Shown here: positions 1 through 64,000 of the stretch, piece by piece
Layout of the letters: the number at the start of each line of letters is the position of its first letter
How positions within the stretch are numbered: the first letter of the stretch is position 1
Origin: Nitrospirota bacterium
GTDB taxonomy: Bacteria; Nitrospirota; 9FT-COMBO-42-15; HDB-SIOI813
Length of the DNA stretch: 64,000 nt
NCBI GenBank assembly: GCA_020851375.1
Contig: JADZCV010000044.1
Span: 192,285 to 256,284 of the forward strand
Reading direction: 5' to 3'
Translations under genes and position numbers: made by a program
Notes under the pieces: generated by a model
Seen by the model: the letters and a program-made list of their open reading frames with translations, nothing else
Databases searched by the model: none
Told to the model about the DNA's origin: nothing

Positions 1-479
1 TCATTTTGCGTAATCAGTCCATCAATCCCCCTTTTGAGGATTAGCCTCTCAAGCCTTTTTACTAATATGCGTGCCGGCGCGCACTGTTCCCCATAGAGTT
101 CAAAAGGATAATAAACCAGGCGGGCCCGCAGGATCCGTGAAGCGATCCAGCCAATGACCAGCATCTGAGGCATCGTCACTATAATCAGTGAAGGCGACCT
201 CCGTAGCGTATTGCAGAAAGGACGCCAAAGGGCCATCATTTCATAGGTTACGATCTGAAGGGCCTTTATCAGGAGTGAAATAAGATTCCCTGACTCAGAC
301 AGCAGCGGTGGATAGAGCGGGATATGGTCATACTGTTTTGCCTTTTCTGATGCCTTATCAATGACTGTCAGACTATACCCATGATTCATAAGCGACTCTG
401 CTGCAATGCAGATGAATGGATGCCGGAGGTGATCGTCAGAATAGAGCCACACAACTACTTTTTTATTACCCTCTTTCAT
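1..479 (-). CDS. glycosyltransferase-like protein (GT-B/GT4-like N-terminal region); 3' end runs off the left edge of the window
   Basis: Open minus-strand frame absent from the ORF track because its stop lies outside the window. ATG at 477-479 gives MKEGNKKVVVWLYSDDHLRHPFICIAAESLMNHGYSL...MPQMLVIGWIASRIL...KRGIDGLITQN and stays open to position 1. An in-frame stop lies upstream at 573-575. Family assignment from general sequence character only. Confidence 0.4.
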   Translation of the reverse strand, partial: MKEGNKKVVVWLYSDDHLRHPFICIAAESLMNHGYSLTVIDKASEKAKQYDHIPLYPPLLSESGNLISLLIKALQIVTYEMMALWRPFCNTLRRSPSLIIVTMPQMLVIGWIASRILRARLVYYPFELYGEQCAPARILVKRLERLILKRGIDGLITQN

Positions 480-547
480 CTTATTTATTTTGAAGCAGCA
501 GATCCACAATCCGGCCGGCAATATGGTTTCTTCAATCTTAGTGCGGC

Positions 548-1162
548 CTATTTTGCAGCCACTGTCCACAAATTCATAAACAGCTCGAAATACCCGGACC
601 TCATCTTTCCCTGGCTGAATCCGCCTTTGCATAGGAGCGCTGCTATCTTTGAATGGCTGTAGACGTCTTTATGCTCCAGGATCTCTTCAGGGCTGACCAA
701 TCCAAGCGCTGCCATCATTCTTAACAACTTGTCAGTCCAGAAGGCAGGGGTCGTAATGATCAACAGCCCGCCATCATTCAATACCCGGCGGCATTCGTTT
801 AAAACACCGGCAACCCGGTCAGGCTCGAGATGCTCTATGACCGCCAGCATGGTAACTACATCGAAGTAGCCTTCACGGAACGGCAGTGTGTCGTCATTTT
901 CAAAGTCAAAGCTGGACAACGATAAAGGGCCGGCCTGAACAACACCTGATCCTATCCCTTTATCTATCCCGAATTTCTCTTTAAAACTGGTGTTATTTAA
1001 AAAATACGGAAATGTCCCGCAGCCAACATCCAGCAATCGTCCATTCCTCTTCTCCGGAGGTATCAGAGCATTGGCGATCCTGGCCCTTTTTTTTGCAAGA
1101 AGGCCTTCCAATAGCCCGCTGCCCCTTGTTGGTTTCGTATATCCCTCTTTTGTACTCATCAT
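548..1162 (-). CDS. class I SAM-dependent methyltransferase
   Basis: Motif [12 protein letters not shown] and post-motif LAVIEHLEP. 4-nt overlap with the upstream GT2 gene. Confidence 0.8.
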
Positions 1163-1848
1163 CTTCTAAGCAGGTTGTATTTTACTATACACCAGAATGC
1201 CCTGACGCCATCCTTCCACCCTATCTTCTTGCCTTCAGAATAATTCCTGCCGCTGTAAGATATTCCAATCTCGTAGATCCGATACCCCCTTTTGGCAATC
1301 TTTGCTGTAATCTCCGGCTCAAAGCCGAAGCGCTCCTCCTCAATAACTATGTCCTTGAGCACATCCGCCTTGAATACCTTATAGCATGTCTCCATATCAG
1401 AAAGATTAAGATTCGTGCACATATTTGAGATTAATGTCAGAAATGTGTTTCCCAGAGAATGCCAGAAAAACAATACCCGGCGCTCCTCAGTCGTCAGGAA
1501 ACGGGAGCCGTAGACTACATCTGCCCTGCCGTCCAGGATAGGTTTTATCAGTCTGGGGTATTCCTGAGGATTATATTCAAGATCAGCATCCTGAATGATC
1601 ACAACATCACCGCTCGCCTGTTTGAACCCTGTCCTTAGCGCAGCCCCTTTCCCCATATTCTTCTGATGATAGAAGATACGGATATTTGCGTCCCCTTCCA
1701 TGCTTTTCAGGACGTCTCTTGTACCATCAGAAGAATAATCATCAACTATAACCAGCTCCTTGTCCAAATCAACTTCCCCGACCTTTTTGATGATATCTCT
1801 TATAGTATTGACTTCGTTAAAAACAGGGATTACGACTGACAGCTTCAT
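1159..1848 (-). CDS. GT2 glycosyltransferase (polyprenyl-phosphate sugar synthase / DPM1-like)
   Basis: N-terminus [29 protein letters not shown] and DADLEY (DxD-type) motifs, 229 aa. Confidence 0.8.
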
Positions 1849-1864
1849 ATTTACTCCTTCAATG

Positions 1865-2590
1865 TTATGAAATCCTTTCGGCTATACAGACTAACGTCTT
1901 ACCCCAGAACATGGGTATTATTCTTTCAACCAATCGTTGCAGCGGAACACAATAAATATCAAAGAATCTCATGAATGCTGAGACAGATGAATCCTGCACA
2001 GCAGGAGTAACACCAATACACCCGGAAATATACCAGGCCACGCCACCCAACGGATCGGTATAATGCAGTGACCTTATGGTCATATTCGTATCCTCAATTA
2101 TTGCCCGCAGACTGCTTTTTGTGTAGCGACGATAATGTCCAACTGAGCGATCCCACTTACTGAATAACTCCGGTCGTGCGGGAACATATATGCACATCTT
2201 TCCGCCGACAGCCAACATGCTACTTAATTGCCGGACAGCAGCGCGATCATCCGCAAAGTGTTCCAATGAATTTATGCAAATTACAACATCGAATGGGCCA
2301 ACTGCCGGCACGGACATTTCTTCAATTGGAACATCAATTACCGTAACATCAGGATAAGTCCTCCTGATTTCACCGGCAAACAGAGGATCTGGTTCTAATA
2401 CGTATATAGAAGATGATACGGCCTGGTAATGTGGAATATAAGTACCTATTCCAGCGCCAACTTCAATAATCTTCCCGTGTAAATATGGCAGAAAAAAACT
2501 CATAACCCAGCTTGTATAGTGCGGCATGGAAGCCATGTGAGACAATCCTGCAGTCATTTCCTTATCATGTATAGAAATTTGATTAGACAT
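1865..2590 (-). CDS. class I SAM-dependent methyltransferase
   Basis: [11 protein letters not shown] glycine-rich motif and [10 protein letters not shown]. Confidence 0.75.
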
Positions 2591-3289
2591 TTACGTATTT
2601 TTTTTCAACAAGCCGACCCAGAATAAAGGGACCGGCATCAACGTAATAACAGGGACATAATGATACTCCTGCAAGGTATAACCGTTATTGCAATAATAGT
2701 GGATTATATCCTTCGCCGCATGATAATGATCCAACGGTTTACTCTTATTAACAATGATGCGGCCAAGCCGGTACAGAATATTTTCAGTGGGAAGACTCAG
2801 GAGCAGGAGGCCACCACGTCTAAGGGCCTTCTTCAGAAACTGATAAGGTTCATTTAAATCAGCAAAGTGTTCAAACACATCTGTAGCTACAACAAGGTCG
2901 TATAATATATTTGTATCAAATGAATTCATATCCTGCTCAAAGAATCTGATATTAGTCATTCTGTAGTACGTTGCAATCTCCCGTGCATCCCCGAGATCAA
3001 GATCAAGAACAGATACCTCTGTAAATAGATTTCTCAGGGTGGGGAGGAATGCGCCACTCCCTCCACCGCAATCTATCACGTTATAATTCCTGGCAGTGTG
3101 TTTGCCCAGAATCTTATGCGCACAACTCAAGCGCTGCCAGAAGATATTACGGGCTAATGGATTTGGGTGTATGTATATATTGCGTACGTTTGCAGTATCC
3201 GTAAGTGTACACAGGACATCCATCGGTATCCTGACAAATTCACGCAAACCCCCGTTATCACCTGAATGGGTCTTAATTGCCGGCGTCAT
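2591..3289 (-). CDS. class I SAM-dependent methyltransferase
   Basis: VIDCGGGSGAF motif and VFEHFADLNEP. True start may be the internal Met at about 3223 (MDVLCTL), because 3289 overlaps the upstream gene by 17 nt. Confidence 0.75.
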   Translation of the reverse strand: MTPAIKTHSGDNGGLREFVRIPMDVLCTLTDTANVRNIYIHPNPLARNIFWQRLSCAHKILGKHTARNYNVIDCGGGSGAFLPTLRNLFTEVSVLDLDLGDAREIATYYRMTNIRFFEQDMNSFDTNILYDLVVATDVFEHFADLNEPYQFLKKALRRGGLLLLSLPTENILYRLGRIIVNKSKPLDHYHAAKDIIHYYCNNGYTLQEYHYVPVITLMPVPLFWVGLLKKNT

Positions 3290-4214
3290 CTCGTCTTATC
3301 TTCTGATTCAACACCTTTTTAAAGAGCAGGAAATTCTCATGCTGATATTTGCTTATTGTATCAAGTATAAGTCCAATGCTTATCATGATGGCGCTCAAGA
3401 TTCCACAGCTTGCCGCAAGAATTGACAATGGCACATGGTATACATACCTTGTGGTAATATAATCGCGGATAGGCAGATAACCGGTTATAAGACTTGTCGC
3501 GAGGAATATGGCAGCAAGCAAAGAAAAGAATAACAGAGGTTTATAATCTTTTAGTATCATAAATAAGGCCTTCAGTATGAGAATGCCGTCACTGAAGGTA
3601 TTTATCTTGGAATGGCTCCCCTCCGGTCTCAGACCATAATGAACAGGGATCTCTTTTATGGCAAAATTCTTTGTTATCGCCTGCAATGTTAATTCTGTCT
3701 CAATCTCAAATCCTTTTGATTTAAGGGGGACTGATTTTACAAATTCGCGGGAAAAGACCCTGAACCCGGATAATACATCTGTAACCGTTATGGAAAATAG
3801 CCTTGAAACAAGCAGCTTGACCATCCAATTTCCAGCCTTATGGAATACTCTGAATGATCCGGGCATATGGTGTTGAAGCCGGGCGCCTACGACCATCCCT
3901 GCATCACTCCTTTTCAGCGCTTCAATAAGTTCTTTAACAGCGCCTGACGGATATGTATCATCTCCATCACACATAACATAAATATCTGCATCTATCTCTT
4001 CAAACATATGTTTTACAACATTTCCCTTTCCACGATTCGGGGAATGTATGACAATTGCACCTGCATCTTCAGCACATCCGCTGGTCCCGTCAGTTGAATT
4101 ATTATCAAATACATAGACCTCCGCATCTGGCAGAGCCGCCTTGAAGTCTTTTACAACCTTTGCGATCGTCAATTCTTCATTAAGACATGGAATCATCACT
4201 GCTATTTTTTTCAT
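3273..4214 (-). CDS. GT2 glycosyltransferase with C-terminal transmembrane helices (GtrB/ArnC-like polyprenyl-phosphate glycosyltransferase)
   Basis: MKKIAVMIPCLNEE, DNNSTDGT and DGDDTYP motifs; two hydrophobic helices at the C-terminus (LLFFSLLAAIFLATSLITGYL, LSILAASCGILSAIMISIGLIL). Start placed at internal Met 4214 to avoid overlap; the track start is 4247. Confidence 0.75.
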   Translation of the reverse strand: MKKIAVMIPCLNEELTIAKVVKDFKAALPDAEVYVFDNNSTDGTSGCAEDAGAIVIHSPNRGKGNVVKHMFEEIDADIYVMCDGDDTYPSGAVKELIEALKRSDAGMVVGARLQHHMPGSFRVFHKAGNWMVKLLVSRLFSITVTDVLSGFRVFSREFVKSVPLKSKGFEIETELTLQAITKNFAIKEIPVHYGLRPEGSHSKINTFSDGILILKALFMILKDYKPLLFFSLLAAIFLATSLITGYLPIRDYITTRYVYHVPLSILAASCGILSAIMISIGLILDTISKYQHENFLLFKKVLNQKIRRDDAGN

Positions 4215-4234
4215 AAGGGTACCAAAGCCACCTG

Positions 4235-5911
4235 TTAATCGAGACATACAACTGTCTCGGTCCTGACCAGCGGCAGAGTCTTTCTACATGTCACGAGTTC
4301 ATCCCTTCCAATTTCAGTTGCAGAAATTCCCATATCATTGAACCTGATGCGATTTGCATAAAAATTAGAAAAATAAACTTTGACCGGCTTGTTAAGATCT
4401 ATTAAATAACTGAGTTGAGTTTTGAACAGTTCATTATCCTTTAAAACCGCAGTGATTCTTACAGTAGAGATTAAGGCTATGTCTAAAATTAAGACAAAGA
4501 TCACAACCAGTCCTATCCTGGATAAAATCTCCCTCGGCCTGAAGTAAAAACACAGGCCTGCACAAATGACAGGTACCAGCCATAGCTGAGGGGCGTAACG
4601 ACTATACCATGCAACTGGATTTATAATGATTGATATTATTAATAGGAGAATGACTGATATACTCAAAAAAGCAGCCGATGTCCAATTAAAGATTAATACT
4701 ATAATTAAAGAGATTACACTTAAGACCATAGCCCCGCCGAACAGGGGGCCAAAACCTGCCACCCTCACATCCACCTCAATGAACCTCATCAGTTCATCCA
4801 TTTTAAATGTAAAGGGTAATTTCCACGGGCTATCCCATGCAACTGCAGACTCAGAAAAGATGGTCGCAAATATCTTCTCAAGACGATTATAGGATTTCCA
4901 TGTTTCAGGCATGCCAATCTCGATGAGATCAACAGGTGATGAAGTAGTTCCAGGCCAGTATTGCGCTCCAATAGGATAAAAGGGATTTTGATGCATCAAC
5001 AGATTATTAATATAAGGATTATACCCTAAGATAGCAATCCCTATAATGAATGCGAAGGCCGCAGTCCCGGAAATTAAAGCGAGCCTTGCCCTGCCAAGTC
5101 CTCCAAGGATATAAAAAAGAGGCAATATCCCTGTTATCAGTAAGCCGGCATAAACCATACCGGTAGTCTTCACATTTATCACAAGCGTTAAAGAACATGC
5201 CAGTAAAATTAACAATGGAATAATGTCTTTCTTTTCATATATGCAATAGAAGGCCAAACAACATACTATCGTTAGCATAGAAAAGAGATGACCATCCACA
5301 TAATTAGATGGAACCTGGAGAATATTTACCGGATTCAAAGAAGCCAACAACGAAATGATGAATATCAATCCTGATTTAATGTTTGTAGCTTTAAGCATAA
5401 TGCCCATTATCAGGCAGAAAGCGGAAAACATAATTGGGAAATTAAACACCTTGGCGTATTCTATGTATTTTGTTACCTTGTAAATTGATGCCTCATAAAT
5501 CCATGGCGCCTTTGGGTAATACGTTAATCGCGCATCAATATCATTCTTCTCATAACTCCAAATGGGATTCCAGCCATTAGCCAGTCTGTCAATTGCCTCC
5601 TGGTGATAGGTTTGACCGTCCGGAGACAGGTCATAGATCTTTCCGGAAAAATAGAGTGATAACAACAGTAGCGCTATAAATGAGGTGATGAGGATTATAA
5701 ACATGGAAAGATACTTGTCAGGAAAATATTTTTTAGAGGTAAACCATACCCAGTATAACACGCCTATTAGTGATAACAATCCGAAACGTGACAGCGGCAT
5801 ATTCATTAATAAGGTAATGGAACCAATGAAAAACAATCCAAAGATAAATATGATATGTAATGAGCCAGCGATAAACAGAAAGGATGCCGTTCTTTCCCTT
5901 AATCTTTTCAT
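4235..5911 (-). CDS. polytopic integral membrane protein, possible GT-C type glycosyltransferase partner of the adjacent GtrB-like enzyme
   Basis: At least 10 hydrophobic segments, AT-rich gene, no recognisable soluble catalytic motif. Function inferred from adjacency to the GtrB-like GT2. Start set at MKRLRERTASFLF (5911); the track start is 5947. Confidence 0.35.
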   Translation of the reverse strand: MKRLRERTASFLFIAGSLHIIFIFGLFFIGSITLLMNMPLSRFGLLSLIGVLYWVWFTSKKYFPDKYLSMFIILITSFIALLLLSLYFSGKIYDLSPDGQTYHQEAIDRLANGWNPIWSYEKNDIDARLTYYPKAPWIYEASIYKVTKYIEYAKVFNFPIMFSAFCLIMGIMLKATNIKSGLIFIISLLASLNPVNILQVPSNYVDGHLFSMLTIVCCLAFYCIYEKKDIIPLLILLACSLTLVINVKTTGMVYAGLLITGILPLFYILGGLGRARLALISGTAAFAFIIGIAILGYNPYINNLLMHQNPFYPIGAQYWPGTTSSPVDLIEIGMPETWKSYNRLEKIFATIFSESAVAWDSPWKLPFTFKMDELMRFIEVDVRVAGFGPLFGGAMVLSVISLIIVLIFNWTSAAFLSISVILLLIISIIINPVAWYSRYAPQLWLVPVICAGLCFYFRPREILSRIGLVVIFVLILDIALISTVRITAVLKDNELFKTQLSYLIDLNKPVKVYFSNFYANRIRFNDMGISATEIGRDELVTCRKTLPLVRTETVVCLD

Positions 5912-5919
5912 AATCCTTT

Positions 5920-6699
5920 TTAACTTTCTTTGCGGGCTACAGCCCACGCCATATTCTTCTTTTGTCCAACATCCCCTTCGATCCCTATCAGATCACAACC
6001 GCCGTCATTCAGGAACCGCTGCAGGTTGCGGCAGGAAAGAGGGACACCTACCCAGCTCGTGTGTTTTGTCAGGGAAGGTATCAATCCACTGAGCACGAAG
6101 CTTCTATGTTCAAAATTGTACACCCATGTCCTGTCTCTTGAATTTAATCTGCGAAAGGGAGGATCAAGGGTCCGGAATTGCAGCTTCACTATCCCCCCGG
6201 GTTTTAAGATACGGCACATCTCGGCAATTGCTGATCGAACATTGCTCAAAACATGAATATGCTGGATTACTGCATAGGAATAGATGAAATCGGCTGAGGC
6301 ATCAGGAATATCACAATGTCCATGTTCATCGAGTAAAGAAAGACGTGTAACTTCGGGAACAATCTTGCGACTATAGCCCAGCATAGTTGGTGATATATCA
6401 ATGCCGGCGCATTCATAACCAGCGGCCTTCACCGCTCTTAGAATCCTTCCCATGCCTGAACCATATTCTACTATAAAAGTATTACCGGGATTCAGTGGGA
6501 TTCTATCGAGAACAGGGCGCAGGAAGTTGTCAAACATGAATTGTCCCTTTGCAAAGAATACCTCAAGATCTTCCGCTGACCAGTCTTCAGGATTAGAACT
6601 CTTGTCCGCAAATTGCTCCGCCGACATTACGGCAAAAAGTGGATTCTGTTTTGCCTTTTCTTCCCATGAAAGCCTGTGCCTGAACGTTTCGTTAGCCAT
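5920..6699 (-). CDS. class I SAM-dependent methyltransferase
   Basis: IVEYGSGMGRILRAV motif I and following acidic residue pattern. Confidence 0.75.
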   Translation of the reverse strand: MANETFRHRLSWEEKAKQNPLFAVMSAEQFADKSSNPEDWSAEDLEVFFAKGQFMFDNFLRPVLDRIPLNPGNTFIVEYGSGMGRILRAVKAAGYECAGIDISPTMLGYSRKIVPEVTRLSLLDEHGHCDIPDASADFIYSYAVIQHIHVLSNVRSAIAEMCRILKPGGIVKLQFRTLDPPFRRLNSRDRTWVYNFEHRSFVLSGLIPSLTKHTSWVGVPLSCRNLQRFLNDGGCDLIGIEGDVGQKKNMAWAVARKES

Positions 6700-8354
6700 T
6701 ACTTCAACCTTTCCGCCGGGTAAATGAACGGCCTGTTGTTTAATATTCCGTCACAGATCACATCAAGTCCTGGATCCCGGCCCTGCATTAATTCATCAAG
6801 ACCGGAAATATTAAGTGAGAATGCATATTTCTCCGGTGAGGTGATAAACGGGAGCGGTATCATCCTCCGGAAAAAGAAGTGGAATGCATATTTCCTTGCC
6901 AGAATCAGCTTATCTTCACTCAGGCGCTCTTTCAGCGGCAGCTGTTCCAACAGCTTGAAGTACCCCTCAGGGTCTGTCGCGTCGAGCGAAAACCCCTTGT
7001 TCCGTATCCAGGCCTCGCCGGCCACAAGGACGGGGATCCCCATGCCCGATAACTCAATCCCTGTCTTGGTGTTGTAGATGATCACCGAGTCGCAATGCTC
7101 CATCACGGCATAGGTGCTCACATGACTCTCCGGGTGGATCACAAAGACATTCGGAGGGAGAGAGGGAAAGACGCTCCGGATCTCCGCCGCTATCGGCTGA
7201 CGGGACGGGACCATCCCGCGGACTTCCGCGGGGTGGATCCGGATGATCAACTGAAGCTCCGGCCTCCTGGCAAAATAGCGGATCGTCTGCATCACCCATT
7301 CGAGCTGATTCGGAAAGGCATTCGAGCGATAGTGCAACTGGGCGTCCCACATCACACTGGTGAGCATGCCGATCCACGGTTTTGTTGTGTCAATCCCGAC
7401 CTCACGGATGATCTCCGGCAAGTCCTCCCTGGGGGACTCATGAAACCAGATCCAATCCCCGGTCCCCTGCCAGCGGCTCTTCAGATAGTCGAGGGTCATC
7501 CTCTCGGTCTCAGGGGTCCAGGAGATGTCTTGCCAAGTGCTGACAGTCTCTGTGATCATCGTGTGGTGATAAGAATCGCCGTGGCTGAAGATAAAGGTCT
7601 GCTTCCGGTACGAGGGATTCCAGTTGACAATCCTTAACCCCTTCTTCCTGCAGACCTCTCCGATAATCCCCTGGGGGACATAGATCCCGTGATGAAAACA
7701 GGCCACATCGTACGCGTTCTCTTCGATCAACCTCTGCACAGCAAAGACCGTCATCAGCGACGCCTCAAGATAGCGGCGCAGCACCGCCTCCCCGAGAGGC
7801 TCGCCGCCAAGATCGCCCCTGCCGTAGTAGCGCAGGGCGCCGGCCATCGCTTGCTCGCCGACCGCCAGGCCTTCAAACTTGTATTCACCGATCTCCTCCA
7901 AAGGAACAACGGCCGCCATATCCATAGCACGCTTCACCTGTTCAGGACCGACCAGTTTGCTATAGCGTTGGATTGAAAGACCGAGCGGTTCAAACAGCCT
8001 ACGACCGGCACTGAAACAGTCCCGGCACAGAGACACCTGACCATGACCCGTCAGATCCTCCGGGGAAATTTTGGCAAACTTCGTCATCTGACAGGACGGC
8101 AGAAACTCATCGCACAACAACATATCAACCCGTGCACCGCGGAGGGTCAGTGCCACTGCCAGGGCGCTTTCCAGCACAGCCCCCTGGTCATAGCCCCCAA
8201 GACTGGTCGCCATCAGGACGCGTGGACCAGATTGGGCTGATTTTTTTGATTGATCCCACTGTGGATGATTATTTCTGAGCAGGGGAGCCCACGAAAATGT
8301 TTTACCTCCACCAAAAATAAATTGGGAGATTGTATTTTTTGCCTGATGAATCAT
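6699..8354 (-). CDS. hypothetical protein, possibly a capsule-polysaccharide-biosynthesis-type (KpsC/KpsS-like) glycosyltransferase
   Basis: 551 aa soluble protein with LIIRIHPAE and VFVIHPESH, resembling HP motifs of Capsule_synth-family enzymes. Markedly higher GC than neighbouring genes. Weak call. Confidence 0.3.
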   Translation of the reverse strand: MIHQAKNTISQFIFGGGKTFSWAPLLRNNHPQWDQSKKSAQSGPRVLMATSLGGYDQGAVLESALAVALTLRGARVDMLLCDEFLPSCQMTKFAKISPEDLTGHGQVSLCRDCFSAGRRLFEPLGLSIQRYSKLVGPEQVKRAMDMAAVVPLEEIGEYKFEGLAVGEQAMAGALRYYGRGDLGGEPLGEAVLRRYLEASLMTVFAVQRLIEENAYDVACFHHGIYVPQGIIGEVCRKKGLRIVNWNPSYRKQTFIFSHGDSYHHTMITETVSTWQDISWTPETERMTLDYLKSRWQGTGDWIWFHESPREDLPEIIREVGIDTTKPWIGMLTSVMWDAQLHYRSNAFPNQLEWVMQTIRYFARRPELQLIIRIHPAEVRGMVPSRQPIAAEIRSVFPSLPPNVFVIHPESHVSTYAVMEHCDSVIIYNTKTGIELSGMGIPVLVAGEAWIRNKGFSLDATDPEGYFKLLEQLPLKERLSEDKLILARKYAFHFFFRRMIPLPFITSPEKYAFSLNISGLDELMQGRDPGLDVICDGILNNRPFIYPAERLK

Positions 8355-8360
8355 TTTTTT

Positions 8361-9305
8361 CTATAGCACCCGCTGTTTTGTCCTGGATCCTCCGCTCTTA
8401 ATAGCCCATTTAAATTCTTTCAGGAGAAAGCCTTTCTTTCTCCTCAGGTGAAGATATGCCATATAAGGGCCCAGATGAGCATTGGCATAATTACCGGCCG
8501 GTGGCCGTAAGCTCAGATGGTAGATAATGCCCAGCGCCTGGCTGAGCACCGGAAATCGAGAGTGCCACGGAGCTGCTCCTTCAGGAAAAAGCGAATAACG
8601 CTGACGCTCAACTTCCTTTTCGTAGTCCGGCTTAGACTTAGGATAGCGTCTGTACCATAGTTCCCTGTTAATCTGTTTAAACGTCCCGTACACAGACATC
8701 TCAAGTAACAGTAGTCTGTCCGGCATAACGCAGTAGGGAAAGACTCCGCATTTCTCAAGAACATTTGTCCTGAAGAGGCCATAGATCATATTTCCAGCCC
8801 CCTCCATTTCCGTACATGCTGCACGGACCCGCTTGATCTTGCTCATGCCCACCGTCTCAAACCGTGACGGCCCGATGGGGAGCCGTTCATCTGTCGGCCC
8901 GATGGCCGCCGTAAGGGGATAGGCCATAACTATCTCAGGATCTTCATTTAAGACATTTACGTGCGCCTGGAGCCACTCGGGATGCCACAGATCATGGTCA
9001 GCAGCCCAGGCGAAATAGTCTGCGCCCATCCTGACGGCCTCAGTAAATGCCTTGCGCTTGTTCATGATCATCCCGAGGCGCTTATCATTCCGGCTATAGG
9101 TGATTCGTTGATCAATAGAGGCATAATGCCGCATGATCTTTTCAGTGCCATCCGACGAACAGTCGTCTGAGGCAACTATTTGAAAATCAGCATAGGATTG
9201 CTTCCGTAGTGAGTCCAATGCAGCATGGAGGTACTGATCCGCGTTGTATAAAACCATGCCGAAGCAGACTTTTGGTGAAGCTGACGTAGTTGTCTTTGTT
9301 TTCAT
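8361..9305 (-). CDS. GT2 glycosyltransferase
   Basis: VCFGMVLYNADQYLHAALDSLRKQSYADFQIVASDDCSSDGT, typical GT2 N-terminus. Confidence 0.8.
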   Translation of the reverse strand: MKTKTTTSASPKVCFGMVLYNADQYLHAALDSLRKQSYADFQIVASDDCSSDGTEKIMRHYASIDQRITYSRNDKRLGMIMNKRKAFTEAVRMGADYFAWAADHDLWHPEWLQAHVNVLNEDPEIVMAYPLTAAIGPTDERLPIGPSRFETVGMSKIKRVRAACTEMEGAGNMIYGLFRTNVLEKCGVFPYCVMPDRLLLLEMSVYGTFKQINRELWYRRYPKSKPDYEKEVERQRYSLFPEGAAPWHSRFPVLSQALGIIYHLSLRPPAGNYANAHLGPYMAYLHLRRKKGFLLKEFKWAIKSGGSRTKQRVL

Positions 9306-9320
9306 CCCAAGGCGGAATGC

Positions 9321-10391
9321 TTATTTTGAAAGAGTTCCTATCAAATGTCTATATTCGTAAATTAATCGTTTTCTATTCGTATCACTTTTCCATAGGATTT
9401 TTTGAGTAAGAGTTTTGGTCGTCGTCATCGGAACAACCAGGTCCGTATATGGAACATCAAGCACACGTTGTTCTGTCACATTATAATATCCACTTAAAAT
9501 CGAACTAACTGTCGTAAGTTGGCGATTGTGCTTCGAGCGATCCCTATTGTGGCTGTATATATTTGGACACTTCAGTTCAGCTAAACAGCGAATGTACGAA
9601 TCAACCTGTTCACCAGTCATCTCCTGAAAAGATGCAATGTTGATCGCAAGGTCAATCTTGGTAGTTTTTATTGCACTGAAAAAGAAATGGGGAAGAAAAA
9701 TAATATCATAGTTATTATATTCATCAAGCAAACTTTCTACAGGCTTATCACCATAAAAAAGAACTGAAGCGTCAGGAAATAGAGTCTTCAGATATACTCC
9801 AGAAAATAGGATCGTTTGAGGCAGATCAACAATAATATAGCATGTATTTGGAAACAGACTCTTGAACTGATAGGCAAATCCCCCCCATCCAGCACCAATC
9901 TCAATGATAACCTTTTTATCACCGACATTCTGCCGTAATGGAGCAAGTAATCCAGCCTTATTTAAAGCTAAAAACGATTCGTAAAATTTAAGCGTGTCCA
10001 GATTGATCAACATATCATCAATTAGATAACCAAATCCTCCAAGAAGTGGAGACTCCGGAACCAAAAGACCATTTGCGTCTTGCTCTCGCAATGCGTTTAA
10101 TTTCTTCTTAAAGGACTCTATTTGATGTGCATGATGCTCCCGATAGTCATAAGCCCGCAAACCGGTAAGATGATAACAATGTTCACGCAATTTCTGAATG
10201 ATCAATGGAGATGCATCAAACATGTAGTCAAATCCGGCCAATTCTTCTTCCCAATAATTGCTTGGCCGATTGCTTTGCTTTTGTTCCTCTTCAAGCAAAT
10301 AAAAGATATGGTCGCGAACATGAAGATAATTATGCCACCAACTCTCCTGTTTGTACCGCTCAATCTGCTCTTTAAATTGCAATCTATTCAT
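9321..10391 (-). CDS. SAM-dependent methyltransferase (possible sugar O-methyltransferase)
   Basis: IIEIGAGWGGFAYQF motif. Start set at internal ATG 10391 (MNRLQFKEQ) to avoid a 95-nt overlap with the acetyltransferase; the track start is 10478. Confidence 0.6.
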   Translation of the reverse strand: MNRLQFKEQIERYKQESWWHNYLHVRDHIFYLLEEEQKQSNRPSNYWEEELAGFDYMFDASPLIIQKLREHCYHLTGLRAYDYREHHAHQIESFKKKLNALREQDANGLLVPESPLLGGFGYLIDDMLINLDTLKFYESFLALNKAGLLAPLRQNVGDKKVIIEIGAGWGGFAYQFKSLFPNTCYIIVDLPQTILFSGVYLKTLFPDASVLFYGDKPVESLLDEYNNYDIIFLPHFFFSAIKTTKIDLAINIASFQEMTGEQVDSYIRCLAELKCPNIYSHNRDRSKHNRQLTTVSSILSGYYNVTEQRVLDVPYTDLVVPMTTTKTLTQKILWKSDTNRKRLIYEYRHLIGTLSK

Positions 10392-11052
10392 TTTGGAACC
10401 TATCGGGTACCCAATGTTTATTAACAAATTTATCAACATCGCTTGTAAGCAACATAGTCTCAAAGCGAATCTTTTCAATAGGCCAATTCCACCATTGGAT
10501 TTGTAATAGTTTTTTGATCATATCTTCGTCAAAACGGTATCTGATAATCTGTGCTGGATTACCGAGAACTATGGCGTATGGAGGTATATCTCCCCGAACA
10601 ACAGAAAACGCCCCTATCACAGCACCATCTCCAATTCTTGCTCCCACTATGCTTGCACCGTATGCAATCCATACATCGTTTCCAATTACAATATCGCCCT
10701 GTCTTTTTGGAATATCAGCACCAACCTCATTAAGAAGGAAATGTCTCATCGGATATGTTGTACCCGTAAGCTTATGATTTCCATTTACAAGAAATGTAAC
10801 ATTTTGAGCGATCGAGCAAAACTTGCCGATTCTTATCTGATCATCTGTATCATAGCCTCTAAACTCACAGGTCGGCTGGTAATAAGACCATGGACCGACA
10901 ACAACGTCGCACTTAATTCCCCTAAATTTCCGCTCAAATCCGATCTCGGCAAGTTTATTCTGAAAAATATCTTGCTTATCTGCCTTATGGTGCATAGACT
11001 CACCCAGAAGGCGGAGTTTAAGAATGGCGGCAGCACGATCTATCAGCCACAT
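10384..11052 (-). CDS. hexapeptide-repeat acetyltransferase, XAT (Vat/CAT-like) family, likely sugar O/N-acetyltransferase
   Basis: Left-handed beta-helix repeats IGNDVWIAYGASIVGARIGDGAVIGAFSVVRGDIPPYAIVLGNPAQIIRYRF; about 220 aa. Confidence 0.8.
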   Translation of the reverse strand: MWLIDRAAAILKLRLLGESMHHKADKQDIFQNKLAEIGFERKFRGIKCDVVVGPWSYYQPTCEFRGYDTDDQIRIGKFCSIAQNVTFLVNGNHKLTGTTYPMRHFLLNEVGADIPKRQGDIVIGNDVWIAYGASIVGARIGDGAVIGAFSVVRGDIPPYAIVLGNPAQIIRYRFDEDMIKKLLQIQWWNWPIEKIRFETMLLTSDVDKFVNKHWVPDRFQNE

Positions 11053-11129
11053 CTCAGATTACCTCATTTACCACAACATGGATATTCTCAATCTCGAAAT
11101 CAAAATGATTTAAATTAACCATATTATAT

Positions 11130-12407
11130 CTATCCCTCTTTTTCTGTCACCCAGCTCAATAATGGACGAATTACCCCAGGGACGTCTCCCCCCCAATCTC
11201 CACGGGCAGAATCACCAGTCATATTATCTACAATCTGGAAGGAAATTACATCTTTCTCATATACCCGCTTTGTCGTGGGACTAATTGTGCTAATACTCGC
11301 CAAGACAGAGATATTCCCTTCTGCCAAGAGGTCCCCGGGTATTTGTAACTTAGTTATATATTGTCCGGTAGGGCGTCGTTGTTTCCGCCAATTGGTATCA
11401 ACGTCTATAGCAGTAAACAAAACAATACCTTCCTGGTTGGTCAGACGAATAATCGGGGTTAGCACGGCACCGGATTTAAGAACATCGTAGCGCATTTCAA
11501 GCACAAACGGGTATCGGATGTCAATTGAATCACTGATCTTCCCCTCTTCAGTCTGAACGCTTACAGCCCTCAGCCGCACGACATCATCTCCAGGGGCTTT
11601 GTTCAGATCAGGCCATTCCCGCATTGCAGTGGTTCCCAGGTCAGAATGAAAATACGAAGTTACCACCTGGTGTGCAGGTCCATCCTGCAGCACGCGGCCT
11701 TCACCGAACATTAATGCACGCTGACACAAGCGCGTGACTGCCGGCATGCTGTGGGAGACAAAGAGCACTGTCCGGCCCTCTTTACTTACATATCCCATCC
11801 TGTCCATGCATTTCCGTTGAAAGCGAATATCCCCCACCGCCAGCACTTCATCCACAATCAGGATTTCCGGCTCCAGGTGGGCAGCCACTGCAAAAGCAAG
11901 CCGGACGTACATTCCGCTTGAATATCTCTTTACCGGTGTATCCAGGAATTTCTCGATCTCTGAGAAGGCGACAATCTCATCGAATCTCGCCTTGATCTCC
12001 TGTCTGCTCATGCCGAGGAGTGCGCCGTTCAGAAATATATTTTCCCTGCCTGTGAGCTCCGGGTGGAATCCTGTGCCGACCTCGAGGAGGCTTGCCACCC
12101 GGCCCCTCATGACGATACGCCCCGAGGTCGGTTCTGTGATCCGTGAGAGGATCTTTAACAGGGTGCTCTTGCCTGCCCCATTCCTCCCGATAATGCCTAT
12201 GACCTCACCCTCCTGAACGTTGAACGAGACGTCCCTGAGCGCCCAGATGGTGTTATCCTCCTCCCCTGTTCCCAGGGCCCGGACACCGCGCCTGAAAGGA
12301 GCTGCTATCGCCTGCATGATCTCATCACGCAAGCTCCCGTAGGCCTCCTTCCTGCCGATGGTATATTGTTTGGATATGTTTCGTATCTCGATTATGGGAC
12401 GGCTCAT
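11130..12407 (-). CDS. wzt: polysaccharide ABC exporter ATP-binding protein with C-terminal carbohydrate-binding extension (Wzt/TagH-like)
   Basis: Walker A GIIGRNGAGKSTLLKIL and ABC signature region YSSGMYVRLAFAVA, plus a roughly 170-aa C-terminal beta-rich extension typical of Wzt proteins. Confidence 0.8.
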   Translation of the reverse strand: MSRPIIEIRNISKQYTIGRKEAYGSLRDEIMQAIAAPFRRGVRALGTGEEDNTIWALRDVSFNVQEGEVIGIIGRNGAGKSTLLKILSRITEPTSGRIVMRGRVASLLEVGTGFHPELTGRENIFLNGALLGMSRQEIKARFDEIVAFSEIEKFLDTPVKRYSSGMYVRLAFAVAAHLEPEILIVDEVLAVGDIRFQRKCMDRMGYVSKEGRTVLFVSHSMPAVTRLCQRALMFGEGRVLQDGPAHQVVTSYFHSDLGTTAMREWPDLNKAPGDDVVRLRAVSVQTEEGKISDSIDIRYPFVLEMRYDVLKSGAVLTPIIRLTNQEGIVLFTAIDVDTNWRKQRRPTGQYITKLQIPGDLLAEGNISVLASISTISPTTKRVYEKDVISFQIVDNMTGDSARGDWGGDVPGVIRPLLSWVTEKEG

Positions 12408-13225
12408 ATCACATCCGCGAAATAGCGCTCAACCCGCCGGAAATAGAAGACGCCACCCAGGAATATCACGATCCCCGTTGCAGCAGATATCCCGAGTGAT
12501 ATCCACGGCACCGGCAGATGGCCGAGTACAGCGGGACGGAATGCCTCGATAACCCCGCTCATCGGATTTAGTGCAAGGATCCAGGCGTAACGTTCATCAA
12601 AGAGGCTCGTCGGGTAGATGACGGGGGTCACGAACATCCATATCTGTATCCCAAATGGTATGACATACTGAATATCCCTGTACCTCACATTGAGCGCCGA
12701 GAACCACATCCCGAATCCAACGGCGTTCATCATAGTGAGCACAACGAGTAAAGGCACGAGGAGTATAGTGACGCTCACCGCTATGCCGTAGTATATCATC
12801 ATCAATCCCAGGACAACGGCGGCAATGGCTAAATCCAGGATGGCGGCGATTGATGTGCTCGCGGGCATCAGTATCCTGGGAAAATAGATCTTGCTGACCA
12901 TGTCCGCACCGCTCACCACACTGTTTGTAGATTGAGAAAGCACGGAGGCGAAGTATTGCCAGGGTAGAAGCCCTATGTAAACAAAAATGGGATACGGGAC
13001 ACCATCAGAAGGGATTTTTGCAAGGCGGCCGAAGAGCAATGAGAATACCACCATGGTCATAACAGGCTGCAGGATCGCCCACATCACGCCGAGGGCCGTC
13101 TGCTTGTATTTGACCTTGACGTCCCGCCAGGCAAGAAAATAAAGGAGTTCACGGAACTTCCATATCTCCCGGAAGTTGACCGGCACCCAGCCTTTTTGGG
13201 GCTCTATGACGATCATCTCTTTCAT
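12404..13225 (-). CDS. wzm: ABC-2 type polysaccharide exporter permease (Wzm/TagG-like)
   Basis: 273 aa, 6 predicted TM segments, immediately upstream of and 4-nt overlapped with the Wzt gene. Confidence 0.8.
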   Translation of the reverse strand: MKEMIVIEPQKGWVPVNFREIWKFRELLYFLAWRDVKVKYKQTALGVMWAILQPVMTMVVFSLLFGRLAKIPSDGVPYPIFVYIGLLPWQYFASVLSQSTNSVVSGADMVSKIYFPRILMPASTSIAAILDLAIAAVVLGLMMIYYGIAVSVTILLVPLLVVLTMMNAVGFGMWFSALNVRYRDIQYVIPFGIQIWMFVTPVIYPTSLFDERYAWILALNPMSGVIEAFRPAVLGHLPVPWISLGISAATGIVIFLGGVFYFRRVERYFADVI

Positions 13226-14178
13226 CTTCGTTTCAGTTCATCCTCCATCATCATCTTCACCACGTCATGCATCCTGTATTTAGCCTGCCAGTGGAGCACC
13301 CTTTGGGCCTTTGCGGGATTGCCCCTGCCAGTGGCTATTTCTGTGGGCCTAATGAGTGACGGATCGGTTACCACATGGTCTTTCCAGTTCAGCCGGACAC
13401 ACCCGAAGGCCGTCTCCACAAACTCCTCCAGGCTGTGACTCTCCCCGGTCGCGATCACAAAATCTTCAGGCCGTTCCTGATGCAGCATCAGCCACATGGC
13501 CTCCACATACTCCGGAGCCCAGCCCCAGTCTCTGCAAATGGTAATATTGCCCAGACAGAGTTTCTCCCTGCTTCCAGAAGCGATCCGTGCGGCTGCTGAG
13601 ACGATCTTCCGGGTCACAAAACGCTCAGGCCTCAGGGGGGATTCATGGTTAAACAGGATGCCTGAAGAGGCAAAGAGGCCATAGGCCTCGCGGTAGTTGG
13701 CCACCTCCCAGAAGGCAGCGGCCTTTGCCACGGCATAGGGGCTCCTCGGGCGAAATGGGGTCGCTTCATCCGCCGCCTCTTCGCCGATATCGCCGAAGCA
13801 CTCGCTGGAACAGGCATTGTAGAGCCTGACCGGAAGCCCTATGAACCGGATCGCCTCCAGGAGGTTCAGTGTCCCGATACTGTTGCTCTCCAGCGTTTCC
13901 ACAGGCTGCTGAAAGGAGAGGCCAACGGAACTCTGTCCCGCCAGGTTGTATATCTCATCAGGCTTTATCCTGGCAATCGTCTGCAGCACGCTTCTAAAAT
14001 CGGTCAGGACCATAGACTCAAGCATCACCCGGTCCCGGATGCCAAGCCGGGCCAGATTGCTGAAACTTGCCATCTGTGCGTCACGCGACGTCCCGCATAC
14101 CTCGTAACCCTTGTTCAATAAAAGTTGGGCAAGATATGTCCCGTCCTGCCCGGATATACCGCAGATAAGCGCTTTCAT
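13222..14178 (-). CDS. gmd: GDP-mannose 4,6-dehydratase (short form)
   Basis: MKALICGISGQDGTYLAQLLLNKGYEV and YAVAKAAAFWEVANYREAYGLFASSGILFNHESPLRPERFVTRKI closely match Gmd signatures. Confidence 0.75.
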   Translation of the reverse strand: MKALICGISGQDGTYLAQLLLNKGYEVCGTSRDAQMASFSNLARLGIRDRVMLESMVLTDFRSVLQTIARIKPDEIYNLAGQSSVGLSFQQPVETLESNSIGTLNLLEAIRFIGLPVRLYNACSSECFGDIGEEAADEATPFRPRSPYAVAKAAAFWEVANYREAYGLFASSGILFNHESPLRPERFVTRKIVSAAARIASGSREKLCLGNITICRDWGWAPEYVEAMWLMLHQERPEDFVIATGESHSLEEFVETAFGCVRLNWKDHVVTDPSLIRPTEIATGRGNPAKAQRVLHWQAKYRMHDVVKMMMEDELKRR

Positions 14179-14879
14179 GAGTATCCCCCGTTGATAATGA
14201 CCTCGGCCATCCTGAAATCGAGCGGGGTATTGATGTCAACTGACTCCATCTCGTCCATTATGAAAGGGACGATGAGGTCGCCGGTCGGGGATTTCTTGTT
14301 CCGGATCGTAGCCGGTTTGGTAATATAGATGCTCGCGTTCTGGATGTAGACCGTCGGCAATAGTTGATATGAGAAGGTATGGATATTCGGGTCTTTTCCT
14401 TTGACGAAAGGCGTCAGATAACCCTCTTCCGTTACCCACATCTTGTACGGGTGTTCCGCGCACAGCCGGACCGAGCGGAGGGAGTCCGCCTCAGGATGCC
14501 GCAGCATCTCTTCGATAGCCCTGTCAATTGTCTCTGTTCTTCTGAACGGGGACGTGGGATAGAGGAGGACTATCAGGTCAGGCTCATAATTTTCGTTCTC
14601 AAGAAACCAGTCGAGGGCATGTTCGAAAAATTGCATCTCGGTCGAGTCGCTCTGTGAAATCTCAACCGGCCTCAGGAACGGGACATCTGCACCGTATTGC
14701 CTTGCAACGGATGCTATCTCTTCCGAGTCTGTAGTCACGACGATGCGGTTAATATGTCCGGACTTGGCAGCAGCCCCGATCGTATGGGCTATCAGAGGCT
14801 TGCCCCCGAGGGTACGGAGGTTTTTGTTGGCTACCCTCTTTGAGCCAGCTCGGGCTGGGATGAAGGCTAAGATGTCCAC
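14175..14879 (-). CDS. acylneuraminate cytidylyltransferase-family protein (CMP-nonulosonic acid synthetase, NeuA/PseF/LegF-like)
   Basis: ILAFIPARAGSKRVANKNLRTLGGKPLIAHTI N-terminus; 234 aa. GTG start at 14879 immediately after the repeat-borne SD. Confidence 0.75.
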   Translation of the reverse strand: MDILAFIPARAGSKRVANKNLRTLGGKPLIAHTIGAAAKSGHINRIVVTTDSEEIASVARQYGADVPFLRPVEISQSDSTEMQFFEHALDWFLENENYEPDLIVLLYPTSPFRRTETIDRAIEEMLRHPEADSLRSVRLCAEHPYKMWVTEEGYLTPFVKGKDPNIHTFSYQLLPTVYIQNASIYITKPATIRNKKSPTGDLIVPFIMDEMESVDINTPLDFRMAEVIINGGYS

Positions 14880-15106
14880 CTGAAAATAACTCCTATCTGT
14901 GTGTCATTCCCACGGAATGTGTCCCCGCAGGATTTAAGCGGGGAGTGGGAATCCAGAACCAGACCCAGGTCTGGATTCCCGCTTTCGCGGGAATGACGTT
15001 TTCATTAAATCCTGCAGGGACAGGTTCCGCGGAAATAACGTTTTTCATTACACCTTGTGAGCCCTGAGCTGTGGGCCTGCCGAACAGCCGAAGGGCTCAT
15101 CGCGCT
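14880..15106 (-). repeat. composite palindromic intergenic repeat, copy 1 (leader + hairpin + core + module C)
   Basis: Contains aggag-N10-GTG leader, ccccgcaggatttaagcgggg hairpin, nested palindrome gtcattcccacgg...gggaatccagaacc...ggtctggattccc...cgcgggaatgacg, and gtgagccctgagctgtgggcctgccgaacagccgaagggctcat palindrome. Confidence 0.85.
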
Positions 15107-17023
15107 TCACTTATAAATCCTCTCAGCCAGAGACGCCCCGTCCACCCGGTGATATTTCAGAACCTCCTGTGGCGTCCCCCAGACAGGGTAGTCGTCTATG
15201 GCGATTTTATCGTATCGCCTGCCTCTCAGTTTTTCTGATTCGTTCAATTTATTAAGCAGGGAATCGCCCAATCCGCCGCGGGAGAAGTGATTGTCCAGAA
15301 CATAAATAACGCGGCATCCGCCGACAACCCATGCAAACCATTCTTTGTCCACACGGTTCAGCCAGGGCATATTGACAACCTTCAGCGAAAAACCCTTCTC
15401 ACTCAATAACTCTGATGCAAGGAGCGCTTCATTTAACATCACCGGGCCGTAAGCAAAGAGCACGGCATCCCCTCCATCCATCAGGACAGTTCCCTTCCCC
15501 ATCTCAAACCTGTAATCTTCGGGAAGGTCTATCTTTCGCGGAGAGGGCGAGATGGCAAGTCTCATCATGCAGTTCTCCTTTGTCCTGTTGACGCTCCACT
15601 CAAGGACTGCCTTGGTCTCCTGACTATTGCCTGGTTCCATTATGACAAAGTTCGGCAGGGCAGCAAAAAGGGATATGTCCCTCAGGCTCTGGTGCGACTT
15701 GCCGGGGCCTGCAGGGATCAGGCCCGCGTAATGGCATACATAGATTATCTTTGTCCCCTCTGTAGCATTATTGTATATCTGCTCATTGGCCCGTGAGGAT
15801 AGAAAGACGCCGAATGAATTGACGACCGGTAGAAGGCCCTGCAACGCAAGCCCTCCGGCCATGGAGACCATGTCCTGCTCTGCTATCCCGTTCTCGATGA
15901 AGCGGTCCGGAAAGGCCGTCTCAAAGGGGCGCAGTCCGCAGTCAGCAGACAGGTCGGCATCAAGTACAACAATATCCTCTCTCCCCTTCCCTGCCTCTAC
16001 CAGCGCCTCACCGAAGGCAGTAACTACCTTCTCTGCAGTATCCTTTAGCCTGGTCCTGTTCTTCTCCCTTGTCTCAACCACTTCAAGGGACAGAGGTTCC
16101 ATGCTGCATTTTTTGAGATCCGTGTTGATCCTGTCGAGTACCTCCTGCAAGCCCCTTTCATAGGCATCATCATCCGGGGCGCCTGAATGCCAACGATAGA
16201 GTCCATTCCCCTCTTTCAATGAGGCCGGCCCCTCCATAAAGGAAATCCCCTTACCCTTGACAGTGTCTGCAATCAGGAGTTTTGGCTTATCTGAAATACT
16301 GCTCAACTTGCCAAACACCTTGTCCATGGCAGCAAAATCGTGCCCATCGCACCGCTCCACATGCCATCCAAAGATCTGAAACTTCTTCCCGATGTCGCCG
16401 AGGTTTATGATCTCTCCCACAGGCTTGTCTGTCTGAATCTTATTATGGTCAACGATCACCGTGATATTGCATATCTTCTGATGGGCTGTCGTCTGCAGGG
16501 ACTCCCAGATCTGCCCCTCCTGGAGTTCTCCGTCTCCGGTCATCACAAAGACTCTTCCCCCGGACCCCTGCATCTTCCTGGCCCAGGCCATCCCCTTCCC
16601 CTTCGATATCCCCATCCCGAGGGAGCCGGTGTTAGCCTCCATCCCAGGAATGCTCACATCAGGGTGGCCGTCTAATCCGCCAAGGCGCCTTAATTTTAGA
16701 AGGTGATCCCATGAGAGGATGCCGGCGGCAAAGAGTGCTGCATACTGACCTGGACAGTCGTGCCCCTTCGATGAATAATAGATGTCCCTGTCAGGGCTGC
16801 TGAGGCCTGCCTTCACTGTGTTCAGCTCGTCGAAGTAGAGCATCACGTTGATGTCCAGGGCGCTCAGGCTGGAGCCCAAGTGGCCCGAGCCTGCCTTTTT
16901 CACGGCTGACAGCGCATTGATACGGCACATGTCGCTGACAATCCGCAGTTTCCAAAACTTATCTGACCTTGAGTTCCATACCCGCTGAAATTCACTGTAT
17001 GGAATAAATGAAATGTTCAGCAT
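15107..17023 (-). CDS. transketolase-family protein, fused N-terminal (TPP-binding) and C-terminal (pyrimidine-binding) subunits
   Basis: SGHLGSSLSALDINVMLY and GDGELQEGQIWES (TPP site) in the N-half; FIENGIAEQDMVSMAGGLALQG in the C-half; 638 aa. Confidence 0.75.
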   Translation of the reverse strand: MLNISFIPYSEFQRVWNSRSDKFWKLRIVSDMCRINALSAVKKAGSGHLGSSLSALDINVMLYFDELNTVKAGLSSPDRDIYYSSKGHDCPGQYAALFAAGILSWDHLLKLRRLGGLDGHPDVSIPGMEANTGSLGMGISKGKGMAWARKMQGSGGRVFVMTGDGELQEGQIWESLQTTAHQKICNITVIVDHNKIQTDKPVGEIINLGDIGKKFQIFGWHVERCDGHDFAAMDKVFGKLSSISDKPKLLIADTVKGKGISFMEGPASLKEGNGLYRWHSGAPDDDAYERGLQEVLDRINTDLKKCSMEPLSLEVVETREKNRTRLKDTAEKVVTAFGEALVEAGKGREDIVVLDADLSADCGLRPFETAFPDRFIENGIAEQDMVSMAGGLALQGLLPVVNSFGVFLSSRANEQIYNNATEGTKIIYVCHYAGLIPAGPGKSHQSLRDISLFAALPNFVIMEPGNSQETKAVLEWSVNRTKENCMMRLAISPSPRKIDLPEDYRFEMGKGTVLMDGGDAVLFAYGPVMLNEALLASELLSEKGFSLKVVNMPWLNRVDKEWFAWVVGGCRVIYVLDNHFSRGGLGDSLLNKLNESEKLRGRRYDKIAIDDYPVWGTPQEVLKYHRVDGASLAERIYK

Positions 17024-17035
17024 TACACCTCCTCC

Positions 17036-18526
17036 TCAATCCTTCTTTTCAAATTGGACATTCTGGATCTTTGCACTGTAGTCCACATACAATGTCTTTA
17101 CCTCAGAGAAGGCCTCGATGGCCGCCCATCCGGACTCACGGTAACCCAATCCGGAATCCTTGAGCCCTCCGAAGGGCATGTGCGGCTCCCCGCCGAAGGT
17201 AGGGGCATTGATATAGCAGACCCCTGTGTCTGCGTCGTCAAAGAAAGAAAACGCGCGGTTTACATCTCTCGTAAAGAGTGAGGCCGAGAGTCCATAGGGG
17301 GACGCATTGTGGATCCTTATGGCATCCTCATAGGAGCCGGACTTAAAGAGAGTCAGCACAGGGCCGAAGACCTCTTCGCGAGCGATCTCCATCTCAGGGG
17401 TGACATTGTTTAAGACAGTCGGTGCGATGTAATACCCCTTGTCATACACTCCCCCTTTTAGCTGTTCTCCCCCGGTCATGACCTTTGCCCCCTCTTTTTT
17501 GGCACGCCCGAGATAACCCATAACCCGGTCAAACTGTTTCCTGCTGATAAGCGGGGTAACATCAGAGCCCGCATCACTCCCCGGGCCGACCTTTTGTTTT
17601 CCGGTCCGTTCAAGGAGCCTCTCAAGAAAGGCGTCATACACGCGTTCGTGGACGATCACCCGGCTGGTGGCTGTGCAGCGCTGACCGGAAATGGAGAATG
17701 CCCCGCAAACCACACCATCCACTGCGAGGTCTATATCTGCATCCTCCATGACAATCACTGCGTTTTTTCCGCCAAGCTCAAGCGATATCTTCGCCAGCCT
17801 TGCAGAGCAGTTTTTCCCTATGATCTTTCCGGTCGAACTTGAACCAGTAAAAGATATCATGGAGACATCAGGGTGGAGAGTCATGGCCTCTCCTGCTTCC
17901 TGACCAAATCCATGGATAAGGTTCAGGACGCCCCTCGGCAATCCGGCCTCTTCCAGGATCTTTACAAAATGCACAGCCGTTTCCGGTGTATTCTCCTCAG
18001 ATTTTAAAACAACGGTATTACCGCAGAGGAGTGCAGGAAATGTCTTCCAGGCGGTGATTGCCATCGGAAAGTTCCATGAGGTGATGATCCCAACCACGCC
18101 AACAGGATATCTCTTTGTCATTGCAAAGCGCTTCCTTAGACCTGAATGGGACGTCCTTCCGAAGAGCCTGCGCCCCTCGCCAGCAGCGTAAAAGGCCATG
18201 TCAATCCCGGACTGCACATCACCCATTGCGCCATTCACGGTCTTTCCATTCTCCCCTGAGATTACCTCCGCAAGCTCCCTCTTCCTGGAGGTCATGATCC
18301 GGCCCGCCTCATAGAGGATCTTCCCCCTCTCAGGTGGCGACACACCCTTCCACGCTTCAAAGGCAGACCGGGCGGCAGAGACCGCCCTGCCGACATCCTC
18401 CGCAGTTGAGCGCGGGAAGAGGCCGAGAACCTCATCAATATTGGATGGATTCCGGTTCTCGAAGGTCTGTCCTGAGACCGAGTCTACCCACTCTCCGTTG
18501 ATATAATTCTTAAAGGTAACTGTCAT
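17036..18526 (-). CDS. NAD(P)-dependent aldehyde dehydrogenase family protein
   Basis: LELGGKNAVIVMEDADIDLAV and catalytic-Cys region FSISGQRCTATSRVIVHE; 496 aa. Confidence 0.85.
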   Translation of the reverse strand: MTVTFKNYINGEWVDSVSGQTFENRNPSNIDEVLGLFPRSTAEDVGRAVSAARSAFEAWKGVSPPERGKILYEAGRIMTSRKRELAEVISGENGKTVNGAMGDVQSGIDMAFYAAGEGRRLFGRTSHSGLRKRFAMTKRYPVGVVGIITSWNFPMAITAWKTFPALLCGNTVVLKSEENTPETAVHFVKILEEAGLPRGVLNLIHGFGQEAGEAMTLHPDVSMISFTGSSSTGKIIGKNCSARLAKISLELGGKNAVIVMEDADIDLAVDGVVCGAFSISGQRCTATSRVIVHERVYDAFLERLLERTGKQKVGPGSDAGSDVTPLISRKQFDRVMGYLGRAKKEGAKVMTGGEQLKGGVYDKGYYIAPTVLNNVTPEMEIAREEVFGPVLTLFKSGSYEDAIRIHNASPYGLSASLFTRDVNRAFSFFDDADTGVCYINAPTFGGEPHMPFGGLKDSGLGYRESGWAAIEAFSEVKTLYVDYSAKIQNVQFEKKD

Positions 18527-18559
18527 GTCCTGACCTCCACTATGATGTTCACAGAAATT

Positions 18560-18645
18560 CCTTTCGCATCGTCATTCCCACGGAAGTGGGAATCCAGAAC
18601 TATGCCCGCATTCTGGATTCCCGCTTGCGCGGGAATGACGGGTCC
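18560..18645 (-). repeat. palindromic repeat, copy 2 (core module only)
   Basis: cgtcattcccacggaagtgggaatccagaactatgcccgcattctggattcccgcttgcgcgggaatgacg between the ALDH start and the SDR stop. Confidence 0.85.
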
Positions 18646-18647
18646 GC

Positions 18648-19457
18648 TCACCAGCAACTGAATCCACCGTCAATGATCAGGTTGCTACCTGTCATATAGG
18701 ACGAGGCGTCTGATGCAAGAAACAATATTGCACCGTTGTATTCATCCTGCCCCGCCATGCGGCCGAGGGGAACCTTGTTGCTGTAATTACTGAGAAAGGT
18801 CTCATCCTGATTGTTAAAGACACCACCGAGTGTCAGCGTATTCACCCGGACGCCGCTCTTCGACCAGTAGGTCGCAAGATACTTCGTAAGGTTGATGACT
18901 CCACCCTTGCTGACCGCATAGGTGACTGGTTTAAAAAACGGTTTTTCCCTGTACTCATATATCCTCTGGTCCGGCGACAGTATCCCGTAGATTGACGAGA
19001 TGTTGATAATTGACCCGCCGCCCGATTTTGCCATATGGCCTCCGATCACCTGACAGCACAGGAAGGTCCCTTTCAGGTTTACATCCATCATTATACTCCA
19101 CGATGCCTCGGGATAGTCCTCGAATGGGCCGGTCTCCTGCTCATCCGCGTTCGGCGGTGCGTCTATGGCGGCATTGTTGATCAGAATCCCGGGGTCCCCG
19201 AACGTGGATATGACCTTCTCCAATCCCTGTTCAATTGATTTCCTGTCAATGATGTTGACTTGTACCAGGAGCAGTTTGTCTGAAACAATCTCACTGAGCC
19301 TCCCCTTTGGATTGCCGGGATTGAGATCAAAAGCGGCCACAGAGGCGCCTGCGCCAAGAAGGGCGCGCACATATTCCCCACCGAGCTGCCCGGCCGCGCC
19401 GGTAACGATGGCTACTTTGCCGGAGAGGTTAAATAGCTTGTCAATTATTTGTTTCAC
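18648..19457 (-). CDS. SDR-family oxidoreductase
   Basis: GKVAIVTGAAGQLGGEYVRALLGAGASV Rossmann motif; YAVSKGG catalytic YxxxK; GTG start preceded by repeat-borne GGAG. Confidence 0.8.
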   Translation of the reverse strand: MKQIIDKLFNLSGKVAIVTGAAGQLGGEYVRALLGAGASVAAFDLNPGNPKGRLSEIVSDKLLLVQVNIIDRKSIEQGLEKVISTFGDPGILINNAAIDAPPNADEQETGPFEDYPEASWSIMMDVNLKGTFLCCQVIGGHMAKSGGGSIINISSIYGILSPDQRIYEYREKPFFKPVTYAVSKGGVINLTKYLATYWSKSGVRVNTLTLGGVFNNQDETFLSNYSNKVPLGRMAGQDEYNGAILFLASDASSYMTGSNLIIDGGFSCW

Positions 19458-19787
19458 CTGAAAATGCTCCTATTCACCCTTCATTCCTACCGAACCAGTC
19501 CCCGCATGATTTAAGCACCCGTCATTCCCACGGAAGTGGGAATCCAGAACCAGGCCCACGGTCTGGATTCCCGCTTACGCGGGAATGACGTTTTCATTAA
19601 CCCTGGTGAGCCCTGAGCTGTGAGCTTGTCGAACAGTCGAAGGGCTCATGACGGTTCACCTTAAAATCCCCGTTATTTACCGCAAAGGCACAAAGGACAC
19701 AAAGAATTATATTTCAGATACATCATCCAAAAATGCTCCTATATACCCGTCATTCCTGCCTTCGCGGGGATGACGTTTTCATGATAC
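19458..19787 (-). repeat. composite palindromic repeat, copy 3 (full element plus truncated second copy)
   Basis: Leader acctgaaaatgctcctat, hairpin, core gtcattcccacggaagtgggaatccagaaccaggcccacggtctggattcccgcttacgcgggaatgacg, module C gtgagccctgagctgtgagcttgtcgaacagtcgaagggctcat, a CAAAG-repeat tract, and a second short copy (aaaaatgctcctatatacccgtcattcctgccttcgcggggatgacg). Confidence 0.85.
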
Positions 19788-20306
19788 CTATTTTCCACCA
19801 GTTTTTACGTCAATAATAAAATCACAGAACTCTCTGATTGCACCGTGCCCCCCCATGGCGCTGGTGATATAGAGTGAGACGGCCTTGACAGAGGGATAGG
19901 CATCGGCAACACAGACCGGGAGGCCGACGATATTCAGACATTCTATGTCGTTGATGTCATTTCCCATGTAGGCGATGTTTTCGAGTGGGACTACCAGTCT
20001 TCGAGCCTCCTCTTTAAGCCTTTCCCCTTTATGGTCGCACCCCTGTATGCAGGGGATATCCAGCTTCCTGCACCTGGCGCTGACAACAGGATTCTTTTCC
20101 TTTGAGAGGACCAGGAGTTTTATTCCCGCGCGTCTGGCTGCTTCAAGGCCAAAACCGTCCGACCTGTTGCAAAAGACCCCCTCTGTCCCATCCTGCATCA
20201 CCAGGACGCGGTTATCAGTAAAAACACCGTCGAAATCAAAGACGATCATCTCCACCCTGCGGGCCAGATTGTACAGTCGCTCTCTGTCTTGCATATCGCT
20301 TGTCAT
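19788..20306 (-). CDS. HAD-superfamily phosphatase, KdsC family (nonulosonic acid 9-phosphate / KDO 8-phosphate phosphatase-like)
   Basis: MIVFDFDGVFTDNRVLV DxD motif, about 170 aa. Start set at internal Met near 20306; the track start 20345 overlaps the NeuB-like gene by 38 nt. Confidence 0.7.
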   Translation of the reverse strand: MTSDMQDRERLYNLARRVEMIVFDFDGVFTDNRVLVMQDGTEGVFCNRSDGFGLEAARRAGIKLLVLSKEKNPVVSARCRKLDIPCIQGCDHKGERLKEEARRLVVPLENIAYMGNDINDIECLNIVGLPVCVADAYPSVKAVSLYITSAMGGHGAIREFCDFIIDVKTGGK

Positions 20307-20307
20307 T

Positions 20308-21354
20308 TTACTCAAGGCACTCAAACGAAAGTGGCGCCTCCTCATCCAGGTCTACCTTCAGTTTCCTCCCTACCATATCTTTCGCAGCAAACGGGGGGAT
20401 GCCATTCGCCGGGGTCTTGAGGCATATGTCATCCCATGAGAGTATTGTTCCTGAGCGTAATGGCCTTGAGGCATAGACCCCCTTCCCCATCTTTTTCCGA
20501 GCCTCCATCTCAAAATCATAAATTATGCGGTTGCCGGTTCCAAGGGAAATATCCACACGCCTTAAGTCGCGGATCATCTTGCGCATACCCTCAGGTTCCA
20601 GTGAAAACTTGTGATCCGTTCCCTTCCATGCATGATTTAGTGTAAAGTGTTTCTCAACCACTGCAGCGCCGAGCATATATGCAATCACCGGCGCCACTAT
20701 CCCGTTATCATGCCCCGAGTATCCGATAATCGCCTCCGGAAATTCCCTCTTTAATGTCTCTATCACCCTTAAATTCAGGTCATGATATTCTGCCGGATAA
20801 CCTGCAATACAATGAAGGAGACAAAGTTTGTTATTATACTTGAGAATCGTCTCATAGGCTATTCTAATTTCTTCAAGATTTGCAGCGCCGGTAGAGACTA
20901 TCATCGGTTTGCCCAATCTGGCTATGTATTCTATCAGGGGGGTATTCGTTACATCTCCGGATGCAATCTTATAACTTGTAATCCCTATATCTTCAAGAAA
21001 ATCCACGCTCTTAAAATCAAATGCCGTAGACATGAATTCAACACTGTTTTCTTCTGCACATTTCTTTAGTGCTGCATACTCATCTCTTCCAAATTCAAGA
21101 AATTCCCTGTGCTCGCCATAAGTAGCCCCGTAACTGTTCTCATTATCATATGGCTTATTATAAAAGGCCTTCGTATATAAGGCCTTATTATCCCTTTTTT
21201 GAAATTTCACCGCCTGAACCCCGCATGATGCTGCAACTTTGACCATTTTCAATGCTGTTTCAAGATTTCCCTGATGGTTATGACCGATCTCAGCGATTAC
21301 ATAACAGGGACCATTGCCTGAAAGAACACTCTTCCCGAAATTAATTGTCTTCAT
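20308..21354 (-). CDS. nonulosonic (sialic-acid-like) acid synthase, NeuB/PseI/LegI family
   Basis: CYVIAEIGHNHQGNLETALKMVKVAASCGVQAVKFQKR is the NeuB TIM-barrel signature; a C-terminal SAF-like domain is present. Start probably MKTINFGK (21354) rather than the track start 21435. Confidence 0.8.
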   Translation of the reverse strand: MKTINFGKSVLSGNGPCYVIAEIGHNHQGNLETALKMVKVAASCGVQAVKFQKRDNKALYTKAFYNKPYDNENSYGATYGEHREFLEFGRDEYAALKKCAEENSVEFMSTAFDFKSVDFLEDIGITSYKIASGDVTNTPLIEYIARLGKPMIVSTGAANLEEIRIAYETILKYNNKLCLLHCIAGYPAEYHDLNLRVIETLKREFPEAIIGYSGHDNGIVAPVIAYMLGAAVVEKHFTLNHAWKGTDHKFSLEPEGMRKMIRDLRRVDISLGTGNRIIYDFEMEARKKMGKGVYASRPLRSGTILSWDDICLKTPANGIPPFAAKDMVGRKLKVDLDEEAPLSFECLE

Positions 21355-22372
21355 AAAATTCTCCATTAGATGTGTTGACCCTGCCAGGTCGTTTACATAA
21401 CCATCTTGACGCCACATAATATGCCATATAGTCACCTATCGTTGCCTCGCCTCCGAATTCCTCTCTGCGGGACAGCGGATGCGTCATCAGGTAAAACATA
21501 CGACGCGCCTCTTTTCTGTTTAGAGGATGGCGGTTGCGCACCGTCTGGGGAATTGCCCGCACGAAATCCATCAGCGACCGCAGAGGAAAGAGAAAACTCA
21601 GGCTTCGGACAGCAATTCCGGTGTACAGGATGACATTCATCATGCTCATCGCCATAGCTTCGAAAAAAGGCAAACTCTTCCAGATCCCTGTCAGGGTATT
21701 CCTAAATGAGAAGTAGTTAATGGTGCTACTGGTCTGCCTGTGCGGGTTCGCCTTGTGACATACGACAACATCAGCATAGTAGTATGTAAGGAGACCTGCC
21801 TTAGACATCCTGTAGGAGAAATCAAGCTCTTCACCCTGGCGGAAAAATGTTTCATCAAAATAACCGATCTTATCGAAAACATATTTTCTGAAGAATGTCG
21901 AGCTGCCATTGAAACCAAAGGCAAAAAAGGATTTGTCGTGATAAAGGTCCCTGTTATGTGCGAACATAAAACCCTCGTCCTCCCTGGTATGGAAATTGAT
22001 TATCTTTGCAGTAATAACATCCGCTCCTGTTTCCTCAAACTTTGAAGCCACCTTCAGAAATGCCTCTTCATCTGCAAGTTCAGCATCATCATCCAGTATA
22101 AATATGATCCCGCCTTTTGCCTCAGCAACCCCCTTATTCCTCGGGGCAATAACACCTGTATTTTTATCCATCCGGATATATCTGATATAAGGGTATTGCC
22201 CCTGATATTTCGAAATCAGATGCTCCGTACCATCCGAAGAATCATTGTCAATAACAATGACCTCCTTTTCAACACCTTTCTGACTTGCAACGGAATCTAT
22301 CGCACCGGCCAAATCATCCTTTCTGTTCCAGGTCCCTATAATGACACTAAACAATATTGAGTTTGATGGCAT
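21341..22372 (-). CDS. GT2 glycosyltransferase
   Basis: FSVIIGTWNRKDDLAGAIDSVASQKGVEKEVIVIDNDSSDGT. Confidence 0.8.
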   Translation of the reverse strand: MPSNSILFSVIIGTWNRKDDLAGAIDSVASQKGVEKEVIVIDNDSSDGTEHLISKYQGQYPYIRYIRMDKNTGVIAPRNKGVAEAKGGIIFILDDDAELADEEAFLKVASKFEETGADVITAKIINFHTREDEGFMFAHNRDLYHDKSFFAFGFNGSSTFFRKYVFDKIGYFDETFFRQGEELDFSYRMSKAGLLTYYYADVVVCHKANPHRQTSSTINYFSFRNTLTGIWKSLPFFEAMAMSMMNVILYTGIAVRSLSFLFPLRSLMDFVRAIPQTVRNRHPLNRKEARRMFYLMTHPLSRREEFGGEATIGDYMAYYVASRWLCKRPGRVNTSNGEFYEDN

Positions 22373-24311
22373 TAGGATCTTCGCCCCGGATAAATATCCT
22401 GCACCACATTTCCATTAAGATAATTTTATAGGAAAAGAATAAATCTTCCCCCCTGGAAATACTCCTGTCTATAAATGCCATTACCGCATCCCTTTTCACC
22501 ACGCCGCCTGAGACCAGGCAGCCGTCATGGCATAAACTGCCATACCTGCTGATCACGGCATTATACCAATCCTTTACAGGCGGCGTAAATCCCCTCTTCC
22601 GCCTGTTCAGTATTTCATCAGGCACAATACCCTTCATTGCATCAATAAACCATTTCTTATACCCCAGCTTATAGTCATCTTTATATGTCTTTCTCAATCC
22701 CATTATCAGTTCTACAAACCTGTAATCAAGAAAGGGGAGACGGAGTTCAACAGAAGAGGCCATACTCATTCTGTCCCCCAGGGCAACACAATTGGAATAG
22801 AGCCATGTCTGATACAGGATTTTGCAGATTTCAATCGGGACCTCATCCCAATCTTTGCCGGTAAAAAAGGAAAATAATTCTTCCTCCTGGATCTTCTGTT
22901 TGAACTCCTCCCTGTAAAGGGTTTCCAGATAACCAAAGGCTGATAAAAAATCATCATCATCATAAAGAATAAATGTGTCTGGTTTGGATAATACCTTGTC
23001 GTACCGAACCCTTATATTTTTAAAATTGTTAATCACAGAGATTACAGCCGGTATCATCTGCTGTCTTTTTCCGATATTTCTGATATCTGTATAAATATTT
23101 TTTATGAGTAACTGCAGGGATTGTACTTCATTATTGGAAATGGACTTTTGTTTCTGCAGGTTTTTTTCAACCGCTGTTGTAACCCCCAGATATCCCCAGA
23201 AAAGCTCATCCCCTCCTATGCCGCTCAATATAACCGGGACATTGTGCCTCCTGGCGAGTTTGTTGACAGAGTAATAACCAAAGGCTGCAATATCTGCAAT
23301 AGGATCATCCATGGCATAGACCATTTCAGGAAATGAGTTGACAAGGTCTTCTGTGTTTAATTCTATTTCATGATATGAAAAGCCAAGCTGATTTGATAAC
23401 CCCATGGCCATCTCTCTCTCATCGTTCTGCGGATGTCCCGGATATCCGACACTGAAGGCATGCATCTTTTCCTTGTAATATCTGGCGCCCAATACAGCAA
23501 TCGCGCTTGAATCTATACCACCTGATAAAGAAATGCCCACAGGCACATCGGACCTGATGATAATCCCCGACAGGTCTTCAAATGCCTCTCTGATGAGCTG
23601 GGATGGGTTTCCGGACACGGGTTTCACGTCTTCAAAATCCCAGTACTTTCTCAGTTCATATTCAAAGGGATTTAAAGAGACCATCATGTAATGGGCGGCA
23701 GGGAGTTTCAACACCCCCTCAATGCATGTATAGGGTTCCGGCACGTACTGATAGTGAAAGTACATATTTACTGCATCCGGATTTAACCTGACATCCTTTT
23801 CGCGCAGGCAGACCAGTAAAGATTTCATCTCTGATGAAAAAACGACCCCATCCTCTGTCTTATAGTAGTAGAGTGGTTTTTCGCTTAAACGATCCCTTGC
23901 AATAAAAAGCGTCTGTCTCTTTTTATCAAAGAGCGCAAAGGCGAACATACCCCTGAGGTTTTGAAGGCATGCCTCTCCTGATTCCTCGTAGAGATGCAGG
24001 ATCGGCTCACAATCACTTTGAGTTTTAAATTTGTGACCCCTGTTTTCCATCTCTTTGCGAAGTTCGATATAATTATAAATCTCGCCGTTAGCCACCAGCA
24101 CAAGGGATCCATCCTCATTGTACAGCGGCTGATTCCCGCCTGCGAGGTCTATTATCTTCAAACGCCGCATGGCAAGGGCAATATTCGTATCCTGATAAAA
24201 ACCCATGCTGTCCGGGCCGCGGTGAACCAGCGCATCATTCATCCTGTTCAGGATTGCGATATCCGCTGGCTTCAATGGATTGCTGCTTATCAGGCCTGTG
24301 ATGCCGCACAT
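22347..24311 (-). CDS. asparagine synthetase (glutamine-hydrolysing) family amidotransferase, polysaccharide-associated (WbpS-like)
   Basis: MCGITGLIS N-terminal nucleophile Cys2; SGGIDSS PP-loop; 654 aa. Confidence 0.8.
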   Translation of the reverse strand: MCGITGLISSNPLKPADIAILNRMNDALVHRGPDSMGFYQDTNIALAMRRLKIIDLAGGNQPLYNEDGSLVLVANGEIYNYIELRKEMENRGHKFKTQSDCEPILHLYEESGEACLQNLRGMFAFALFDKKRQTLFIARDRLSEKPLYYYKTEDGVVFSSEMKSLLVCLREKDVRLNPDAVNMYFHYQYVPEPYTCIEGVLKLPAAHYMMVSLNPFEYELRKYWDFEDVKPVSGNPSQLIREAFEDLSGIIIRSDVPVGISLSGGIDSSAIAVLGARYYKEKMHAFSVGYPGHPQNDEREMAMGLSNQLGFSYHEIELNTEDLVNSFPEMVYAMDDPIADIAAFGYYSVNKLARRHNVPVILSGIGGDELFWGYLGVTTAVEKNLQKQKSISNNEVQSLQLLIKNIYTDIRNIGKRQQMIPAVISVINNFKNIRVRYDKVLSKPDTFILYDDDDFLSAFGYLETLYREEFKQKIQEEELFSFFTGKDWDEVPIEICKILYQTWLYSNCVALGDRMSMASSVELRLPFLDYRFVELIMGLRKTYKDDYKLGYKKWFIDAMKGIVPDEILNRRKRGFTPPVKDWYNAVISRYGSLCHDGCLVSGGVVKRDAVMAFIDRSISRGEDLFFSYKIILMEMWCRIFIRGEDPNAIKLNIV

Positions 24312-25438
24312 AATATAGCCTCTTTGACCCCTTCGGCGGTATGTTCGGCGCCGTAGTTTCTTATCATTTGCCTGGATGCGTCAGCCATTTTCTGCCTCAG
24401 GCCGTTGTCTGCAGTCATCTTCTTCATGGCATTATATAATTCATGGGGATCACTGTCCCGTACAACAAAACCATTTACACCGTCTCTTACCAGATCAGCC
24501 GATGCCCCCACTTTATCCGTTGTGATTACAGGCAGGCCGGATGCCATCGCCTCGTTGATTACCAGTCCCCAGACCTCTTCATGAGAGGGTAGCAGGAACA
24601 GATCAGCGAGGCCGAAATACCGCGGCAACTGTTCATATTCAACAAAACCTGCGAATACCACATCGTCTATATTTTCCTGAAGGCATCTCTTTTTCATGGC
24701 ATCTTCTTCCATACCAGCGCCGGCAATCAATAATGTCACATCTTTAATATCTTTCTTTAACCAGGAAAATGCAGATAACAGATCATATACCCCTTTTCTT
24801 TCTATCAACTGACCTGCATACAACAAGGCTAATCCTGTCTTTATCCCCAGCTTGAATCTTAATGCCTCCCGCTCCTCAGTTGTCATTCTGGAATTAATTT
24901 CAAAGAAAGAGTTGTCCACTGTATTCCATCCCATGAATATCCTGTCTTTCTCTGCGCCCAGATCCATAAGATATTCCTTTGCCCTCGTCCCATAGGCAAT
25001 ATACGAATCCGAATTCCTTACAAGGTATTTTACAAGAGGCTTGCTAACCGTCCTGCGCCACGAGGGCTCATTGATCGTACTCCCTGACCAGAGGATGAAT
25101 TTCTTATTGTAAATCCTGCAATAGATGTACGCCATGTATGATGCGAGAGAATCCCAGCCGCAGGATACAACGACATCGGGACAGGCATTCTTAAGCTCTG
25201 AAAAGGCCGTGTAATTGATGTGCATGGTGAAGATGTCTTTTCCCTTCATCCTAAACGGTGTGTCTGGAAGGATTTTGTATTTAAATCTCAGGCGGGAGAG
25301 GTCAAATCTCCAGTTCCTGTTCATATCCGTTTCATTCTGAAAGAAGACTGTCAGATTATTATCCAGGACTTCGTTAAGGACATTGAAGCGTTTAATCTCA
25401 TAAGGCGTTATGACATTTTCTATGATTACAATCCTCAC
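24290..25438 (-). CDS. GT4 (group 1) glycosyltransferase
   Basis: EVWGLVINEAMASGLPVITTDKVGASADLVRDGVNGFVV, the E-x7-E GT4 motif region. GTG start at 25438 directly downstream of repeat-borne GGAG. Confidence 0.8.
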   Translation of the reverse strand: MRIVIIENVITPYEIKRFNVLNEVLDNNLTVFFQNETDMNRNWRFDLSRLRFKYKILPDTPFRMKGKDIFTMHINYTAFSELKNACPDVVVSCGWDSLASYMAYIYCRIYNKKFILWSGSTINEPSWRRTVSKPLVKYLVRNSDSYIAYGTRAKEYLMDLGAEKDRIFMGWNTVDNSFFEINSRMTTEEREALRFKLGIKTGLALLYAGQLIERKGVYDLLSAFSWLKKDIKDVTLLIAGAGMEEDAMKKRCLQENIDDVVFAGFVEYEQLPRYFGLADLFLLPSHEEVWGLVINEAMASGLPVITTDKVGASADLVRDGVNGFVVRDSDPHELYNAMKKMTADNGLRQKMADASRQMIRNYGAEHTAEGVKEAILCAASQA

Positions 25439-25557
25439 CTGAAAATGCTCCTATATACCCGTCATTCCTGCGTAAGCGGGAATCCAGACCGATGGCCTGG
25501 TTCTGGATTCCCACTTCCGTGGGAATGACGTTTTCTCTGTCCCTTTTTCTTATCCAT
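25439..25557 (-). repeat. palindromic repeat, copy 4 (leader + core)
   Basis: ctgaaaatgctcctatatacccgtcattcctgcgtaagcgggaatccagaccgatggcctggttctggattcccacttccgtgggaatgacg. Confidence 0.85.
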
Positions 25558-26292
25558 CTAATTTTTTTCTGCCTTGACAATGATGTCGCCTGAAAGAAGA
25601 GAGACCCACCAATTTCTAAGGCTGCTGAAGATACCGGCGCCGGAGACCCCTGTGACCTTAAATCCCTGTTCCTCCAGAAAGACCTTCATCGAACCCACGG
25701 TAAAGTAGTGCAATGTGCCTCCATCCCAGCCTCCGGCGCCGGATGTCCTCGATAAATTGCCGAAAAGAAGGCTTATTCTCCTCGGAAGCCAGGCCATGTT
25801 CGGGACTTCGAGCATCAATACGCCCCTTTTTTTTAAGACACGCCGGAGCTCATCTATAACAAAATACGGGTCATAAATAAGTTGAAACGTCGCAATACAT
25901 GTCACGGTATCAAAGTATCCGTCTGCATACGGCAGTCCCGTATCAATATCCACTACCCGGAAACTGATGTTGGCTTTTGGATGCCTTTCCTCCTTTAACC
26001 TGTTGGCATCATGGACCCTGTTGGAAGCGATATCTATCCCATGCAGTTCTTTAAATTTATCCTTTACCTTAAATATGAATGATCCACCACCGCAGCCCAT
26101 GTCCAGTAATTTCTCTCCCCGCGGAATAAGCCGGGCCACGGCATCTTCCCGATGGAGTTCAAATCGTCTGAATTTATCATAAAGGGCATTTAAAAAAGCA
26201 TCTATGAGATTATACCTCCCCTGATGCAACTGCCCCGTATCCGTCTGATAAATCTTTTCATGAAATCCCTTTTTGCGTTCGGCCTTACCCAT
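25558..26292 (-). CDS. class I SAM-dependent methyltransferase
   Basis: LLDMGCGGGSFIFKV motif I. Start placed at MGKAERKKG (26292); the track start 26331 overlaps the aminotransferase by 47 nt. Confidence 0.7.
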   Translation of the reverse strand: MGKAERKKGFHEKIYQTDTGQLHQGRYNLIDAFLNALYDKFRRFELHREDAVARLIPRGEKLLDMGCGGGSFIFKVKDKFKELHGIDIASNRVHDANRLKEERHPKANISFRVVDIDTGLPYADGYFDTVTCIATFQLIYDPYFVIDELRRVLKKRGVLMLEVPNMAWLPRRISLLFGNLSRTSGAGGWDGGTLHYFTVGSMKVFLEEQGFKVTGVSGAGIFSSLRNWWVSLLSGDIIVKAEKN

Positions 26293-27406
26293 AATGGTTA
26301 ACCTCTTCCGTAATTGTTGATACCTCCGCATCTGTTAACTGGGGAAACATGGGGATGGAGACAATCTCCCTGGCAAGTCTCTCTGCAACAGGAAAACTTC
26401 CTGCCGGACATCCGAGGTCTTTATATGCCTCCTGCAGATGGACCGGCACAGGATAATGTATCGTTGTCTTAATCCCCTTTTCTTCTAAATAACCCTGAAG
26501 CCTATCCCTTTCAGGGTGTCTTATCACGTAGAGGTGAAACACATGCCTGCCATAGCTCATTACAGGAGGTTTTTCAACACGTGGGTTTGTGATCCCGTTA
26601 CTATAGTAGTCCGCAATCTTTCTGCGGCGACTGTTCCAGTCATTCAAATAGTTTAACTTGACCCTCAGGATTGCGGCCTGCAGCTCGTCCAGTCTGCTGT
26701 TGAACCCTTTGATCTTGTGATAGTAGCGTCTATCCTGACCATAGTTCCTAAGCATCTTCAGCCGTTGTCCCTCTCCGGCATCACGCGTCACGATAAGCCC
26801 TCCATCTCCATAGGCGCCAAGATTCTTGCTCGGATAAAAACTAAACGCGGCATAATCCCCCATAGTACCCGCCTTCCGGCCCTTGTACTCAGCCCCGTGG
26901 GCCTGACAGGCATCTTCTATCACCTTCAGACCAAACTCTGTCGCGATCTCAAGGATCGGATCCATATCCGCACACTGGCCATAGAGGTGTACCGGGACGA
27001 TGGCCTTAAGCCTGTTCCCCCAACGCCTCTTCTCCCTCGTAACAACCTCTCTGAGCTGGGCAGGGTCCATGTTGTAACTGCGCGGGTCCACGTCAACAAA
27101 CAGCGGAATCGCCCCTGCAAGACTAATAGCCGAAACAGTGGGCACTGCGGTATTGGGGACAGTAATGACGAGATCGCCATATTCTATACCCGCTGCCACC
27201 AGAGCAAGATGTATGGCCTCGGTACCGGACCCCACCCCCACGGCATGGACATCGCTCCCAAGGTATTTAGCGAATGCTGACTCAAAGCGCTCCCCTTCCT
27301 CACCGAGAACAAACCAACCCTTTTCACACACCCCCCTGATAGCCTGCCCCAGTTCGCCCGTAAGCTCCCGGTATTCCCTGCTCAAATCACCAAACGGTAT
27401 CATCAA
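26285..27406 (-). CDS. DegT/DnrJ/EryC1/StrS-family PLP-dependent sugar aminotransferase
   Basis: MIPFGDLSREYREL... AVGVGSGTEAIHLAL... IVPVHLYGQCADMD... KVIEDACQAHG. Confidence 0.85.
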   Translation of the reverse strand: MMIPFGDLSREYRELTGELGQAIRGVCEKGWFVLGEEGERFESAFAKYLGSDVHAVGVGSGTEAIHLALVAAGIEYGDLVITVPNTAVPTVSAISLAGAIPLFVDVDPRSYNMDPAQLREVVTREKRRWGNRLKAIVPVHLYGQCADMDPILEIATEFGLKVIEDACQAHGAEYKGRKAGTMGDYAAFSFYPSKNLGAYGDGGLIVTRDAGEGQRLKMLRNYGQDRRYYHKIKGFNSRLDELQAAILRVKLNYLNDWNSRRRKIADYYSNGITNPRVEKPPVMSYGRHVFHLYVIRHPERDRLQGYLEEKGIKTTIHYPVPVHLQEAYKDLGCPAGSFPVAERLAREIVSIPMFPQLTDAEVSTITEEVNHYG

Positions 27407-27586
27407 TGATGGCCACCCATTCCCGTCATTCCTGACATCCCCGTCATTCCCGACATTCCCGACATCCCCGTCATTCCCGACATCCCCGTCATTCCTGACA
27501 TCCCCGTCATTCCTGACATCCCCGTCATTCCCGCGGAAGCGGGAATCCAGATCCCTGCATAAACCCTTCGGCAGTTTCCCGCCTTA
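27407..27586 (-). repeat. repeat copy 5: 18-bp tandem array plus terminal hairpin
   Basis: About 6.5 tandem units of ccccgtcattcc[c/t]gacat between about 27419 and 27540, then cccgcggaagcgggaatccag hairpin. The unit is an expansion of the cgtcattcc arm of the repeat family. Confidence 0.85.
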
Positions 27587-27871
27587 AAGAATCTCTTCAC
27601 ACAAATCTCGCCAATCAGGATTCTGCTTCTCTATCAATTCCAGCTTCCAGCTTCTATTCCATTTCTTTATCTGTTTTTCTCTGCTAATAGCCGATTCCAT
27701 ATCTTCATGTAATTCGTAATAGACAAGACGATGAATACCGTATCTTTTCGTGAAACCCTCGACCAAATCATTTTTGTGTTCCCACGTTCGCTTGATAAGG
27801 TCGCTAGTCACTCCAATATAAAGAGTACCGTTTCTCTTGCTGGCAAGGATATAAACCGCTGGTTGCTTCAC
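27587..27871 (-). CDS. GIY-YIG nuclease-superfamily small protein (COG2827/UPF0213-like)
   Basis: VKQPAVYILASKRNGTLYIGVTSDLIKRTWEHKNDLVEGFTKRYGIHRLVYYELHEDMESAISREKQIKKWNRSWKLELIEKQNPDW, the canonical GIY...YIG...R...E...N architecture. GTG start at 27871 preceded by GGAG with 8-nt spacing. The longer track ORF (to 28003) merely translates the upstream repeat. Confidence 0.8.
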
Positions 27872-28113
27872 CTGAAAATGCTCCCATTTACCCGTCATTC
27901 CCACGGAACCTGTCCCCGCATGATTTAAGCGGGAAGTGGGAATCCAGATCCAGGCCTCGGTCTGGATTCCCGCTTTCGCGGGAATGACGTTTTTCTTGAT
28001 CATTTCTGGATTCCAGCTTCCGCGGGAATGATGTTTTTCTTGACCATTTCTGGATTTCCGCTTTCGCTGGAACGACGTTTTCGTGACACCTTGCGAGCTC
28101 GAGGCTCATGACG
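27872..28113 (-). repeat. composite palindromic repeat, copy 6 (leader, hairpin, core, two degenerate core half-copies, module C)
   Basis: ctgaaaatgctcccatttacccgtcattcccacggaacctgtccccgcatgatttaagcgggaagtgggaatccagatccaggcctcggtctggattcccgctttcgcgggaatgacg... then ttccgcgggaatgatg / ttccgctttcgctggaacgacg degenerate arms, then gcgagctcgaggctcatgacggttcacc. Confidence 0.85.
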
Positions 28114-28115
28114 GT

Positions 28116-29117
28116 TCACCAGTACATCGCCCTGTGCTGTCTGTAATATTCAATGGTCTTTAGAAGGCCGTCTCTCAATGTTGTTCCGGGATGCCAGCCT
28201 GTTGTCTCCCTGATCCTGCTTATATCAGGATAGAAATCTCCGGGCTCCTGCGCAGCCCGCTCCCTCGTGAAAGGTGCATATTCCCACCTGCCGCTGCCTG
28301 CAACATCAATGATTGTATTCACAAGCTCCATAAAACTGCAGTTCTCTTCATTACCCACATTAAATGTGCCCCCGAAGGCCTGTTCCGAGGCCCCTGTCTG
28401 CAGGATTGCATCCACACAATCAGCTACATACAGAAAATCCCTGCGTATCTTTCCATCGCCGAATACCTTAATGGTCTCGTCTTCCAATGCCTTTCTCACA
28501 AACCAGTTCACGACCCCGAATTTACTGTGCCTCATCTGGGCCCGCTCGCCATAGATATTAGAGAGCCTCAGGTTGATCACCTTCAACCTGTGAATCTCCC
28601 CGTAGAAATTTATGATCTTCTCTGCCGTCAGGTTGGATATCTCATAAAGCCCCTTTGGGTTAGTCGGCGAACCTTCGCCTGCAGGCAGTTGCTCTGCATG
28701 CCCGTAAACACCACGGGTGCTCGTGTAGACGGTGACCGCCTCAGGGGCCCTTTCACGGATCGCCTCCATCAGTATCGCGGTCCCCCTTATATTGATGTCT
28801 ATATCCGGATACGGATCCACCTGACCAAGGACATGGCTGCACTGGCCTGCCAGATGAAAGATGAAGTCATGGTTCCTCACGAGGGTCTCGACCGCGTACT
28901 TGTCACGTATGTCACAGATGTTGACAGTCAGATCCTTTCGGACCGGATCCACATTATACGGGTTCCCGCCGTGGTCAGGCCACAGGATGTCAAGTACCGT
29001 CACCCTTGCCCCCAATTGCACCAGACGGATGGCAAGATTACTCCCGATAAACCCCAATCCGCCTGTGATTAGAACCTGCTTTCCGTTATAGGCGCTCAAC
29101 TCCTTATGCTGCACCAT
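28116..29117 (-). CDS. NAD-dependent nucleotide-sugar epimerase/dehydratase (extended SDR)
   Basis: VLITGGLGFIGSNLAIRL Rossmann motif; YxxxK region YEISNLTAEK; 333 aa. Confidence 0.8.
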   Translation of the reverse strand: MVQHKELSAYNGKQVLITGGLGFIGSNLAIRLVQLGARVTVLDILWPDHGGNPYNVDPVRKDLTVNICDIRDKYAVETLVRNHDFIFHLAGQCSHVLGQVDPYPDIDINIRGTAILMEAIRERAPEAVTVYTSTRGVYGHAEQLPAGEGSPTNPKGLYEISNLTAEKIINFYGEIHRLKVINLRLSNIYGERAQMRHSKFGVVNWFVRKALEDETIKVFGDGKIRRDFLYVADCVDAILQTGASEQAFGGTFNVGNEENCSFMELVNTIIDVAGSGRWEYAPFTRERAAQEPGDFYPDISRIRETTGWHPGTTLRDGLLKTIEYYRQHRAMYW

Positions 29118-31437
29118 AGAATATATCCTCTATCCGGTTGATGATCTTTTCCCAGTCATAGTTTTGCCTTATTAAATTTTTCGCCTTTTCAGAGACATTT
29201 CCACCGAGAGAATGATGATAAAGCACTTTCTCCAGGGCAGACTCTAATTCCCTGACATCATACCTGACCGTTACCCCTGCCCCTGATTCTCCGAGCCCGG
29301 GGATCTCACATTGTTCAGTGATCACAACCGGCGTCCCGCATGCAAGGGCTTCAAGGGCTGCAGTGGAGGTCTCCTCGTAATGAGAAGGGGCAAGACAGAA
29401 GACATCAGAATCCATATAGGCAGACACCTTGTCCTTATCATATAGCGGACCCGTAAATATGTACCTGTCCTCTCTGTCTTCCAGTTTTCTCTTTGCCGAG
29501 TCAAGATAGCCGTCGTCCCGTCCCACAATGACCAGTTTCAGATCAGGATGCCTGTCAGACAGGTTCCTGAAGGCCTGGATAAAGACCGGTGTAAATTTTA
29601 GGACATGGATGCGGCCAAGGAAGAGAATAATCTTGTCCTCCGGGGCTATGGCGTATTTTTCCCGGAAGGCCCCTTTGTTAATCTGAACATTTTCAAAATC
29701 ACTGTATTCTATCCCGAGGGGGACCCATTCAATGTTCTCTTTCTTTACCCCAAGCTTCATATATTCTCTTTTTTCGTTATCCGTCTGAGCGAAGACCTTC
29801 ACTGCATTTTTGAGGATATCGTAACCCCACAGCCTGTCATATATAAATTTCAAATACTTCTTGATCTTTCCCACGCGGGGAAGACTCCCATAGACAGAAA
29901 CAAAATAGGGGAGCCTGTATCTCCGGAATACTTTATAGGCAGCTGAAATCTGCATGGTTCTTAAATCAGAGATAAAACCTATATCGAATTGCCTTATCCT
30001 CTCCTCCAATGCCTTTTTCTGTCCCCTTGGCCAGAAGATTTTCTGGTTCCATGCCAGATAATTGCTGTAATTCCTTAAATAATGGACACGGATCCCCTCG
30101 ATAACACTAAAGGGCGTATCAATTCTTTTGTCCTTCTCAAAGGCATCTGTCGTGAAAACAGTTACAGAATGCCCTCTCTGGACCAGTTTCCTCGAAAACT
30201 CATACACAATCCTCGGAGGCCCTCCATAAGCCCATGACGGGGCATAATAGGCAATCACAATGGCCACGCTTAACCTTTGTGTCTTCTTTAACCCTGGTTT
30301 CCATCCGGCCATTACCCTCAAAAAAGAGACAGTGTCGAGCGCCGTATTTTCCCAACTGAATTCCTTTGCCCTTTTAAAACCCTCTTCAATCAAACCGAGG
30401 CGTTGGTTGTGGTTTTCAAGCACGGACAAGACCCCTTCGGCAATATTCTCAGGATCATAGGGGTCCACAAAAAGTGCCCCGTTTCCCGCAATCTCTTTTA
30501 TAGGCTCAATGCCTGAGCAGATGACCGGCACACCGCAGCCCATAGCCTCCAGAATGGGGATTCCAAACCCCTCATGCAGGGAAGGGAACACAAAGACATC
30601 CGAGGCACAATAGAGCAATGGTATGTCTTCAAAAGGAAGCCATCCGAGGAAGACAACGTTATCCTGTAACCCCAGGTTATTGATCTTTTCTGCGATCACA
30701 TCATATCCCTTGTCCCTTGCCCCGATCAGTACCAGCTTCATATCCTTCCATCTTTCCCTGATTTTTTTATACGCCAGAAGGAGCCTCTCATGATTTTTAT
30801 GCGGCAGGGAAGAGGCTGGGTACAGCATAAAACGTTCAGGGAGATGATATTTTTCTCTGATCCGCGCTACATCACTTTTATCCCGCGGCCTGAAGGTGTT
30901 GTGGTCAATTGCAAGATAGGTGACGGCAATTTTTTCAGGCAGGATCCTGTAATATTTCACAATATCCTGTCTGACCTTTTGGGAAATGGTAATGATCCCA
31001 TCAGCCGATTTGGCGCTTAGATAGATAATAGCCCTCAGAAACACCAGATAAGGTTTCGAAAAATTATCAGGCTGATTAATGTGCTGAAGATCAAAGATCA
31101 CAAGTACGGAGGTTACAGGACAGAAAAATGGGGCTGTCATACCTGCGGAGAGAAGGATGTCTATCCCGTAACGTTTTATCTGGAATGGCAATATAAATTG
31201 TTCCCACAATATCCTGGCGGGACGGCTTGCCGCACGAACCCGGCATGATACAATATTTATCCCCGTGGCAATCTGTTCAAAAACTCCCTGACTTTCCCGG
31301 TTGATAAAGATAAAATATTCATTGTCCCTGTCCTCGCTCACAAGCAGCCTGACAAGATTCCTGATGTAGACTTCACTCCCTCCGACTTTGCCTGGAAGCA
31401 GATAGAGTGCGTTTATTCCTATCCGCAAAGTCCACAC
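29104..31437 (-). CDS. bifunctional glycosyltransferase with two GT4 (group 1) modules
   Basis: 777 aa with two GT-B C-terminal signatures: HEGFGIPILEAMGCGVPVICS in the first half, and a second EETSTAALEALACGTPVVITE-type region near the C-terminus. Confidence 0.75.
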   Translation of the reverse strand: MWTLRIGINALYLLPGKVGGSEVYIRNLVRLLVSEDRDNEYFIFINRESQGVFEQIATGINIVSCRVRAASRPARILWEQFILPFQIKRYGIDILLSAGMTAPFFCPVTSVLVIFDLQHINQPDNFSKPYLVFLRAIIYLSAKSADGIITISQKVRQDIVKYYRILPEKIAVTYLAIDHNTFRPRDKSDVARIREKYHLPERFMLYPASSLPHKNHERLLLAYKKIRERWKDMKLVLIGARDKGYDVIAEKINNLGLQDNVVFLGWLPFEDIPLLYCASDVFVFPSLHEGFGIPILEAMGCGVPVICSGIEPIKEIAGNGALFVDPYDPENIAEGVLSVLENHNQRLGLIEEGFKRAKEFSWENTALDTVSFLRVMAGWKPGLKKTQRLSVAIVIAYYAPSWAYGGPPRIVYEFSRKLVQRGHSVTVFTTDAFEKDKRIDTPFSVIEGIRVHYLRNYSNYLAWNQKIFWPRGQKKALEERIRQFDIGFISDLRTMQISAAYKVFRRYRLPYFVSVYGSLPRVGKIKKYLKFIYDRLWGYDILKNAVKVFAQTDNEKREYMKLGVKKENIEWVPLGIEYSDFENVQINKGAFREKYAIAPEDKIILFLGRIHVLKFTPVFIQAFRNLSDRHPDLKLVIVGRDDGYLDSAKRKLEDREDRYIFTGPLYDKDKVSAYMDSDVFCLAPSHYEETSTAALEALACGTPVVITEQCEIPGLGESGAGVTVRYDVRELESALEKVLYHHSLGGNVSEKAKNLIRQNYDWEKIINRIEDIFYGAA

Positions 31438-31452
31438 CCCCGATTGACAACA

Positions 31453-32376
31453 TTAACAGGTTTCAATTCTCGCCCCCTTCTCCCTCCGCACGAAATCAAT
31501 GAAACCATGCACCATTCCCTGCAGCGGCCGGGCATTCCCTGCGGCCAGACACCTGAATCCGGATAACAGACCATACATGGCCAGGAAAATAATAGAGCGG
31601 GGATCGTAGCTGCGGAGAAAAGCAAAACCGTTCCGGGTCCAGTAATAGTACTGGGAAAAGGATCTTTGCCCGGCTGAGGCAGAGACCTTGTGCCATATGT
31701 GCGAGTCCGGCACAAAAAGCACTCTGTAATTATGCTCCGCTGCCCTCGCACACCATTCTACATCCTCCCAGTAAAGGAAGTAGCTCTCATCCATTAATCC
31801 GATGTCCTGAATGACCGCAGCACGAATCAGCATGCTGCACCCAGAAACTGATCCCATCTCACATATCCTGTCAAACTGGCCTTTGTCCAATTGCTGTGCG
31901 CCGCGATGGCGCAGCCGCAGCCGCCCCTTCTCCCATAGCCCTCCGGCAAACCAGATGCGGAGGGGATCGTCATAGTAGTAGATCTTGGAACCGGCAATGC
32001 CGGCTGATGCATCTCCCTCCATGGCTTCAACCAGCCTGGTCAAAGCCTCAGAGTCCGTCACAGCGTCATTGTTCAGGAGCCACACCAGATCCGCACCGCT
32101 GTTGAGCGCGTAACGGATCCCCACGTTGCATCCCCCGGCAAAACCGAGGTTTGAACCGCTCTGAATGACCTCCACGTCCGGAAGCTGCCTGCGAAGGCGC
32201 TCTTCAGAGCCGTTTGTTGAACCGTTATCCACCAGCACAATCCGGAAATTCGGCCAGGTCAGTCCCCGGCATGACTCAACGCATTGAAGTGTATCACGCC
32301 ATCCGTTCCAGTTAAGGATCACGATGCAGACGAAAGGAAACCGCACGTCTCTATTCATGGTATTCTTCAATGCCAC
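31453..32376 (-). CDS. GT2 glycosyltransferase
   Basis: FVCIVILNWNGWRDTLQCVESCRGLTWPNFRIVLVDNGSTNGSEE. Confidence 0.8.
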   Translation of the reverse strand: MALKNTMNRDVRFPFVCIVILNWNGWRDTLQCVESCRGLTWPNFRIVLVDNGSTNGSEERLRRQLPDVEVIQSGSNLGFAGGCNVGIRYALNSGADLVWLLNNDAVTDSEALTRLVEAMEGDASAGIAGSKIYYYDDPLRIWFAGGLWEKGRLRLRHRGAQQLDKGQFDRICEMGSVSGCSMLIRAAVIQDIGLMDESYFLYWEDVEWCARAAEHNYRVLFVPDSHIWHKVSASAGQRSFSQYYYWTRNGFAFLRSYDPRSIIFLAMYGLLSGFRCLAAGNARPLQGMVHGFIDFVRREKGARIETC

Positions 32377-33553
32377 CGGTGAGCCGCATAACGATCTCTC
32401 TCAACCTTTCATTAAACTCTTTCTCTCCCCATGAGGCCGCCCGCCTCTTCCCCCTCTCAGCAAGTTCCGTACACAAGCGGTCATCGGTCCATAGCCTCCG
32501 GATACAGTCTGCTATCTCCTCCACAGAATCGGGATTGAAGAGCAATGCCGCATCACCGGCCTGCTCCGGCATCCCGTAGATGCCGGATATAGCCACCGGA
32601 CAGCCGGCAACAAAGGCCTCCATGGGGGGTATGTTCGTAGGTCCATAGTAGGTCGGCATAACCAGCGCCCTGGCACGGCGGTATAATTCATGCATGTATT
32701 CATCCGGAACGTATCCTGGGAAAAAGACATCTTTGTCAAGACTAAGGCTGTGGATGAGACTGACAACCTCATCATAGGAATCGTAAGCGCCTGATTTCGT
32801 TCCGACCAGAACCAGTTTTATATCTGAAATCTCTTTTTTCAATAGCCCCATGGCCTTAATCAGATTACGGTGATTCTTATGCGCCCAGAATCGCGCCGGA
32901 TAAAAAATAAATTTACCGGGCAACCTGTAGCGGGAATCGAAATCAGCCGGGGTTTGCCCGCTTCGTATGTATCTGGGTGCCAGAAGTGGAAGAACGTAAA
33001 CAGGGCCTGCCGGTGCGCCATACGATTCAATCACCTGTTTGCGCCCGAGCTCAGATTCAACAAGGATGCCTTTTGCCCACCGGCAGATGTTTGTGTAAGT
33101 CCGTTCCCGGTTCAGGTATTCCCACCACGAGGCAGATTCCGGGAAACGCCTCTCATAACGGTGCATCAGATCCTGGATGCTGATAAGGGCCGGGACAGGG
33201 ATCTGGAAACCCCGCACATCCTGAGATGGGAATATCCACAGATCGCAATGCTCCCGAATGAGCGCCCTGGCCATGGGATGAAACAGGGGACAGAGCCTGC
33301 GCCATAAACCCATCGGCAGGCCGAGGAGAGTCCAGGCCAGGCCAAAGGCCCGGCCCCAGAAGCCGCGCGGTATCAAGACCGTTTTCAGATTGTACCCTGC
33401 CAGATAGTCCTGCCACAGATCCGACGTGAACCCGACCACCACAGAAAATCTGTCTGAGGGCAGCGCTGCCACAGCATCTATCATGACCTGATTGTACTGG
33501 AATGTGCCGCCTCCCGCCGGTTCGTATTCGAGAAAAAGCCCGATCTTCTTCAT
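32351..33553 (-). CDS. GT4 (group 1) glycosyltransferase
   Basis: C-terminal MPTYYGPTNIPPMEAFVAGCPVAISGIYGMPEQAGDAALLFNP. Confidence 0.75.
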   Translation of the reverse strand: MKKIGLFLEYEPAGGGTFQYNQVMIDAVAALPSDRFSVVVGFTSDLWQDYLAGYNLKTVLIPRGFWGRAFGLAWTLLGLPMGLWRRLCPLFHPMARALIREHCDLWIFPSQDVRGFQIPVPALISIQDLMHRYERRFPESASWWEYLNRERTYTNICRWAKGILVESELGRKQVIESYGAPAGPVYVLPLLAPRYIRSGQTPADFDSRYRLPGKFIFYPARFWAHKNHRNLIKAMGLLKKEISDIKLVLVGTKSGAYDSYDEVVSLIHSLSLDKDVFFPGYVPDEYMHELYRRARALVMPTYYGPTNIPPMEAFVAGCPVAISGIYGMPEQAGDAALLFNPDSVEEIADCIRRLWTDDRLCTELAERGKRRAASWGEKEFNERLREIVMRLTGGIEEYHE

Positions 33554-34686
33554 CCCTTCACCAATGCTGCCCTGAGATGAGTAACGATATAATCCAGCTC
33601 TTCATCAGTCAGATTGGGCGTGCTGGGGAGATAAAAGCCATTCATGGCCACAGCATTTGCCTTCGGACAATCATCAAAATGCGTCCACCCCTTCTGTATA
33701 AAAATGTCCTGCATATTATAAGGGATAAAACCTTCCCTGGTTTCAATGCCTTTTTCAAGCAGCCTTTTCATAATCACAGACCGCTGACCTGCAACATCAC
33801 CCTTTAAGACGACATGATACATCCAGTAAACATTACGGGCATAAGGTTTCTCAACAGGAAGCTGCAGCAGAGAACCCAGGTCCCTGAGCCTGTCCGTATA
33901 GAACGAGGCTATTCTCCTCTTGCCGCTGATAAAAGCCTCTATCTTTTCAAGCTGCGCACAACCGATAGCAGCCTGCAGATTGGTCATCCTGTAATTATAT
34001 CCGATATCCCGGTGCATGAACTTGTTGCTCTCACCGAACGCAAGTCCCCTGATCATACGGGCCCTCTCATAAACAGCACTGTCATTGGTCGTGATCATCC
34101 CGCCTTCTCCGGTCGTGATGATCTTGTTCGCATAAAAACTGAAACACCCGGCTGTGCCGAGGCTGCCGACCTTCCTCCCTTTATATGTCGCCCCATGCGC
34201 CTCAGCGCAATCCTCGAGGACCGGTAAATTATATTTACCAGCAATCTCTGTCACGGGGTCCATATCTGCCGGATGACCAAAGAGATGGACAACGATAATG
34301 GCCCTGGTCCTCGGTGTAATCCTGGATTCCAGCAGGGCTGGGTCAAGGTTCCATGTGTCCTCCTCGATATCAATGGGTATCGGGGTGGCGCCCTCATAAA
34401 TTACTGCAAAGAAGGTGGCCATGTTGGTTAATGTGGAGACAAGAACCTCATCCCCTTTTTTGAGGGACAGGGCAAGCAATGCCAGATGGAGCGCCGTTGT
34501 CCCGCTTGTTGTTGCAACGCCATGCCTGCAGTCCGAATAACCGGCAAAGCCTCTCTCGAATCTTGAAATGTATTCCCCGAAAAAACCTGAAATAGCGCCG
34601 TTAGCCAGTGCATCATTGACATAATTCGTCTCCGCTTCTCCCAATAGCGGCTGCGACACCGGGATATGTCTGCCTTTTACAGTCAT
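33550..34686 (-). CDS. DegT/DnrJ/EryC1/StrS-family PLP-dependent sugar aminotransferase
   Basis: HIPVSQPLLGEAE... ATTSGTTALHLAL... IVVHLFGHPADMD... LEDCAEAHGA. Confidence 0.85.
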   Translation of the reverse strand: MTVKGRHIPVSQPLLGEAETNYVNDALANGAISGFFGEYISRFERGFAGYSDCRHGVATTSGTTALHLALLALSLKKGDEVLVSTLTNMATFFAVIYEGATPIPIDIEEDTWNLDPALLESRITPRTRAIIVVHLFGHPADMDPVTEIAGKYNLPVLEDCAEAHGATYKGRKVGSLGTAGCFSFYANKIITTGEGGMITTNDSAVYERARMIRGLAFGESNKFMHRDIGYNYRMTNLQAAIGCAQLEKIEAFISGKRRIASFYTDRLRDLGSLLQLPVEKPYARNVYWMYHVVLKGDVAGQRSVIMKRLLEKGIETREGFIPYNMQDIFIQKGWTHFDDCPKANAVAMNGFYLPSTPNLTDEELDYIVTHLRAALVKG

Positions 34687-35057
34687 GCCAGCGGCTCCTC
34701 AATCCTGAAAGTATCGCTCTCATATTCCTTCCCCCCTCTGGGTCCTTTCGTAAGGACCAGCAGCTCCGAATATTCCAGCCCCACCAGGGCATGATGTTCT
34801 TCAGGAACTGTCAGCGCAAAATCACCCTTACCGAGGACCGTTTCTGTCTTGTCTTCACCTGGCATGCGGGTTACAAGTTTTACCCTGCCGGACATGACAT
34901 AGTTCCATTGAAATGTATTTTTATGATAATGATTCGCCCGGACAGCGCCTTTTTGAAAGGTAATCACGGTAACGGCATTAATCGCCTCGTTCTCGAGAAG
35001 GTCTGTGATTTTTCCCCTTTCATCATCAAATGAAACAGGCAGACTGATTTTTTTCAT
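34683..35057 (-). CDS. cupin-fold protein, likely NDP-4-keto-6-deoxyhexose 3,4-ketoisomerase (FdtA/QdtA/WxcM-like)
   Basis: 124 aa; HYHKNTFQWNYVMSGRVKL beta-barrel His pair; placed between an aminotransferase and a C-methyltransferase. Confidence 0.55.
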   Translation of the reverse strand: MKKISLPVSFDDERGKITDLLENEAINAVTVITFQKGAVRANHYHKNTFQWNYVMSGRVKLVTRMPGEDKTETVLGKGDFALTVPEEHHALVGLEYSELLVLTKGPRGGKEYESDTFRIEEPLA

Positions 35058-35081
35058 GGATACCCTCCCTGATTAATTTCT

Positions 35082-36308
35082 TCAGCCGGCAATCCTCGGC
35101 ATCGGGATTGGAATGATAAACTTTCCTCCGCCTTCCCTGAACTGTTGAAGATTTTTTATGATTTCATCAGCAAAATTCCAGGCCAGAAGCAATGCGTAAT
35201 CGGGCTTTTCTTCAAGCAGGTACGAGTCAGGCACGACAGGTATATGCATCCCCGGTGTAAATCTCCCTATTTTCAATTCAGATTTCTCACTGACCACATC
35301 CAGCAGCTCAGTGCCGATCTTGCAGTAATTCAACAGTGTCATTCCTTTTGCCGGCGCACTTACCCCCACAATCCTTTTACCTTCATGCTTCAGCGAATGG
35401 AGAAGCCAGGTCAGCTCCCTCTTATTCTTTCTTACTGCCTCCGCAAAATGATCCATGGTCTGATGGGAATAGAGGTTCATGGCCTCCTCTTCGCCTGACA
35501 ACTGCGCTATCACAGGAGAAACATGCTGCCGGGATTTCCTCCCGACATAGACACGGAAGGAACCTCCATGAATATCCACGAGCTCAATATCAAAAACCTC
35601 CATGTCGAACAGTTGAAAAAATCTTAACAGGGGCTTGACTGAAAAATAGGATAAATGCTCATGATAGATTGTATCGTATTCAAGCATCCGGATCAGATTC
35701 ACAAAATAAGGGGCCTCAAAAATAAAGACCCCGTCTTCTTTCAGGAGCATTAAAATATCCTTCATCAGGCGATAAAGGTCATCTATATGAGCGAATACGT
35801 TGGTTGCGGTTATGACAGATGCGGGTCCCTTTTCCCTGAGAATTTTCTCCGCTGTCTCATGGTTAAAGAAATCACAAATGGTATCAATACCCCTTTCATG
35901 GGCCAGCATAACGATGTTTGCAGCAGGATCCACACCCTGAATGAGCGTCCCCTGCGACTTGAACGCCCCAAGCAATACGCCGACATTACTGCCGATATCC
36001 ACAACCAGGTCCTCACCTGTGAGATTCAACCGTCTTACGACGGTCCTGGCAAAAACATTCCAGTGTTCCCGTCCTGTTATTGTCGTTGATGATTCATAGG
36101 GATAATCCATCCGGTAAAGCACTTCCGGAGAAACCACATGGCCTAACTGTGCCAGCCCGCAATCATCACACATGTAGACTTCGAGCGGATAGTGCGTCTC
36201 AGGCTCTTTCAATTGATCCTTTCTCCTGAACTGGTCTGCAGGGGGTGTAAACCCCAAATCAAGAAACCTGTAGAGGTTCTTGCTCTGGCACATCCGGCAT
36301 GTCAGCAT
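35082..36308 (-). CDS. NDP-sugar C-methyltransferase (TylCIII-like; Zn-ribbon + SAM MTase + C-MT C-terminal domain)
   Basis: N-terminal CRMCQSKNL...CDDCGLAQL 4-Cys zinc ribbon, central VVDIGSNVG SAM motif, about 100-aa C-terminal domain; 408 aa, typical of sugar C3-methyltransferases. Confidence 0.7.
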   Translation of the reverse strand: MLTCRMCQSKNLYRFLDLGFTPPADQFRRKDQLKEPETHYPLEVYMCDDCGLAQLGHVVSPEVLYRMDYPYESSTTITGREHWNVFARTVVRRLNLTGEDLVVDIGSNVGVLLGAFKSQGTLIQGVDPAANIVMLAHERGIDTICDFFNHETAEKILREKGPASVITATNVFAHIDDLYRLMKDILMLLKEDGVFIFEAPYFVNLIRMLEYDTIYHEHLSYFSVKPLLRFFQLFDMEVFDIELVDIHGGSFRVYVGRKSRQHVSPVIAQLSGEEEAMNLYSHQTMDHFAEAVRKNKRELTWLLHSLKHEGKRIVGVSAPAKGMTLLNYCKIGTELLDVVSEKSELKIGRFTPGMHIPVVPDSYLLEEKPDYALLLAWNFADEIIKNLQQFREGGGKFIIPIPMPRIAG

Positions 36309-37177
36309 ATCGTCTCCTTTTCAGAACGCATCCATGATGATTCTGGTTTTCTTAATCTGAATATAAAACCCTTGTGGACAGCCTCTCTTCCTTCCAGGTT
36401 AATTATCCCGTCATTTGAGTCAAAATCTTCTATCATGTCATACCGGTCTTTAAAATGTTTCAGAAACTTCTCCAGATTAAAAAACCAGGCAGGAAAACTT
36501 GCCTCATAATGGGCCGGCGGCACATTCTGTATCGTAATCCTGTCACGGGTGTTGTCAGTGAAAAAAAGGGTACGGTCTATAAGAATATATTCGAATGGAT
36601 ATCTGAATATTTCGCCGAGCATCCCGTAAGGATCTTCAAGATACTGCAGAACGCCTGAAAATATGATGACATTGGGTGACTGCGCTTCACAACAGGAGTC
36701 AATGTCATCATAAAATTTCAGTTGTTCGTCTTCAAAATATTTTCTCCCGCACTCAACAAAGTTCCTCTGTTCCACAATATTCCAGTGAAGTTCTTTAAGA
36801 TCCTGCAGAAATTTCCTGTTCTGGAAATAGGTCGTTCCGAGTGACCCGCCAAAATCAATGAGACTGAGCTTATTGCCGCCCTGTGAGGCGCACCACATCA
36901 GCGCCGTCAGCAATGGCCACGAATATTTAATCCTGTCAAAAAGCATGGAATCCGTTTCATGAACAGCCAGACCCTTTTTAACCTGCAGGAGCGAATCTCT
37001 TACCTTTCTCAGAATGACATCAGAGTCATAACCAGTAGAATGTTTTTTTGCATCCCCCCATGTGGCATAATTTCCCGAAAAAGGGGTACCGCAATACAGT
37101 GGGCGCAGGAGGAGCGGGAGCACAGGAGGGGTCAATAATTTTATCATCTTTTTTATTTTATACTGCCTGTCCTGCAT
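36302..37177 (-). CDS. putative methyltransferase, TIGR04325-like family common in LPS clusters
   Basis: PFSGNYATWGDAKKHSTGYDSDVILRKV... LIDFGGSLGTTYF; 291 aa. Confidence 0.55.
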   Translation of the reverse strand: MQDRQYKIKKMIKLLTPPVLPLLLRPLYCGTPFSGNYATWGDAKKHSTGYDSDVILRKVRDSLLQVKKGLAVHETDSMLFDRIKYSWPLLTALMWCASQGGNKLSLIDFGGSLGTTYFQNRKFLQDLKELHWNIVEQRNFVECGRKYFEDEQLKFYDDIDSCCEAQSPNVIIFSGVLQYLEDPYGMLGEIFRYPFEYILIDRTLFFTDNTRDRITIQNVPPAHYEASFPAWFFNLEKFLKHFKDRYDMIEDFDSNDGIINLEGREAVHKGFIFRLRKPESSWMRSEKETIC

Positions 37178-38468
37178 GTTCCAGACCCTGATATTTCCTT
37201 ATGTACACTGTAACGATCGTATACTCCGTTATCAGATAGACCAAATGCGTCAAAAAGGAAGACGCCGCAGCGCCGTAAATACCGTATCCCGGCACCAGCC
37301 ACAGATTCAGTAAAATACAGATTCCCCCTATAAAAAAGCCGACGGTCGGAATAAGATAAGTCTTTTCAAAGTAAATAAGGTAATTGCTGTAGAGCGGCAC
37401 AATGGAACTGAGTATCTGAGTCAGTAATACAATGGGAAGCACCCTCATGACGGATCGGTATTCTGAACTAATGATGCCGAAACTCAGCAGAAGTTCTACA
37501 GCGAACAAGGTAACCAGGGAAATCCCGATCAGAAAGCAGGCGAGGTAGACGATCAGTTTTCTTGTTTTTATGATATTCATCGAGATGTCATTTTCCTTGA
37601 AAAAGAGGGGTTGCCATACATTCTGGACTGTCATGAATATAATAGGTATGACGGCTGAGAGAGAAAATGCCAGATAATAGATGGATAAATCAATAAAGTT
37701 CCCGTACCGTTCCAGAAAGAATTTATCTCCGGAGTTGATGATGATACCCACAATAGCAGCAAGCATCATGGGAAATCCCAGTTTTACAGACCTTACAGCC
37801 TGGCTCAGGTTGAACCTCAGGAACATGCTTTTCAGATACGGATAGCTGAAAATCAGAATAACAAGCCCTTCGATCAGGAAGGAGTACTTAAGCCTGACCA
37901 TAACACTGTCAACAGGCATCATATAAAGCAGAATAATAACTACCCCATGGACAAGGATCAGTTTCAGAAAACCGAATTTCCGGACCAGACTGATCTTTTC
38001 ACTGGTCAGGAAATAATTGATAAGGATTAATGAATAAACAGAAACAATGACCGCGAGTAAGACAGCAGGTCTGTAACTTTCATAATCAATTTCATTCTTG
38101 AAAAGCAGGGAGATAAGCCTGTAATCTAATTTCAGAAAATAAAGAATGAATAAGACTCCGGATAAGAAAAGAAGCTGGATCATGTTCAGTGTAAAGAGGA
38201 AGGTTCCCCGTTCTTCATCGTCTTTGTAGGCATGATACAGTTTGCTTTGGGCAACTGATAATCCATAGTTGAGAATGAGAGAGACCGTGGTGATAATTGT
38301 CAGAAGATAGTTGAATAGTCCGAACTCCGCCTGAGTCATCAGCTTCAGATAAACCGGGAGCAGCAGGACACCGGACGCACTCACCAGGCCGTCAATGCTG
38401 AATAACTTAACGAATCTGTCAACAAGGATGTTCTCTTTATATTTTTTTATATGTCTTGCTGCCTGCAT
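37158..38468 (-). CDS. wzx: Wzx-type polysaccharide biosynthesis / oligosaccharide flippase (MOP superfamily)
   Basis: 436 aa, about 12 TM segments, low-complexity hydrophobic sequence typical of O-unit flippases. Confidence 0.65.
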   Translation of the reverse strand: MQAARHIKKYKENILVDRFVKLFSIDGLVSASGVLLLPVYLKLMTQAEFGLFNYLLTIITTVSLILNYGLSVAQSKLYHAYKDDEERGTFLFTLNMIQLLFLSGVLFILYFLKLDYRLISLLFKNEIDYESYRPAVLLAVIVSVYSLILINYFLTSEKISLVRKFGFLKLILVHGVVIILLYMMPVDSVMVRLKYSFLIEGLVILIFSYPYLKSMFLRFNLSQAVRSVKLGFPMMLAAIVGIIINSGDKFFLERYGNFIDLSIYYLAFSLSAVIPIIFMTVQNVWQPLFFKENDISMNIIKTRKLIVYLACFLIGISLVTLFAVELLLSFGIISSEYRSVMRVLPIVLLTQILSSIVPLYSNYLIYFEKTYLIPTVGFFIGGICILLNLWLVPGYGIYGAAASSFLTHLVYLITEYTIVTVYIRKYQGLEHAGQAV

Positions 38469-38493
38469 CCCATGCCTTATCTTTTTCTCTGCC

Positions 38494-39318
38494 TTATCCT
38501 TTCAACAGAGAAGCCTGTTTCCCTGCTATGACAGCCATATTCCAGTCATGTTCTGTCAGAGGTTTATTCAATTCCGGAAAGGGACACAATTCCAGAACCC
38601 TGAATCCGGCTGTTTCCAGATAATATCTGATCTCCTGTGGAAAGAGATAGCGCAGAAGATGGGATTCCTGTGTCTCGCCCACCAGCCTGTCTCCCTCAAT
38701 TCTCAGGACCCTGAACCGGGTCTCTACAGTATGAGACAGGGGATCAAGCACAGGTTCCGAAAACCGGATAATCCGCTTCTCTCCTCTATTACCGCCCCCC
38801 TTGCCCTTATGCATCACTATTTCCTTCATCCTCATCCCAGGCCTCTCTGTCAGAACCGCATTGCCGTGCCAGCAATCAAATATGAACAACCCGCCGGAGA
38901 CCAGATGGCTTGCTGCCACGCCACATGCGGCAGCTATTGAGGCATTTGTAGTTTGATAACCCATCACGGCAAACATGGAGATTACAGCATCAAATTTCCG
39001 GCGCAGACGGATGCCGGTAATATCTCCCTGATAAAATTCAGCGGAAGATTTCTTTTTGTTTCCCTTTGCCTCTTCCTTCGCCTTTCTCCTGGCTATCCGG
39101 ATCATCTCACGCGACCGGTCAATTCCGACGACCTGATACCCGCGGCGGCTGAGGATAAGGGCGTGCCCTCCTGTGCCGCAGCCCAGATCAAGGATAGTCT
39201 TTACCCGGCATCCGTTTTTTTTAAATGCCGCCTCAATAAAATCGCACTCCCTCTCATAATCCTTATCCTGATAGAAGGCATCGTAGAACCGGGCATACCC
39301 TTTTTTAAAGACTGTCAT
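38494..39318 (-). CDS. class I SAM-dependent methyltransferase
   Basis: ILDLGCGTGGHALIL motif I and FDAVISMF. Confidence 0.8.
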   Translation of the reverse strand: MTVFKKGYARFYDAFYQDKDYERECDFIEAAFKKNGCRVKTILDLGCGTGGHALILSRRGYQVVGIDRSREMIRIARRKAKEEAKGNKKKSSAEFYQGDITGIRLRRKFDAVISMFAVMGYQTTNASIAAACGVAASHLVSGGLFIFDCWHGNAVLTERPGMRMKEIVMHKGKGGGNRGEKRIIRFSEPVLDPLSHTVETRFRVLRIEGDRLVGETQESHLLRYLFPQEIRYYLETAGFRVLELCPFPELNKPLTEHDWNMAVIAGKQASLLKG

Positions 39319-39331
39319 CTTGTATCCTTAT

Positions 39332-41314
39332 TCATCTGATAAACACACTCACAGGTTCCATGGACCACGCCAATGTATAAACATTTCCTCCATGAATATG
39401 CCTCTCCCCAGGAACGGCATTCACAGAAATAATCGCGCATGGAGTAAAAGATGCACCTGCAGATGATTTGACTGCAGAGATATTTTTTACTCCTATGTGT
39501 TCAATCCGGGTCTTCTGTCCATGATCAGCTTGCAGCAGCGCCCAGAATGGGTATTCCCAATCATCCCCTCCCATATATAATCCAATGTCCCGGCATTTCT
39601 GAGACCTGACAAAGGCCGCCGCCTCCCTGTACGGGGTTCCGAGATTCCGCCGGATGCTGAAGTATTGATCAGTCCTGTCACTGGTCAGGATGCTCCTGCC
39701 TTCTGTAAGTGGGATAGGCCTGCTCCCGTAAATCCATGATGGAAACATTGAGACGATATGCCCGGGTGCAATAACGGGGCGGGATACGTTGAAAAAAATC
39801 CAGGGGAGGGCTGATAAAATCAGGATGATCCCTGTCACTTCAGCTAACCTTGCACTTAAGACATCAGACAGCACCACGGCAACAAATGCCGACAGCAGAA
39901 CAAACAGCGGCAGGTGCAGGCGGCTATGCCAGGGCTGCCACTTAAGACAGAGGCTGAACAAGAGGAAAGCGCTACTGACCGCAGCAAAGTAGTACAGGAG
40001 GATCCGTCTGCGGAGTAAATCCCTTTTAATAAAAAGTAGTGCGATGGCAATCCATACTATGAGAAGGTGAACAGGATTTCCCGAAAAGTCTTCAAGCGGC
40101 GCCAATGGCGGGATATGGAATTTTGTCCCGGCCAATGTAGTGCGGGCATCGTTTATCTCCATGCCCATAAGGGTATGAAGCCGGGCAATTCCCCCCTCCA
40201 CTGCAGAGTTAAGCCTTTCAACAGGCGTGCTCATGTGCAGTCCCACGTTTCTGGTTATATTGGAAATCAGGGCCGGCAGTGTATAGGCTTCATTTACAAA
40301 TTTTAATTCCCCGTATGCTCCTTCAGCGCCAGGACCCAGGGGGGAGCCGTACAGATCAAGATTACGGGAATAATGCCCCAGATTGAGGATGACGGCAATG
40401 ACTATCATAAAGCTGATGGATTTCCATGCCTTCCAGCGAAACCTTTGGAAACCCGAACAAATAAGCCAGACCAGGAATGGAAATGTATAAAGATAGGCTG
40501 TCCCCTTTGTCAGCAGGGCAAGACCCAGGCTGCATGCCGCTCCCGCAGACCAGATACTGCCGGCCTGCCCACCCCTCAATTGCATAGTGCAGCAGACGAA
40601 AGAGACCAGCCAGAAAGAGATGACATAATCATTCTGGGTACCTGACGCCTGAAGGATACCCATCGGGATCGTTACAGTGATAACGGCAGCGAGGATCTGG
40701 CTGCGCATATCTCCGCCAAGTTGTTGAACAATCAGCGTAACCCCGATTATACTGCCAATCATACTGAACCATTGAACCAGATTGGCAAACCAATCTCCGG
40801 AGCTTAAAATCTGCAGGTGTGTTACGGCAAATTCAGCCCAGGGGCTTAAATACAACTGCCTTGGGATCGGTGTGGGATAGAACGAAACACTCTGGTTTTG
40901 AATCCAGTGTGCGACCCGGCTCATGTGATAGGTCATGGAATCCCAGTTGTTCGGAGGCGATGCGAGGGCAATCAAACCAGTGACTGAAACAATAAAAATG
41001 ACACCGAATAACCACACATAGGGAATCCTGGATGACCAGGAACTCTTAAACTGTCTGGCCGGATACCTCCTGTTTGTGATCAGGATAATCAAAGCAGCGA
41101 TACAGGCCAGTGTCCAGAGTCCGATCACCCATTCATACACAAGGGCATGAAAAAGACTCAGGATTTCAGTAAAAATTACAAGCAGGACTCCACAGACAAT
41201 GGAGGCAAGTATGAAAGAGCTGCGCCAGTCAAGTCTGTCCGGCATCCTGTAAATTACAAGGAAAATAGCTATGAAACAAAGCAAAGGAATTATTGCCGGT
41301 ATAACTGACATCAA
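39332..41314 (-). CDS. large polytopic membrane protein (possible GT-C fold glycosyltransferase or polymerase/ligase-type enzyme)
   Basis: 660 aa, at least 12 hydrophobic segments plus about 180-aa C-terminal soluble region; first gene of the long co-directional operon. No family motif recognised. Confidence 0.35.
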   Translation of the reverse strand: MMSVIPAIIPLLCFIAIFLVIYRMPDRLDWRSSFILASIVCGVLLVIFTEILSLFHALVYEWVIGLWTLACIAALIILITNRRYPARQFKSSWSSRIPYVWLFGVIFIVSVTGLIALASPPNNWDSMTYHMSRVAHWIQNQSVSFYPTPIPRQLYLSPWAEFAVTHLQILSSGDWFANLVQWFSMIGSIIGVTLIVQQLGGDMRSQILAAVITVTIPMGILQASGTQNDYVISFWLVSFVCCTMQLRGGQAGSIWSAGAACSLGLALLTKGTAYLYTFPFLVWLICSGFQRFRWKAWKSISFMIVIAVILNLGHYSRNLDLYGSPLGPGAEGAYGELKFVNEAYTLPALISNITRNVGLHMSTPVERLNSAVEGGIARLHTLMGMEINDARTTLAGTKFHIPPLAPLEDFSGNPVHLLIVWIAIALLFIKRDLLRRRILLYYFAAVSSAFLLFSLCLKWQPWHSRLHLPLFVLLSAFVAVVLSDVLSARLAEVTGIILILSALPWIFFNVSRPVIAPGHIVSMFPSWIYGSRPIPLTEGRSILTSDRTDQYFSIRRNLGTPYREAAAFVRSQKCRDIGLYMGGDDWEYPFWALLQADHGQKTRIEHIGVKNISAVKSSAGASFTPCAIISVNAVPGERHIHGGNVYTLAWSMEPVSVFIR

Positions 41315-41473
41315 TTAAGCAACCTATAGTTTATCACAGGCAGGTTCAAAGATCCTCTGATTCGCGCTGAATCCCTTTGATCTTCAGGCAGGCTGCCGCC
41401 ATTACGGGCGCCCCCGTCCATGAGAAATCCGGGTATGAAACCTTTCCTGAAACCCCTGCTCCCTTCCTGCCTT
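41315..41473 (-). promoter_or_regulatory. probable promoter/leader region of the polysaccharide operon
   Basis: 159-bp non-coding gap immediately upstream of the first gene (39332..41314) of a roughly 41-kb minus-strand gene train with almost no other gaps. Confidence 0.3.
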
Positions 41474-42154
41474 TTACTGCAGAAAACAGATCCGATTCGC
41501 TTCTACACCATATTGCCGCAAATGTTCCGCTGCGCTCTCAACCGATTCGTCGGCCGTGATTATCAGCCGGTCAAACGCAATCTGCCGGAGTACATCAACC
41601 GGCAGAACCCTGTAGCCAAGGAACTTCCTTCCTGTCCCAACATCATCCACAATAGCCACAAGGTCCAGTGAGCTGTTCTGAAGCGCCATCAACGCAATCT
41701 CCGTGACAACCGTTGTCTTATAGAAGACGATGGACTCCACGCCCTCCATTTCCATGGCCCTCAGAAAGTCTCCAACCCTTTCACGGGCCTCTGTGAAGAC
41801 CTGATAAGACTTTTTCAGGTAGCGATATGCGAGAACACTCTTTTCGGCTATTCCCATTGGGGTCAGCAGGTAGTGAAGGCGCTTTCTCTCTGCCTGAGTA
41901 ATCTGGATGTAGCCCTCTCTGGCCAGGCGATTGAGGTAACTGTTGACCATTCCCAGGCCTATGCCAAGTTTTTTGCTGAGGGCCCTTTGGGTAACGGAAT
42001 CACCCTTTGCGATTTCATCAAGTATCTGGAGGGTATGTACGGAATTTAAATGATCTTCTTTATTGTTCTGATGCATCATCATTCTTAGAGAATGTTTTAC
42101 ATATGAACATAGCAATATTGATGCCACCTGAAAGAGAATGACATATTTCACCAA
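41474..42154 (-). CDS. winged-helix transcriptional regulator with C-terminal domain of unknown function
   Basis: DSVTQRALSKKLGIGLGMVNSYLNRLAREGYIQ is HTH plus wing-like. Start may be the internal MMMHQNNK (about 42082). It sits between the polysaccharide block and the TMTC-like block. Confidence 0.5.
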   Translation of the reverse strand: MVKYVILFQVASILLCSYVKHSLRMMMHQNNKEDHLNSVHTLQILDEIAKGDSVTQRALSKKLGIGLGMVNSYLNRLAREGYIQITQAERKRLHYLLTPMGIAEKSVLAYRYLKKSYQVFTEARERVGDFLRAMEMEGVESIVFYKTTVVTEIALMALQNSSLDLVAIVDDVGTGRKFLGYRVLPVDVLRQIAFDRLIITADESVESAAEHLRQYGVEANRICFLQ

Positions 42155-42353
42155 TTAATCAAGAAGTTATTTTATTTTACCATAAAAATTGGTATCAATG
42201 AAGTACAGTTTTTTGCTCGACATGATTGTTTAATTTATTCTTTATGTTTTTTTTTAGAACATCAAATCTAAAGAGAGGTCTCAGCATAAAGATTCTTGCT
42301 TAAAAATCAAATAGTTATGAAATAATGACCCTAAATTACCAACCCCTGTATCC
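42155..42353 (-). promoter_or_regulatory. AT-rich intergenic region, probable promoter of the regulator gene
   Basis: About 200 bp of strongly AT-rich non-coding sequence (tttttttagaacatcaaatctaaag...) upstream of 41474..42154. Confidence 0.3.
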
Positions 42354-44237
42354 TTATTTCACACCCTTCTTTAGCCCATAGGCACGCCTGAGATTGTTTT
42401 CCGCCTCTGCAAAACCAGGCTTCACACTCAAGGCAGTCCTGAATTCTGCGATTGCATCGTCTATACGGCCCTGATTGGCATATATGATCCCTATGTTATT
42501 ATATGCCTCGGCAGAATCAGGCTTCAGTCTGATCGTTGTCCTGAATTCTTCTTGGGCCTTGTCCGGATGTCCCTTCCTGAGCCAGGCAAGACCAAGATTA
42601 AAGTGGGCCCAGGCAAGCCCAGGATTCAGGTTTATGGCAGTTGTAAATTCCTCAATCGCCCTGGCCGTATCCCCTTTGGCTGAATAGGCAAGTCCAAGGT
42701 TTAGGTGGCTCAGTGCAACTTCAGGTTTCAGTCTTAAGGCAGTCTTATACTCCTCTATCGCCTCGTCTATCCTGCCCTGACTATAGTAAACAAGCGCCAG
42801 GTTATTATGGACGCTTGCTATCCCTGGTTTGAGCCTTATGGCAGTCCTGTATTCCCTGACCGCCTCCTCTGCCAGCCCCTGGTTAAATGAGGCATACGCA
42901 AGGTTCGAGTGCGTCCTTGCCTTAAGCGGGCTCTTACTCACAACATCCCTCCAGAGGGTTACGTGATCTTTCCAGACACGGTTTCTCTGATAAGAAGCCA
43001 CTGAAAGTGGCAGCACTGTAACCACAGCAAGTATCAGTACGGCAATCCGCAGAGACACCCGGCTGCCTGATTGTCTTCTCCAATAATCAATCCCATAAAT
43101 CATCGCCGAACAAAAGGCAGACGATGCCCCGGCAAACGGCAGATAGAGCCTGTGCTCGAAGATCACATCCCTGATGGGAATGACGCCCGACTCCACAGAC
43201 AGGGTGATAAAAAACCAGAATATCCCGAAAGAGCTCAGCAGGAGATAACCGTTCCTGCCTTTACGTGACCGGATAAAAAGCCAGACCGCAAGCCCAAAGA
43301 TGGCCAGGAGAAACATAAAAGACAAAAAGACCCCTGGTGCAGCAAAGGAGTGTAATACCGGGTAGTCGTAATCGAGATTCTGCCTTACCGGAAGCACCAG
43401 CAGCCTGATGTAGGTCACAATGACCCTGAACTGTGTCATCAGATAATCACCCCGTGAGATGCTCTCCGTCTCCTGGGCAGCATCTCTCACCTCTCCCACA
43501 ATATCCCCAATAGGCTTATCCGTATCCAGATTTATGAAGACTAATGGAATGATAGACAGGGTCAGGAGGAAGGGGATCAGAAAAAACGGCCTCTTCCACC
43601 TGTTTCCAAAAAAGAAAAACTCGTAAAGGAGGATAATAAAAGGGAGGGTAATGCTGATCTCCTTTGTCCTCATGGCAAGGACAGCAGCAAGTATTGAAAA
43701 GACATAATATATGCCCCTGAACCTGCTGCCTGGCTCAAGCGACTGCAGCCTCCACTTTGCAAAAAGCGCTACAGAAAGGAGATAAAACAGAGTTGCAAGG
43801 GAGGTATACCTCTGGACTATATAGGTCACAGCCTGTGTCTGTACAGGGTGGGCTACAAAGAGGAGGGCTGCTATCAGTGCAATGAACCCGCCGGATTGCT
43901 GCAGGCTGCCGGAGCCGCCCCCCATCCCCGGAGACCTGAATGTCAGGGTGATAAGCCACCATACGAGGATACCGTTTATAATGTGGATGACGATATTAAC
44001 CAGGTGATAGCCGGTAACGTTCAGTCCCCCAAAATAGTAGTTTAGGGCAAAAGAGAGTGTCCCTATGAAGCGTACCCCTTCTAAATCAGAAAATTTTGAG
44101 AGTTCTCTTATCTTCTGATATTCAATAATCTCAAAGTTGTCATCGAAGTGGAATGGGGATGAGAGGGTATTTGAATAGATTAAAACGGCTGATAGCGCAA
44201 TGAAGATTACAGGAATGACAAAACGGTATCTTGTCAA
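42354..44237 (-). CDS. TMTC-like protein: N-terminal polytopic membrane domain (DUF1736/PMT-like) fused to C-terminal TPR repeats
   Basis: About 10 TM segments with first-loop SSPFHFDDNFEI acidic motif; C-terminal 6 TPRs (LGLAYSAKGDTARAIEEF..., AEAYNNIGIIYANQGRIDDAIAEF...). Confidence 0.7.
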   Translation of the reverse strand: MTRYRFVIPVIFIALSAVLIYSNTLSSPFHFDDNFEIIEYQKIRELSKFSDLEGVRFIGTLSFALNYYFGGLNVTGYHLVNIVIHIINGILVWWLITLTFRSPGMGGGSGSLQQSGGFIALIAALLFVAHPVQTQAVTYIVQRYTSLATLFYLLSVALFAKWRLQSLEPGSRFRGIYYVFSILAAVLAMRTKEISITLPFIILLYEFFFFGNRWKRPFFLIPFLLTLSIIPLVFINLDTDKPIGDIVGEVRDAAQETESISRGDYLMTQFRVIVTYIRLLVLPVRQNLDYDYPVLHSFAAPGVFLSFMFLLAIFGLAVWLFIRSRKGRNGYLLLSSFGIFWFFITLSVESGVIPIRDVIFEHRLYLPFAGASSAFCSAMIYGIDYWRRQSGSRVSLRIAVLILAVVTVLPLSVASYQRNRVWKDHVTLWRDVVSKSPLKARTHSNLAYASFNQGLAEEAVREYRTAIRLKPGIASVHNNLALVYYSQGRIDEAIEEYKTALRLKPEVALSHLNLGLAYSAKGDTARAIEEFTTAINLNPGLAWAHFNLGLAWLRKGHPDKAQEEFRTTIRLKPDSAEAYNNIGIIYANQGRIDDAIAEFRTALSVKPGFAEAENNLRRAYGLKKGVK

Positions 44238-45913
44238 TTAGCCCCCCCTGAGTCCCCGTTATTGTAATTAATTTTATACAACACAAGAAGGTATTCCTCA
44301 GGGTCTTCTTTGGAGCTTATCCAGAAGACCTTCTCCATTTCAGGCACATTGACACCCTGATCCAGTAAAAATGACAACTCTGGCCGGAGCGCTACGGTGT
44401 TCCTGTCCACGCTTAAGATATCAACATGCCTGTTTTTTGCAAATTTCAATATCTCCTGATATTCTCCGTAAGGCAACACAACCCAGTCAGCGCCTGCATA
44501 CCAGGGGACAAAAGGGGACCTCGCCATTATAGTTGCATTATCTGGACCCCGTTTTATCACACGTTTTTTAATTTCTGTCCCTGCCAATTCAGATAATTCG
44601 GTCTTATGCTTTAAGGCAGCCAGGGTATGTTTTGTATTGATCAGACCCTTTTTATTACTCATCAAAATAAATCCAAGACACAAAAAAGATATAATCATTC
44701 CTGCATGTCTTAATCTGACTTTCTCTGCAAGATGACATATCTTGCATATCCCTCCTACTGCCCATACACCCAGGACCGGAATCAGGGGAACAAGGTATCT
44801 TTCCGGTCCAATAGCGCCGGTAAAGCCCCCTGCAAGGCTATAGAAAAGTATATATAAGATTACGTAGACACCGGGAAACAGTATAGCCCAGGCAGCGCCA
44901 TCACCCCCCCCTTTCCAATAAAATGCCGCTGCCACGAGGCCTATGAAGACAAAGACCAAAAACACTGTCCCCAGTATAAGGTGAATGGATTTCGCAATCT
45001 CTGTCCAATTGATTGCAACTCTCTTTAAAATAAAATCTGAGTGTCTTAAAACGTCCCCTATGGAGACGGGGGTTTTCATATCGTCAACAAAGGCATAACC
45101 TGTGCCGTCTTGATTGATCCTGCCCAGGAACCACTCACGTTCCATGTCATCCCGTAAATCAGGCATCATCAACTGACGGGTGATACTGTGTGCTGGCAGG
45201 CCGGAGACATTTCTTAGATCAAGGGACATGATCATTTTTAAAGGTCCTGCAATCAATAAAATTCCGAGGATCAGGAGCGCTGCATTCCTGATTATATTTG
45301 AAACCGGCTGCCTGTTAAACCATCTGTCCGCTATCACCCAGCAGATTGAGATAAAAGGGATGATAATACCAACATCACGCGTCATCCATGCAGCCCCGCT
45401 GAGCATCCCTGCAGCACACCACATCCACGGTATTTTACTCTTCAGTGCGCTATAGGTGACAAATATGCTGGCAAGGAAAATCAGGGTAAACAATGCCTCG
45501 GTTAATGGAAGTGATGAATATAATAGATAATATGGGTTTAGAATAGTTACAGGTACAATAAACCATGCAACCCTTTCTCTATAAAAACATCTTGTCAGAA
45601 AAAATACCGGGATCACAAGAAGTGTTGACGCTGCAATAGATACTATAGTCCCTGCCCTTTCAAAGCCTGTGAAAAACCACTCTGAAATTGCCACTATCAA
45701 TGGATATAGCGGGGGGGCGGTGTATGCACCTCTTAACCAGTGATCAATATGCCAATGGCCTTTCTGAATCTCCTGGGCCATCCTTAAGTACATGGTAGCA
45801 TCCGTCATACTGATGCGCCAGGGGCTGAGATATGCCACAAGAATAGCTGTACACAACATTAAAATACCTGTGGGTAGAAAAACTGAAAGGAGCTTAGATG
45901 ACTTGTCCCTCAT
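44234..45913 (-). CDS. ArnT/PMT-family (COG1807-like) GT-C membrane glycosyltransferase
   Basis: 559 aa, about 11 TM segments with large loops; general architecture of dolichyl/undecaprenyl-phosphate-sugar dependent GT-C enzymes. 4-nt overlaps with both flanking TMTC-like genes. Confidence 0.5.
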   Translation of the reverse strand: MRDKSSKLLSVFLPTGILMLCTAILVAYLSPWRISMTDATMYLRMAQEIQKGHWHIDHWLRGAYTAPPLYPLIVAISEWFFTGFERAGTIVSIAASTLLVIPVFFLTRCFYRERVAWFIVPVTILNPYYLLYSSLPLTEALFTLIFLASIFVTYSALKSKIPWMWCAAGMLSGAAWMTRDVGIIIPFISICWVIADRWFNRQPVSNIIRNAALLILGILLIAGPLKMIMSLDLRNVSGLPAHSITRQLMMPDLRDDMEREWFLGRINQDGTGYAFVDDMKTPVSIGDVLRHSDFILKRVAINWTEIAKSIHLILGTVFLVFVFIGLVAAAFYWKGGGDGAAWAILFPGVYVILYILFYSLAGGFTGAIGPERYLVPLIPVLGVWAVGGICKICHLAEKVRLRHAGMIISFLCLGFILMSNKKGLINTKHTLAALKHKTELSELAGTEIKKRVIKRGPDNATIMARSPFVPWYAGADWVVLPYGEYQEILKFAKNRHVDILSVDRNTVALRPELSFLLDQGVNVPEMEKVFWISSKEDPEEYLLVLYKINYNNGDSGGAN

Positions 45914-47649
45914 TTCTTCTTTTCCCCGGTACTATCCAGGAGGGCCTGAAGACGCACCCTCGTTTCCGCATGTGAGGGGTCCAGGGCAGCGGCATTCTGA
46001 TAGGCACGAATCGCCTCCTCGAACCTCCCCTCCTTCGTGTAGAGCACTCCCAGGTTAAAGAATGGCAGGTAGTTGTTGCTGTGACGCTGTATTGCCTTCA
46101 TAAAGATCTCTTCTGCAAGCCCCGGCCTGTTCTGTTCATAGTATATGATCCCGAGGTCATTATATATCTGCAGATTACCCGGATTGCCTTTAAGCAGATC
46201 TTCCAGTTCAGTGGCCGCAAGGTCCAGTTTCCCCTGGACTATATATATCTGGGCAAGGTTGTGTCTCGCTGTCAGACTCTCCTGTCCATCATGGATCGAG
46301 ATACTTGTGCGCAATGACTCAATGGCCTGATCATACATCTTCATGTCTTTGTATGCAATCCCAAGTCCTGCATGTGCGATGGATGAACCCGGGGCCTTTT
46401 TTACTGTATCTGTCCAGAGGGTCAGGTCATCCCTCCACTCCGTGTTCCGTATAATGGTCACTGCAGAATATGCTGCGCAAAGGGCAATCAAGAGAAACAG
46501 GGCAGCGGCCCGGGACACAGAACTACTCAATTTATCCAGGACAACACCTGCAAACACTGCCATAGTTATTATTGCCAGATATCCCCTGTGCTCCTGCAGT
46601 ATCAGGTTAAGGGGGATAACTGTCGTAGGCAGAAGCACGATAAAAAACCAGAACATGAAGAATGAAACAACCCGCCAGGACGCTGTGGATGACCGGAAAA
46701 GAAGCAGGGCAACTGCAGTATAGACAGAAAGCACAACTGCAGAAAAGATGACTGGAATCGTGACAGTCCTGTAGACCTCCATGTCGTGGACCAGGGTTAA
46801 TGGTATGGGGACAATAAACATCTGCAGATATTTAACAAGTGCAGGAAGTTCCGTAAAAAACTGGGTTACCGGATCCCTCTTAAATGAGTGAGGCGCCCCG
46901 CTGAAGGCAACCCCCCAGACATAGAGATAGGGTATGACCACAATAAGGATAAATGGAAGGTAGGGGGTATATTTGCGCCAGTCCTTTAAGTGGCGCTGTG
47001 CAGGGGTGCGTCGTTCCCGGAGGAGGTATACGTCATATAGCCATAATACGAGGGGAAGGGTGACGGCAGACTCCTTGCTCAGCATCCCTGCTGCAAAGGA
47101 AAGCAGGGATGCAATATAAAAAAAAAGGTTTAGATCCCTCCGGAACCTGACCCAGCAATAAAAGGCAGACAGATAGAAGAAACCGCTCATGACGCTGGAG
47201 CGCGTTGATATGTAATTTACGATCTCTGAGTTGAAGGGGTGGACGAGAAAGATGATGCCTGCTGACAGGGCCGCAAAAAAGGCCGGGGTGGTGAATATGG
47301 CCCGGACTATCAGAAAGAGCAGAAAGGCTGACCCGGCATGAAAGGCGAGGTTGACTATGTGGTATCCTGCAGGGTTTAGACCATTTACCCGGAAATTCAG
47401 TGCATAGGTCAACATCAGGAGGGGCCTGTACGGAGAGCCCCTTTTCATCCCCTCATTGCTGAATGTGGAGGGATCGGAAAAAAGGGAAGATAGCCCGGAC
47501 AGGTCCCGTATACCGGGATTCATGGTGATATGGTGGGCATCATCGTAGTGAAATGGATTGTGTATCGAGTTGTAGTAGAGCAGTCCTGCGATCAGTACAA
47601 AGGAAAGGAAGGTAGTGCAGACTATAACCCGGTTACTGTAACGACTCAT
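45910..47649 (-). CDS. TMTC-like protein (membrane domain + TPR), paralog 2
   Basis: First-loop HNPFHYDDAHHI motif, LVHPFNSEIVNYISTRSSVMSGFFYL block shared with the paralog at 62353, C-terminal TPRs (LGIAYKDMKMYDQAIESL...). Confidence 0.7.
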   Translation of the reverse strand: MSRYSNRVIVCTTFLSFVLIAGLLYYNSIHNPFHYDDAHHITMNPGIRDLSGLSSLFSDPSTFSNEGMKRGSPYRPLLMLTYALNFRVNGLNPAGYHIVNLAFHAGSAFLLFLIVRAIFTTPAFFAALSAGIIFLVHPFNSEIVNYISTRSSVMSGFFYLSAFYCWVRFRRDLNLFFYIASLLSFAAGMLSKESAVTLPLVLWLYDVYLLRERRTPAQRHLKDWRKYTPYLPFILIVVIPYLYVWGVAFSGAPHSFKRDPVTQFFTELPALVKYLQMFIVPIPLTLVHDMEVYRTVTIPVIFSAVVLSVYTAVALLLFRSSTASWRVVSFFMFWFFIVLLPTTVIPLNLILQEHRGYLAIITMAVFAGVVLDKLSSSVSRAAALFLLIALCAAYSAVTIIRNTEWRDDLTLWTDTVKKAPGSSIAHAGLGIAYKDMKMYDQAIESLRTSISIHDGQESLTARHNLAQIYIVQGKLDLAATELEDLLKGNPGNLQIYNDLGIIYYEQNRPGLAEEIFMKAIQRHSNNYLPFFNLGVLYTKEGRFEEAIRAYQNAAALDPSHAETRVRLQALLDSTGEKKK

Positions 47650-48443
47650 GGAGACTTAGCGCACCGGAAGCCCTGATCATAAGTAGTATGCCAGTCAAGC
47701 CCTCTCGTAGCAAGAGAGGACTCAATTGCATAACGGGAAGACGTTCGGGCATAACGATACAGGGGGGTCACGTACGACCCTCCACGCACTGACCTGTAAT
47801 TTCCACTGTAATATCCGTCCGGCAATGTATTTCCAGGATAGGCCTCATACCACCCGCCAGTCCACTCCCGCACATTACCGGTCATGTCATAGACTCCATA
47901 GGGGCTGACATCTTCAGGATAACTTCCAACAGGCGCACTCCATTTTCTACCTGACTCGAGGGTATTTGCCTTCCCTGCAGCATACTCATCCCCCCAGGAC
48001 CAGAGCCTGCCGTCCGTTCCACGGGCTGCCTTCTCCCACTCCGCCTCTAATGGGAGCCGCTTGCCAACCCATGTGCAATAGGCATCTGCATCCATCCAAT
48101 CTACATCAACGACCGGATGGTCATGCTCACCCTTTTCAAAGGTTCCCATCTCAGCCCAGGGAGCCGGGCGGTATACATTGTTTGTTTTAATTAGAAATTC
48201 ATAAAACTGGGCATTGGTGACCTCGTAACGGTCTATGTAAAAATCCTTTACATAAACCCTGTGCCTGGGGATTTCATCCACTCCTATCGTCATACCAAGC
48301 CGTCCTTCAGTTCCGCTGCTCCCCATCTCAAACCATCCAGCCGGTACAAAGACCATATTCTCCGGAGGTGAATTGCCGCGCATATTATACTGATGACTGC
48401 AGCCAAACAGTAGGGTTGCTAAAAGAAAGAGCACAGGAAGCAT
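47646..48443 (-). CDS. FGE-sulfatase (SUMF1/formylglycine-generating enzyme) domain lipoprotein, paralog A
   Basis: Lipobox MLPVLFLLATLLFGC at chosen start 48443 (the track start is 48614). Domain motifs RVYVKDFYIDRYEVTN, YCTWVGKRLPLEAEWEKAARGTDGRLWSWGDE, GVYDMTGNVREWT, RGGSY. Confidence 0.75.
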   Translation of the reverse strand: MLPVLFLLATLLFGCSHQYNMRGNSPPENMVFVPAGWFEMGSSGTEGRLGMTIGVDEIPRHRVYVKDFYIDRYEVTNAQFYEFLIKTNNVYRPAPWAEMGTFEKGEHDHPVVDVDWMDADAYCTWVGKRLPLEAEWEKAARGTDGRLWSWGDEYAAGKANTLESGRKWSAPVGSYPEDVSPYGVYDMTGNVREWTGGWYEAYPGNTLPDGYYSGNYRSVRGGSYVTPLYRYARTSSRYAIESSLATRGLDWHTTYDQGFRCAKSP

Positions 48444-48471
48444 CTTTTGTCTCCTTTCACCGGGAATATCA

Positions 48472-49302
48472 TCATAGACCATCCACAGCACACCGGAATC
48501 CGTGGGCCGGGTGGTCCCACTTTGGGGCAACTGCATGCCTGTAGGCACTCCTCGCAAAGGGCACGGACGGGTTCTCCCATGACCCGCCGCGTAAAACCTT
48601 GTATTTCTCACCAAATGCCTCCCTTTGAAGGGTACTGCCTGGATACGGCTTATACCATGATGATGTCCACTCCATCACACTCCCGGCCATATCGTAAATC
48701 CCGTAAGGGCTCACACCCTCAGGATAACTTCCGGCCGGTGTTGTCCAACCTGCTCGGGCCTCTCTCGTATTTGCCATTATCTTTCCTTCCGGACCAAAAA
48801 AATCATTTCCCCAGGGCCATTGACGGCCATCGGTTCCCCTTGCGGCCTTTTCCCACTCCTCTTCTGTCGGGAGCCTCTTACCAGCCCAACGGCAATAAGA
48901 ATCCGCATCATACCAGGATACGCCCTTCATCGGGTGAGTATCTTCCGGTTCAGGATAAACATTAATATATGACTCAATTGTCCATATCCTCGGGGCCTTT
49001 CTACCCGTGACATCCAAAAACCTCCTGTATTTCTCAACCGTAACCTCGAAACGGTCCATATAAAACCCATTCACATAGACACTGTGCTGAGGGATTTCAT
49101 CTACCCCCACTGATTGGCCAGGGATGCCATCATCTTCCCTGCTGCCCATAAGAAACCACCCTTCAGGTATATACACCATATCCGTGGTGTCTGGAACCGG
49201 TTTCACGCTGCTCACGGTATGAATGCACCCCGCAAGTAAGAGGACCGTCGTAAGACACACTGCAACCCGGCAGTTATTAATGAGCCCTGTCATCTTCCGC
49301 AC
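48472..49302 (-). CDS. FGE-sulfatase domain lipoprotein, paralog B
   Basis: Lipobox VCLTTVLLLAGC. Motifs YMDRFEVTVEKYRRF, YCRWAGKRLPTEEEWEKAARGTDGRQWPWGND, GIYDMAGSVMEWT, RGGSW. Confidence 0.75.
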   Translation of the reverse strand: MRKMTGLINNCRVAVCLTTVLLLAGCIHTVSSVKPVPDTTDMVYIPEGWFLMGSREDDGIPGQSVGVDEIPQHSVYVNGFYMDRFEVTVEKYRRFLDVTGRKAPRIWTIESYINVYPEPEDTHPMKGVSWYDADSYCRWAGKRLPTEEEWEKAARGTDGRQWPWGNDFFGPEGKIMANTREARAGWTTPAGSYPEGVSPYGIYDMAGSVMEWTSSWYKPYPGSTLQREAFGEKYKVLRGGSWENPSVPFARSAYRHAVAPKWDHPAHGFRCAVDGL

Positions 49303-50134
49303 AACGAAAACCTATTCCCCTGTGCCTGTAATCAGGCTTGAAGGTATTGGCCCGGTATGCTGCCCTGCTGTATGGCATGGCCGGCATAACTAACGACCCG
49401 CCCCGTGTGACTTTGTATGTCTCTCCAAAGGAATCCCTCTTAAGGGTGCTCCCAGGGTAGGGGAGGTACCAGGAGCTGGTCCATTCGCTCACATTACCGC
49501 ACATATCATAAACTCCATAAGGGCTTACGTCATCGCTGACACTTCCCGGAGGAAGGATCTGTCCCGGGCCTGCATACCGGGTGTTGCAGGTATGTCCTCT
49601 AAGATCACTCCCCCAGGGCCATTGGCGGCCGTCTGTGCCCCTTGCAGCCTTTTCCCACTCCTCTTCTGCAGGGAGCCTCTTTCCAGCCCAACGGCAGTAG
49701 GCATCCGCATCGTACCAGGTTATATTCGAGACAGGGATGTCTTCAGTTCCTTCTGGCGGGGTGTTGCCTTTCCACGAAGATGCCCCGGGATGTTTATCAT
49801 CAGGCGCTGAATGGCCGGTCGCATCAATGAAGGCCTTGTACTGACGGTTAGTCACCTCGTACCTGTCAATATAAAATGCCTTCAGATATACTGACCGCTG
49901 GGGAATCTCATCCACCCCCACGGACTGGCCCACCAACCCATCCTTCTCAGTGCTACCCATGATGAACTCTCCTGCAGGTACATGCGCCATCTGTTCCTCA
50001 GTCACCGTCTGACCGGCAGATGATGCAGTCACGACCATTCCTGCCAGGAAAACCTGCACTAATAAAAACAATGCGCCTGCCTGCTTCACCTGATTTTCAT
50101 CTGCCTTTGTGAGCCCTGGCTCATGACGGTTCAC
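49277..50134 (-). CDS. FGE-sulfatase domain protein, paralog C (signal-anchor N-terminus)
   Basis: YIDRYEVTNRQYKAF, YCRWAGKRLPAEEEWEKAARGTDGRQWPWGSD, GVYDMCGNVSEWT, RGGS. GTG start at 50134; the first roughly 10 codons lie inside the repeat's module C. Confidence 0.75.
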   Translation of the reverse strand: MNRHEPGLTKADENQVKQAGALFLLVQVFLAGMVVTASSAGQTVTEEQMAHVPAGEFIMGSTEKDGLVGQSVGVDEIPQRSVYLKAFYIDRYEVTNRQYKAFIDATGHSAPDDKHPGASSWKGNTPPEGTEDIPVSNITWYDADAYCRWAGKRLPAEEEWEKAARGTDGRQWPWGSDLRGHTCNTRYAGPGQILPPGSVSDDVSPYGVYDMCGNVSEWTSSWYLPYPGSTLKRDSFGETYKVTRGGSLVMPAMPYSRAAYRANTFKPDYRHRGIGFRCAEDDRAH

Positions 50135-50332
50135 CTGAAAACGCTCCTATTCTCCCGTCATTCCCACGGAACCTGTCCCCGCAGGATTTTTCACCCCGTC
50201 ATTCCCACGCAAGTGGGAATCCAGAACCAGGCCCACGGTCTGGATTCCCGCTTACGCGGGAATGACGTTTTCATGAACCCTGGTGAGCCCCGAGCTCATG
50301 ACGGTTCATCCAAAAATGCTCATGTGTAGCTG
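50103..50332 (-). repeat. composite palindromic repeat, copy 7 (module C inside the CDS N-terminus, leader, hairpin, core, second module C)
   Basis: gtgagccctggctcatgacggttcac + ctgaaaacgctcctattctcccgtcattcccacggaacctgtccccgcaggat... cgtcattcccacgcaagtgggaatccagaaccaggcccacggtctggattcccgcttacgcgggaatgacg ... gtgagccccgagctcatgacggttcat. Confidence 0.85.
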
Positions 50333-53023
50333 TCATTGCGTTACCTCTCCTGCAGTACCGGCGCACCAGTCAGGCCTGTTTGGCACATTGGCCGATGGCT
50401 TGTAGTGACACGTTGACATCGTGATGTTATGACACCTTAAATCACACCGGAAGCGGTTAAGATCGTCATCGCCCTCCAGGTACCATCTCGGTCTCAAGTC
50501 CGTGCCTCCTGTGACCAGCTCAGGGGCAAAATTGATCAGGTGGGTCGAAACAACCCCGTCAATCATACCATCCTCTTCATCAGGCGGCAGACACCCCGGA
50601 GGATCGGTCATTGGGTTTCCTCCCGGATTTCCCGGGGAACCAGCTCCGCAGTTCGGGTAGATCCTGCCTCTTCCGTCTCCATAAACCGTATTTTTCGCCT
50701 CTATGTTACTGTGAACATTATTGTGGCACTCATGACAATAAGAGCCCCCCAGCAATAAGTGATACATGTGAAGATTGATATCCCACGTGGTTTGAATACT
50801 TTGGGGGTTCCCGAAGAAGTTCGTCCACGAGGAATCACCTCCGTTCGCCCCTGCTGCAGTGGGGTCAAATGCCCTCCGGTCGTGACATTGAAAGCATAAG
50901 AGGAAGTTATCATAATAGGAGCTGCTCTGCCCGTCATTGATAAAGTCTCTGTTCGGATTCCGGATATCAGTGTTGTAGTTATTTCTCAGGATGCGCGGAT
51001 ATAATGAACCATGAGGTCCCTGGGGTTTCGTTGGATCGAAGTTTGTAAGTTCACTAATGTTAGACGCTGAATCCGTTATCCTGCGGTATGATGTCCCATC
51101 AGGAAGACCAGTTACAGGTCCTTTGATATCTCCAATTCCTGTAACATTGTTGTTGTGGCAATCGGTACACTGGATGGTAATGTTTCTGAGCGCCCCTGCC
51201 GGGTCGGCATCGCAACTCCCGTTCGTCCCTCCGGGATTGAAACGCGACGCAATGTTAAAGGCAACAGAAAGCTGATTACAAAGCTGGCCTGTACCATTCC
51301 TGCCAGGCGCTGCTACAGGGTGATAGGAAGGATTTCTTGCCTGCCTGGTATGATTTTCATCTATATCCTGACTGTTAGGATCAAACTCCTTTCGCTTATT
51401 GCTATACCCCCTGAAACTCAAATTTGCATCCGTTGGCATTACATCCCTGGGGTCTGACCGGAAAATGGTCTCTTCAGGATAGCGGTTGCCTATAAACAGG
51501 TTTGTATAGCTGTTCCCGTGACACCGGAGACAGACCTCATAGACATAAGGCTCGCGGCTGTTTCCCGGTATCTTTGCACCAACCACATTTCCGTTAATAT
51601 CTATCCCCTTCATCCCTTTAAGCCTGTTGGTCTTTGTCGCCTGATGGGGGTTATGGCAATCCACACATTCGACATGTACGGTATCCATGAGGGTTGTGCC
51701 AGGCGGATATTCATTAAAGAGAGGAGGTGCAAAACTCCACAGTTCCACACCTTCCTGCGGTCTGGCAACAAATACAGGCTCATGTCCCTGCCCCATCGTC
51801 AGGTTCATAGCACTCCCCCTGCCGCCCCTTCCGATATTTTTGTCTTTATAGAATTCGCTCCTTATGTCCGGAGGCGGATTCGCGGGATTTCCCATCTCAG
51901 ATGCCGGCCTGTGACAAAGATAACATGTATTCTCTATGGCAAGATTATTGTTGAAATCAACCCCCTCCCGAAGGAGCCGCTTGGCACCCTGTGCCGTATG
52001 GGGATCATGGCAGGCACGGCATGCGTACTTGCCCACAGTGTGAGTGCCGTCAAAGTTATATGGATTCGCTGCTGAAGGACTTGCCGTTGGTACAAACACA
52101 TCTGTATCATGTGTACTCCCGTTCCAGCCCGGCTTATCGTGGCAGTAAAGACAGATAATCTTCCCTCTTGCAGGGTCCTCAGGCTCATTGAAGTAGTTGG
52201 CCCGCAGGAACTTTGGAAAAGTTACAGCATGCGGGTTATGGCATGAGGTGCACTGTACTGAATCGTAGAGATTTGGCACACTGCCCGGATATCTCCGCAT
52301 GGGTGAAATTGGGGTAGTATCACTCACCTTTTGAGGCGGAACAAGCGGCGGACCCGGGTCCACGAGTTCTTCATCCCTTGCAGCAAGCAGACTATCATAT
52401 ACAAACGATACCGGATGGTCGTTTTGGAGGTTCGTACCTATGACCCTCGTGTCCGCTGATGTTACCCCTGAGCCGGACGGCATTGTCCCCGCGCCTCCTG
52501 CAGGGGTCTGCCCGGTTGGATAGATCATATCAAACGGCGATAAGGATGTCCCTGACCCAGGCGCATTGACAACCGTGCCCAGTGCTATTGTCCCGTCATG
52601 ACATGAAAGGCACAGTCTTGAGTATCCAGTAGGTGCATTCGGTTTTGGTTTGGTCTCATAACCCTCAAAGCTTGTGCTCCATACCTGGTCGTAGAGGATA
52701 TAACGTGCTGTAGAAAGCCTTCTGTTCCATATGGGGGCGCTCAATCCTGCAGCCTCTTCATCACCAACAGCGCCATGCGGCGTGTGACAGAATACACATA
52801 TCTCTGTTGTCTGTGTTGTAAACACAGCCCGGTCCGCCGGTCCTATTGATGAGAGGTTGTGCTTTGTGTTCCGAATGTCTTCAAGCACGGATGGGACTAA
52901 CGGTATCGGTGCAGGTGGCAGTGCCGGCGGCTGGGAATGTCCCCTTTCCTCCTGCCAGAAAAAAATGGCAAGAAAGATTAATACACCTATGAATGTAACC
53001 GGCAGCAGAATTTTTTTAAACAT
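50333..53023 (-). CDS. multiheme c-type cytochrome (11 CxxCH plus one CxxxCH), N-terminal signal/anchor
   Basis: CVFCH, CLSCH, CTSCH, CLYCH, CRACH, CYLCH, CVDCH, CLRCH, CTDCH, CFQCH, CHECH and CDLRCH; N-terminal MFKKILLPVTFIGVLIFLAIFF hydrophobic segment; 896 aa. Confidence 0.85.
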   Translation of the reverse strand: MFKKILLPVTFIGVLIFLAIFFWQEERGHSQPPALPPAPIPLVPSVLEDIRNTKHNLSSIGPADRAVFTTQTTEICVFCHTPHGAVGDEEAAGLSAPIWNRRLSTARYILYDQVWSTSFEGYETKPKPNAPTGYSRLCLSCHDGTIALGTVVNAPGSGTSLSPFDMIYPTGQTPAGGAGTMPSGSGVTSADTRVIGTNLQNDHPVSFVYDSLLAARDEELVDPGPPLVPPQKVSDTTPISPMRRYPGSVPNLYDSVQCTSCHNPHAVTFPKFLRANYFNEPEDPARGKIICLYCHDKPGWNGSTHDTDVFVPTASPSAANPYNFDGTHTVGKYACRACHDPHTAQGAKRLLREGVDFNNNLAIENTCYLCHRPASEMGNPANPPPDIRSEFYKDKNIGRGGRGSAMNLTMGQGHEPVFVARPQEGVELWSFAPPLFNEYPPGTTLMDTVHVECVDCHNPHQATKTNRLKGMKGIDINGNVVGAKIPGNSREPYVYEVCLRCHGNSYTNLFIGNRYPEETIFRSDPRDVMPTDANLSFRGYSNKRKEFDPNSQDIDENHTRQARNPSYHPVAAPGRNGTGQLCNQLSVAFNIASRFNPGGTNGSCDADPAGALRNITIQCTDCHNNNVTGIGDIKGPVTGLPDGTSYRRITDSASNISELTNFDPTKPQGPHGSLYPRILRNNYNTDIRNPNRDFINDGQSSSYYDNFLLCFQCHDRRAFDPTAAGANGGDSSWTNFFGNPQSIQTTWDINLHMYHLLLGGSYCHECHNNVHSNIEAKNTVYGDGRGRIYPNCGAGSPGNPGGNPMTDPPGCLPPDEEDGMIDGVVSTHLINFAPELVTGGTDLRPRWYLEGDDDLNRFRCDLRCHNITMSTCHYKPSANVPNRPDWCAGTAGEVTQ

Positions 53024-53102
53024 TGAATTATTATATATATAATTTAAAACCTGTCAACGGAATCTGCCCTGATTCATAAAGACAGCCATAGGGCGACTCA
53101 GG

Positions 53103-53846
53103 TTACCACAGTCCGGATCGTTTCAGCCTGTACAGTCTGAATACAACCAGAGGTGAAAACAGAGACAACAGCCCGGCAACAGCGCCTCCGGAAGTGGTTG
53201 GGCGGCTGCCCTGAGTCATGATAGTCCCGCATCCCAGCCCGCTTCCACTGCCAGAGCCTGAGTTAACTGACGATTCCTTTGATAACACTAACTGAAACAA
53301 CCTTGGATCTTTACCGGCCGATATATAGGAATAGCCGGAGTCCCGCGTAATATCTGCCAGCGCCATCTCCTGGCCGGCCCCGGCTCTATGAACATCCTTC
53401 AGGAGAAGGACCTCACCAGGTTTTAACTGACCCGGCAGGACATTCCAGCTCAGATCAACCTTTTTACCTGCAGGCACAGAATCTACGGTAATCTCCCATG
53501 AACTATCCCCGTTAGTTGATGTCCCTCTTATATCCTTCCATAGATATTTTGCCGCATCTGCAGCCCCATCCCTGCCCCGGATATAAGCCCTCAACAGCAC
53601 AGGATTCTCAGAATCATTGGCAGGATCAGACAGGGAAATCAGTGCAGGTGTATCCCAGAGGTTGTCAAAATCATCTGTAGCGCCCTGCTCTATGCCTACT
53701 ATCAGCTTGTTGTACAGCCTCGTATTGTCCCCGCCGGTTGTGGAAATCTCAATCGGCACCTTCCACGCGAAGGCAGATGTCAGGAATATACATTGCAGGA
53801 AAAAAATAAAAAAAGATATTGTGGATCTGCTAATCACTTTGCTCAT
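53103..53846 (-). CDS. secreted protein with C-terminal sorting-signal-like tail (Gly/Ser-rich linker, hydrophobic helix, basic end)
   Basis: Signal peptide MSKVISRSTISFFIFFLQCIFLTSAFA (start 53846; the track start is 53891). C-terminus GSGSGSGLGCGT...SGGAVAGLLSLFSPLVVFRLYRLKRSGLW. Confidence 0.6.
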   Translation of the reverse strand: MSKVISRSTISFFIFFLQCIFLTSAFAWKVPIEISTTGGDNTRLYNKLIVGIEQGATDDFDNLWDTPALISLSDPANDSENPVLLRAYIRGRDGAADAAKYLWKDIRGTSTNGDSSWEITVDSVPAGKKVDLSWNVLPGQLKPGEVLLLKDVHRAGAGQEMALADITRDSGYSYISAGKDPRLFQLVLSKESSVNSGSGSGSGLGCGTIMTQGSRPTTSGGAVAGLLSLFSPLVVFRLYRLKRSGLW

Positions 53847-53847
53847 C

Positions 53848-55908
53848 TTATTCCGGCCTCCTGAATACAATCTCCAGACCATCTCCGCCATTTACATATA
53901 ACCAGTACCCTGTCCAGGGCTCAAACGCTGCCGGCGGGTCGTCATTAAAAGAGGTGAAATCATAGTTACCGTCTTTTAGATAGTAAAGGGTATTTCCTGC
54001 CAGACCGTTCTTTATCGCCTCTGTAAATGGCTTCTCCTCTCCGGTTGAGTGATCTCTCACAACGACGTCTTTCATCAGAATCCTGTGTTCATATGGTGTT
54101 CCGACCATATTCCATCCTGTCTGTAACTCCATGCCATATTCCGGACTTTCAATCCTTACCCCATCAATAAACAGGTTGATGCCATCAACAGGGGAATAGA
54201 GGAAATATCCAAGTCCCGGAGATACCGAATCCTCTGAATAATACTGCGGAGGTGTGAGCCCGGGGTAGGCGGAATACCACCGGTATAATGCAACATCAGG
54301 ACCCACACTCGGTGCAAACAGGGATACCGCGTCATTCGGTACAGGCAGCAGAGGGAGGGATATGAGATTGTATCCCTTTCTAAGCGTAAGCGGTGATGTC
54401 AGTTTCACAAAACCTGATGTGCCTGCTGCATAGGACTGAGACGACAACGGAAACATTACGATGTTTGACACCGGAGACACGTGCCCTGACGAATCCACGC
54501 TCTTTATAGCGATGCAGTAGGTCCTGCCAGCCTCAAGCCCTGTCATCGTGTAGGTCTGCAACACCCCTTTCTGGGGTCTCTGTTCCCCTGTCACTTCAAT
54601 AGCCCTGTCCCACTCCCCATCAGCCAATACTGAGGATGCGGAACATTCCAGGTAGCGCAGGTCATACAGGGCTGCAGTGCCGGACATGCCGTCGTCTGAC
54701 GGCGCTGACCACATCAACAGTACTGAGGTATCTGTTACATAGAACCCCTGCAGGTCGCGGATCGCATCCGGTGGAAGGCTGTCGTCCGGCTCTGTCACTG
54801 AGATCCTGATCCTTCTTGAGGCGGTTGCCCCGTTCACATCCCTGATACCAGCAACAAATTCATATATACCCGGAACAATCAAATCCCCTGACAATACTCC
54901 CGTACTGCTGTCTAATGTTACCCCCTCAGGAAGGTTGCCTATAATGCTCCATACGATGGGCTTACTCCCTCCTGTGACTGAAATCCGGCCGGTGTATGCC
55001 TCTCCGGCAACTCCGTCAGGAAGCATGGCAGCGTCAATCTCAGGTATTGAATTGATATTGAGCGTATAGTCCCGCGAGCGGCTGTATCCATTTACAGTAT
55101 CATCCCCGATAATTACAAATCTGTATAAACCGGTTGCTGAGGGTGCGCCGGTAATTTCTCCAGTCTCCGGATTTAAAGTCATACCAGGCGGAAGCATCCC
55201 CTCTGAAAGTCTCCACACAGCGGTTCCACCAACTGCCGATAACTTCTCATTATAGAAGTTGTCCATTGTTCCATCAGGTAGATAGGGAGGGGTGATGAAA
55301 AGTCCTTTCGCCATCATCCTTATCTCAAAATCCCGGATCCCATACTTTTTACCTGATTCAACCGGGATGTTGTTGGTATAGAGATAACGGGATGAGCTCC
55401 TCATGTCTATAATGTTTGCCGGATTAGAAAGGTCAACAAGTAATATATCCATTTGAGCAGGCTTGTTTTCGAAATTCCAGTTCAGTGTGACAGTCCCTCC
55501 GTTCACTGTGGAGATGATACGGAATGTCCAGACTTTACTTTCGCCAAATGGCCTGATATCACGCCAGAGGGAACACTCCTGGTCCGTATAGCCTTCACCC
55601 GGATTGCTGCACGTCCAGTTAACCAGCTTGCCATACTTATCCCTGTATTCACTGAGGGTGCCATGGGTAAACATGGCCTGAACAGGGTCATCTGCTCCGG
55701 CCATGGAGAGGGTATCCCAGGAGCTGTCAAAGCCATCTGTTGCCCCTTCCATAGTCCCTGCAATAAGGTGATTCCAGACCGTACCATCGCTACCCCTCGA
55801 ATCAGGAACTGATACCTTTACATGCACAGACCAGTCCGTCTCTGCCGCATAGACAGCGGATACGAAGCTAACCAGGATCATGATTGTAATCAGTAATCGT
55901 TTTAGCAA
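53848..55908 (-). CDS. secreted cell-surface protein with putative Ig-like (cadherin/He_PIG-type) and fibronectin type III domains and a conserved C-terminal domain
   Basis: Signal peptide MLKRLLITIMILVSFVSAVYA; LPPGMTLNPETGEITGAPSATGLYRF (putative Ig domain motif); FN3 LLMWSAPSDDGMSGTAALYDLRY; C-terminal domain shared with the 1779-aa protein. Confidence 0.65.
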   Translation of the reverse strand: MLKRLLITIMILVSFVSAVYAAETDWSVHVKVSVPDSRGSDGTVWNHLIAGTMEGATDGFDSSWDTLSMAGADDPVQAMFTHGTLSEYRDKYGKLVNWTCSNPGEGYTDQECSLWRDIRPFGESKVWTFRIISTVNGGTVTLNWNFENKPAQMDILLVDLSNPANIIDMRSSSRYLYTNNIPVESGKKYGIRDFEIRMMAKGLFITPPYLPDGTMDNFYNEKLSAVGGTAVWRLSEGMLPPGMTLNPETGEITGAPSATGLYRFVIIGDDTVNGYSRSRDYTLNINSIPEIDAAMLPDGVAGEAYTGRISVTGGSKPIVWSIIGNLPEGVTLDSSTGVLSGDLIVPGIYEFVAGIRDVNGATASRRIRISVTEPDDSLPPDAIRDLQGFYVTDTSVLLMWSAPSDDGMSGTAALYDLRYLECSASSVLADGEWDRAIEVTGEQRPQKGVLQTYTMTGLEAGRTYCIAIKSVDSSGHVSPVSNIVMFPLSSQSYAAGTSGFVKLTSPLTLRKGYNLISLPLLPVPNDAVSLFAPSVGPDVALYRWYSAYPGLTPPQYYSEDSVSPGLGYFLYSPVDGINLFIDGVRIESPEYGMELQTGWNMVGTPYEHRILMKDVVVRDHSTGEEKPFTEAIKNGLAGNTLYYLKDGNYDFTSFNDDPPAAFEPWTGYWLYVNGGDGLEIVFRRPE

Positions 55909-56162
55909 GGCTGCACCCCTGATTATTCACCACAAAGACACAAAGTACACAAAGATAACAAATTCATAATATAATTCTTTTAATACCCTTTTTTAAAATT
56001 TCCACGTTGAAATTTATCAATAAACCTAATCGTAAATTCATTAGTTTCAAATATGACAGTATTCTCATAATCTATCGTTATCTCCTGAAGATTTTCCTGA
56101 TTTATAATTTTAGTTCTACTATCCATCTTTGTGTCCTTTGTGCCTCTGTGGTTAATCTTCTG
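55909..56162 (-). promoter_or_regulatory. AT-rich intergenic region bounded by inverted CACAAAG-triplet repeats; probable promoter/operator of the 686-aa protein gene
   Basis: 254 bp non-coding, strongly AT-rich centre. 55931-55954 cacaaagacacaaagtacacaaag on the plus strand; its imperfect reverse complement at 56127-56151 ctttgtgtcctttgtgcctctgtgg. Confidence 0.4.
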
Positions 56163-59100
56163 CTAATACGGTACCAGTAATTCAAATGCGCCGCCAACAG
56201 CCTGCAATCTGATCCAGTAGGCCTTCCATGGCTGCATCACAGGGCTGCAGCGGGTGCCTTGATGCTCTCCTGCCACGTCACTGGCACAGGTCTCAAACGT
56301 ATAATTGATGCCATTGTAGGTATAAATAGACCCATCAAGCCAGTTCAGGGCTGCAACTGCATCCTGGAATGACGCTACCTGCACCTGTCCCTGAACCGTC
56401 CGCCTGACATACAGGCCCTGCTCCCGCTCTTCTATACTGCCATTGCCATTGGCATCTACAGGGCTGAAGTTTGTCTCCTTGTCAAACGGGTTGCCGATCA
56501 TGTTCCATCCACCCTTAATTGATAATGCGTAGCACTCAAAGGCGCCCCCATTATCGTCAGTACAGGTCTCAGTGGAAGACTGAGTTGACGCAGGGGGGAC
56601 ATCAAGCGTGAACTTTCCAGCCGGTGCCCAAAGTAAATATCCGGTACCTTCGCTGACAGAGGTCAGCCTTGAACATGTATATTGTGCCGGATTTGAACTG
56701 AAAGGGCCCGGCTCTCCATCATAACAGCCGCTGTCAAAGTCTGATCCCCTTGAATCCCACCGGTATACCTGCAGCTTATAGTCCGGGGTCACTACGTCAT
56801 CACCAAATACATCCTTAGGTGTATCAGGATTGGGATGATACGGCACAGATATCAGGTTGTATGCATAGGGGGCAAGGGGTGTCATACCCTTTGCCGGCCC
56901 GGTTGAGATAAGGGACCTATGGTCCTCAGCTACTGAGGAGTTCGCATCCGCCCCCCTCTCATCCAGTGCCCTGATAGCAAAATAGAACCTTGTATTCAGT
57001 GTCCTGTCGTCAATCACCCCGCCGCCTGTGTCTATCTTATTCTCAACAGGGACAATGTAGCATTCCTTCATTCCTGGTGTGCGGGGGGCCAAAAACCCTT
57101 CTGCCGGTGCAGCAAGTATTGCATTGGAGAATGGAATCTGGCCGGGACCAGGTGCTGAACTATCAACGACGATCTCTCTCGTGGAATAGCGCATGTCATA
57201 TCCTGTAACAGCCCCTGAGGACATATCTGACCCGTCGTCCGGCGGCGCAGTCCAGCAGAGTGTCATGGTGTCTTTTGACGCATCTGTTACCGAAAGGTCT
57301 GAAATAGCGCCAGGCCTTGTTGTATCATCCGATACGAGCGTGTGTGCCGGACATCCGGAACAGGTCGAGATAGAAGAGACATTGCCTGCATCATCCGTTG
57401 TCTTAAGTGCAATGTAATAATTGGTATTGGCAAATAGCTGCGAAATCGTGCATGACTCAGACTCCCCTGCAGATTTGGGCTTTCCAGGTATACTTTCTCC
57501 GGCTTTACAACTGACTGCCCTGGCCGCCTGTATGAAGTTGCCATCTGTAATAGGGGATGTTGAATACCGCAGGTCATAGTATGCTGCGGTATCACTCATA
57601 CCGTCATCTCCTGGTGACGTCCATGAGACCTTGAAAGAGGTTGCAGTAATATCGCTAATGTCAAGGACTACAGAGGCAGGGGGTGTCGTATCACTACTGT
57701 TGATAACCGCCCTGACTGAATCAACCTTTCCGCTGTCCCCGGTTGAACGAATATCAAACAGGATCGTCTCAGAACCTGAGGTAAATGACGAAGGCGGGGT
57801 AATCCGGAAAGTAAAGAATGGGAACTCTCCCCCGTTATAGTTCGCCGGATTCCCTGCAGTTGCAGTCGGTACATTCACAGGGGAGCTGTACTCAACAACA
57901 CTGCCGTCATTTAGTCTCTCCTGCATCACAACACCCCAACCGCCGGATGGCGTGTTCCAGGAAATAAGATAGCTGTCTGCAATATTCCCTTCATTCTGTA
58001 CGCCAACCGTTATCTCCTTAGATGAGCCGTTTGAGATGTCAAGTGCGGTGCAACCACCGTTGCCTAAACCCAGCGCCCCGTATATGTTGTCCCCGGCCCC
58101 CGCTGTACCACAGCCTGCACCCAAAGTTCCGTAGCCTGAAATAGTACCTCCCGCATTATAACCAAAACCATAGATGACCCCGTCAACTTTGTAGGTCGCC
58201 TTTAAATCGAGGCGGGCCTTGAGCGAGTCCATATATTGTGCAGCGCCGTTAGAATAGATATTGACGTCAATATCTGCTGCCCGGGGCTGGCCTGCCGGAA
58301 TAATTTTTAATGTAAATATCTGTTCAAAATCACTGTGGGGCTGAGACCTTACCGGCGCAGTGGTAAACCCGACTGATGCTGTAATGCCATGATCGCCTGA
58401 ATCGTCACTGATAACTGCTGTCCAGCCAACAGGGAGAGGGTTTCGGAGAGAGAGGGTATAGGTATCCGGAACATTCCCCTCATTTTGCAGGGTAATAGTA
58501 TATGAGATGCTGTCCCCTGGCCCCGCCTCCTTAATCTGGGACGTGCCACCTCCTCCGGTGCGGGCCGGGTCATACTGGTTGTTTCCATCTCCGTCAATCA
58601 GGCCATCCGCCTGATAAATACTGTTGATTTGTGTGGCTGCCCGGATAGAATCTACCTTCGCATAATCATTTTCCGAGCGGAGATTAACGATAATGTCCTG
58701 CGTGACAGCGCCCGGGGCATATGCAGAAGGGGTAACCTTCAGTGTATAGGCCTTTTCCGAACCCGCGTTCAGTGATACGGAGGCAGGGGATGTCAGGTCA
58801 GCGTTGCTGTCATTCAATAAGACCGCCCAGTCCCCGGATATATCTGAAGGGGTGTTCCAGGAAATAATAAAGGTATCGTCCACACTCTGAGATGTGCCGT
58901 CATTTTGAACCTGTATATCATACGTAAGCGGCTGCTGGAGCCTGAATCCGGGATCTGCGTTCTTTGAAGCCTCCCCTCCTGCACCTGATCCAAAGGACCC
59001 GTAAGCATTATCACCATTTGCCTCAATGATCAGGTCAGGCTGGTACACACCACTCGCTGTAAAATAGCCGATCCGGCTTTCACGTAAAAACGGGGTCACT

Positions 59101-61502
59101 GTACCCAGCTCTGAAAACAGGATGACCCTGTATTGCAGCCACTGGTCGTTATTATTGCCGCTATAGCCGCTCCTGTGGGCCGGGTTTATCGGCTCCCTTC
59201 CATCAGGGTCAGTATAGGTATCTGTAAAGGTAGATCCGGATGAATATGTATAAGAAGTGGCTGAGTCAAGTGTAATAACAGATGTTGCCAGATTGACATC
59301 TGTGATCTTTTTTGTTTCATTCTGATTGGCGTTTGCACTATTGGTAATAGTGACCCTGCCGCCGGCACTGAAGCCGGCCGCACTTCCCACGGAAATCTGA
59401 GAAACACCTTTTGCGGCTGAAAATGTCGTTGAATGGGGCCCATACCACTGACTCCATGAGGAACCGTTAGGAGATGTCCTTAACTGGAGCGAAACATCAG
59501 TACCTGCGGGGATATCCTCTGACCATTTCCAGCGATTGATGACATCAGCTGTATCTGTTGTATCATAGGGTGAACTGATCAGCATCTGCAGGGAGGGTAT
59601 CTCCTCAAAATTTATCGTTACATCGTTTAGTTTCGGGTCATATGCCGGGTCAATCTCAGGCCTCTCGAAAAAGGCCTTGAAACGTATGTAGCGCCGTTCA
59701 TTATGACCCTGATTAATGGTGGCCCCGGGGCTTACATAGTCATAACCAGACTCCCCTGGAAGCTCCTCATAATTCCACGTCTGGTTATCGTTATTCGTGG
59801 CAATCTGAAACTTAAGTGATGAACCTGCAGGCACAGTAGCGCCCCATGTAATGGATTTAAAAAAGGCCCCGCCAGTACCAATATCAAATGAAGGGGACTC
59901 ATAGGCGCCGAGAAGAAAAGAAGCCAATCCATAATTAACCGTCACATCCTGCAGTACAGGACTGTCGGCAAGATCGGTCGTCGCCCGGTGGAAAAAGGCC
60001 TTGTACCGGACATAGCGGTCTCTGTCATGGACTGAAGAGATGGCAGCAGGAGAACTGTCATAATATGTGCCTGATGTCCCGTCCGGCCCCTTAAAATTCC
60101 ATGTCTGGTTATCGTTATTTGTGGCAATCTGAAATTTCAGAGTAGACCCTGAAGGTACGGTCGCGTTCCAGACAAGGGTATGCAGGAGGGCCCCCCCGGG
60201 ACCTGTATCAAATGAAGGGGACTCGTAACTGCCGTCAGTAAATCCGGCGGCAATCCTTAAAGAGGCATTCACGTCAGGATAGGCGGTTTTCACATCAAAG
60301 GCATCTACTCCTACCGCTACATTTAATGCACTGTTGTTTTTCTTCCCTGTGACCACAATCCTCAGGGTATGTGCGGTGTTGCTCAGACCGCTGACTGTAA
60401 ACAGGGATTGCCTGGACAGGAGTGTGCTGCTGTAAAGGTCAACACTCCCCTGAAGCTGCCCGTCGAGGAAGACATTTGCTATTCCAAAATCACGGTATTT
60501 TGGACCATACCAGGTCGCCTGCGTCCCTGTAAAGGCAAGGGTAGCAGAAGCGCCTGTTTCAATGGAAAATATAATGGTCCCGCCATAGGCACCTGAAGAA
60601 AACCACTGCCCGGTCGTGACCACAGCAGGATTTGTCTCCTCATATGTTGTCGTGGCATAGTATCCGGTCCCAACCAGTTGCAGGTTAGTCAGTGTCCCCC
60701 TGTCAAAATCAAGCAGATCTGCCTTCTGCGTAACAGAAGATGTCCCATCAACGAAGGTTATGTATGCACCGGCGTCCGGGTTCGGAACACCTACAATAAA
60801 GGCATACACTCCCACGGCAGGATCGGATGAACTGCTGTTTTTCCTGCCTGTGACCACAATCCTGAGGGTATGCTGTGTGTTGCTCAGACCACTGGCTGTA
60901 AAGAGGGTCTGCTGAGACTGGAGTGTGCTGCTGTACAAGTCAACGCTCCCCTGAAAGTTTCCATCCAGATAAACATCTGCAATTCCAAATGAATTGTATT
61001 TCGGCCCAATCCATGTCGCCTGCGTTCCTGTAAAGGTAAGGGTAACCGTAGCGCCTGTCTCTACAGAAAAAATATACCTTCCACCGGAAGGATTATATAA
61101 CGTTGAAGAATACCACTGCCCGGTCTTGCTGACTACCGACGTATTATCTTCCTGATATGTTGTGTAATTATACCCACCTGTCCCGACCAGTTTGAGATTG
61201 GTCAGGGTACCCCTGTCGAAATCATTCAGGTCTGCTGTCTGAATTATGGAGGCAGGTTGAGGGAAAATAGAAAGCTCTCCGGCTATTGAGGTACTTACAT
61301 ATGGGTCCTTACTGTAAAATTTGGTCCATCCGGTTTGTCCACCAGGATGGACTGCAGTGGCAGAGGTATCAGCTCCTCCTGTCCAGTCGCTCTGGACCCA
61401 GTTATAATTGGAGGCATAAAGGGACCCAGGTGTACATAACAGAATAAGGGTCAAAATTTGCACTATAAATGCCTTTGCCTTATCTCTCATGTCTGTATCC
61501 AT
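56163..61502 (-). CDS. giant secreted surface protein (1779 aa) with internal tandem duplicated domains, FN3 domains and a conserved C-terminal domain
   Basis: Signal peptide MDTDMRDKAKAFIVQILTLILLCTPGSLYA. Two roughly 173-aa tandem repeats (ADLNDFDRGTLTNLKLVG... / ADLLDFDRGTLTNLQLVG...) and a second repeat pair (GSTLKFQIATNNDNQTWNF / GSSLKFQIATNNDNQTWNY). FN3 motifs SWTSPGDDGMSDTAAYYDLRYS and CWTAPPDDGSDMSSGAVTGYDMRYS. Ser/Thr-rich. Confidence 0.7.
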   Translation of the reverse strand: MDTDMRDKAKAFIVQILTLILLCTPGSLYASNYNWVQSDWTGGADTSATAVHPGGQTGWTKFYSKDPYVSTSIAGELSIFPQPASIIQTADLNDFDRGTLTNLKLVGTGGYNYTTYQEDNTSVVSKTGQWYSSTLYNPSGGRYIFSVETGATVTLTFTGTQATWIGPKYNSFGIADVYLDGNFQGSVDLYSSTLQSQQTLFTASGLSNTQHTLRIVVTGRKNSSSSDPAVGVYAFIVGVPNPDAGAYITFVDGTSSVTQKADLLDFDRGTLTNLQLVGTGYYATTTYEETNPAVVTTGQWFSSGAYGGTIIFSIETGASATLAFTGTQATWYGPKYRDFGIANVFLDGQLQGSVDLYSSTLLSRQSLFTVSGLSNTAHTLRIVVTGKKNNSALNVAVGVDAFDVKTAYPDVNASLRIAAGFTDGSYESPSFDTGPGGALLHTLVWNATVPSGSTLKFQIATNNDNQTWNFKGPDGTSGTYYDSSPAAISSVHDRDRYVRYKAFFHRATTDLADSPVLQDVTVNYGLASFLLGAYESPSFDIGTGGAFFKSITWGATVPAGSSLKFQIATNNDNQTWNYEELPGESGYDYVSPGATINQGHNERRYIRFKAFFERPEIDPAYDPKLNDVTINFEEIPSLQMLISSPYDTTDTADVINRWKWSEDIPAGTDVSLQLRTSPNGSSWSQWYGPHSTTFSAAKGVSQISVGSAAGFSAGGRVTITNSANANQNETKKITDVNLATSVITLDSATSYTYSSGSTFTDTYTDPDGREPINPAHRSGYSGNNNDQWLQYRVILFSELGTVTPFLRESRIGYFTASGVYQPDLIIEANGDNAYGSFGSGAGGEASKNADPGFRLQQPLTYDIQVQNDGTSQSVDDTFIISWNTPSDISGDWAVLLNDSNADLTSPASVSLNAGSEKAYTLKVTPSAYAPGAVTQDIIVNLRSENDYAKVDSIRAATQINSIYQADGLIDGDGNNQYDPARTGGGGTSQIKEAGPGDSISYTITLQNEGNVPDTYTLSLRNPLPVGWTAVISDDSGDHGITASVGFTTAPVRSQPHSDFEQIFTLKIIPAGQPRAADIDVNIYSNGAAQYMDSLKARLDLKATYKVDGVIYGFGYNAGGTISGYGTLGAGCGTAGAGDNIYGALGLGNGGCTALDISNGSSKEITVGVQNEGNIADSYLISWNTPSGGWGVVMQERLNDGSVVEYSSPVNVPTATAGNPANYNGGEFPFFTFRITPPSSFTSGSETILFDIRSTGDSGKVDSVRAVINSSDTTPPASVVLDISDITATSFKVSWTSPGDDGMSDTAAYYDLRYSTSPITDGNFIQAARAVSCKAGESIPGKPKSAGESESCTISQLFANTNYYIALKTTDDAGNVSSISTCSGCPAHTLVSDDTTRPGAISDLSVTDASKDTMTLCWTAPPDDGSDMSSGAVTGYDMRYSTREIVVDSSAPGPGQIPFSNAILAAPAEGFLAPRTPGMKECYIVPVENKIDTGGGVIDDRTLNTRFYFAIRALDERGADANSSVAEDHRSLISTGPAKGMTPLAPYAYNLISVPYHPNPDTPKDVFGDDVVTPDYKLQVYRWDSRGSDFDSGCYDGEPGPFSSNPAQYTCSRLTSVSEGTGYLLWAPAGKFTLDVPPASTQSSTETCTDDNGGAFECYALSIKGGWNMIGNPFDKETNFSPVDANGNGSIEEREQGLYVRRTVQGQVQVASFQDAVAALNWLDGSIYTYNGINYTFETCASDVAGEHQGTRCSPVMQPWKAYWIRLQAVGGAFELLVPY

Positions 61503-61562
61503 TTATAAGATAAGTATTGCAAATAACATGCCCCCTTTCCAGCTCATCTCAACTGATACGGG

Positions 61563-62378
61563 TTACTTTCTACCCTCCCTGGGTGTGTCAAGTGCAGCCA
61601 ACCGCTGTTCTGCAAGTTTGACAAAGTTTTCTGTCTGAGGCCTTTTTGAGGCCCTCTCCCTGACGATCTTGTATTGCCTGGATGCCAGATCTCTTTTCCC
61701 CTGGGCCTCATAGACCCTGGCCAGGTTAAAGTAGGTTGGGTAGTAATCCGGGTTTCGCTTTATAGATGCCCCAAATGCCTGGATCGCCCTGTCAAAATTC
61801 TTCATGTTCGCATAAATCGTCCCTGCATTGTTGAACACCTGGTAGGAGGCGGGATCCTTCTTGCCCACCTCATGATACACCTGCAGCGCCTTTTCCAGCC
61901 TCCCCATCCTCTGGTAGGTCACCCCAAGTGAATACATTACATCCACACGGTCAGGGGCAAGCTTCAATGTCCTCTCAAAGGACTCAACTGCCTTATCATA
62001 ATCCTGTGCCCTCATATAGGATAAAGACAAACCATAGTTGGCTGCAAAAGCGTCTGGTTTTGCACTTACACTTTTCTGGAACTCTTTAATGGCCTGCCCA
62101 TAATTCCCTGCCTTAAAGAAATCCTCACCCATCTTCTGATGTTTGGTGTAATAATTCGGGTCAGACTTCTCCATATACTTAAAGACATAAATCCCAGCCG
62201 GGATAACCACCAGCAACGCCACAAACAAAATCACAATATACTTCCAGGGCAGGCGTCTGCTCAGGGAAGGTCCACCCTCCAGGTTCTCCCCAGACCCGCG
62301 GGCCTGTTGAATAATTTCCTCTCCTGCAGTGTCATCCCTGTCCATGCCTTCTCTAATTTCCGGACTCTTGTCGTCCAT
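61563..62378 (-). CDS. TPR-repeat protein with single N-terminal membrane anchor
   Basis: WKYIVILFVALLVVIPAGIYVF TM then 5 TPRs (AIKEFQKSVSAKP..., YSLGVTYQRMGRLEKALQVY..., FNLARVYEAQGKRDLA...). Confidence 0.7.
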   Translation of the reverse strand: MDDKSPEIREGMDRDDTAGEEIIQQARGSGENLEGGPSLSRRLPWKYIVILFVALLVVIPAGIYVFKYMEKSDPNYYTKHQKMGEDFFKAGNYGQAIKEFQKSVSAKPDAFAANYGLSLSYMRAQDYDKAVESFERTLKLAPDRVDVMYSLGVTYQRMGRLEKALQVYHEVGKKDPASYQVFNNAGTIYANMKNFDRAIQAFGASIKRNPDYYPTYFNLARVYEAQGKRDLASRQYKIVRERASKRPQTENFVKLAEQRLAALDTPREGRK

Positions 62379-64000
62379 TTTCCCTTCTCCTTGCCTTAAT
62401 GTTATATTGTTTCAGTCTTTCGAGGCGTATGCCTGCCTCGCTGGAAAGGTCCCCTTCATCTCCATGCGCATTTTCCGCCACTATGCGATATTGTTCAGCC
62501 GCCTCCTCCTTTTTGCCGGATTCCTCCAGCAGCATCCCGAGGTTAAACCGTGAATACAGGTCGCCGGCAGATAAAGAAATGGCCTGTTTATAGGCATGGA
62601 CTGCCTCTTCAAGCCTGCCCTCTTTAGTATACAGGACACCCATGTTGTAATAGGCTTTATAATATCCGGGGTTTAATCTCGCAGCCTCCCTGAAATGCTT
62701 CTCAGAAAGATCAAGCCGGTCCATCCGGAAATAGGCCACAGCAAGATCATGATGAGTCTCTGCCTTAAAATAAAACGCCCTGAGGGCCTTCTCAAATTCC
62801 TGAGCCGCCATATCCCAGTTCTTCCGGGTCATATAGATCCTTGCCATAGCATCGTGTACAATAAAGTTGTCCTCCCCCCCTAATATCAGCGCCTTTTGAA
62901 ATGCATCAAATGCATCATTATACATTCCCCGCCAATGGTATGCAACCCCTAACGCCGTGTACCCCAGAGGAGATTGAGGTTCCTTTTGGACTGTGTCCCT
63001 CCATAAGGTCAGGTCATCCTTCCAAACCCTGTTCCGCTGGATAACGAGCGCCGAATATATGACGATCAGAAAGACAAGAAGAACGACCCCGGTCTTCCCC
63101 CGCATTTTTTTATCAAGCTCTCCTATGGCTATGCCTGCCAATACCACAAAACTGACACAGGCAAGATATCCCCTGTTTTCCTGAAAGATGGCATTCAACG
63201 GAATGATCGTGGTAGGCAATAGAACAATGAAAAACCACAACATAAAAAATGAGATATTCTTAAGCAAACGGGAAGAGGAGCGCAGAAGGAGTATCGCAAT
63301 AATAGTATAAACTGTAAGGAGAATGGCAGAAGAGATCACTGGAAAAGACCAGAAGGTCCTGAGTATCTCTACATGGTGGACCGGGGTCAGGTGAAGCGGG
63401 ATCAGGAACAGCTTCCAGTGCAGGATAAGGACAGGCAGGGAGGTCAATATCTGTGAAAATATGTCACGCTTGAAATGTGGCAGCACTCCGCCGGGAGAAT
63501 AAAACCACATGACAACATATGGGATCACAAATATTATAACAAAGGGGAGATAGGGGATGTATGTGCGCCAGTTAAATAAAATCCGGAGCGCTGAATGCCG
63601 GGCATCAGGTTCAGAATACCGGTTTTTTTTAAAATACAGATCATATAGCCATAGCACAATGGGCAGAGTTATTACAATCTCTTTACTCAGCATGCCGAGT
63701 ATAAAGACAAGGAGGGAGGCTGCGTAGTAAATTCCCCTTTCCCCCACTTTGTTAACGGTGGAAAAAGGGGGAATATTCCTGAACATTACCCAGCAGTAGA
63801 AGCCGAGCAGGTAGAAGAACCCGCTCATCACACTGAACCGTGCGGTAATGTAATTCACCGCCTCGGAGTTAAACGGGTGGACAAGAAAGATGAGACCGGC
63901 TGCCAGCGGGGTCAATATTCCCCCGGACCCTGCCCCCCCCAACATGGCCTGCAGGATCAGAAAGACCAGAAATGCCGACCCTGCATGAAAGGCCAGATTT
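62353..64000 (-). CDS. TMTC-like protein (membrane domain + TPR), paralog 3; 5' end beyond window
   Basis: LIFLVHPFNSEAVNYITARFSVMSGFFYL block homologous to residues about 120-150 of the 579-aa paralog, so the true N-terminus lies beyond 64000. C-terminal TPRs (LGVAYHWRGMYNDAFDAF..., YNMGVLYTKEGRLEEAVHAY...). Confidence 0.65.
   Translation of the reverse strand, partial: NLAFHAGSAFLVFLILQAMLGGAGSGGILTPLAAGLIFLVHPFNSEAVNYITARFSVMSGFFYLLGFYCWVMFRNIPPFSTVNKVGERGIYYAASLLVFILGMLSKEIVITLPIVLWLYDLYFKKNRYSEPDARHSALRILFNWRTYIPYLPFVIIFVIPYVVMWFYSPGGVLPHFKRDIFSQILTSLPVLILHWKLFLIPLHLTPVHHVEILRTFWSFPVISSAILLTVYTIIAILLLRSSSRLLKNISFFMLWFFIVLLPTTIIPLNAIFQENRGYLACVSFVVLAGIAIGELDKKMRGKTGVVLLVFLIVIYSALVIQRNRVWKDDLTLWRDTVQKEPQSPLGYTALGVAYHWRGMYNDAFDAFQKALILGGEDNFIVHDAMARIYMTRKNWDMAAQEFEKALRAFYFKAETHHDLAVAYFRMDRLDLSEKHFREAARLNPGYYKAYYNMGVLYTKEGRLEEAVHAYKQAISLSAGDLYSRFNLGMLLEESGKKEEAAEQYRIVAENAHGDEGDLSSEAGIRLERLKQYNIKARRRENGRQESGN

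Follow-up and report, generated by a model that had tools for sequence, protein, structure and literature searches.

The small gene that lies between repeat copies in this stretch of DNA (the window, 64,000 nucleotides) very probably encodes a site-specific single-stranded DNA (ssDNA) endonuclease of the Ssn family (cd10448-type), placed in an NTS-ssnA-NTS setting in which the NTS repeats are built into a mosaic that ends in a leader. The Ssn nucleases were described in 2025 (Chenal et al., Nat Commun 16:2388; PMC11893778) as enzymes that act on ssDNA only and cut it in a strand-specific way, a few nucleotides to the 5′ side of the NTS hairpin, an activity demonstrated only for those of N. meningitidis, N. 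elongata, N. wadsworthii and Wolbachia (PMC11893778). The NTS-ssnA-NTS layout has already been published, as has a role for Ssn in Neisseria in the restriction of transforming ssDNA (PMC11893778). The NTS or SRM repeats contain dRS3 and are almost exclusively intergenic, clustered and present in many copies genome-wide (PMC11893778).

The minus-strand open reading frame of ssnA runs from a GTG start at 27869-27871 to its final codon at 27587-27589, followed by TAA (27584-27586). An earlier note on this DNA had correctly placed the gene between repeat copies on both sides, giving its product 94 residues where the reading frame has 95 codons. Pfam GIY-YIG (PF01541) covers residues 5-77 of the 95-aa protein (E = 9e-16) and is the sole family matched, with no second domain found by Pfam. 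The Neisseria comparator was a 94-aa N. gonorrhoeae ORF taken from N. gonorrhoeae chromosomes labelled plasmids in PLSDB, with which the protein shares 67% identity over 93 aa (135 bits and E = 3e-48 pairwise; E = 4e-36 in a tblastn database search). The Ssn family was defined by CDD cd10448 (GIY-YIG_unchar_3), with homology set at E < 1e-10 against Neisseria SsnA, and the catalytic residues of N. meningitidis SsnA are Y6, Y17 and E64 (PMC11893778). The gonococcal orthologue carries Y6, Y17 and E64, matching that description, and is itself flanked by NTS copies. Pairwise alignment sets Y7, Y18 and E65 of the 95-aa protein against these three residues, and Y7, Y18 and E65 are invariant in 14 homologues from about 10 phyla (alignment A2). 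NCBIfam has no ssnA-specific model, and the identity together with the catalytic residues places the protein in the Ssn family. By homology with the characterized enzymes, a fitting annotation is that of a probable ssDNA endonuclease directed to NTS, with the repeats as the hairpins that it recognizes.

The core of the repeats is the 28-nt Neisseria NTS hairpin CGTCATTCCCGCGMAVGCGGGAATCYRG, containing dRS3, with an exact match to the consensus in a motif scan, and on this match the repeats of the window are NTS. The scan detected 13 copies with at most three mismatches, including six with at most one and three that are exact, and the published degenerate SRM pattern is also fitted by five of them. 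All 13 are intergenic, in a window with 2.7 kb (4%) of intergenic DNA, and are spread over 7 of the 14 gaps between genes that are at least 60 nt long, mostly as inverted doublets within a one-directional surface-glycan biosynthesis cluster. Single NTS DNA hairpins fold at -9 kcal/mol (z = -5.5 and -4.5) with none of 200 shuffles folding as well, and z-scores across the hairpins and doublets range from -4.5 to -8.6. There are two stem subtypes (GCG/CGC and ACG/CGT), distinguished by one compensatory pair, and the plus-strand copies carry the variant in which A/T replaces G/C. In N. meningitidis altering the stem sequence with pairing kept abolished the activity of the enzyme (PMC11893778), such that some copies in the window may not be substrates. 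A search for empty sites in further assemblies from this population met contig ends inside the repeat, which suggests that the repeat is multi-copy. No Rfam family matched the repeats and no promoter-like site was found in them, with a single terminator-like hairpin on the non-transcribed strand only, so that a promoter or terminator role was rejected.

Table 1. Coordinates of ssnA, the NTS repeats and the mosaic modules in the window.
Feature	Position	Strand	Basis or detail
ssnA, single-domain GIY-YIG nuclease gene	27584..27871	-	95 codons + TAA stop; Pfam and SsnA identity
Upstream NTS, exact Neisseria consensus	27962..27989	- (gene strand)	0 mismatches; fold -9 kcal/mol, z = -5.5
Tandem array, three 44-nt units (NTS + 16-nt spacer each)	27961..28092	-	repeat D2, motif scan
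Inverted NTS split in loop	27893..27948	+	sequence reading; repeats D3, D5, I4; alignment A3
Downstream NTS, inverted relative to gene, 33 nt past stop	27523..27550	+	1 mismatch to consensus
9-nt (18-nt period) tandem array, ~13 units, reiterating 5′ part of downstream NTS	27418..27533	+	
M1 module GGTGAACCGTCATGAGCC (gene strand)	28103..28120	-	18/18 nt identical to 19643-19660 and 50118-50135
Leader module, last of mosaic	27869..27892	-	16-mer recurrence, alignment A3, metagenome contigs L088-L094
NTS inverted doublet, aldehyde dehydrogenase/SDR gap, without leader	18570..18640	.	motif scan
Mosaic copy before cytidylyltransferase gene: M1 variant, NTS, interrupted NTS, diverged leader	14877..15110	-	
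Mosaic copy before SDR gene: M1, NTS doublet (19520-19590), M3, leader with GTG	19453..19660	-	
Mosaic copy before GT4 gene: NTS doublet (25460-25530), leader with GTG; without M1 and M3	25435..25534	-	
Mosaic copy before FGE-sulfatase gene: variant leader, M1, NTS doublet (50197-50267), M3, leader, further M1	50118..50312	-	motif scan, alignment A3

The arms at 27523-27551 and 27961-27989 are 97% complementary and bracket ssnA (inverted repeat I1; Table 1). Upstream of the gene, the block at 27872-28115 holds three gene-strand NTS in the 44-nt tandem array (period 44, 2.8 copies by Tandem Repeats Finder), the two distal copies of which (28006-28033 and 28050-28077) are degenerate with three mismatches each, together with the one inverted NTS that is interrupted in its loop. 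This split copy consists of a 5′ half (27893-27908), a 23-nt insert (27909-27931) and a 3′ half (27932-27948), and folds together with the exact upstream NTS at -29.9 kcal/mol (z = -6.3). The TGA stop of the upstream epimerase gene (28116-28118) lies inside the M1 module. Downstream, the block at 27407-27583 carries one inverted NTS with the 9-nt tandem array before it.

The association of NTS with ssnA extends across phyla. Of 80 homologous loci from many phyla, 73 carry an NTS within 150 nt of the gene, 52 carry one on each side and 44 have the canonical orientation, with a density of 6.3 NTS per kb near ssnA versus 0.11 per kb elsewhere in those loci (59-fold). Together with the identity to SsnA and the exact NTS, this bears out the tie that the earlier note suspected between the repeat family and the GIY-YIG gene, a link that is real but already published as the Ssn/NTS system. 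In a typical locus a forward NTS precedes the start codon by about 15 nt, the NTS and this spacer being followed by ATG AAA CAG CC, and a reversed NTS follows the stop, versus 90 nt between the canonical forward NTS and the start of ssnA here.

The second part of the earlier proposal, that the leader shared by gene and repeats marks descent from a GIY-YIG-bearing parent, was not supported. Read on the gene strand, the leader is GGAG-N9-GTG (GGAG at 27881-27884, CTCC on the + strand). Its 16-mer CACCTGAAAATGCTCC is exact at 19455, 25436 and 27869 with one mismatch at 50132 (four matches against 0.12 expected by chance, a number reached by 0 of 100 shuffles), and a diverged form, cacctgaaaataactcc, is found at 14877. 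The leader recurs at four other sites, as had been noted, and there abuts unrelated genes, identified by Pfam as those for a cytidylyltransferase, an SDR, a GT4 and an FGE-sulfatase. The cytidylyltransferase copy contains an exact NTS (14971-14998) and is 92% identical over 100 nt to 27894-27993, and the doublet of the SDR copy folds at -28.8 kcal/mol (z = -8.6). All five leader modules are co-directional with the genes and end at start codons. The cytidylyltransferase, SDR and GT4 genes have no plausible start other than the GTG of the repeat, the Pfam domain starting at residue 5 (cytidylyltransferase) or 14 (SDR) counted from it, and an independent gene call in another assembly gives the identical SDR start, which suggests that these genes are translated from a donated GTG.

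When the whole unit was compared with the window by BLAST, homology among the mosaic copies ended at GTGAA, with no ssnA coding fragment found by BLAST or tblastn in the other repeat copies or elsewhere in the window. The comparison of short with full copies that the earlier note had called for yielded no coding remnant, and the view of the leader-bearing copies as deletion derivatives of a GIY-YIG-bearing parent was rejected. Likewise, the leader has no match at up to two mismatches in the 80 other ssnA loci, and the idea that it is ancestral to ssnA was rejected. On seven metagenome contigs the mosaic ends in ...GGAGCATTTTCAGGTGAA before unrelated sequences, in some cases with no gene after the leader and in others with a gene that has a ribosome-binding site of its own. 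Since ssnA is one of several genes that follow the last module, the shared leader is a property of the mosaic and not a relic of the nuclease gene; the other possibility raised earlier, that the repeats had captured the leader, comes closer, the leader being part of the mosaic repeat as its recurrence indicates. A target-site duplication of GGTGA (4-5 nt) did not fit the mosaic ends at 15107, 19788, 25558 and 50333, fitting only the epimerase/ssnA gap and internal junctions.

In keeping with the Neisseria and Wolbachia enzymes, the 95-aa protein would bind the folded 28-nt hairpin only in ssDNA and only on the NTS strand, and would cut a few nucleotides 5′ of it. NTS-bearing ssDNA arising by uptake, transfer, replication or repair would then be trimmed, such that the readiness of NTS-flanked genes for recombination would change. 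A role for SsnA in its host can be suggested by analogy, with the restriction of transforming ssDNA seen in Neisseria one that may not transfer to this uncultured organism. The mosaic resembles the NIMEs of Neisseria: after an M1 hairpin module comes a forward NTS, separated by a spacer from a reversed NTS, then optionally M3 and finally the leader. This last module, GGAGCATTTTCAG running into GTGAA, is predicted to provide whatever gene follows with a Shine-Dalgarno site and a GTG start codon.

It is possible, though unlikely, that the nuclease mobilizes the repeat family as RAYT transposases probably do REPIN doublets, with the doublets and mosaics as non-autonomous copies. The inverted hairpin repeats bracketing ssnA recall RAYT/REP and IS elements, the polarity of the doublets equals that of the ssnA unit (alignment A3), and the copy number appears high enough to break short-read assemblies exactly at NTS, with many homologues on contigs of less than 1 kb. 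In addition, partial 5′-half NTS lie on the 5′ (Ssn-cut) side of intact NTS more often than on the other (36 vs 17 in the 80 loci), a bias repeated in the window (6 vs 0). Mobilization was also raised as a hypothesis by the authors of the Ssn paper, although transposition was not shown there (PMC11893778). Against this, a second ssnA copy and ssnA fragments in other repeat copies are both absent from the window, tblastn detecting no second GIY-YIG copy in its 64 kb. Within genera (Nitrospira, Gallionella, Rhodocyclaceae) ssnA keeps a syntenic position, and its GC3 correlates with host GC (r = 0.68), which together argue for long residence rather than recent jumping. The two NTS of the canonical unit are on opposite strands, such that no one strand would be cut at both ends. 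DNA hydrolysis by GIY-YIG nucleases involves no covalent intermediate, so that strand transfer would depend on host functions. No other mobilizer was apparent, with no transposase or integrase among the 45 ORFs of the window searched by Pfam (at default or 1e-5 thresholds, and for 30 of the ORFs at E ≤ 1e-12).

A more speculative extension of the preferred reading, that of an NTS-directed ssDNA endonuclease, is that besides trimming Ssn drives the growth and spread of the NTS mosaic, the terminal GGAG-N9-GTGAA module letting the mosaic sit in packed operons; it is given a small chance at present. Repeated cuts just 5′ of the hairpin, with slippage or template switching during the repair that follows, might generate the doublets and 5′-half duplications and could account for both the 9-nt and the 44-nt tandem arrays. 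If true, the system would be a non-HUH analogue of RAYT/REPIN with built-in tolerance inside operons.

It is improbable that the mosaic repeats serve mainly in transcripts or translation, as mRNA hairpins or donors of ribosome-binding sites in a long operon, with the nuclease gene incidental among them. The placement of the five leaders, the normal initiation-region geometry of GGAG-N9-GTG and the strictly intergenic position of the repeats would all suit such a role. However, the Neisseria enzyme does not bind RNA (PMC11893778), Rfam gives no match, no T-run follows the hairpins on the transcribed strand, and the metagenome leaders do not always precede a gene that lacks a ribosome-binding site. 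The finding of NTS at 73 of the 80 loci of unrelated phyla, all without the leader, further indicates that the pairing of NTS and ssnA is not incidental.

That the protein is a GIY-YIG nuclease of another kind, either an I-TevI-like free-standing homing endonuclease or a UPF0213/YhbQ-type housekeeping protein, is suggested only by weak matches to TIGR01453 (group I intron endonuclease, 22 bits), PHROG 314 (homing endonuclease, E = 2e-4) and PDB 1ZG2 (UPF0213 BH0048, E = 0.003) and is effectively refuted by a TIGR01453 cut-off of 56 bits, the lack of a DNA-binding extension, intron or phage context, phage homologues at most 37% identical and the far stronger similarity to Neisseria SsnA (135 bits, as compared with 21 bits to BH0048). 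Membership of a defence system or of the phage homing endonucleases was likewise rejected, the matches being marginal. Separately, a phmmer search of the PDB matched WD40 propellers (2YMU, E = 2e-10, but no single stretch passing), probably as the sum of weak matches to a protein built of repeats.

The locus can accordingly be filed under a system characterized in 2025, to which it adds two features beyond the Ssn paper, namely hairpins set in a mosaic whose last module appears to donate a Shine-Dalgarno site and GTG to several unrelated genes, and the piling up of partial 5′-half hairpins and tandem arrays on the cutting side of the enzyme. Leader donation and 5′-side accumulation bear on how NTS repeats multiply and how they are tolerated in operons. 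The repeats cluster in surface-glycan genes here and around surface-protein genes in Neisseria, a parallel suggestive of a general connection to recombination at variable surface loci.

Among known systems, the GIY-YIG homing endonucleases (I-TevI, I-BmoI) share the catalytic fold and the tie to selfish or repeated DNA, but their C-terminal DNA-binding domain, double-stranded DNA cutting and intron or phage location do not apply to the single-domain protein of this locus. Neisseria NIMEs are intergenic arrays near variable surface genes in which ATTCCC-N8-GGGAAT hairpins (dRS3) alternate with short RS modules. In the mosaic described here the modules M1, M3 and leader are instead lineage-specific, and the leader supplies a ribosome-binding site and start codon, a property for which no description in a NIME module was found in the literature searched. 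RAYT/REPIN systems (REP, BIME; IS200/IS605-derived) are alike in having one copy of a nuclease gene set between inverted hairpin repeats, dispersed intergenic inverted doublets (here 18570-18640, 19520-19590, 25460-25530 and 50197-50267), long vertical residence of the gene and recognition of ssDNA hairpins, the last by homology on the Ssn side. They differ in that RAYT is an HUH Y1 transposase (IS200/IS605-type), whereas the gene flanked here encodes a GIY-YIG protein and Ssn is a hydrolase that forms no covalent intermediate and is not known to transpose DNA. The closest system is SsnA/NTS of Neisseria meningitidis, with the same 94-95 aa single-domain GIY-YIG protein and Tyr, Tyr, Glu residues, the same 28-nt hairpin including the exact consensus, the same inverted NTS-gene-NTS layout, and repeats that are likewise intergenic and clustered around surface-structure genes (PMC11893778). 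In comparison, the host here is an uncultured organism known from a metagenome-assembled genome named 'Nitrospirae bacterium', an extra inverted NTS and the leader set the forward NTS farther from the start codon, the repeats are mainly inverted doublets within a mosaic ending in a Shine-Dalgarno site and GTG, and two stem subtypes coexist.

The product of the GIY-YIG gene, here termed ssnA, matched the Pfam GIY-YIG profile at residues 5-77 (E = 9e-16), and no second domain was found in the Pfam search. The described SsnA is a 94-aa single-domain GIY-YIG protein (CDD cd10448) that binds its hairpin in ssDNA only and cuts that strand only, a few nucleotides upstream, with cutting lost in Y6A, Y17A and E64A mutants (Chenal et al., 2025, Nat Commun 16:2388, PMC11893778). 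The N. gonorrhoeae comparison protein was the single tblastn match in PLSDB, a 94-aa ORF with Y6, Y17 and E64 that is flanked by the Neisseria Transformation Sequence (NTS). PLSDB classes its source, the 2.17-Mb N. gonorrhoeae chromosome NZ_CP119140.1 (L087), as a plasmid, as it does NZ_CP119142.1. The window SsnA was 67% identical to this orthologue over 93 residues (E = 3e-48) with Y7, Y18 and E65 aligned with Y6, Y17 and E64 and invariant among 14 diverse homologues, establishing it as a member of the Ssn family. Identity as a group I intron endonuclease (22 bits, where the model cut-off is 56), as UPF0213 (BH0048 matching only at E = 0.003) or as a phage GIY-YIG protein (phage proteins at most 37% identical) was rejected.

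The core of the repeats is the 28-nt hairpin CGTCATTCCCGCGnAAGCGGGAATCCAG, which corresponds to the published NTS, CGTCATTCCCGCGMAVGCGGGAATCYRG, containing the dRS3 palindrome ATTCCC-N8-GGGAAT (Chenal et al., 2025). A motif scan found 13 NTS copies in the window at ≤3 mismatches to one consensus, three of them exact including the copy upstream of ssnA. All 13 are intergenic, though intergenic DNA makes up 4% of the window; of the 14 gaps measuring ≥60 nt, 7 contain them. The commonest form is an inverted doublet with ~14 nt between copies, with predicted ssDNA folding energies from -24 to -29 kcal/mol (z between -7 and -8.6); for single hairpins the predicted value is -9 kcal/mol (z = -4.5 and -5.5). 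The stem comes in two subtypes, CCCGCG/CGCGGG and CCCACG/CGTGGG, set apart by one compensatory pair. The earlier note had placed ssnA between repeats and this was borne out, with the gaps to the DegT-type and epimerase genes both repeat-filled (see table) and the 9-nt array placed in the interval from ssnA to the start of the DegT gene, on the cutting side of Ssn enzymes. In the same-population assemblies contigs break exactly at repeats, and in L081-L083, from among these, the third unit of the 44-nt array differs from that of the window, CATCATTCCCGCGGAAGCGGG versus CGTCATTCCCGCGAAAGCGGG, reflecting either copy-number polymorphism or assembly ambiguity.

Features of the ssnA locus and modules of the composite intergenic repeat (mosaic)
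Feature	Position	Strand	Sequence	Remarks
ssnA ORF	GTG start 27869-27871, TAA stop 27584-27586	minus		95 residues
DegT-type aminotransferase gene	26285-27406			one neighbour of ssnA
NAD-dependent epimerase gene	28116-29117			other neighbour of ssnA
Forward NTS	27962-27989	gene strand		exact consensus match; first unit of 3 x 44-nt tandem array
Inverted NTS, loop-interrupted	27893-27948			followed by leader, then ssnA
Inverted NTS	27523-27550			33 nt past ssnA stop
~13 tandem 9-nt units, 18-nt period	27418-27533		CATTCCCGA / CATCCCCGT	repeat the 5' part of adjoining NTS 27523-27550, preceding that NTS on its own strand
M1			ACCGTCATGAGCC	small hairpin, then ATGAAAA
M3 (optional)	19480-19547, 50158-50224, 27893-27948, 14904-14955			23-nt insert between directly duplicated NTS 5' halves
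Leader module			GTAnATAGGAGCATTTTCAG	last before GTG(A)

Homologues of ssnA number in the thousands at 70-91% identity, occurring in Nitrospirota, Deltaproteobacteria, Planctomycetota, Cyanobacteria, Bacteroidia, Chloroflexi and other groups, many of them on contigs <1 kb. NTS-like motifs have been reported to flank ssnA homologues across bacteria, 71% having at least one motif and 42% having them on both sides (Chenal et al., 2025). A hairpin scan of 80 ssnA loci from species-representative genomes found an NTS (≤3 mismatches) no more than 150 nt from ssnA in 73, on both sides in 52, and in the arrangement of forward NTS upstream and reversed NTS downstream in 44, with a median gap of 15 nt from forward NTS to start codon. 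The density of NTS was 6.3 per kb beside ssnA compared to 0.11 per kb in the rest of the loci. Together with the published Ssn/NTS system, this pairing across phyla upholds the proposal in the earlier note that nuclease and repeats belong together. The position of ssnA is common within genera (Nitrospira L001, L003, L006 and L007; Gallionella L009 and L015; Rhodocyclaceae L033, L037 and L064) and its GC3 tracks host GC (r = 0.68, p = 5e-12), which argues that ssnA is long resident, under strong purifying selection and not a recent arrival. Regular tandem NTS arrays (spacing ~33-50 nt) flank ssnA at L023, L065, L022 and L014, with a 7-nt expansion (CCCGCTT x 4) within a hairpin at L065, and other phyla also show orphan NTS 5' halves piled up ahead of an intact NTS, for example at L014, L028, L034, L049 and L077.

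In N. meningitidis, SsnA reduces transformation by NTS-bearing DNA, and the NTS-ssnA-NTS arrangement has been likened to an insertion sequence and to RAYT/REP systems, with domestication proposed and transposition not shown (Chenal et al., 2025). By analogy with the characterised homologues, the window SsnA would recognise folded NTS in ssDNA and nick a few nucleotides 5' of the hairpin, such that NTS-bearing single strands arising from uptake, transfer, replication or repair would be shortened and recombination at NTS-flanked genes altered. That SsnA also multiplies or mobilises the NTS repeats would be in keeping with the RAYT/REPIN-like layout and with the partial 5'-half copies and tandem arrays piling up 5' of intact NTS, the side of enzyme cutting; orphan 5' halves numbered 36 on the 5' side versus 17 on the 3' side across the 80 loci and 6 versus 0 in the window, with orphan 3' halves rare (7 and 3). 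Against this, there is only one ssnA copy, its position is syntenic, its composition has ameliorated to that of the host, the canonical unit carries its two NTS on opposite strands and the chemistry of GIY-YIG enzymes is hydrolytic. Mobilisation by SsnA is unproven.

Alignment of the window copies in gene orientation gave the order of the mosaic as GGTGA with the upstream gene's stop codon inside it, M1, forward NTS, spacer, reversed NTS, optional M3, leader and GTG(A). On the gene strand the leader reads GGAG, 9 nt, GTG. The 16-mer CACCTGAAAATGCTCC occurs exactly at 19455, 25436 and 27869 and with one mismatch at 50132, four matches against 0.12 expected and a number reached by no shuffle, with a diverged form at 14877. 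The leader is therefore shared as the earlier note had described, abutting elsewhere cytidylyltransferase, SDR, GT4 glycosyltransferase and FGE-sulfatase genes. Its use as a mark of GIY-YIG origin did not survive. The block upstream of ssnA is homologous to the other copies from 27993 as far as 27867, GTGAA included, and no further; the leader was found at 0 of the 80 other ssnA loci even with 2 mismatches allowed, these reading NTS, ~15 nt, then ATG AAA CAG CC where the window has GTG AAG CAA CCA. Seven metagenome contigs (L088-L094; WBZO01..., FWPU01...) carry the same mosaic of M1, NTS doublet and leader, always ending GGAGCrTTTTCAGGTGAA, followed by a BirA-like ORF starting at the leader GTG (L089), a pilin-like ORF starting 6 nt further on (L093), a gene with its own ribosome-binding site (L091), a further M1 (L090, L094) or nothing (L088, L092). 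Because homology stops at GTGAA, ssnA loci elsewhere lack the leader and the contigs carry it before differing sequences, these comparisons assign the leader to the mosaic and not to ssnA. Nor was a second GIY-YIG gene or ssnA coding fragment found within the window. The leader GTG is the only workable start of the cytidylyltransferase, SDR and GT4 genes, with Pfam domains beginning at residues 5 (cytidylyltransferase) and 14 (SDR) and the SDR start also chosen by an independent gene call. The simplest account would be that the mosaic came to abut unrelated genes, its terminal GTG(AA) now serving as their start, with ssnA one of five recipients.

Several mosaic copies have GGTGA at both ends (junctions 28116-28120, 50130-50135 and 19655-19660), where it holds at one end the TGA with which the upstream gene stops and at the other the GTG with which the downstream gene starts; these pairs look like target duplication at overlapping stop/start junctions, in a pattern inconsistent across copies. 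A further low-complexity intergenic motif, ccgcaaaggcacaaaggacacaaag, occupies 19670-19705 with a mosaic copy on either side, adjoined by a variant leader, GGAGCATTTTTGGATG, ending in ATG.

All large ORFs of the window lie on the minus strand and form a long cluster for glycan biosynthesis and export, with GT2/GT4 glycosyltransferases, methyltransferases, an ABC-2 exporter, NeuB, a cytidylyltransferase and DegT aminotransferases. Within it, three paralogous-looking tandem ORFs ~810 nt apart (47646-50134) have the DNA repeat families D5 and D9 in common, the third, the only one checked, being an FGE-sulfatase-domain protein, while a 1779-aa ORF (56163-61502) has internal DNA repeats spaced at 324 nt and 501 nt (families D3, D10, D18 and D20). 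No literature on the Ssn family later than Chenal et al. (2025) was found. The window system is one already described as Ssn/NTS; two modest extras are the terminal module that donates a start and the partial duplications on the 5' side. Given the nature of the cluster, the window repeats surround surface-structure genes, in which respect they resemble the NTS repeats of Neisseria.

Follow-up and report, generated by a model that had tools for sequence, protein, structure and literature searches.

The stretch of 64,000 nucleotides of Nitrospirota bacterium DNA analyzed here, hereafter the window, carries a block of genes in which three polytopic membrane proteins with tetratricopeptide repeats (TPRs) lie near large secreted proteins with Ig-like and FN3 domains, and so raises the question of whether the membrane proteins are glycosyltransferases and, if so, whether they act on proteins and on which ones. 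The original prediction was that the block forms a protein O-glycosylation machinery dedicated to the adjacent surface proteins. Gene calls in the window place all genes of the block on the minus strand with the boundaries given in that prediction (Table 1). Consecutive genes from D through C and B to A overlap by 4 nucleotides each, K and L overlap by 26 nucleotides, and L and K lie directly upstream of J. Three FGE-sulfatase-domain paralogs (D, E and F) and a 12-haem cytochrome (G), which the original prediction did not mention, also lie inside the block and show translational or positional coupling to C, B and A. D and E have lipobox signals, and G has 11 CxxCH motifs, one CxxxxCH motif and an N-terminal anchor. 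Promoter and terminator scans of the window find no more sites than in shuffled sequence, so that only one perfect promoter consensus bears on the operon boundaries.

Table 1. Features of the window, with predicted identities and the basis of each assignment.
Feature	Position	Strand	Basis or context
A, TMTC-type GT-C glycosyltransferase, 627 aa	42354..44237	-	TPR Pfam, AlphaFold2 model, HHalign
B, PMT/ArnT-like GT-C enzyme, 559 aa	44234..45913	-	GT-C fold
C, TMTC-type GT-C paralog, 579 aa	45910..47649	-	TPR Pfam, HHalign against TMTC, BLASTP
D, E and F, three FGE-sulfatase-domain paralogs	47646..50134	-	Pfam E 3e-51, 9e-57, 8e-54
G, multihaem c-type cytochrome, 896 aa	50333..53023	-	Paired_CXXCH_1 E 2e-20, motif count
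H, secreted protein, 262 aa	53103..53891	-	N-terminal domain as in I, E 3e-11
I, secreted protein, 686 aa	53848..55908	-	He_PIG x2, fn3, C-terminal domain as in J
J, secreted protein, 1779 aa	56163..61502	-	DUF11, fn3, C-terminal domain as in I
K, TPR-only protein with membrane anchor, 271 aa	61563..62378	-	Pfam TPR, TM scan
L, third TMTC-type GT-C paralog, cut by window end	62353..64000	-	similarity to C; identical Logan contig
PMT_2-type GT-C, 660 aa	39332..41314	-	PMT_2 E 3.7e-9
wHTH regulator	41474-42154		upstream of 660-aa PMT_2 gene
GtrB/ArnC/DPM-synthase-like GT2, 324 aa	3273..4247	-	5mlz DPM synthase E 2.8e-12; ArnC match
Polytopic ORF without Pfam match, 570 aa	4235-5947		adjoins 324-aa GT2; hydrophobic-segment scan
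Short GT2, DPM-synthase/ArnC type, 229 aa	1159..1848	-	5mlz E 6.2e-19, ArnC E 7e-18, GtrB E 2e-9
Perfect sigma-70 consensus	53057..53030		ahead of G; promoter scan

Scanning the membrane domains of A, C and L against Pfam and NCBIfam gives no match up to E = 10, and the Pfam families PMT, PMT_2 and DUF2723 are likewise unmatched in these three proteins. HMM searches with DUF1736 and PMT_2, which the original prediction had proposed as a check, thus detect neither domain in the three paralogs at this permissive threshold, and the TMTC_DUF1736 model, which covers the TM7–TM8 loop, has no match in 19 family members at the same threshold. Comparison of family profiles with all PDB sequences yields no match for the A3 profile and one chance match for the A4 profile. 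Since the Pfam HMMs miss the TMTC relationship, profile–profile comparison and a fold search are needed. HHalign comparison of the family profile with 12 metazoan TMTC N-domains, aligned as in PMC7801869, gives a probability of 99.9% and an E value of 2.9e-33 over 387 columns, end to end in both profiles. A and C alone each reach 99.6% (E = 7e-24 for C), while the other GT-Cs of the window, used as controls, reach 0.1–4.7%, and BLASTP aligns C with zebrafish TMTC1 at 31% identity over 224 aa. The best structural matches of the TMTC-type membrane domain in the fold search are Pmt4 and Pmt2 of the fungal/actinobacterial PMT family (GT39), from which A, C and L differ in having no MIR domain (none is found in the A model). 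The membrane domain therefore has a GT-C fold, as predicted, and full-length homology to TMTC, and A, C and L belong, as bacterial members, to the TMTC branch of the GT-C glycosyltransferases. An identity as O-antigen ligases of the Wzy_C-plus-TPR kind is rejected, because the fold and HHalign results indicate GT-C/TMTC and no Wzy_C match is found.

The three membrane-plus-TPR paralogs that had been predicted are all present. A and C each consist of a polytopic membrane domain of about 420 aa followed by TPRs (Pfam TPR families, E = 1e-38 in A and 3e-23 in C), and L, the third, shares 45% identity with C. The AlphaFold2 model of A has 11 TM helices within residues 1–423, followed by 12 helices that form about six TPRs within residues 425–623, and C has about 4–5 TPRs at its C-terminus. 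Because the protein has 11 TM helices and a DD motif in loop 1, the TPRs are predicted to be extracytoplasmic, and the TPR domain of A, C and L should lie on the periplasmic side. K has a single TM segment (residues 48–66) followed by TPRs and so is a TPR-only membrane protein, as proposed.

A carries PFHFDD (28–33), HP (130–131), R143, KEISIT (192–197), DYDY (289–292) and EHRLY (361–365), and C carries PFHYDD, the loop-1 motif lying just past TM1 in both. Since the window ends within L, the first 100 or so residues of this protein, including the loop-1 motif, fall outside, and only two paralogs show the motif within the window; an identical Logan contig supplies the N-terminus of L with NPFQYDD and HYRP. 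Of the PFH[YF]DD motif that had been predicted for all three, the acidic DD pair is therefore common to all, with the L motif, read from the outside contig, being PFQYDD. The TMTC motifs that have been tied to metal and Dol-P-Man binding (PMC7801869) are conserved in the bacterial family, M1 and M4 closely and the others in part, as seen in an alignment of 60 sequences with a mean column identity of 35%. In the first lumenal loop, the DD pair (M1) of A, C and L aligns with FV(F/H)DD of TMTC, and only the Arg (R56) of SHKSYRP (M2) is invariant, the corresponding segments being SPYRP in C, HYRP in L and GVRFIG in A. At RxD of loop 2 (M3), which follows HPIHTEAV in TMTC, the alignment shows conservation of HP(V/I)QTQAV and R143, and the Asp is changed to Ser, Thr or Ala. 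K192, E193 and T197 align with KE(T/Q)GIT at KE(T/Q)xxT of loop 3 (M4), D291-Y292 with DW of loop 4 (M5), and E361 and Y365 with ERxxY of loop 5 (M7), where R363 lies one residue later than the TMTC Arg. D32, K192, E193, T197, E361, R363 and Y365 are invariant among the 60 sequences, and D33 and D291 are conserved in at least 90%.

Metazoan TMTC1–4 (CAZy GT105) are ER protein O-mannosyltransferases for cadherin/protocadherin Ig-like domains. They have the same 11-TM GT-C domain with extracytoplasmic C-terminal TPRs, share the motifs DD and KE..T and, with the deviations given above, (S)YRP, HP.(H/Q)T(E/Q)AV..R, D(W/Y) and E.R.Y, and likewise occur as several paralogs per genome. The bacterial proteins differ in having a TM7–TM8 loop too divergent for Pfam DUF1736, RxD without its Asp, the shifted Arg of ERxxY, genes embedded in glycan-biosynthesis loci and, being bacterial, presumably an undecaprenyl-phosphate donor. 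The view that no bacterial example has been characterized is inaccurate for the architecture, since TfpW of Pseudomonas aeruginosa, a D-arabinofuranosyl transferase modelled on ArnT, is a GT-C with a periplasmic TPR that glycosylates pilin. Its 11 predicted TM helices, essential DDx in periplasmic loop 1 and C-terminal periplasmic TPR domain match the present architecture. The tfpW gene is directly downstream of pilA, whereas Pfam scans of the neighbours here find no pilin family. TMEM260 (GT117), for which distant bacterial homologues have been noted, also combines 11 TM helices with TPRs, and its targets are IPT domains, which are Ig-like.

B, a second GT-C unrelated to the TMTC-type paralogs, lies between A and C, in agreement with the ArnT/PMT-like gene predicted there. 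Its fold is clearly GT-C, its score against Pfam PMT_2 is 24.8 bits, below the cut-off of 26.1, and it has an invariant loop-1 D38, a small C-terminal alpha/beta domain and no MIR domain; the B family is rare. The glycan island downstream of the block, likewise unmentioned in the original prediction, contains genes for two synthases of polyprenyl-phosphate sugars and for at least one further GT-C, the 660-aa PMT_2 protein, whose gene is missing in L003 and L085, the orthologous loci; the 570-aa polytopic ORF may be a further GT-C gene. The commonest neighbour of the TMTC-type family is a DPM-synthase/GtrB-like GT2 rather than an Ig/FN3 protein; it lies no more than 10 kb away in 26 of 80 relatives' loci and in 19 of the 43 long ones. 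The 324-aa GT2 shares 46% identity with this neighbour, and short GT2s of the 229-aa type lie beside TMTC-type relatives in L004, L086 and L088; both synthases of the window are candidate makers of an undecaprenyl-phosphate (Und-P)-sugar donor. No GtrA or MATE flippase is found among window ORFs of at least 120 aa. Pairing of a polyprenyl-phosphate sugar synthase GT2 with a GT-C is likewise seen in the GtrA/B/C, GT136 and ArnC/ArnT systems. The GT-C partners of these systems and PgtC2 belong to other families without TPRs, and most modify glycans or lipid A. Streptococcal GtrB/PgtC2 provides a bacterial precedent for a GtrB and GT-C pair in protein O-glycosylation, but its targets are Ser/Thr-rich disordered tails, not folded domains.

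The reading that we favour, if only modestly, is that A, C and L are TMTC-type enzymes that transfer a sugar from Und-P-sugar to what is most probably a protein Ser/Thr acceptor. On the cytoplasmic side, a GT2 resembling DPM synthase, GtrB and ArnC would place one sugar on undecaprenyl phosphate, and the lipid-linked sugar would flip to the periplasmic face. There, the 11-helix domain, with the Asp-Asp pair of loop 1 and the KE..T, D[YW] and E.R.Y loops, would transfer the sugar to an acceptor hydroxyl, while the periplasmic TPR solenoid would hold or select the acceptor. The three paralogs, with K as a possible adaptor, may differ in client range, and B is an independent PMT/ArnT-like GT-C that may use another sugar or another acceptor. 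The analysis shows the GT-C fold, the relationship to TMTC, the conservation of the motifs, the order of the domains and the existence of donor synthases in the window. The topology, the monophosphate donor and the protein acceptor are what we infer from these comparisons, and protein O-glycosylation is our best guess at the function. Because all characterized enzymes combining GT-C with TPRs (TMTC1–4, TMEM260 and TfpW) act on proteins, Ser/Thr residues in proteins of the periplasm or the cell surface are the most probable acceptor. The glycosylation interpretation of the original prediction is, taken as a whole, partly supported.

The block adjoins a 42-kb polysaccharide island lying immediately downstream. 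A is separated by 199 bp from the wHTH regulator, which is followed by an island with methyltransferase, Wzx, DegT, GT1/GT2/GT4, NeuB, AsnB and ABC-2 exporter genes, and the arrangement of A, regulator and island is kept in L003 and L085. The TMTC-type relatives in L004 and L086 lie between GT4, PMT_2 and GT2 genes of Wzx loci. Since the block adjoins, and relatives lie inside, polysaccharide loci, a glycan acceptor is equally compatible with this setting. It is possible, albeit doubtful, that the acceptor of the TMTC-type enzymes, and of B, is a glycan or is lipid-linked, the enzymes adding periplasmic side-chain sugars to O-antigen, capsule or EPS as in the Gtr/GT136 three-component systems or ArnT, with the TPRs docking onto the polysaccharide export/assembly machinery. 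A consistent association with lipid or LPS modification genes had been named in advance as pointing to such an acceptor, and it is present in part, A lying beside the island and relatives often lying in similar loci. Protein glycosylation loci, such as those of Campylobacter and Neisseria pgl, also cluster with glycan-synthesis genes, and so this context does not discriminate between the two kinds of acceptor. The pair of a polyprenyl-phosphate sugar synthase and a GT-C is a signature of extracytoplasmic glycan modification (PMC11127046), and members of the YfhO family act on teichoic acids as well as on proteins, so that the fold leaves the acceptor unfixed. However, the known glycan-modifying GT-C enzyme used for comparison carries a carbohydrate-binding C-terminal module (PMC11127046), as in Gtr-type systems, whereas the tail of A, C and L consists of TPRs, and the closest proteins by sequence (TMTC) and by fold (Pmt4 and Pmt2) are protein O-mannosyltransferases.

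If A, C and L are protein O-glycosyltransferases, I and J are candidate acceptors. The predicted secreted Ig/FN3 proteins of 686 and 1779 aa are indeed encoded: both start with a hydrophobic signal-like segment, I contains two He_PIG stretches (putative Ig domain) and fn3, and J contains repeated N-terminal modules, fn3 and a DUF11 repeat. The C-terminal domain common to I and J (E = 3e-12) has only two relatives among 5.8 billion proteins, both on short contigs. H is without a Pfam or NCBIfam match; at its C-terminus, a GS-rich linker and a Cys precede a TM segment, and the tail reads RLKR. These surface proteins had been described as Ser/Thr-rich, and the Ser plus Thr content is indeed higher in J (20.2%), H (17.2%) and I (16.2%) than in 12 other tabulated proteins (9–13.6%); the enrichment is modest, and mucin-like tracts are absent because the richest 40-residue window reaches just 38%.

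The adjacency of these proteins to the enzymes is an observation on this lineage. BLASTP comparison of the window proteins with the 80 relatives' loci, all from other species, finds homologues of I in 2/80, of J in 0/80 and of H in 0/80. Neither the three secreted proteins nor B, Wzx or the PMT_2 protein of 660 aa emerges as a conserved partner, and a machinery dedicated to the neighbouring Ig/FN3 proteins is not supported by these counts. Large secreted beta-propeller or Ig-like proteins are encoded within 6 kb in 13 of the 80 loci and directly adjacent in three, with similar large secreted neighbours in L004, L086, L087 and L088. Within these 80 loci, the frequency of large Ser/Thr-rich secreted neighbours falls with distance (0.069, 0.056 and 0.027 per flank; n = 7, 5 and 2), a trend that is not significant. 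Much more weakly do we infer that the clients include H, I and J, or else cytochrome G and the FGE lipoproteins D–F.

It is rather unlikely that the clients of such O-glycosyltransferases are other than H, I and J, being either envelope proteins genome-wide or the co-transcribed FGE-like lipoproteins and multihaem cytochrome, with the Ig/FN3 adjacency incidental. The overlaps chaining D to A are consistent with this, as is the order of three FGE genes, C and A, which is retained in L003. FGE genes lie next to TMTC-type relatives in L013, L029, L045 and L087, and FGE genes and/or G-like cytochromes recur in these loci and in L031. The sigma-70 consensus ahead of G could split G to A from L to H, and the I/J domain family is tiny beside an enzyme family of about 95,000 clusters. 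By contrast, BLASTP co-occurrence counts FGE neighbours in just 3/80 loci and cytochrome neighbours in 5/80, J has L and K directly upstream, and several relatives adjoin large Ig-like or beta-propeller proteins. That A, C and L lack transferase activity and are scaffolds of TPRs on a GT-C-like membrane anchor that has degenerated is highly improbable and is rejected, for although no Pfam glycosyltransferase model matches and the RxD Asp is not conserved, the residues that are invariant or at least 90% conserved in the 60-sequence alignment are exactly those that in TMTCs are linked with catalysis and with the binding of metal and phosphate.

Under the favoured reading of A, C and L as TMTC-type protein glycosyltransferases, their end-to-end homology to the animal cadherin O-mannosyltransferases provides a concrete hypothesis of an Und-P-sugar donor, an Asp-Asp site and TPR-guided acceptor choice, and is relevant to the question of how domain-specific O-mannosylation originated in evolution. 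A broader proposal, which we regard as quite unlikely, is that bacterial TMTC homologues O-glycosylate folded Ig-like, FN3 or beta-propeller domains of surface proteins, which they would recognize through their TPRs, that the animal pathways descended from them, and that H, I and J are the clients here. If this were true, animal cadherin/plexin O-mannosylation would derive from a widespread multi-paralog prokaryotic system, and L/K and C/B/A with H, I and J would form a ready enzyme–substrate pair for the family. The value of the locus is that of a lead with candidate clients, not of a discovery. No family member with an assigned substrate was found in the literature searched. The TMTC-type GT-C-plus-TPR family comprises 95,283 clusters at 50% identity, a count that perhaps includes eukaryotic TMTCs, with frequent paralogs within a genome. 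Sampled relatives come from Nitrospirota, Thermodesulfobacteriota, Geobacteraceae, Anaeromyxobacter, Omnitrophota, Planctomycetes, Bacteroidetes and others, and family members are usually annotated only as 'tetratricopeptide repeat protein'.

The fold, sequence and motifs of the membrane domains of A, C and L, the three paralogs in the window that carry C-terminal tetratricopeptide repeats (TPRs), place them with the TMTC-type GT-C enzymes. An AlphaFold2 model of A built from 60 homologues (mean pLDDT 88.8, pTM 0.87) has eleven long helices and, after them, the twelve helices of the TPR domain. HHalign, run between the TMTC1–4 N-terminal-domain alignment (Eisenhaber et al. 2021 supplement, PMC7801869) and a profile of 19 bacterial membrane-domain sequences, gives a probability of 99.9% and an E-value of 2.9e-33 over 387 columns, covering both profiles end to end, and A alone and C alone each reach 99.6%, whereas the family of B (a separate PMT/ArnT-like GT-C), the 660-aa PMT_2 protein and the 570-aa ORF, used as controls, reach 4.7%, 0.3% and 0.1%, respectively. 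C shows 31% identity to zebrafish TMTC1 over 224 residues (BLASTP, 89 bits). Invariant or highly conserved residues of the bacterial family coincide with the TMTC motifs tied to catalysis, metal binding and Dol-P-Man binding (PMC7801869): D32 (followed by D33, at least 90% conserved) with DD, R56 with the Arg of SYRP, H130 and P131 with HPIHTEAV, K192, E193 and T197 with KE(T/Q)xxT, D291 and Y292 with DW, and E361 and Y365 with ERxxY. The bacterial family departs from these motifs in the loss of the Asp of RxD and in R363, the invariant Arg corresponding to that of ERxxY, which lies one position later. Because of the HHalign and BLASTP matches and the shared conserved residues, A, C and L are genuine bacterial TMTC homologues with an identical domain order, beyond mere look-alikes; by sequence they fall in the TMTC (GT105-like) branch of GT-C, and they probably work as its members do.

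These proteins differ from TMTC in that several of the seven TMTC consensus motifs are altered and in that they fail Pfam DUF1736; the profile search suggested with the original prediction (DUF1736, PMT_2), extended to DUF2723, recovered none of the 19 family members. The membrane domains of A, C and L match no Pfam or NCBIfam model even at E = 10, and a family profile has no match among PDB sequences. Without a PMT model match or a MIR domain, A, C and L are not members of PMT/GT39.

All genes of the window lie on the minus strand, and re-examination bore out the predicted anatomy of the block, including the loop motif after TM1 in A (PFHFDD) and C (PFHYDD). For L, NPFQYDD and HYRP are present in an identical Logan contig, the first ~100 residues of L being outside the window. 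TPR families match A, C and L at E-values between 1e-24 and 1e-38, and K, the TPR-only membrane protein, at 1e-29. Neighbouring genes overlap by 4 nt in the pairs D/C, C/B and B/A, and by 26 nt in the pair L/K. A perfect sigma-70 consensus (TTGACA, 16 nt, TATAAT; 12/12) ends 7 nt before the ATG of G. If used, it would give a transcript with little or no leader, and G to A would form a unit apart from L to H; promoter-like sites in the window are no more frequent than in shuffles (30 vs 26).

Features of the gene block, in transcription order, and of the glycan island
Feature	Coordinates	Strand	Description
L	62353->64000	-	membrane domain + TPRs; cut by window end
K	61563-62378	-	one TM segment + TPRs
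J	56163-61502	-	1779 aa
I	53848-55908	-	686 aa
H	53103-53891	-	262 aa
Sigma-70 consensus	53057..53030	-	upstream of G
G	50333-53023	-	896 aa; 11 CxxCH + one CxxxxCH motif
F, E, D	50134-47646	-	three tandem FGE-sulfatase-domain paralogs; lipoboxes in D and E
C	45910-47649	-	membrane domain + TPRs
B	44234-45913	-	polytopic membrane protein
A	42354-44237	-	membrane domain + TPRs
Glycan island	1-42154		
Wzx-type flippase	37158-38468	-	
GIY-YIG nuclease	27584-28003	-	middle of glycan island
ABC-2 exporter pair	11130-13225	-	
570-aa ORF	4235-5947	-	~11 hydrophobic segments
GtrB-like GT2	3273-4247	-	
Second GT2	1159-1848	-	

A wHTH regulator gene downstream of A is followed by ~40 kb of glycan biosynthesis genes, which encode, besides the flippase and the exporter pair, GT1, GT2 and GT4 enzymes, the 660-aa PMT_2 GT-C, many methyltransferases, DegT aminotransferases, NeuB with a CMP-sugar synthase, a GDP-mannose dehydratase and AsnB. 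The GC content along this island is uneven, ranging from 0.39 to 0.55, which points to a mosaic assembled from two or more glycan pathways. A GIY-YIG nuclease gene also lies within it. The best matches of the two tabulated GT2s are dolichol-phosphate mannose synthase, ArnC and GtrB, and GT2s of this type are the commonest neighbour of relatives, being found at 26 of the 80 loci surveyed and at 19 of the 43 that span 15 kb or more. In Pfam-labelled loci a short GT2, with or without DUF2304, accompanies the TMTC-type gene within Wzx/GT4 loci, often together with a PMT_2 GT-C. In the best-supported reading, a DPM-synthase/GtrB-type GT2 would form an undecaprenyl-phosphate sugar, which would be flipped and then used by the TMTC-type enzymes for periplasmic sugar transfer through the Asp-Asp of loop 1 and the conserved loops that bind phosphate and metal. 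The chemistry of the homologues and the GT2 neighbours suggest that the donor is a monophosphate. The 570-aa ORF, which overlaps the GtrB-like GT2 gene and has no Pfam match, looks like a candidate GT-C (GtrC-like) partner in a classical Gtr-type pair. Small DUF2304 membrane proteins, detected by phmmer at 4 of the 80 loci, are encoded beside short GT2 and TMTC-type genes in L086 (10122-10472) and L088 (6800-7186), and may provide, in trans, membrane helices that are present in cis in full-length GtrB.

The acceptor is probably a protein, because all three characterised GT-C + TPR enzymes act on proteins: the substrates of TMTC1–4 and TMEM260 are Ig-like domains, and that of Pseudomonas TfpW is pilin. 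The glycan-modifying GT-C of GT136 bears a carbohydrate-binding module. A glycan acceptor nevertheless remains a live alternative to protein, fitting equally well with the glycan island next to the block and with the three-component model (PMC11127046). If the acceptor is a protein, it may also be one other than the secreted proteins H, I and J, such as the FGE lipoproteins or the multihaem cytochrome G; this alternative is likewise live. The lipoproteins and cytochrome are coupled to C-B-A, for D, E and F through translational coupling, and FGE or G-like cytochrome genes recur with relatives in L003, L013, L029, L045 and L087. In the comparison across the 80 loci, FGE was a neighbour at 3 and a G-like cytochrome at 5. 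FGE pairs occur near relatives of A in several phyla, at times with G-like multihaem cytochromes or a UbiA prenyltransferase.

The idea of a dedicated O-glycosylation system is partly supported. The GT-C/TMTC homology and the donor-type GT2s favour the machinery, whereas homologues of I are present at 2 of the 80 loci and those of J and H at 0/80 each. Adjacency in this lineage is the sole basis for regarding these three as clients. Large secreted beta-propeller or Ig-like proteins are encoded within 6 kb at 13 of the 80 loci, directly adjacent at three, and their density falls with distance from 0.069 to 0.027 per flank, a hint only, the counts of 7, 5 and 2 being too small. I contains two He_PIG stretches and fn3, and J contains fn3 and a DUF11 repeat. 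The Ser/Thr richness ascribed to the Ig/FN3 proteins proved genuine but modest: Ser and Thr make up 16-20% of H, I and J, compared with 9-13.6% of the 12 other tabulated proteins, and long Ser/Thr tracts are absent from all three. H, I and J are modular relatives of one another, with an N-terminal domain of ~140 aa common to H and I (E 3e-11) and a C-terminal domain of ~200 aa common to I and J (E 3e-12), the latter having only two relatives among 5.8 billion proteins. Two copies of a ~170-aa module, spotted by eye, are present in J (TADLNDFDRGTLTNLKLVGTG... and KADLLDFDRGTLTNLQLVGTG...). The C-terminal 50 residues of H, which match no NCBIfam model, comprise a (GS)n linker followed by GCG, then a hydrophobic stretch and a terminal RLKR tail, a layout resembling exosortase, rhombosortase or MYXO-CTERM sorting signals.

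The family is very large. A word-indexed search gave more than 7,700 matches as a lower bound. When 1.84 billion cluster representatives were searched exhaustively with a profile, 95,283 proteins scored E <= 1e-3, and 21,319 of them E <= 1e-30. The lengths of the best 150 matches run from 456 to 930 aa, with most at about 550-800 aa, a size that by itself fits a membrane domain plus TPRs. Contigs with relatives come from Nitrospirota, Thermodesulfobacteriota, Geobacteraceae (including cultured Geomonas and Geotalea), Anaeromyxobacter, Omnitrophota, Planctomycetes, Bacteroidetes and others, and two to five tandem paralogs occur at 17 of the 80 loci. Source annotation names the relatives 'tetratricopeptide repeat protein' and, in one JGI record, 'protein O-mannosyl-transferase'. 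Prokaryotic TMTC homologues are already known, the TMTC paper mentioning 'homologues even among prokaryotes' (PMC7801869), as are a bacterial precedent for the GT-C + TPR architecture, the characterised TfpW, and protein O-glycosylation by GtrB + GT-C, which is established in streptococci. Novelty would lie in experimental proof that enzymes of this very large bacterial family attach glycans to folded domains of surface proteins, for which this locus supplies candidate enzyme and client proteins. A second, distinct family of polytopic-membrane + TPR proteins (~820 aa), encoded near TMTC-type genes in L036 (14316-16772) and at seven other loci (8/80), could be another GT-C + TPR lineage, perhaps TMEM260/DUF2723-like.

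Follow-up and report, generated by a model that had tools for sequence, protein, structure and literature searches.

FGE-fold proteins without the catalytic copper cysteines encoded beside an OmcE-like 12-heme cytochrome in Nitrospirota

In the window analysed here, a stretch of 64,000 nucleotides from a Nitrospirota bacterium, a 12-heme c-type cytochrome gene is followed by three genes for FGE-fold proteins, F1 to F3. Genes of this kind lack the codons for the catalytic cysteines and in Nitrospirota lie almost always right after an OmcE-related cytochrome; their products are therefore probably helper or anchor proteins of that cytochrome. The more specific reading, that F1 to F3 are non-catalytic adaptor or scaffold partners of the OmcE-like cytochrome, is given about an even chance of being correct.

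Results

Organization of the locus

The features of the locus are listed in Table 1. All genes lie on the minus strand, so the FGE-like trio is downstream (3') of the cytochrome; a preliminary description had placed it upstream, which is wrong by transcription and applies only in plus-strand coordinates.

Table 1. Coordinates of the features in the window
Feature	Position	Strand	Remarks
Glycosylation island	548-41314	-	Pfam scans
Three polytopic membrane proteins	42354-47649	-	579 and 627 aa, TPR-tailed; 559 aa, weak GT-C/PMT_2 similarity
F3	47646-48443	-	265 aa from ATG; FGE-fold lipoprotein, lipobox LLFGC; PF03781
F2	48472-49302	-	276 aa; FGE-fold lipoprotein, lipobox LLLAGC; PF03781
F1	49277-50134	-	285 aa; FGE-fold; signal or anchor, no lipobox; position-1 orthogroup; PF03781
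Repeated palindromic element	50130-50296	.	Intergenic, between cytochrome and F1
12-heme c-type cytochrome	50333-53023	-	896 aa; N-terminal hydrophobic signal or anchor, then Pro-rich linker
OmcE-like tetraheme domain	52136-52885	-	Cytochrome residues 47-296; phmmer vs PDB
Sigma-70-type promoter-like site	53030-53057	-	TTGACA, 16 nt, TATAAT; just 5' of cytochrome start codon
Three secreted proteins	53103-61502	-	262 aa; 686 aa (He_PIG, fn3); 1779 aa (fn3); Pfam

The promoter-like site agrees with the consensus at 12 of 12 positions, is the sole perfect match within 45500-56500, and may function as a promoter. The gap of 198 nt between the cytochrome gene and F1 holds the palindromic element and folds at -93.4 kcal/mol (z -6.7). 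The element gave no match in Rfam, is 91% identical to positions 19453-19619, and its 88-nt core occurs in six intergenic copies. This very stable hairpin could partly uncouple transcription of the cytochrome and F1. The first 26 nt of F2 lie within the end of F1, the stop of F3 overlaps the start of the following gene by 4 nt, and the genes of the membrane-protein set after F3 likewise have end overlaps of 4 nt. Together with the sigma-70 consensus, these overlaps are regarded as operon signals.

The membrane proteins of 579 and 627 aa matched TPR families in Pfam. The 559-aa protein reached 24.8 bits with PMT_2 (cut-off 26.1) and 24.3 bits with DUF2079 (cut-off 28.2), both under the curated cut-offs. 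These three proteins are translationally coupled to F3 and form the start of the glycosylation island. The island encodes a GT-C/PMT_2 protein, a MarR/HTH regulator, methyltransferases, a flippase, DegT aminotransferases, GT1-, GT2- and GT4-type glycosyltransferases, NeuB, a CMP-sugar transferase, a GDP-mannose dehydratase and an ABC-2 exporter, and the glycosylation genes after the trio amount to about 47 kb. The whole locus is read as an OmcE-like cytochrome together with a protein-glycosylation island. The three secreted proteins share one blastp similarity cluster (c5), whose conservation 5' of the cytochrome is confined to the window's clade (the window, L003, L004, L006, L009, L010 and L084). 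Neither the island nor the OmcE-type N-terminal domain of the cytochrome had been noticed in the preliminary description.

The cytochrome

The number of hemes, previously given as 11 to 12, was settled by a count of 11 CXXCH motifs and one CX3CH motif, and all 12 motifs were invariant in five orthologs of 55-76% identity. The Pfam matches were Paired_CXXCH_1 and Cytochrome_C7. More than 4700 homologs were found; the closest were all from Nitrospirota MAGs and were named hypothetical or 'cytochrome c3 family', and none of the 120 best was a cytochrome-FGE fusion. A phmmer search against the PDB matched 7tfs (E 1.1e-18) from residue 23 to residue 231 of the 232-residue chain, and all four CXXCH motifs were in register; a profile of the orthologs gave E 1.7e-21 for this domain, and 9yuq was matched as well (E 4e-12). 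Entry 7tfs, labelled only 'Cytochrome c' in the search table, is Geobacter OmcE. Residues 47-296 of the cytochrome form a full-length homolog of this Geobacter nanowire subunit.

The FGE-like proteins and their missing copper site

The three tandem paralogs with an FGE-sulfatase domain were recovered as described before: PF03781 matched F1 (E 7.6e-54), F2 (8.9e-57) and F3 (3.4e-51) over its entire 255 positions, and the signature motifs RLP.E.EWEKAARGTDGR.W.WG, YDM.G.V.EWT and RGGS were all found in the trio. Pairwise identities of 55.7% (F1/F2), 47.0% (F1/F3) and 46.8% (F2/F3) were higher than the 35-45% estimated by eye. The longest ORF of F3 spans 47646-48614 (322 aa); its most likely start is the ATG at 48443, preceded at 7 nt by an AAGGAG ribosome-binding site. 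The lipoboxes of F2 and F3 and the hydrophobic N-terminus of F1, without a lipobox cysteine, were confirmed and agree with the extracytoplasmic location proposed for the trio. This pattern of signals by gene position is kept in the orthologs. F1 is identical to a protein (P0048) that bears the NCBI name 'SUMF1/EgtB/PvdO family nonheme iron enzyme [Nitrospirae bacterium]'. In Foldseek, the AlphaFold2 model of F2 (pLDDT 93.5) had CalU17, EgtB, FGEs, ToxD and pFGE as top matches, with about 29-30% identity in structure alignments with human and bacterial FGEs.

When human SUMF1 was aligned with F2, C336 was replaced by N, C341 by P and C346 by S, and the segment from RGGS to GFRC contains no cysteine in either F1 or F3. 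The CxxxxC pair was absent from all 35 cytochrome-linked relatives; as a positive control, it was present in 11 of 93 background FGE-like ORFs. The pair equivalent to the human structural disulfide C218-C365 was kept. Because the copper-binding pair is replaced, F1 to F3 cannot be real FGEs, and the copper-dependent oxidase option of the preliminary description, which needs the ligands C336 and C341, is not supported. That description took loss of the pair as a sign of non-enzymatic scaffolds; the replacement seen here points to a non-FGE role, and the view that the trio does not mature sulfatases is supported. The missing pair makes a non-enzymatic scaffold more likely, although other chemistry, such as that of PvdO, would be compatible with it.

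The absence of a sulfatase from the window was upheld by Pfam scans of all coding-strand ORFs of at least 150 aa, and a six-frame scan of the window gave no match to either PROSITE sulfatase signature. The looser pattern C/S-x-P/A-x-R had three matches in the window, all spurious (two span stop codons, and the third lies outside any sulfatase).

Linkage and orthogroups

In 17 of 18 informative Nitrospirota loci the next gene 3' of the cytochrome was FGE-like, with one to three copies present, and each of the eight FGE homologs sampled, at 49-71% identity to F2, directly followed a cytochrome of about 690-1100 aa. In relatives the two genes lie at most 35 nt apart and overlap by up to 34 nt. 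At none of 54 control loci, whose generic FGE-like genes share 35-48% identity with F2, did an ORF have three or more CXXCH motifs. The linkage is tight, specific and lineage-wide in Nitrospirota, and the functional tie to the multiheme cytochrome suspected in the preliminary description is stronger than could be known from one window. Two differing neighbourhoods harbour the pair, which moves between them as a unit: giant surface proteins and TPR/GT-C genes mark the first, and small cytochromes, NHL beta-propellers, a PPIase and a protein of about 630 aa the second. More distant cytochrome homologs in Myxococcota, Proteobacteria, Calditrichota and Methylomirabilia had no adjacent FGE-like gene; the cytochrome family in general can therefore do without this partnership. 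Nor is a fixed heterotrimer universal, since L009, L010 and L084 (closely related cytochromes, 61-66% identical) have a single divergent FGE-like copy each.

The position-1 copies group in a single orthogroup, the lipoprotein copies in others. The C-terminal motif is P-D-Y-R-H-R-G-I-G-F-R-C in the F1 orthogroup and P-x-W-D-H-P-x-x-G-F-R-C in that of F2, while that of F3 has an insertion with the motif D-W-H-T-x-Y-D-x-G-F-R-C. The RHR, WDHP and DWH-x-YD loops were absent from the 93 background FGE-like ORFs. Each loop sits where the FGE active site would be, and its histidine, often accompanied by Asp or Arg, is invariant within the orthogroup. Such loops would suit a binding surface but equally a metal or catalytic site. 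The three copies are old orthogroups, that is, subfunctionalised paralogs from an old triplication.

Discussion

We infer that F1 to F3 are non-catalytic, C-type-lectin-like extracytoplasmic proteins, one Sec-exported or anchored and two lipoproteins, dedicated to the cytochrome. The C-terminal loop of each paralog, on the active-site or ligand face of an FGE, would bind the cytochrome, its glycans or another member of the trio. Jointly the three may make up an adaptor or scaffold, tethered to the membrane, by which the cytochrome is positioned, assembled or stabilised, either in the periplasm or at the outer membrane. Non-catalytic FGE folds that work through protein binding or assembly have precedents in the Tsi3 T6SS immunity proteins (bioRxiv 10.1101/2021.05.21.445229) and the PorK lipoprotein ring of the T9SS (PDB 9mzu; PMC12365241). 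Human pFGE/SUMF2 is a further one.

The strong PF03781 matches and the identity of F2 to known FGEs might suggest ordinary aerobic formylglycine-generating enzymes whose substrates are Cys-type sulfatases from other parts of the genome. Both catalytic cysteines are, however, substituted in F1 to F3 and in 35 of 35 linked relatives, the window has no sulfatase, and the genes track the cytochrome and not sulfatases, which leaves this explanation extremely improbable; for F1 to F3 the missing pair refutes a conventional FGE identity. FGE and C-type-lectin folds, for example Treponema TvpA, are common targets of diversity-generating retroelements. TvpA (PDB 2y3c) was a distant sequence match (E 5e-8), and the paralogs diverge most in the C-terminal loop, where variable regions lie. 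Nevertheless, Pfam scans of the window revealed no reverse transcriptase, there was no template-repeat-like copy (the repeats in the trio, families D6, D10 and D13, are ordinary paralogy in the conserved core), and the loops stay conserved inside each orthogroup even between distant genomes, the opposite of hypervariability. A role as variable target proteins is thus effectively refuted and has virtually no probability.

PvdO shares the FGE fold but lacks the Cys pair; it is periplasmic and needed for dihydropyoverdine oxidation (NCBIfam NF051459, 'dihydropyoverdine dehydrogenase'). That F1 to F3 are redox enzymes of this type, exchanging electrons with the adjacent cytochrome and acting on small organics (a catechol, quinone or humic compound) or modifying a cytochrome residue, is unlikely. 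The strict linkage to an electron-transfer protein, the invariant His loop at the active-site position in each orthogroup and matches of all three paralogs to NF051459 over nearly the full length agree with it, but these matches scored 62-73 bits where the cut-off is 500, no motif for cofactor binding was recognised, and neither neighbourhood type has conserved substrate-related genes beside the pair. Three differing loops also speak against one common catalytic site, and PvdO activity has never been reconstituted in vitro. The FGE fold is itself C-type-lectin-like, and it is conceivable, with a rather low probability, that the trio are lectin-like modules for glycans of a glycosylated cytochrome or envelope, or aids to the adjacent TPR/GT-C machinery. 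The coupling of F3 to TPR/GT-C-like genes with some 47 kb of glycosylation genes behind them, the glycosylation clusters at Geobacter omcE loci and a TPR-FGE fusion encoded in L090 favour this. In loci of the second neighbourhood type (L008, L012-L015, L019-L023 and L089), however, the FGE-like genes come after the cytochrome, and glycosyltransferase and TPR genes are missing from the vicinity. The constant partner is therefore the cytochrome and not the glycosylation genes. A small chance is left to metal-binding proteins or chaperones that present Cu, Fe or Mn to the cytochrome or mature a metalloprotein; a similar role was suggested for NirV, encoded beside copper nitrite reductase. Conserved His, Asp and Arg in the loops would suit them, as would relatives in lineages proposed as metal oxidisers, such as the Manganitrophaceae MAG L020, porin-dodecaheme cytochrome complexes being proposed routes of Mn(II) oxidation in that family (PMC9040806). 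But the Cu(I) Cys pair, the known metal site of the fold, is gone, a single histidine per loop makes no metal site, Pfam scans of the window gave no nirK or other cuproenzyme gene, the FGE-like copy of L020 is split into two short ORFs, and NirV itself is without an established function.

The second neighbourhood type of the cytochrome-FGE pair is similar to the Geobacter omcE cluster, and the island in the window has the same composition as glycosylation clusters that were described downstream of Geobacter omcE (bioRxiv 10.1101/2025.10.22.684050). Filament formation by this OmcE-domain protein of about 900 aa is putative.

The FGE-like genes and their products

All substantial open reading frames of the 64-kb window were found on the minus strand. 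Three consecutive ones, F1, F2 and F3, encode proteins that each match Pfam family PF03781 (FGE-sulfatase) from end to end, in keeping with the signature blocks noted in the preliminary description. The start codon of F3 is most likely the ATG at 48443, which has an AAGGAG site 7 nt before it and gives a product of 265 aa; the three proteins thus comprise 265-285 aa and consist, according to Pfam, of the FGE domain alone. F1 and F2 overlap by 26 nt, and 4 nt are shared by the end of F3 and the start of the next gene. Pairwise identities were 55.7% for F1 and F2, 47.0% for F1 and F3, and 46.8% for F2 and F3, so that the earlier estimate of 35-45% was too low. Lipoboxes are present in F2 (LLLAGC) and F3 (LLFGC), while F1 begins with a hydrophobic signal or anchor that has no lipobox cysteine, a distribution that agrees with the one described before. 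The statement that the three genes lie upstream of a multiheme cytochrome is true in plus-strand coordinates only. Read along the minus strand, which encodes all of these genes, the cytochrome comes first and the FGE-like genes lie on its 3' side.

Features of the window on the numbering of the forward strand
Feature	Position	Strand	Remarks
Cytochrome	50333-53023	-	896 aa; 11 CXXCH and one CX3CH
F1	49277-50134	-	285 aa; PF03781, E 7.6e-54
F2	48472-49302	-	276 aa; PF03781, E 8.9e-57
F3	47646-48614 (as listed ORF)	-	322 aa; PF03781, E 3.4e-51
Promoter-like site of sigma-70 type	53030-53057	-	TTGACA, 16 nt, TATAAT
262-aa protein	53103-53891	-	N-terminal signal; no Pfam or NCBIfam match
Repeats inside 1779-aa gene	59762-60234		149 nt, 75% identical, 324 nt apart
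Repeats inside 1779-aa gene	60292-61074		282 nt, 77% identical, 501 nt apart
TPR-tailed polytopic membrane proteins	45910-47649, 62353-63945	-	paralogous
NeuB (nonulosonic acid synthase) and CMP-sugar cytidylyltransferase	14175-14879 and 20308-21435	-
DegT gene	26285-27406
Array of 9-nt units	27400-27551		12 units, head to tail
Palindromic element, 88 nt	14925-15012, 18567-18654, 19517-19604, 25457-25544, 27916-28003, 50194-50281		six copies
Longer palindromic copies	19453-19619, 50130-50296		91% identical over 167 nt

The AlphaFold2 model of F2 had a pLDDT of 93.5. Its best structural matches in Foldseek were CalU17, EgtB, bacterial and human FGEs, ToxD and the human paralog pFGE, and the FGE structures were matched at an E value of about 1e-19. 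The FGE fold of F1-F3 is certain, and no known sub-family fits. An NCBI protein with a sequence identical to that of F1 (P0048, of a Nitrospirae MAG) already carries the name "SUMF1/EgtB/PvdO family nonheme iron enzyme", and the three proteins are ordinary members of this known superfamily. Among 8000 scored candidates, more than 7700 were relatives at E <=1e-20. The closest relatives of F2 came from Nitrospirae/Nitrospiria MAGs, and F2 and F1 were also encoded on contigs of 1-1.4 kb of SRR11294021, SRR11294022 and SRR11294035.

Absence of the catalytic cysteines and comparison with characterized families

Conservation of the Cu-binding cysteines of human SUMF1, which the preliminary description had raised, was not found. 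In the phmmer alignment of F2 to PDB 2aft, C336, C341 and C346 are replaced by N, P and S, and neither F1 nor F3 contains a cysteine between RGGS and GFRC. A canonical FGE role is ruled out because this cysteine pair is missing, which upholds the earlier view that the proteins are not sulfatase-maturation enzymes. The lack of a sulfatase in the window was likewise borne out, both by a Pfam search of every coding-strand ORF with 150 aa or more and by PROSITE sulfatase signatures in six frames. The CxxxxC pair was present in none of 35 cytochrome-linked relatives, whereas the same regular expression detected it in 11 of 93 unrelated metagenome FGE-like ORFs, which served as the control that the test works. 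The two cysteines that are invariant among the paralogs align with those of the human "AYCTW" and "GFRCA" motifs, which form the structural disulfide C218-C365. The retained pair fits an exported protein.

The scores of F1-F3 for the NCBIfam equivalogs EgtB, SenA, OvoA, PvdO, GldK and GldJ were all far below the cut-offs. The N-terminal DinB_2 domain of EgtB, OvoA and SenA is lacking, and the models TIGR03440 (102-130 against a cut-off of 360) and SenA (84-111 against 420) were matched over their C-terminal part only. For PvdO, the dihydropyoverdine dehydrogenase, NF051459 gave 62-73 bits against a cut-off of 500, and no pvd genes were found in the window. With the PorK/GldK and GldJ models (TIGR03525, TIGR03524, TIGR03530), 69-106 was obtained for GldK against 350, and 24-36 for GldJ against 383-458; the window contains no T9SS genes (porL, porM, porN context), and the host phylum is Nitrospirota, not Bacteroidota. 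A variable protein of a diversity-generating retroelement was also rejected, because the C-terminal loops are conserved within orthogroups and because no reverse transcriptase (Pfam, any ORF) and no template-like repeat occur in the window. DNA repeats among the three genes reflect plain paralogy.

The cytochrome and its OmcE-like domain

The number of 11 or 12 hemes given previously for the cytochrome was confirmed by counting the motifs, of which one is CX3CH, and orthologs as little as 55% identical retain all 12. Residues 47-296 matched chain residues 23-231 of 232 of PDB 7tfs, the Geobacter sulfurreducens OmcE nanowire, at an E value of 1.1e-18, and the four heme motifs of the domain all align in register. 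When a profile built from five orthologs was used, the E value was 1.7e-21. PDB 9yuq matched the N-terminal domain at 4e-12. This entry of 16 chains is labelled 'Putative multiheme cytochrome c' and probably represents the OmcE bundle of Desulfuromonas soudanensis described in bioRxiv 10.1101/2025.10.22.684050. The cytochrome thus contains an OmcE-homologous tetraheme domain.

Right before the start codon of the cytochrome is a predicted promoter with a perfect sigma-70 consensus, the sole 12/12 match in the 11-kb region scanned.

Linkage of the cytochrome to FGE-like genes

For all eight sampled relatives of F2 (49-71% identical), the preceding genes are FGE-like copies or a multiheme cytochrome gene, and the FGE-like set directly follows this cytochrome, which has about 690-1100 aa, with distances ranging from a 35-nt spacer to a 34-nt overlap. 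These contexts contained two or three FGE-like copies, or four in locus L090 if a TPR-FGE fusion is counted. The linkage was also determined from the side of the cytochrome by an alignment scan of GTDB species genomes, which yielded 80 loci whose ORFs were searched with an HMM for FGE-like genes. Of the Nitrospirota loci, 18 reach beyond the 3' end of the cytochrome gene, and in 17 of them one to three such genes come next. Only L017 departs from this; it carries a second cytochrome paralog, and the other copy of the same MAG (L011) has FGE-like genes. Among the more distant homologs from Myxococcota, Proteobacteria, Calditrichota, Methylomirabilia and other phyla, almost none had an adjacent FGE-like gene; the only matches were a weak one on the same strand about 1 kb downstream (L059) and one on the opposite strand about 7 kb away (L031). 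The control set consisted of 54 metagenome loci, each at least 4 kb long, with generic FGE-like genes 35-48% identical to F2; these genes are distant relatives among the matches listed by the metagenome FGE-alignment scan, not orthologs, and none of the loci contained an ORF with at least three CXXCH motifs. The functional tie to a multiheme cytochrome that had been suggested before is strengthened by these three counts, and the gene linkage is both specific and phylum-wide.

Clustering of the ORFs of 21 loci revealed two neighbourhood layouts. In Type A (the window, L003, L004, L006, L009, L010 and L084), three secreted proteins of about 1800-2000, 690 and 250 aa, which have fn3 and He_PIG domains and fall into one blastp similarity cluster, are followed by the cytochrome, the FGE-like genes and TPR/GT-C genes. 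In Type B (L008, L011-L015, L019, L020, L022, L023 and L032), the order is small cytochrome, NHL beta-propeller, small cytochrome, SurA-like PPIase, a putative beta-barrel protein of about 630 aa, NHL beta-propeller and large cytochrome. The FGE-like genes come after the large cytochrome except in L032, which has a single copy 5' of it. The candidate omcE-type companions of these related loci were recovered as clusters c1, c2 (NHL), c3 (the putative barrel) and c4 (PPIase), and Type B resembles the Geobacter omcE cluster. The pairing of a large cytochrome with one or more FGE-like genes is the sole one kept in both layouts. No fusion of the two was detected among the best 120 cytochrome homologs; the only fusion seen was the TPR-FGE protein of L090.

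Some of the loci deserve separate mention. L090 (8001-15280, from a Nitrospirota MAG) has a larger and rearranged FGE-like set, in the order cytochrome, FGE, a 1022-aa protein without Pfam match, FGE, FGE, the TPR-FGE fusion of 553 aa and an NHL protein. In L020 (12880-13733, Candidatus Manganitrophaceae) the single FGE-like gene, which follows the large cytochrome, is split into two short ORFs of 121 and 151 aa (50 and 170 bits), which may be due to a frameshift or indicate a pseudogene. The cytochrome of L009 (CAYHWX010000017.1), 66% identical to that of the window, is labelled 'uncultured Vicingus sp.' (Bacteroidota), and loci L031/L038 (JBHHWA01...) are labelled 'Thermoplasmata archaeon'; because of their gene content these are probably mis-binned contigs and not true hosts.

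Paralog groups and loop motifs

In a neighbour-joining tree the position-1 copies from distant genomes grouped together, the lipoprotein copies formed other groups, and single-copy lineages branched apart. The type of signal tracks the gene position, with a signal or anchor at position 1 and lipoboxes at positions 2 and 3. Each group has its own conserved loop directly before the terminal GFRC, at the position of the FGE active-site segment. This loop is P-[DE]-x-R-H-R in position-1 proteins and P-x-W-D-H-P in the F2 type, and in the F3 type it is an insertion with D-W-H-[ST]-x-Y-D. The three motifs were found in 21 of 35 cytochrome-linked proteins, compared with 0 of 93 background FGE-like ORFs. 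F1-F3 are therefore ancient, subfunctionalised paralogs. Some position-1 proteins have an additional, co-varying pair of cysteines (C183 and C212 in F1), which probably forms a disulfide.

Neighbouring genes and repeated elements

Downstream of F3, Pfam identified TPR-tailed polytopic proteins and PMT_2 (GT-C)-like proteins, followed by a glycosylation island with a MarR/HTH regulator, many methyltransferases, a flippase, an ABC-2 exporter, two DegT aminotransferases, glycosyltransferases of groups 1, 2 and 4, NeuB, a CMP-sugar transferase and a GDP-mannose dehydratase. The presence of NeuB and the CMP-sugar cytidylyltransferase suggests that the glycan produced by the island contains a sugar similar to sialic acid. 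Two paralogous TPR-tailed membrane proteins, with DNA stretches 70-81% identical, flank the block of surface-protein, cytochrome and FGE-like genes.

Towards its C-terminus the 262-aa protein has a Gly/Ser-rich linker, a cysteine (GLGCG) and a hydrophobic helix, and it terminates with the basic tail RLYRLKRSGLW. This arrangement resembles a C-terminal sorting signal of the MYXO-CTERM or GlyGly-CTERM type. It falls into one blastp similarity cluster with a 686-aa He_PIG protein and the 1779-aa fn3 protein. The DNA repeats inside the gene of the latter correspond to duplicated N-terminal domains of this giant surface protein.

The gap of 198 nt between the cytochrome and F1 holds a copy of an 88-nt palindromic element (GTCATTCCCACGGAAGTGGGAATCCAGA ... 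TCTGGATTCCCGCTTACGCGGGAATGACG), all six copies of which are in intergenic gaps and are 66-97% identical to the reference copy. The copy in this gap can form a long hairpin (-93 kcal/mol, z -6.7). No Rfam match was obtained in 45000-56500, the element included, and it looks like a REP- or MITE-like element. The 9-nt unit (CATTCCCGA / CATCCCCGT) of the tandem array directly 5' of the DegT gene has the arm sequence GTCATTCCCG in common with the palindromic element.

Possible functions of the FGE-like proteins

F1-F3 are exported proteins of the FGE fold without the FGE catalytic site. We favour a model in which the specialised loops would bind the cytochrome, its glycans or one another, so that the three proteins would act as membrane-tethered adaptors or scaffolds. 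PorK of the T9SS, the Tsi3 immunity proteins and human pFGE are precedents for a use of the fold that is not catalytic. We give this mechanism about an even chance; it is weak mainly because no fusions were found and because binding is something we infer. A PvdO-like redox enzyme coupled to the cytochrome is kept alive as an option by the invariant histidine in each loop, but is considered unlikely. The same histidines leave room for metal binding by F1-F3, which we regard as distinctly improbable. They might also be thought to complete the heme coordination of the cytochrome, an idea that is not favoured because the orthologs have 17 invariant non-motif histidines for 12 hemes, so that by count no loop histidine is needed. 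A lectin-like or glycosylation-associated role is doubtful and is given only a small chance.

Compared with the adaptor or scaffold model, a broader proposal is a long shot: the trio would be an unrecognised component of the giant Nitrospirota OmcE-like cytochromes, either as an assembly or anchoring apparatus or as PvdO-like substrate-oxidising subunits. In the former case the proteins would have a bearing on how cytochrome filaments are built and attached. In the latter case, electrons from extracellular organic or metal substrates would enter the heme wire at a new entry point, and this would be the first defined redox-partner role for the FGE-like family without the cysteine pair, which includes NirV and PvdO.

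FGE-domain proteins without catalytic cysteines are very abundant in bacteria and mostly without a known role, and the linkage to a single partner across a phylum provides a concrete, testable hypothesis of function for one such clade. It also adds an unreported component to the OmcE-like loci for extracellular electron transfer of uncultured Nitrospirota. These bacteria are common in groundwater and sediments and have been implicated in iron, manganese and sulfur cycling. No paper was found that joins FGE-like proteins or sulfatase-modifying factors with multiheme cytochromes, OmcE or Nitrospirota, and FGE-like genes are unmentioned in the Manganitrophaceae paper (PMC9040806) and the MccSep selenoenzyme paper. 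Neither the module of OmcE-like cytochrome and FGE-like proteins nor the three motif-defined orthogroups are described in the literature searched.

Comparison with known systems

With the aerobic FGEs (human SUMF1, Streptomyces coelicolor, Thermomonospora curvata), F1-F3 share the fold, the core motifs RLPTEAEWE, GN.xEWT, RGGS and GFRC, the cysteines of the C218-C365-type disulfide and an extracytoplasmic or secretory location. However, C336 and C341 of SUMF1, the catalytic pair that binds Cu(I), are substituted along with C346, and unlike FGE the trio has no sulfatase partner, is tied to a cytochrome and includes two lipoproteins.

The FGE fold without the cysteine pair is also found in PorK/GldK, Tsi3, pFGE/SUMF2, PvdO, ToxD and CalU17. 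Human pFGE is a case of non-catalytic use of the fold. PorK, which was among the PDB matches of the trio, reportedly forms a lipoprotein ring of the T9SS with a non-catalytic FGE fold; PorK and GldK, both lipoproteins, make up a periplasmic scaffold, and F2 and F3 are lipoproteins by their lipoboxes. ToxD and CalU17 were the best sequence and structure matches, and a literature search on ToxD gave nothing on mechanism. NirV, which is listed among the members of PF03781, is an FGE-domain protein of unknown role that is genetically coupled to the copper nitrite reductase gene nirK, and thus lies beside a periplasmic redox metalloprotein as the trio lies beside a cytochrome. The partner is different, NirK in one case and a multiheme c-type cytochrome in the other, and no nirK was found in the window. 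The immunity proteins Tsi3 of the T6SS act by protein binding, with a non-catalytic FGE fold to which the effector is bound (bioRxiv 10.1101/2021.05.21.445229). Unlike PorK/GldK, Tsi3, PvdO and ToxD, the trio is not set in a T9SS, T6SS, pyoverdine or toxoflavin context. Its RHR, WDHP and DWH loops occur specifically in the clade linked to the cytochrome and are absent from the 93 background FGE-like ORFs.

OmcE of Geobacter and Desulfuromonas is a full-length homolog of the N-terminal 250 residues of the cytochrome. According to bioRxiv 10.1101/2025.10.22.684050, minimal omcE clusters comprise two multiheme cytochromes, two beta-propeller lipoproteins, OmcE and a large beta-barrel, and are followed in Geobacter and Geomonas by 15-70 genes for glycosyltransferases of families 2, 4 and 39, sugar-modifying enzymes, methyltransferases, exporters, TPR proteins and regulators. 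The make-up downstream is the same in the window (GT1, GT2, GT4, PMT_2, methyltransferases, exporter, TPR, regulator). In the passages of the preprint that were searched, the components given for the Geobacter clusters include no FGE-like genes. In related Nitrospirota loci the OmcE-like gene is preceded by a pair of small multiheme cytochromes, by NHL beta-propellers and by the protein of about 630 aa, an arrangement that resembles the Geobacter cluster. The window itself contains none of the companions of minimal omcE clusters (the small multiheme cytochromes, the beta-propeller lipoproteins and the large beta-barrel), and its clade has giant fn3/He_PIG surface proteins in place of the beta-propeller, barrel and small-cytochrome genes. 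The subunits differ in size as well: OmcE has about 230 aa and 4 hemes, compared with 900-1200 aa and 12 heme motifs in Nitrospirota, and a 900-aa subunit with eight extra heme motifs may behave differently from the filament-forming OmcE. The Nitrospirota loci are OmcE-type loci with an added set of FGE-fold accessory proteins, which constitute a new FGE-like clade without the cysteine pair and with a defined partner.
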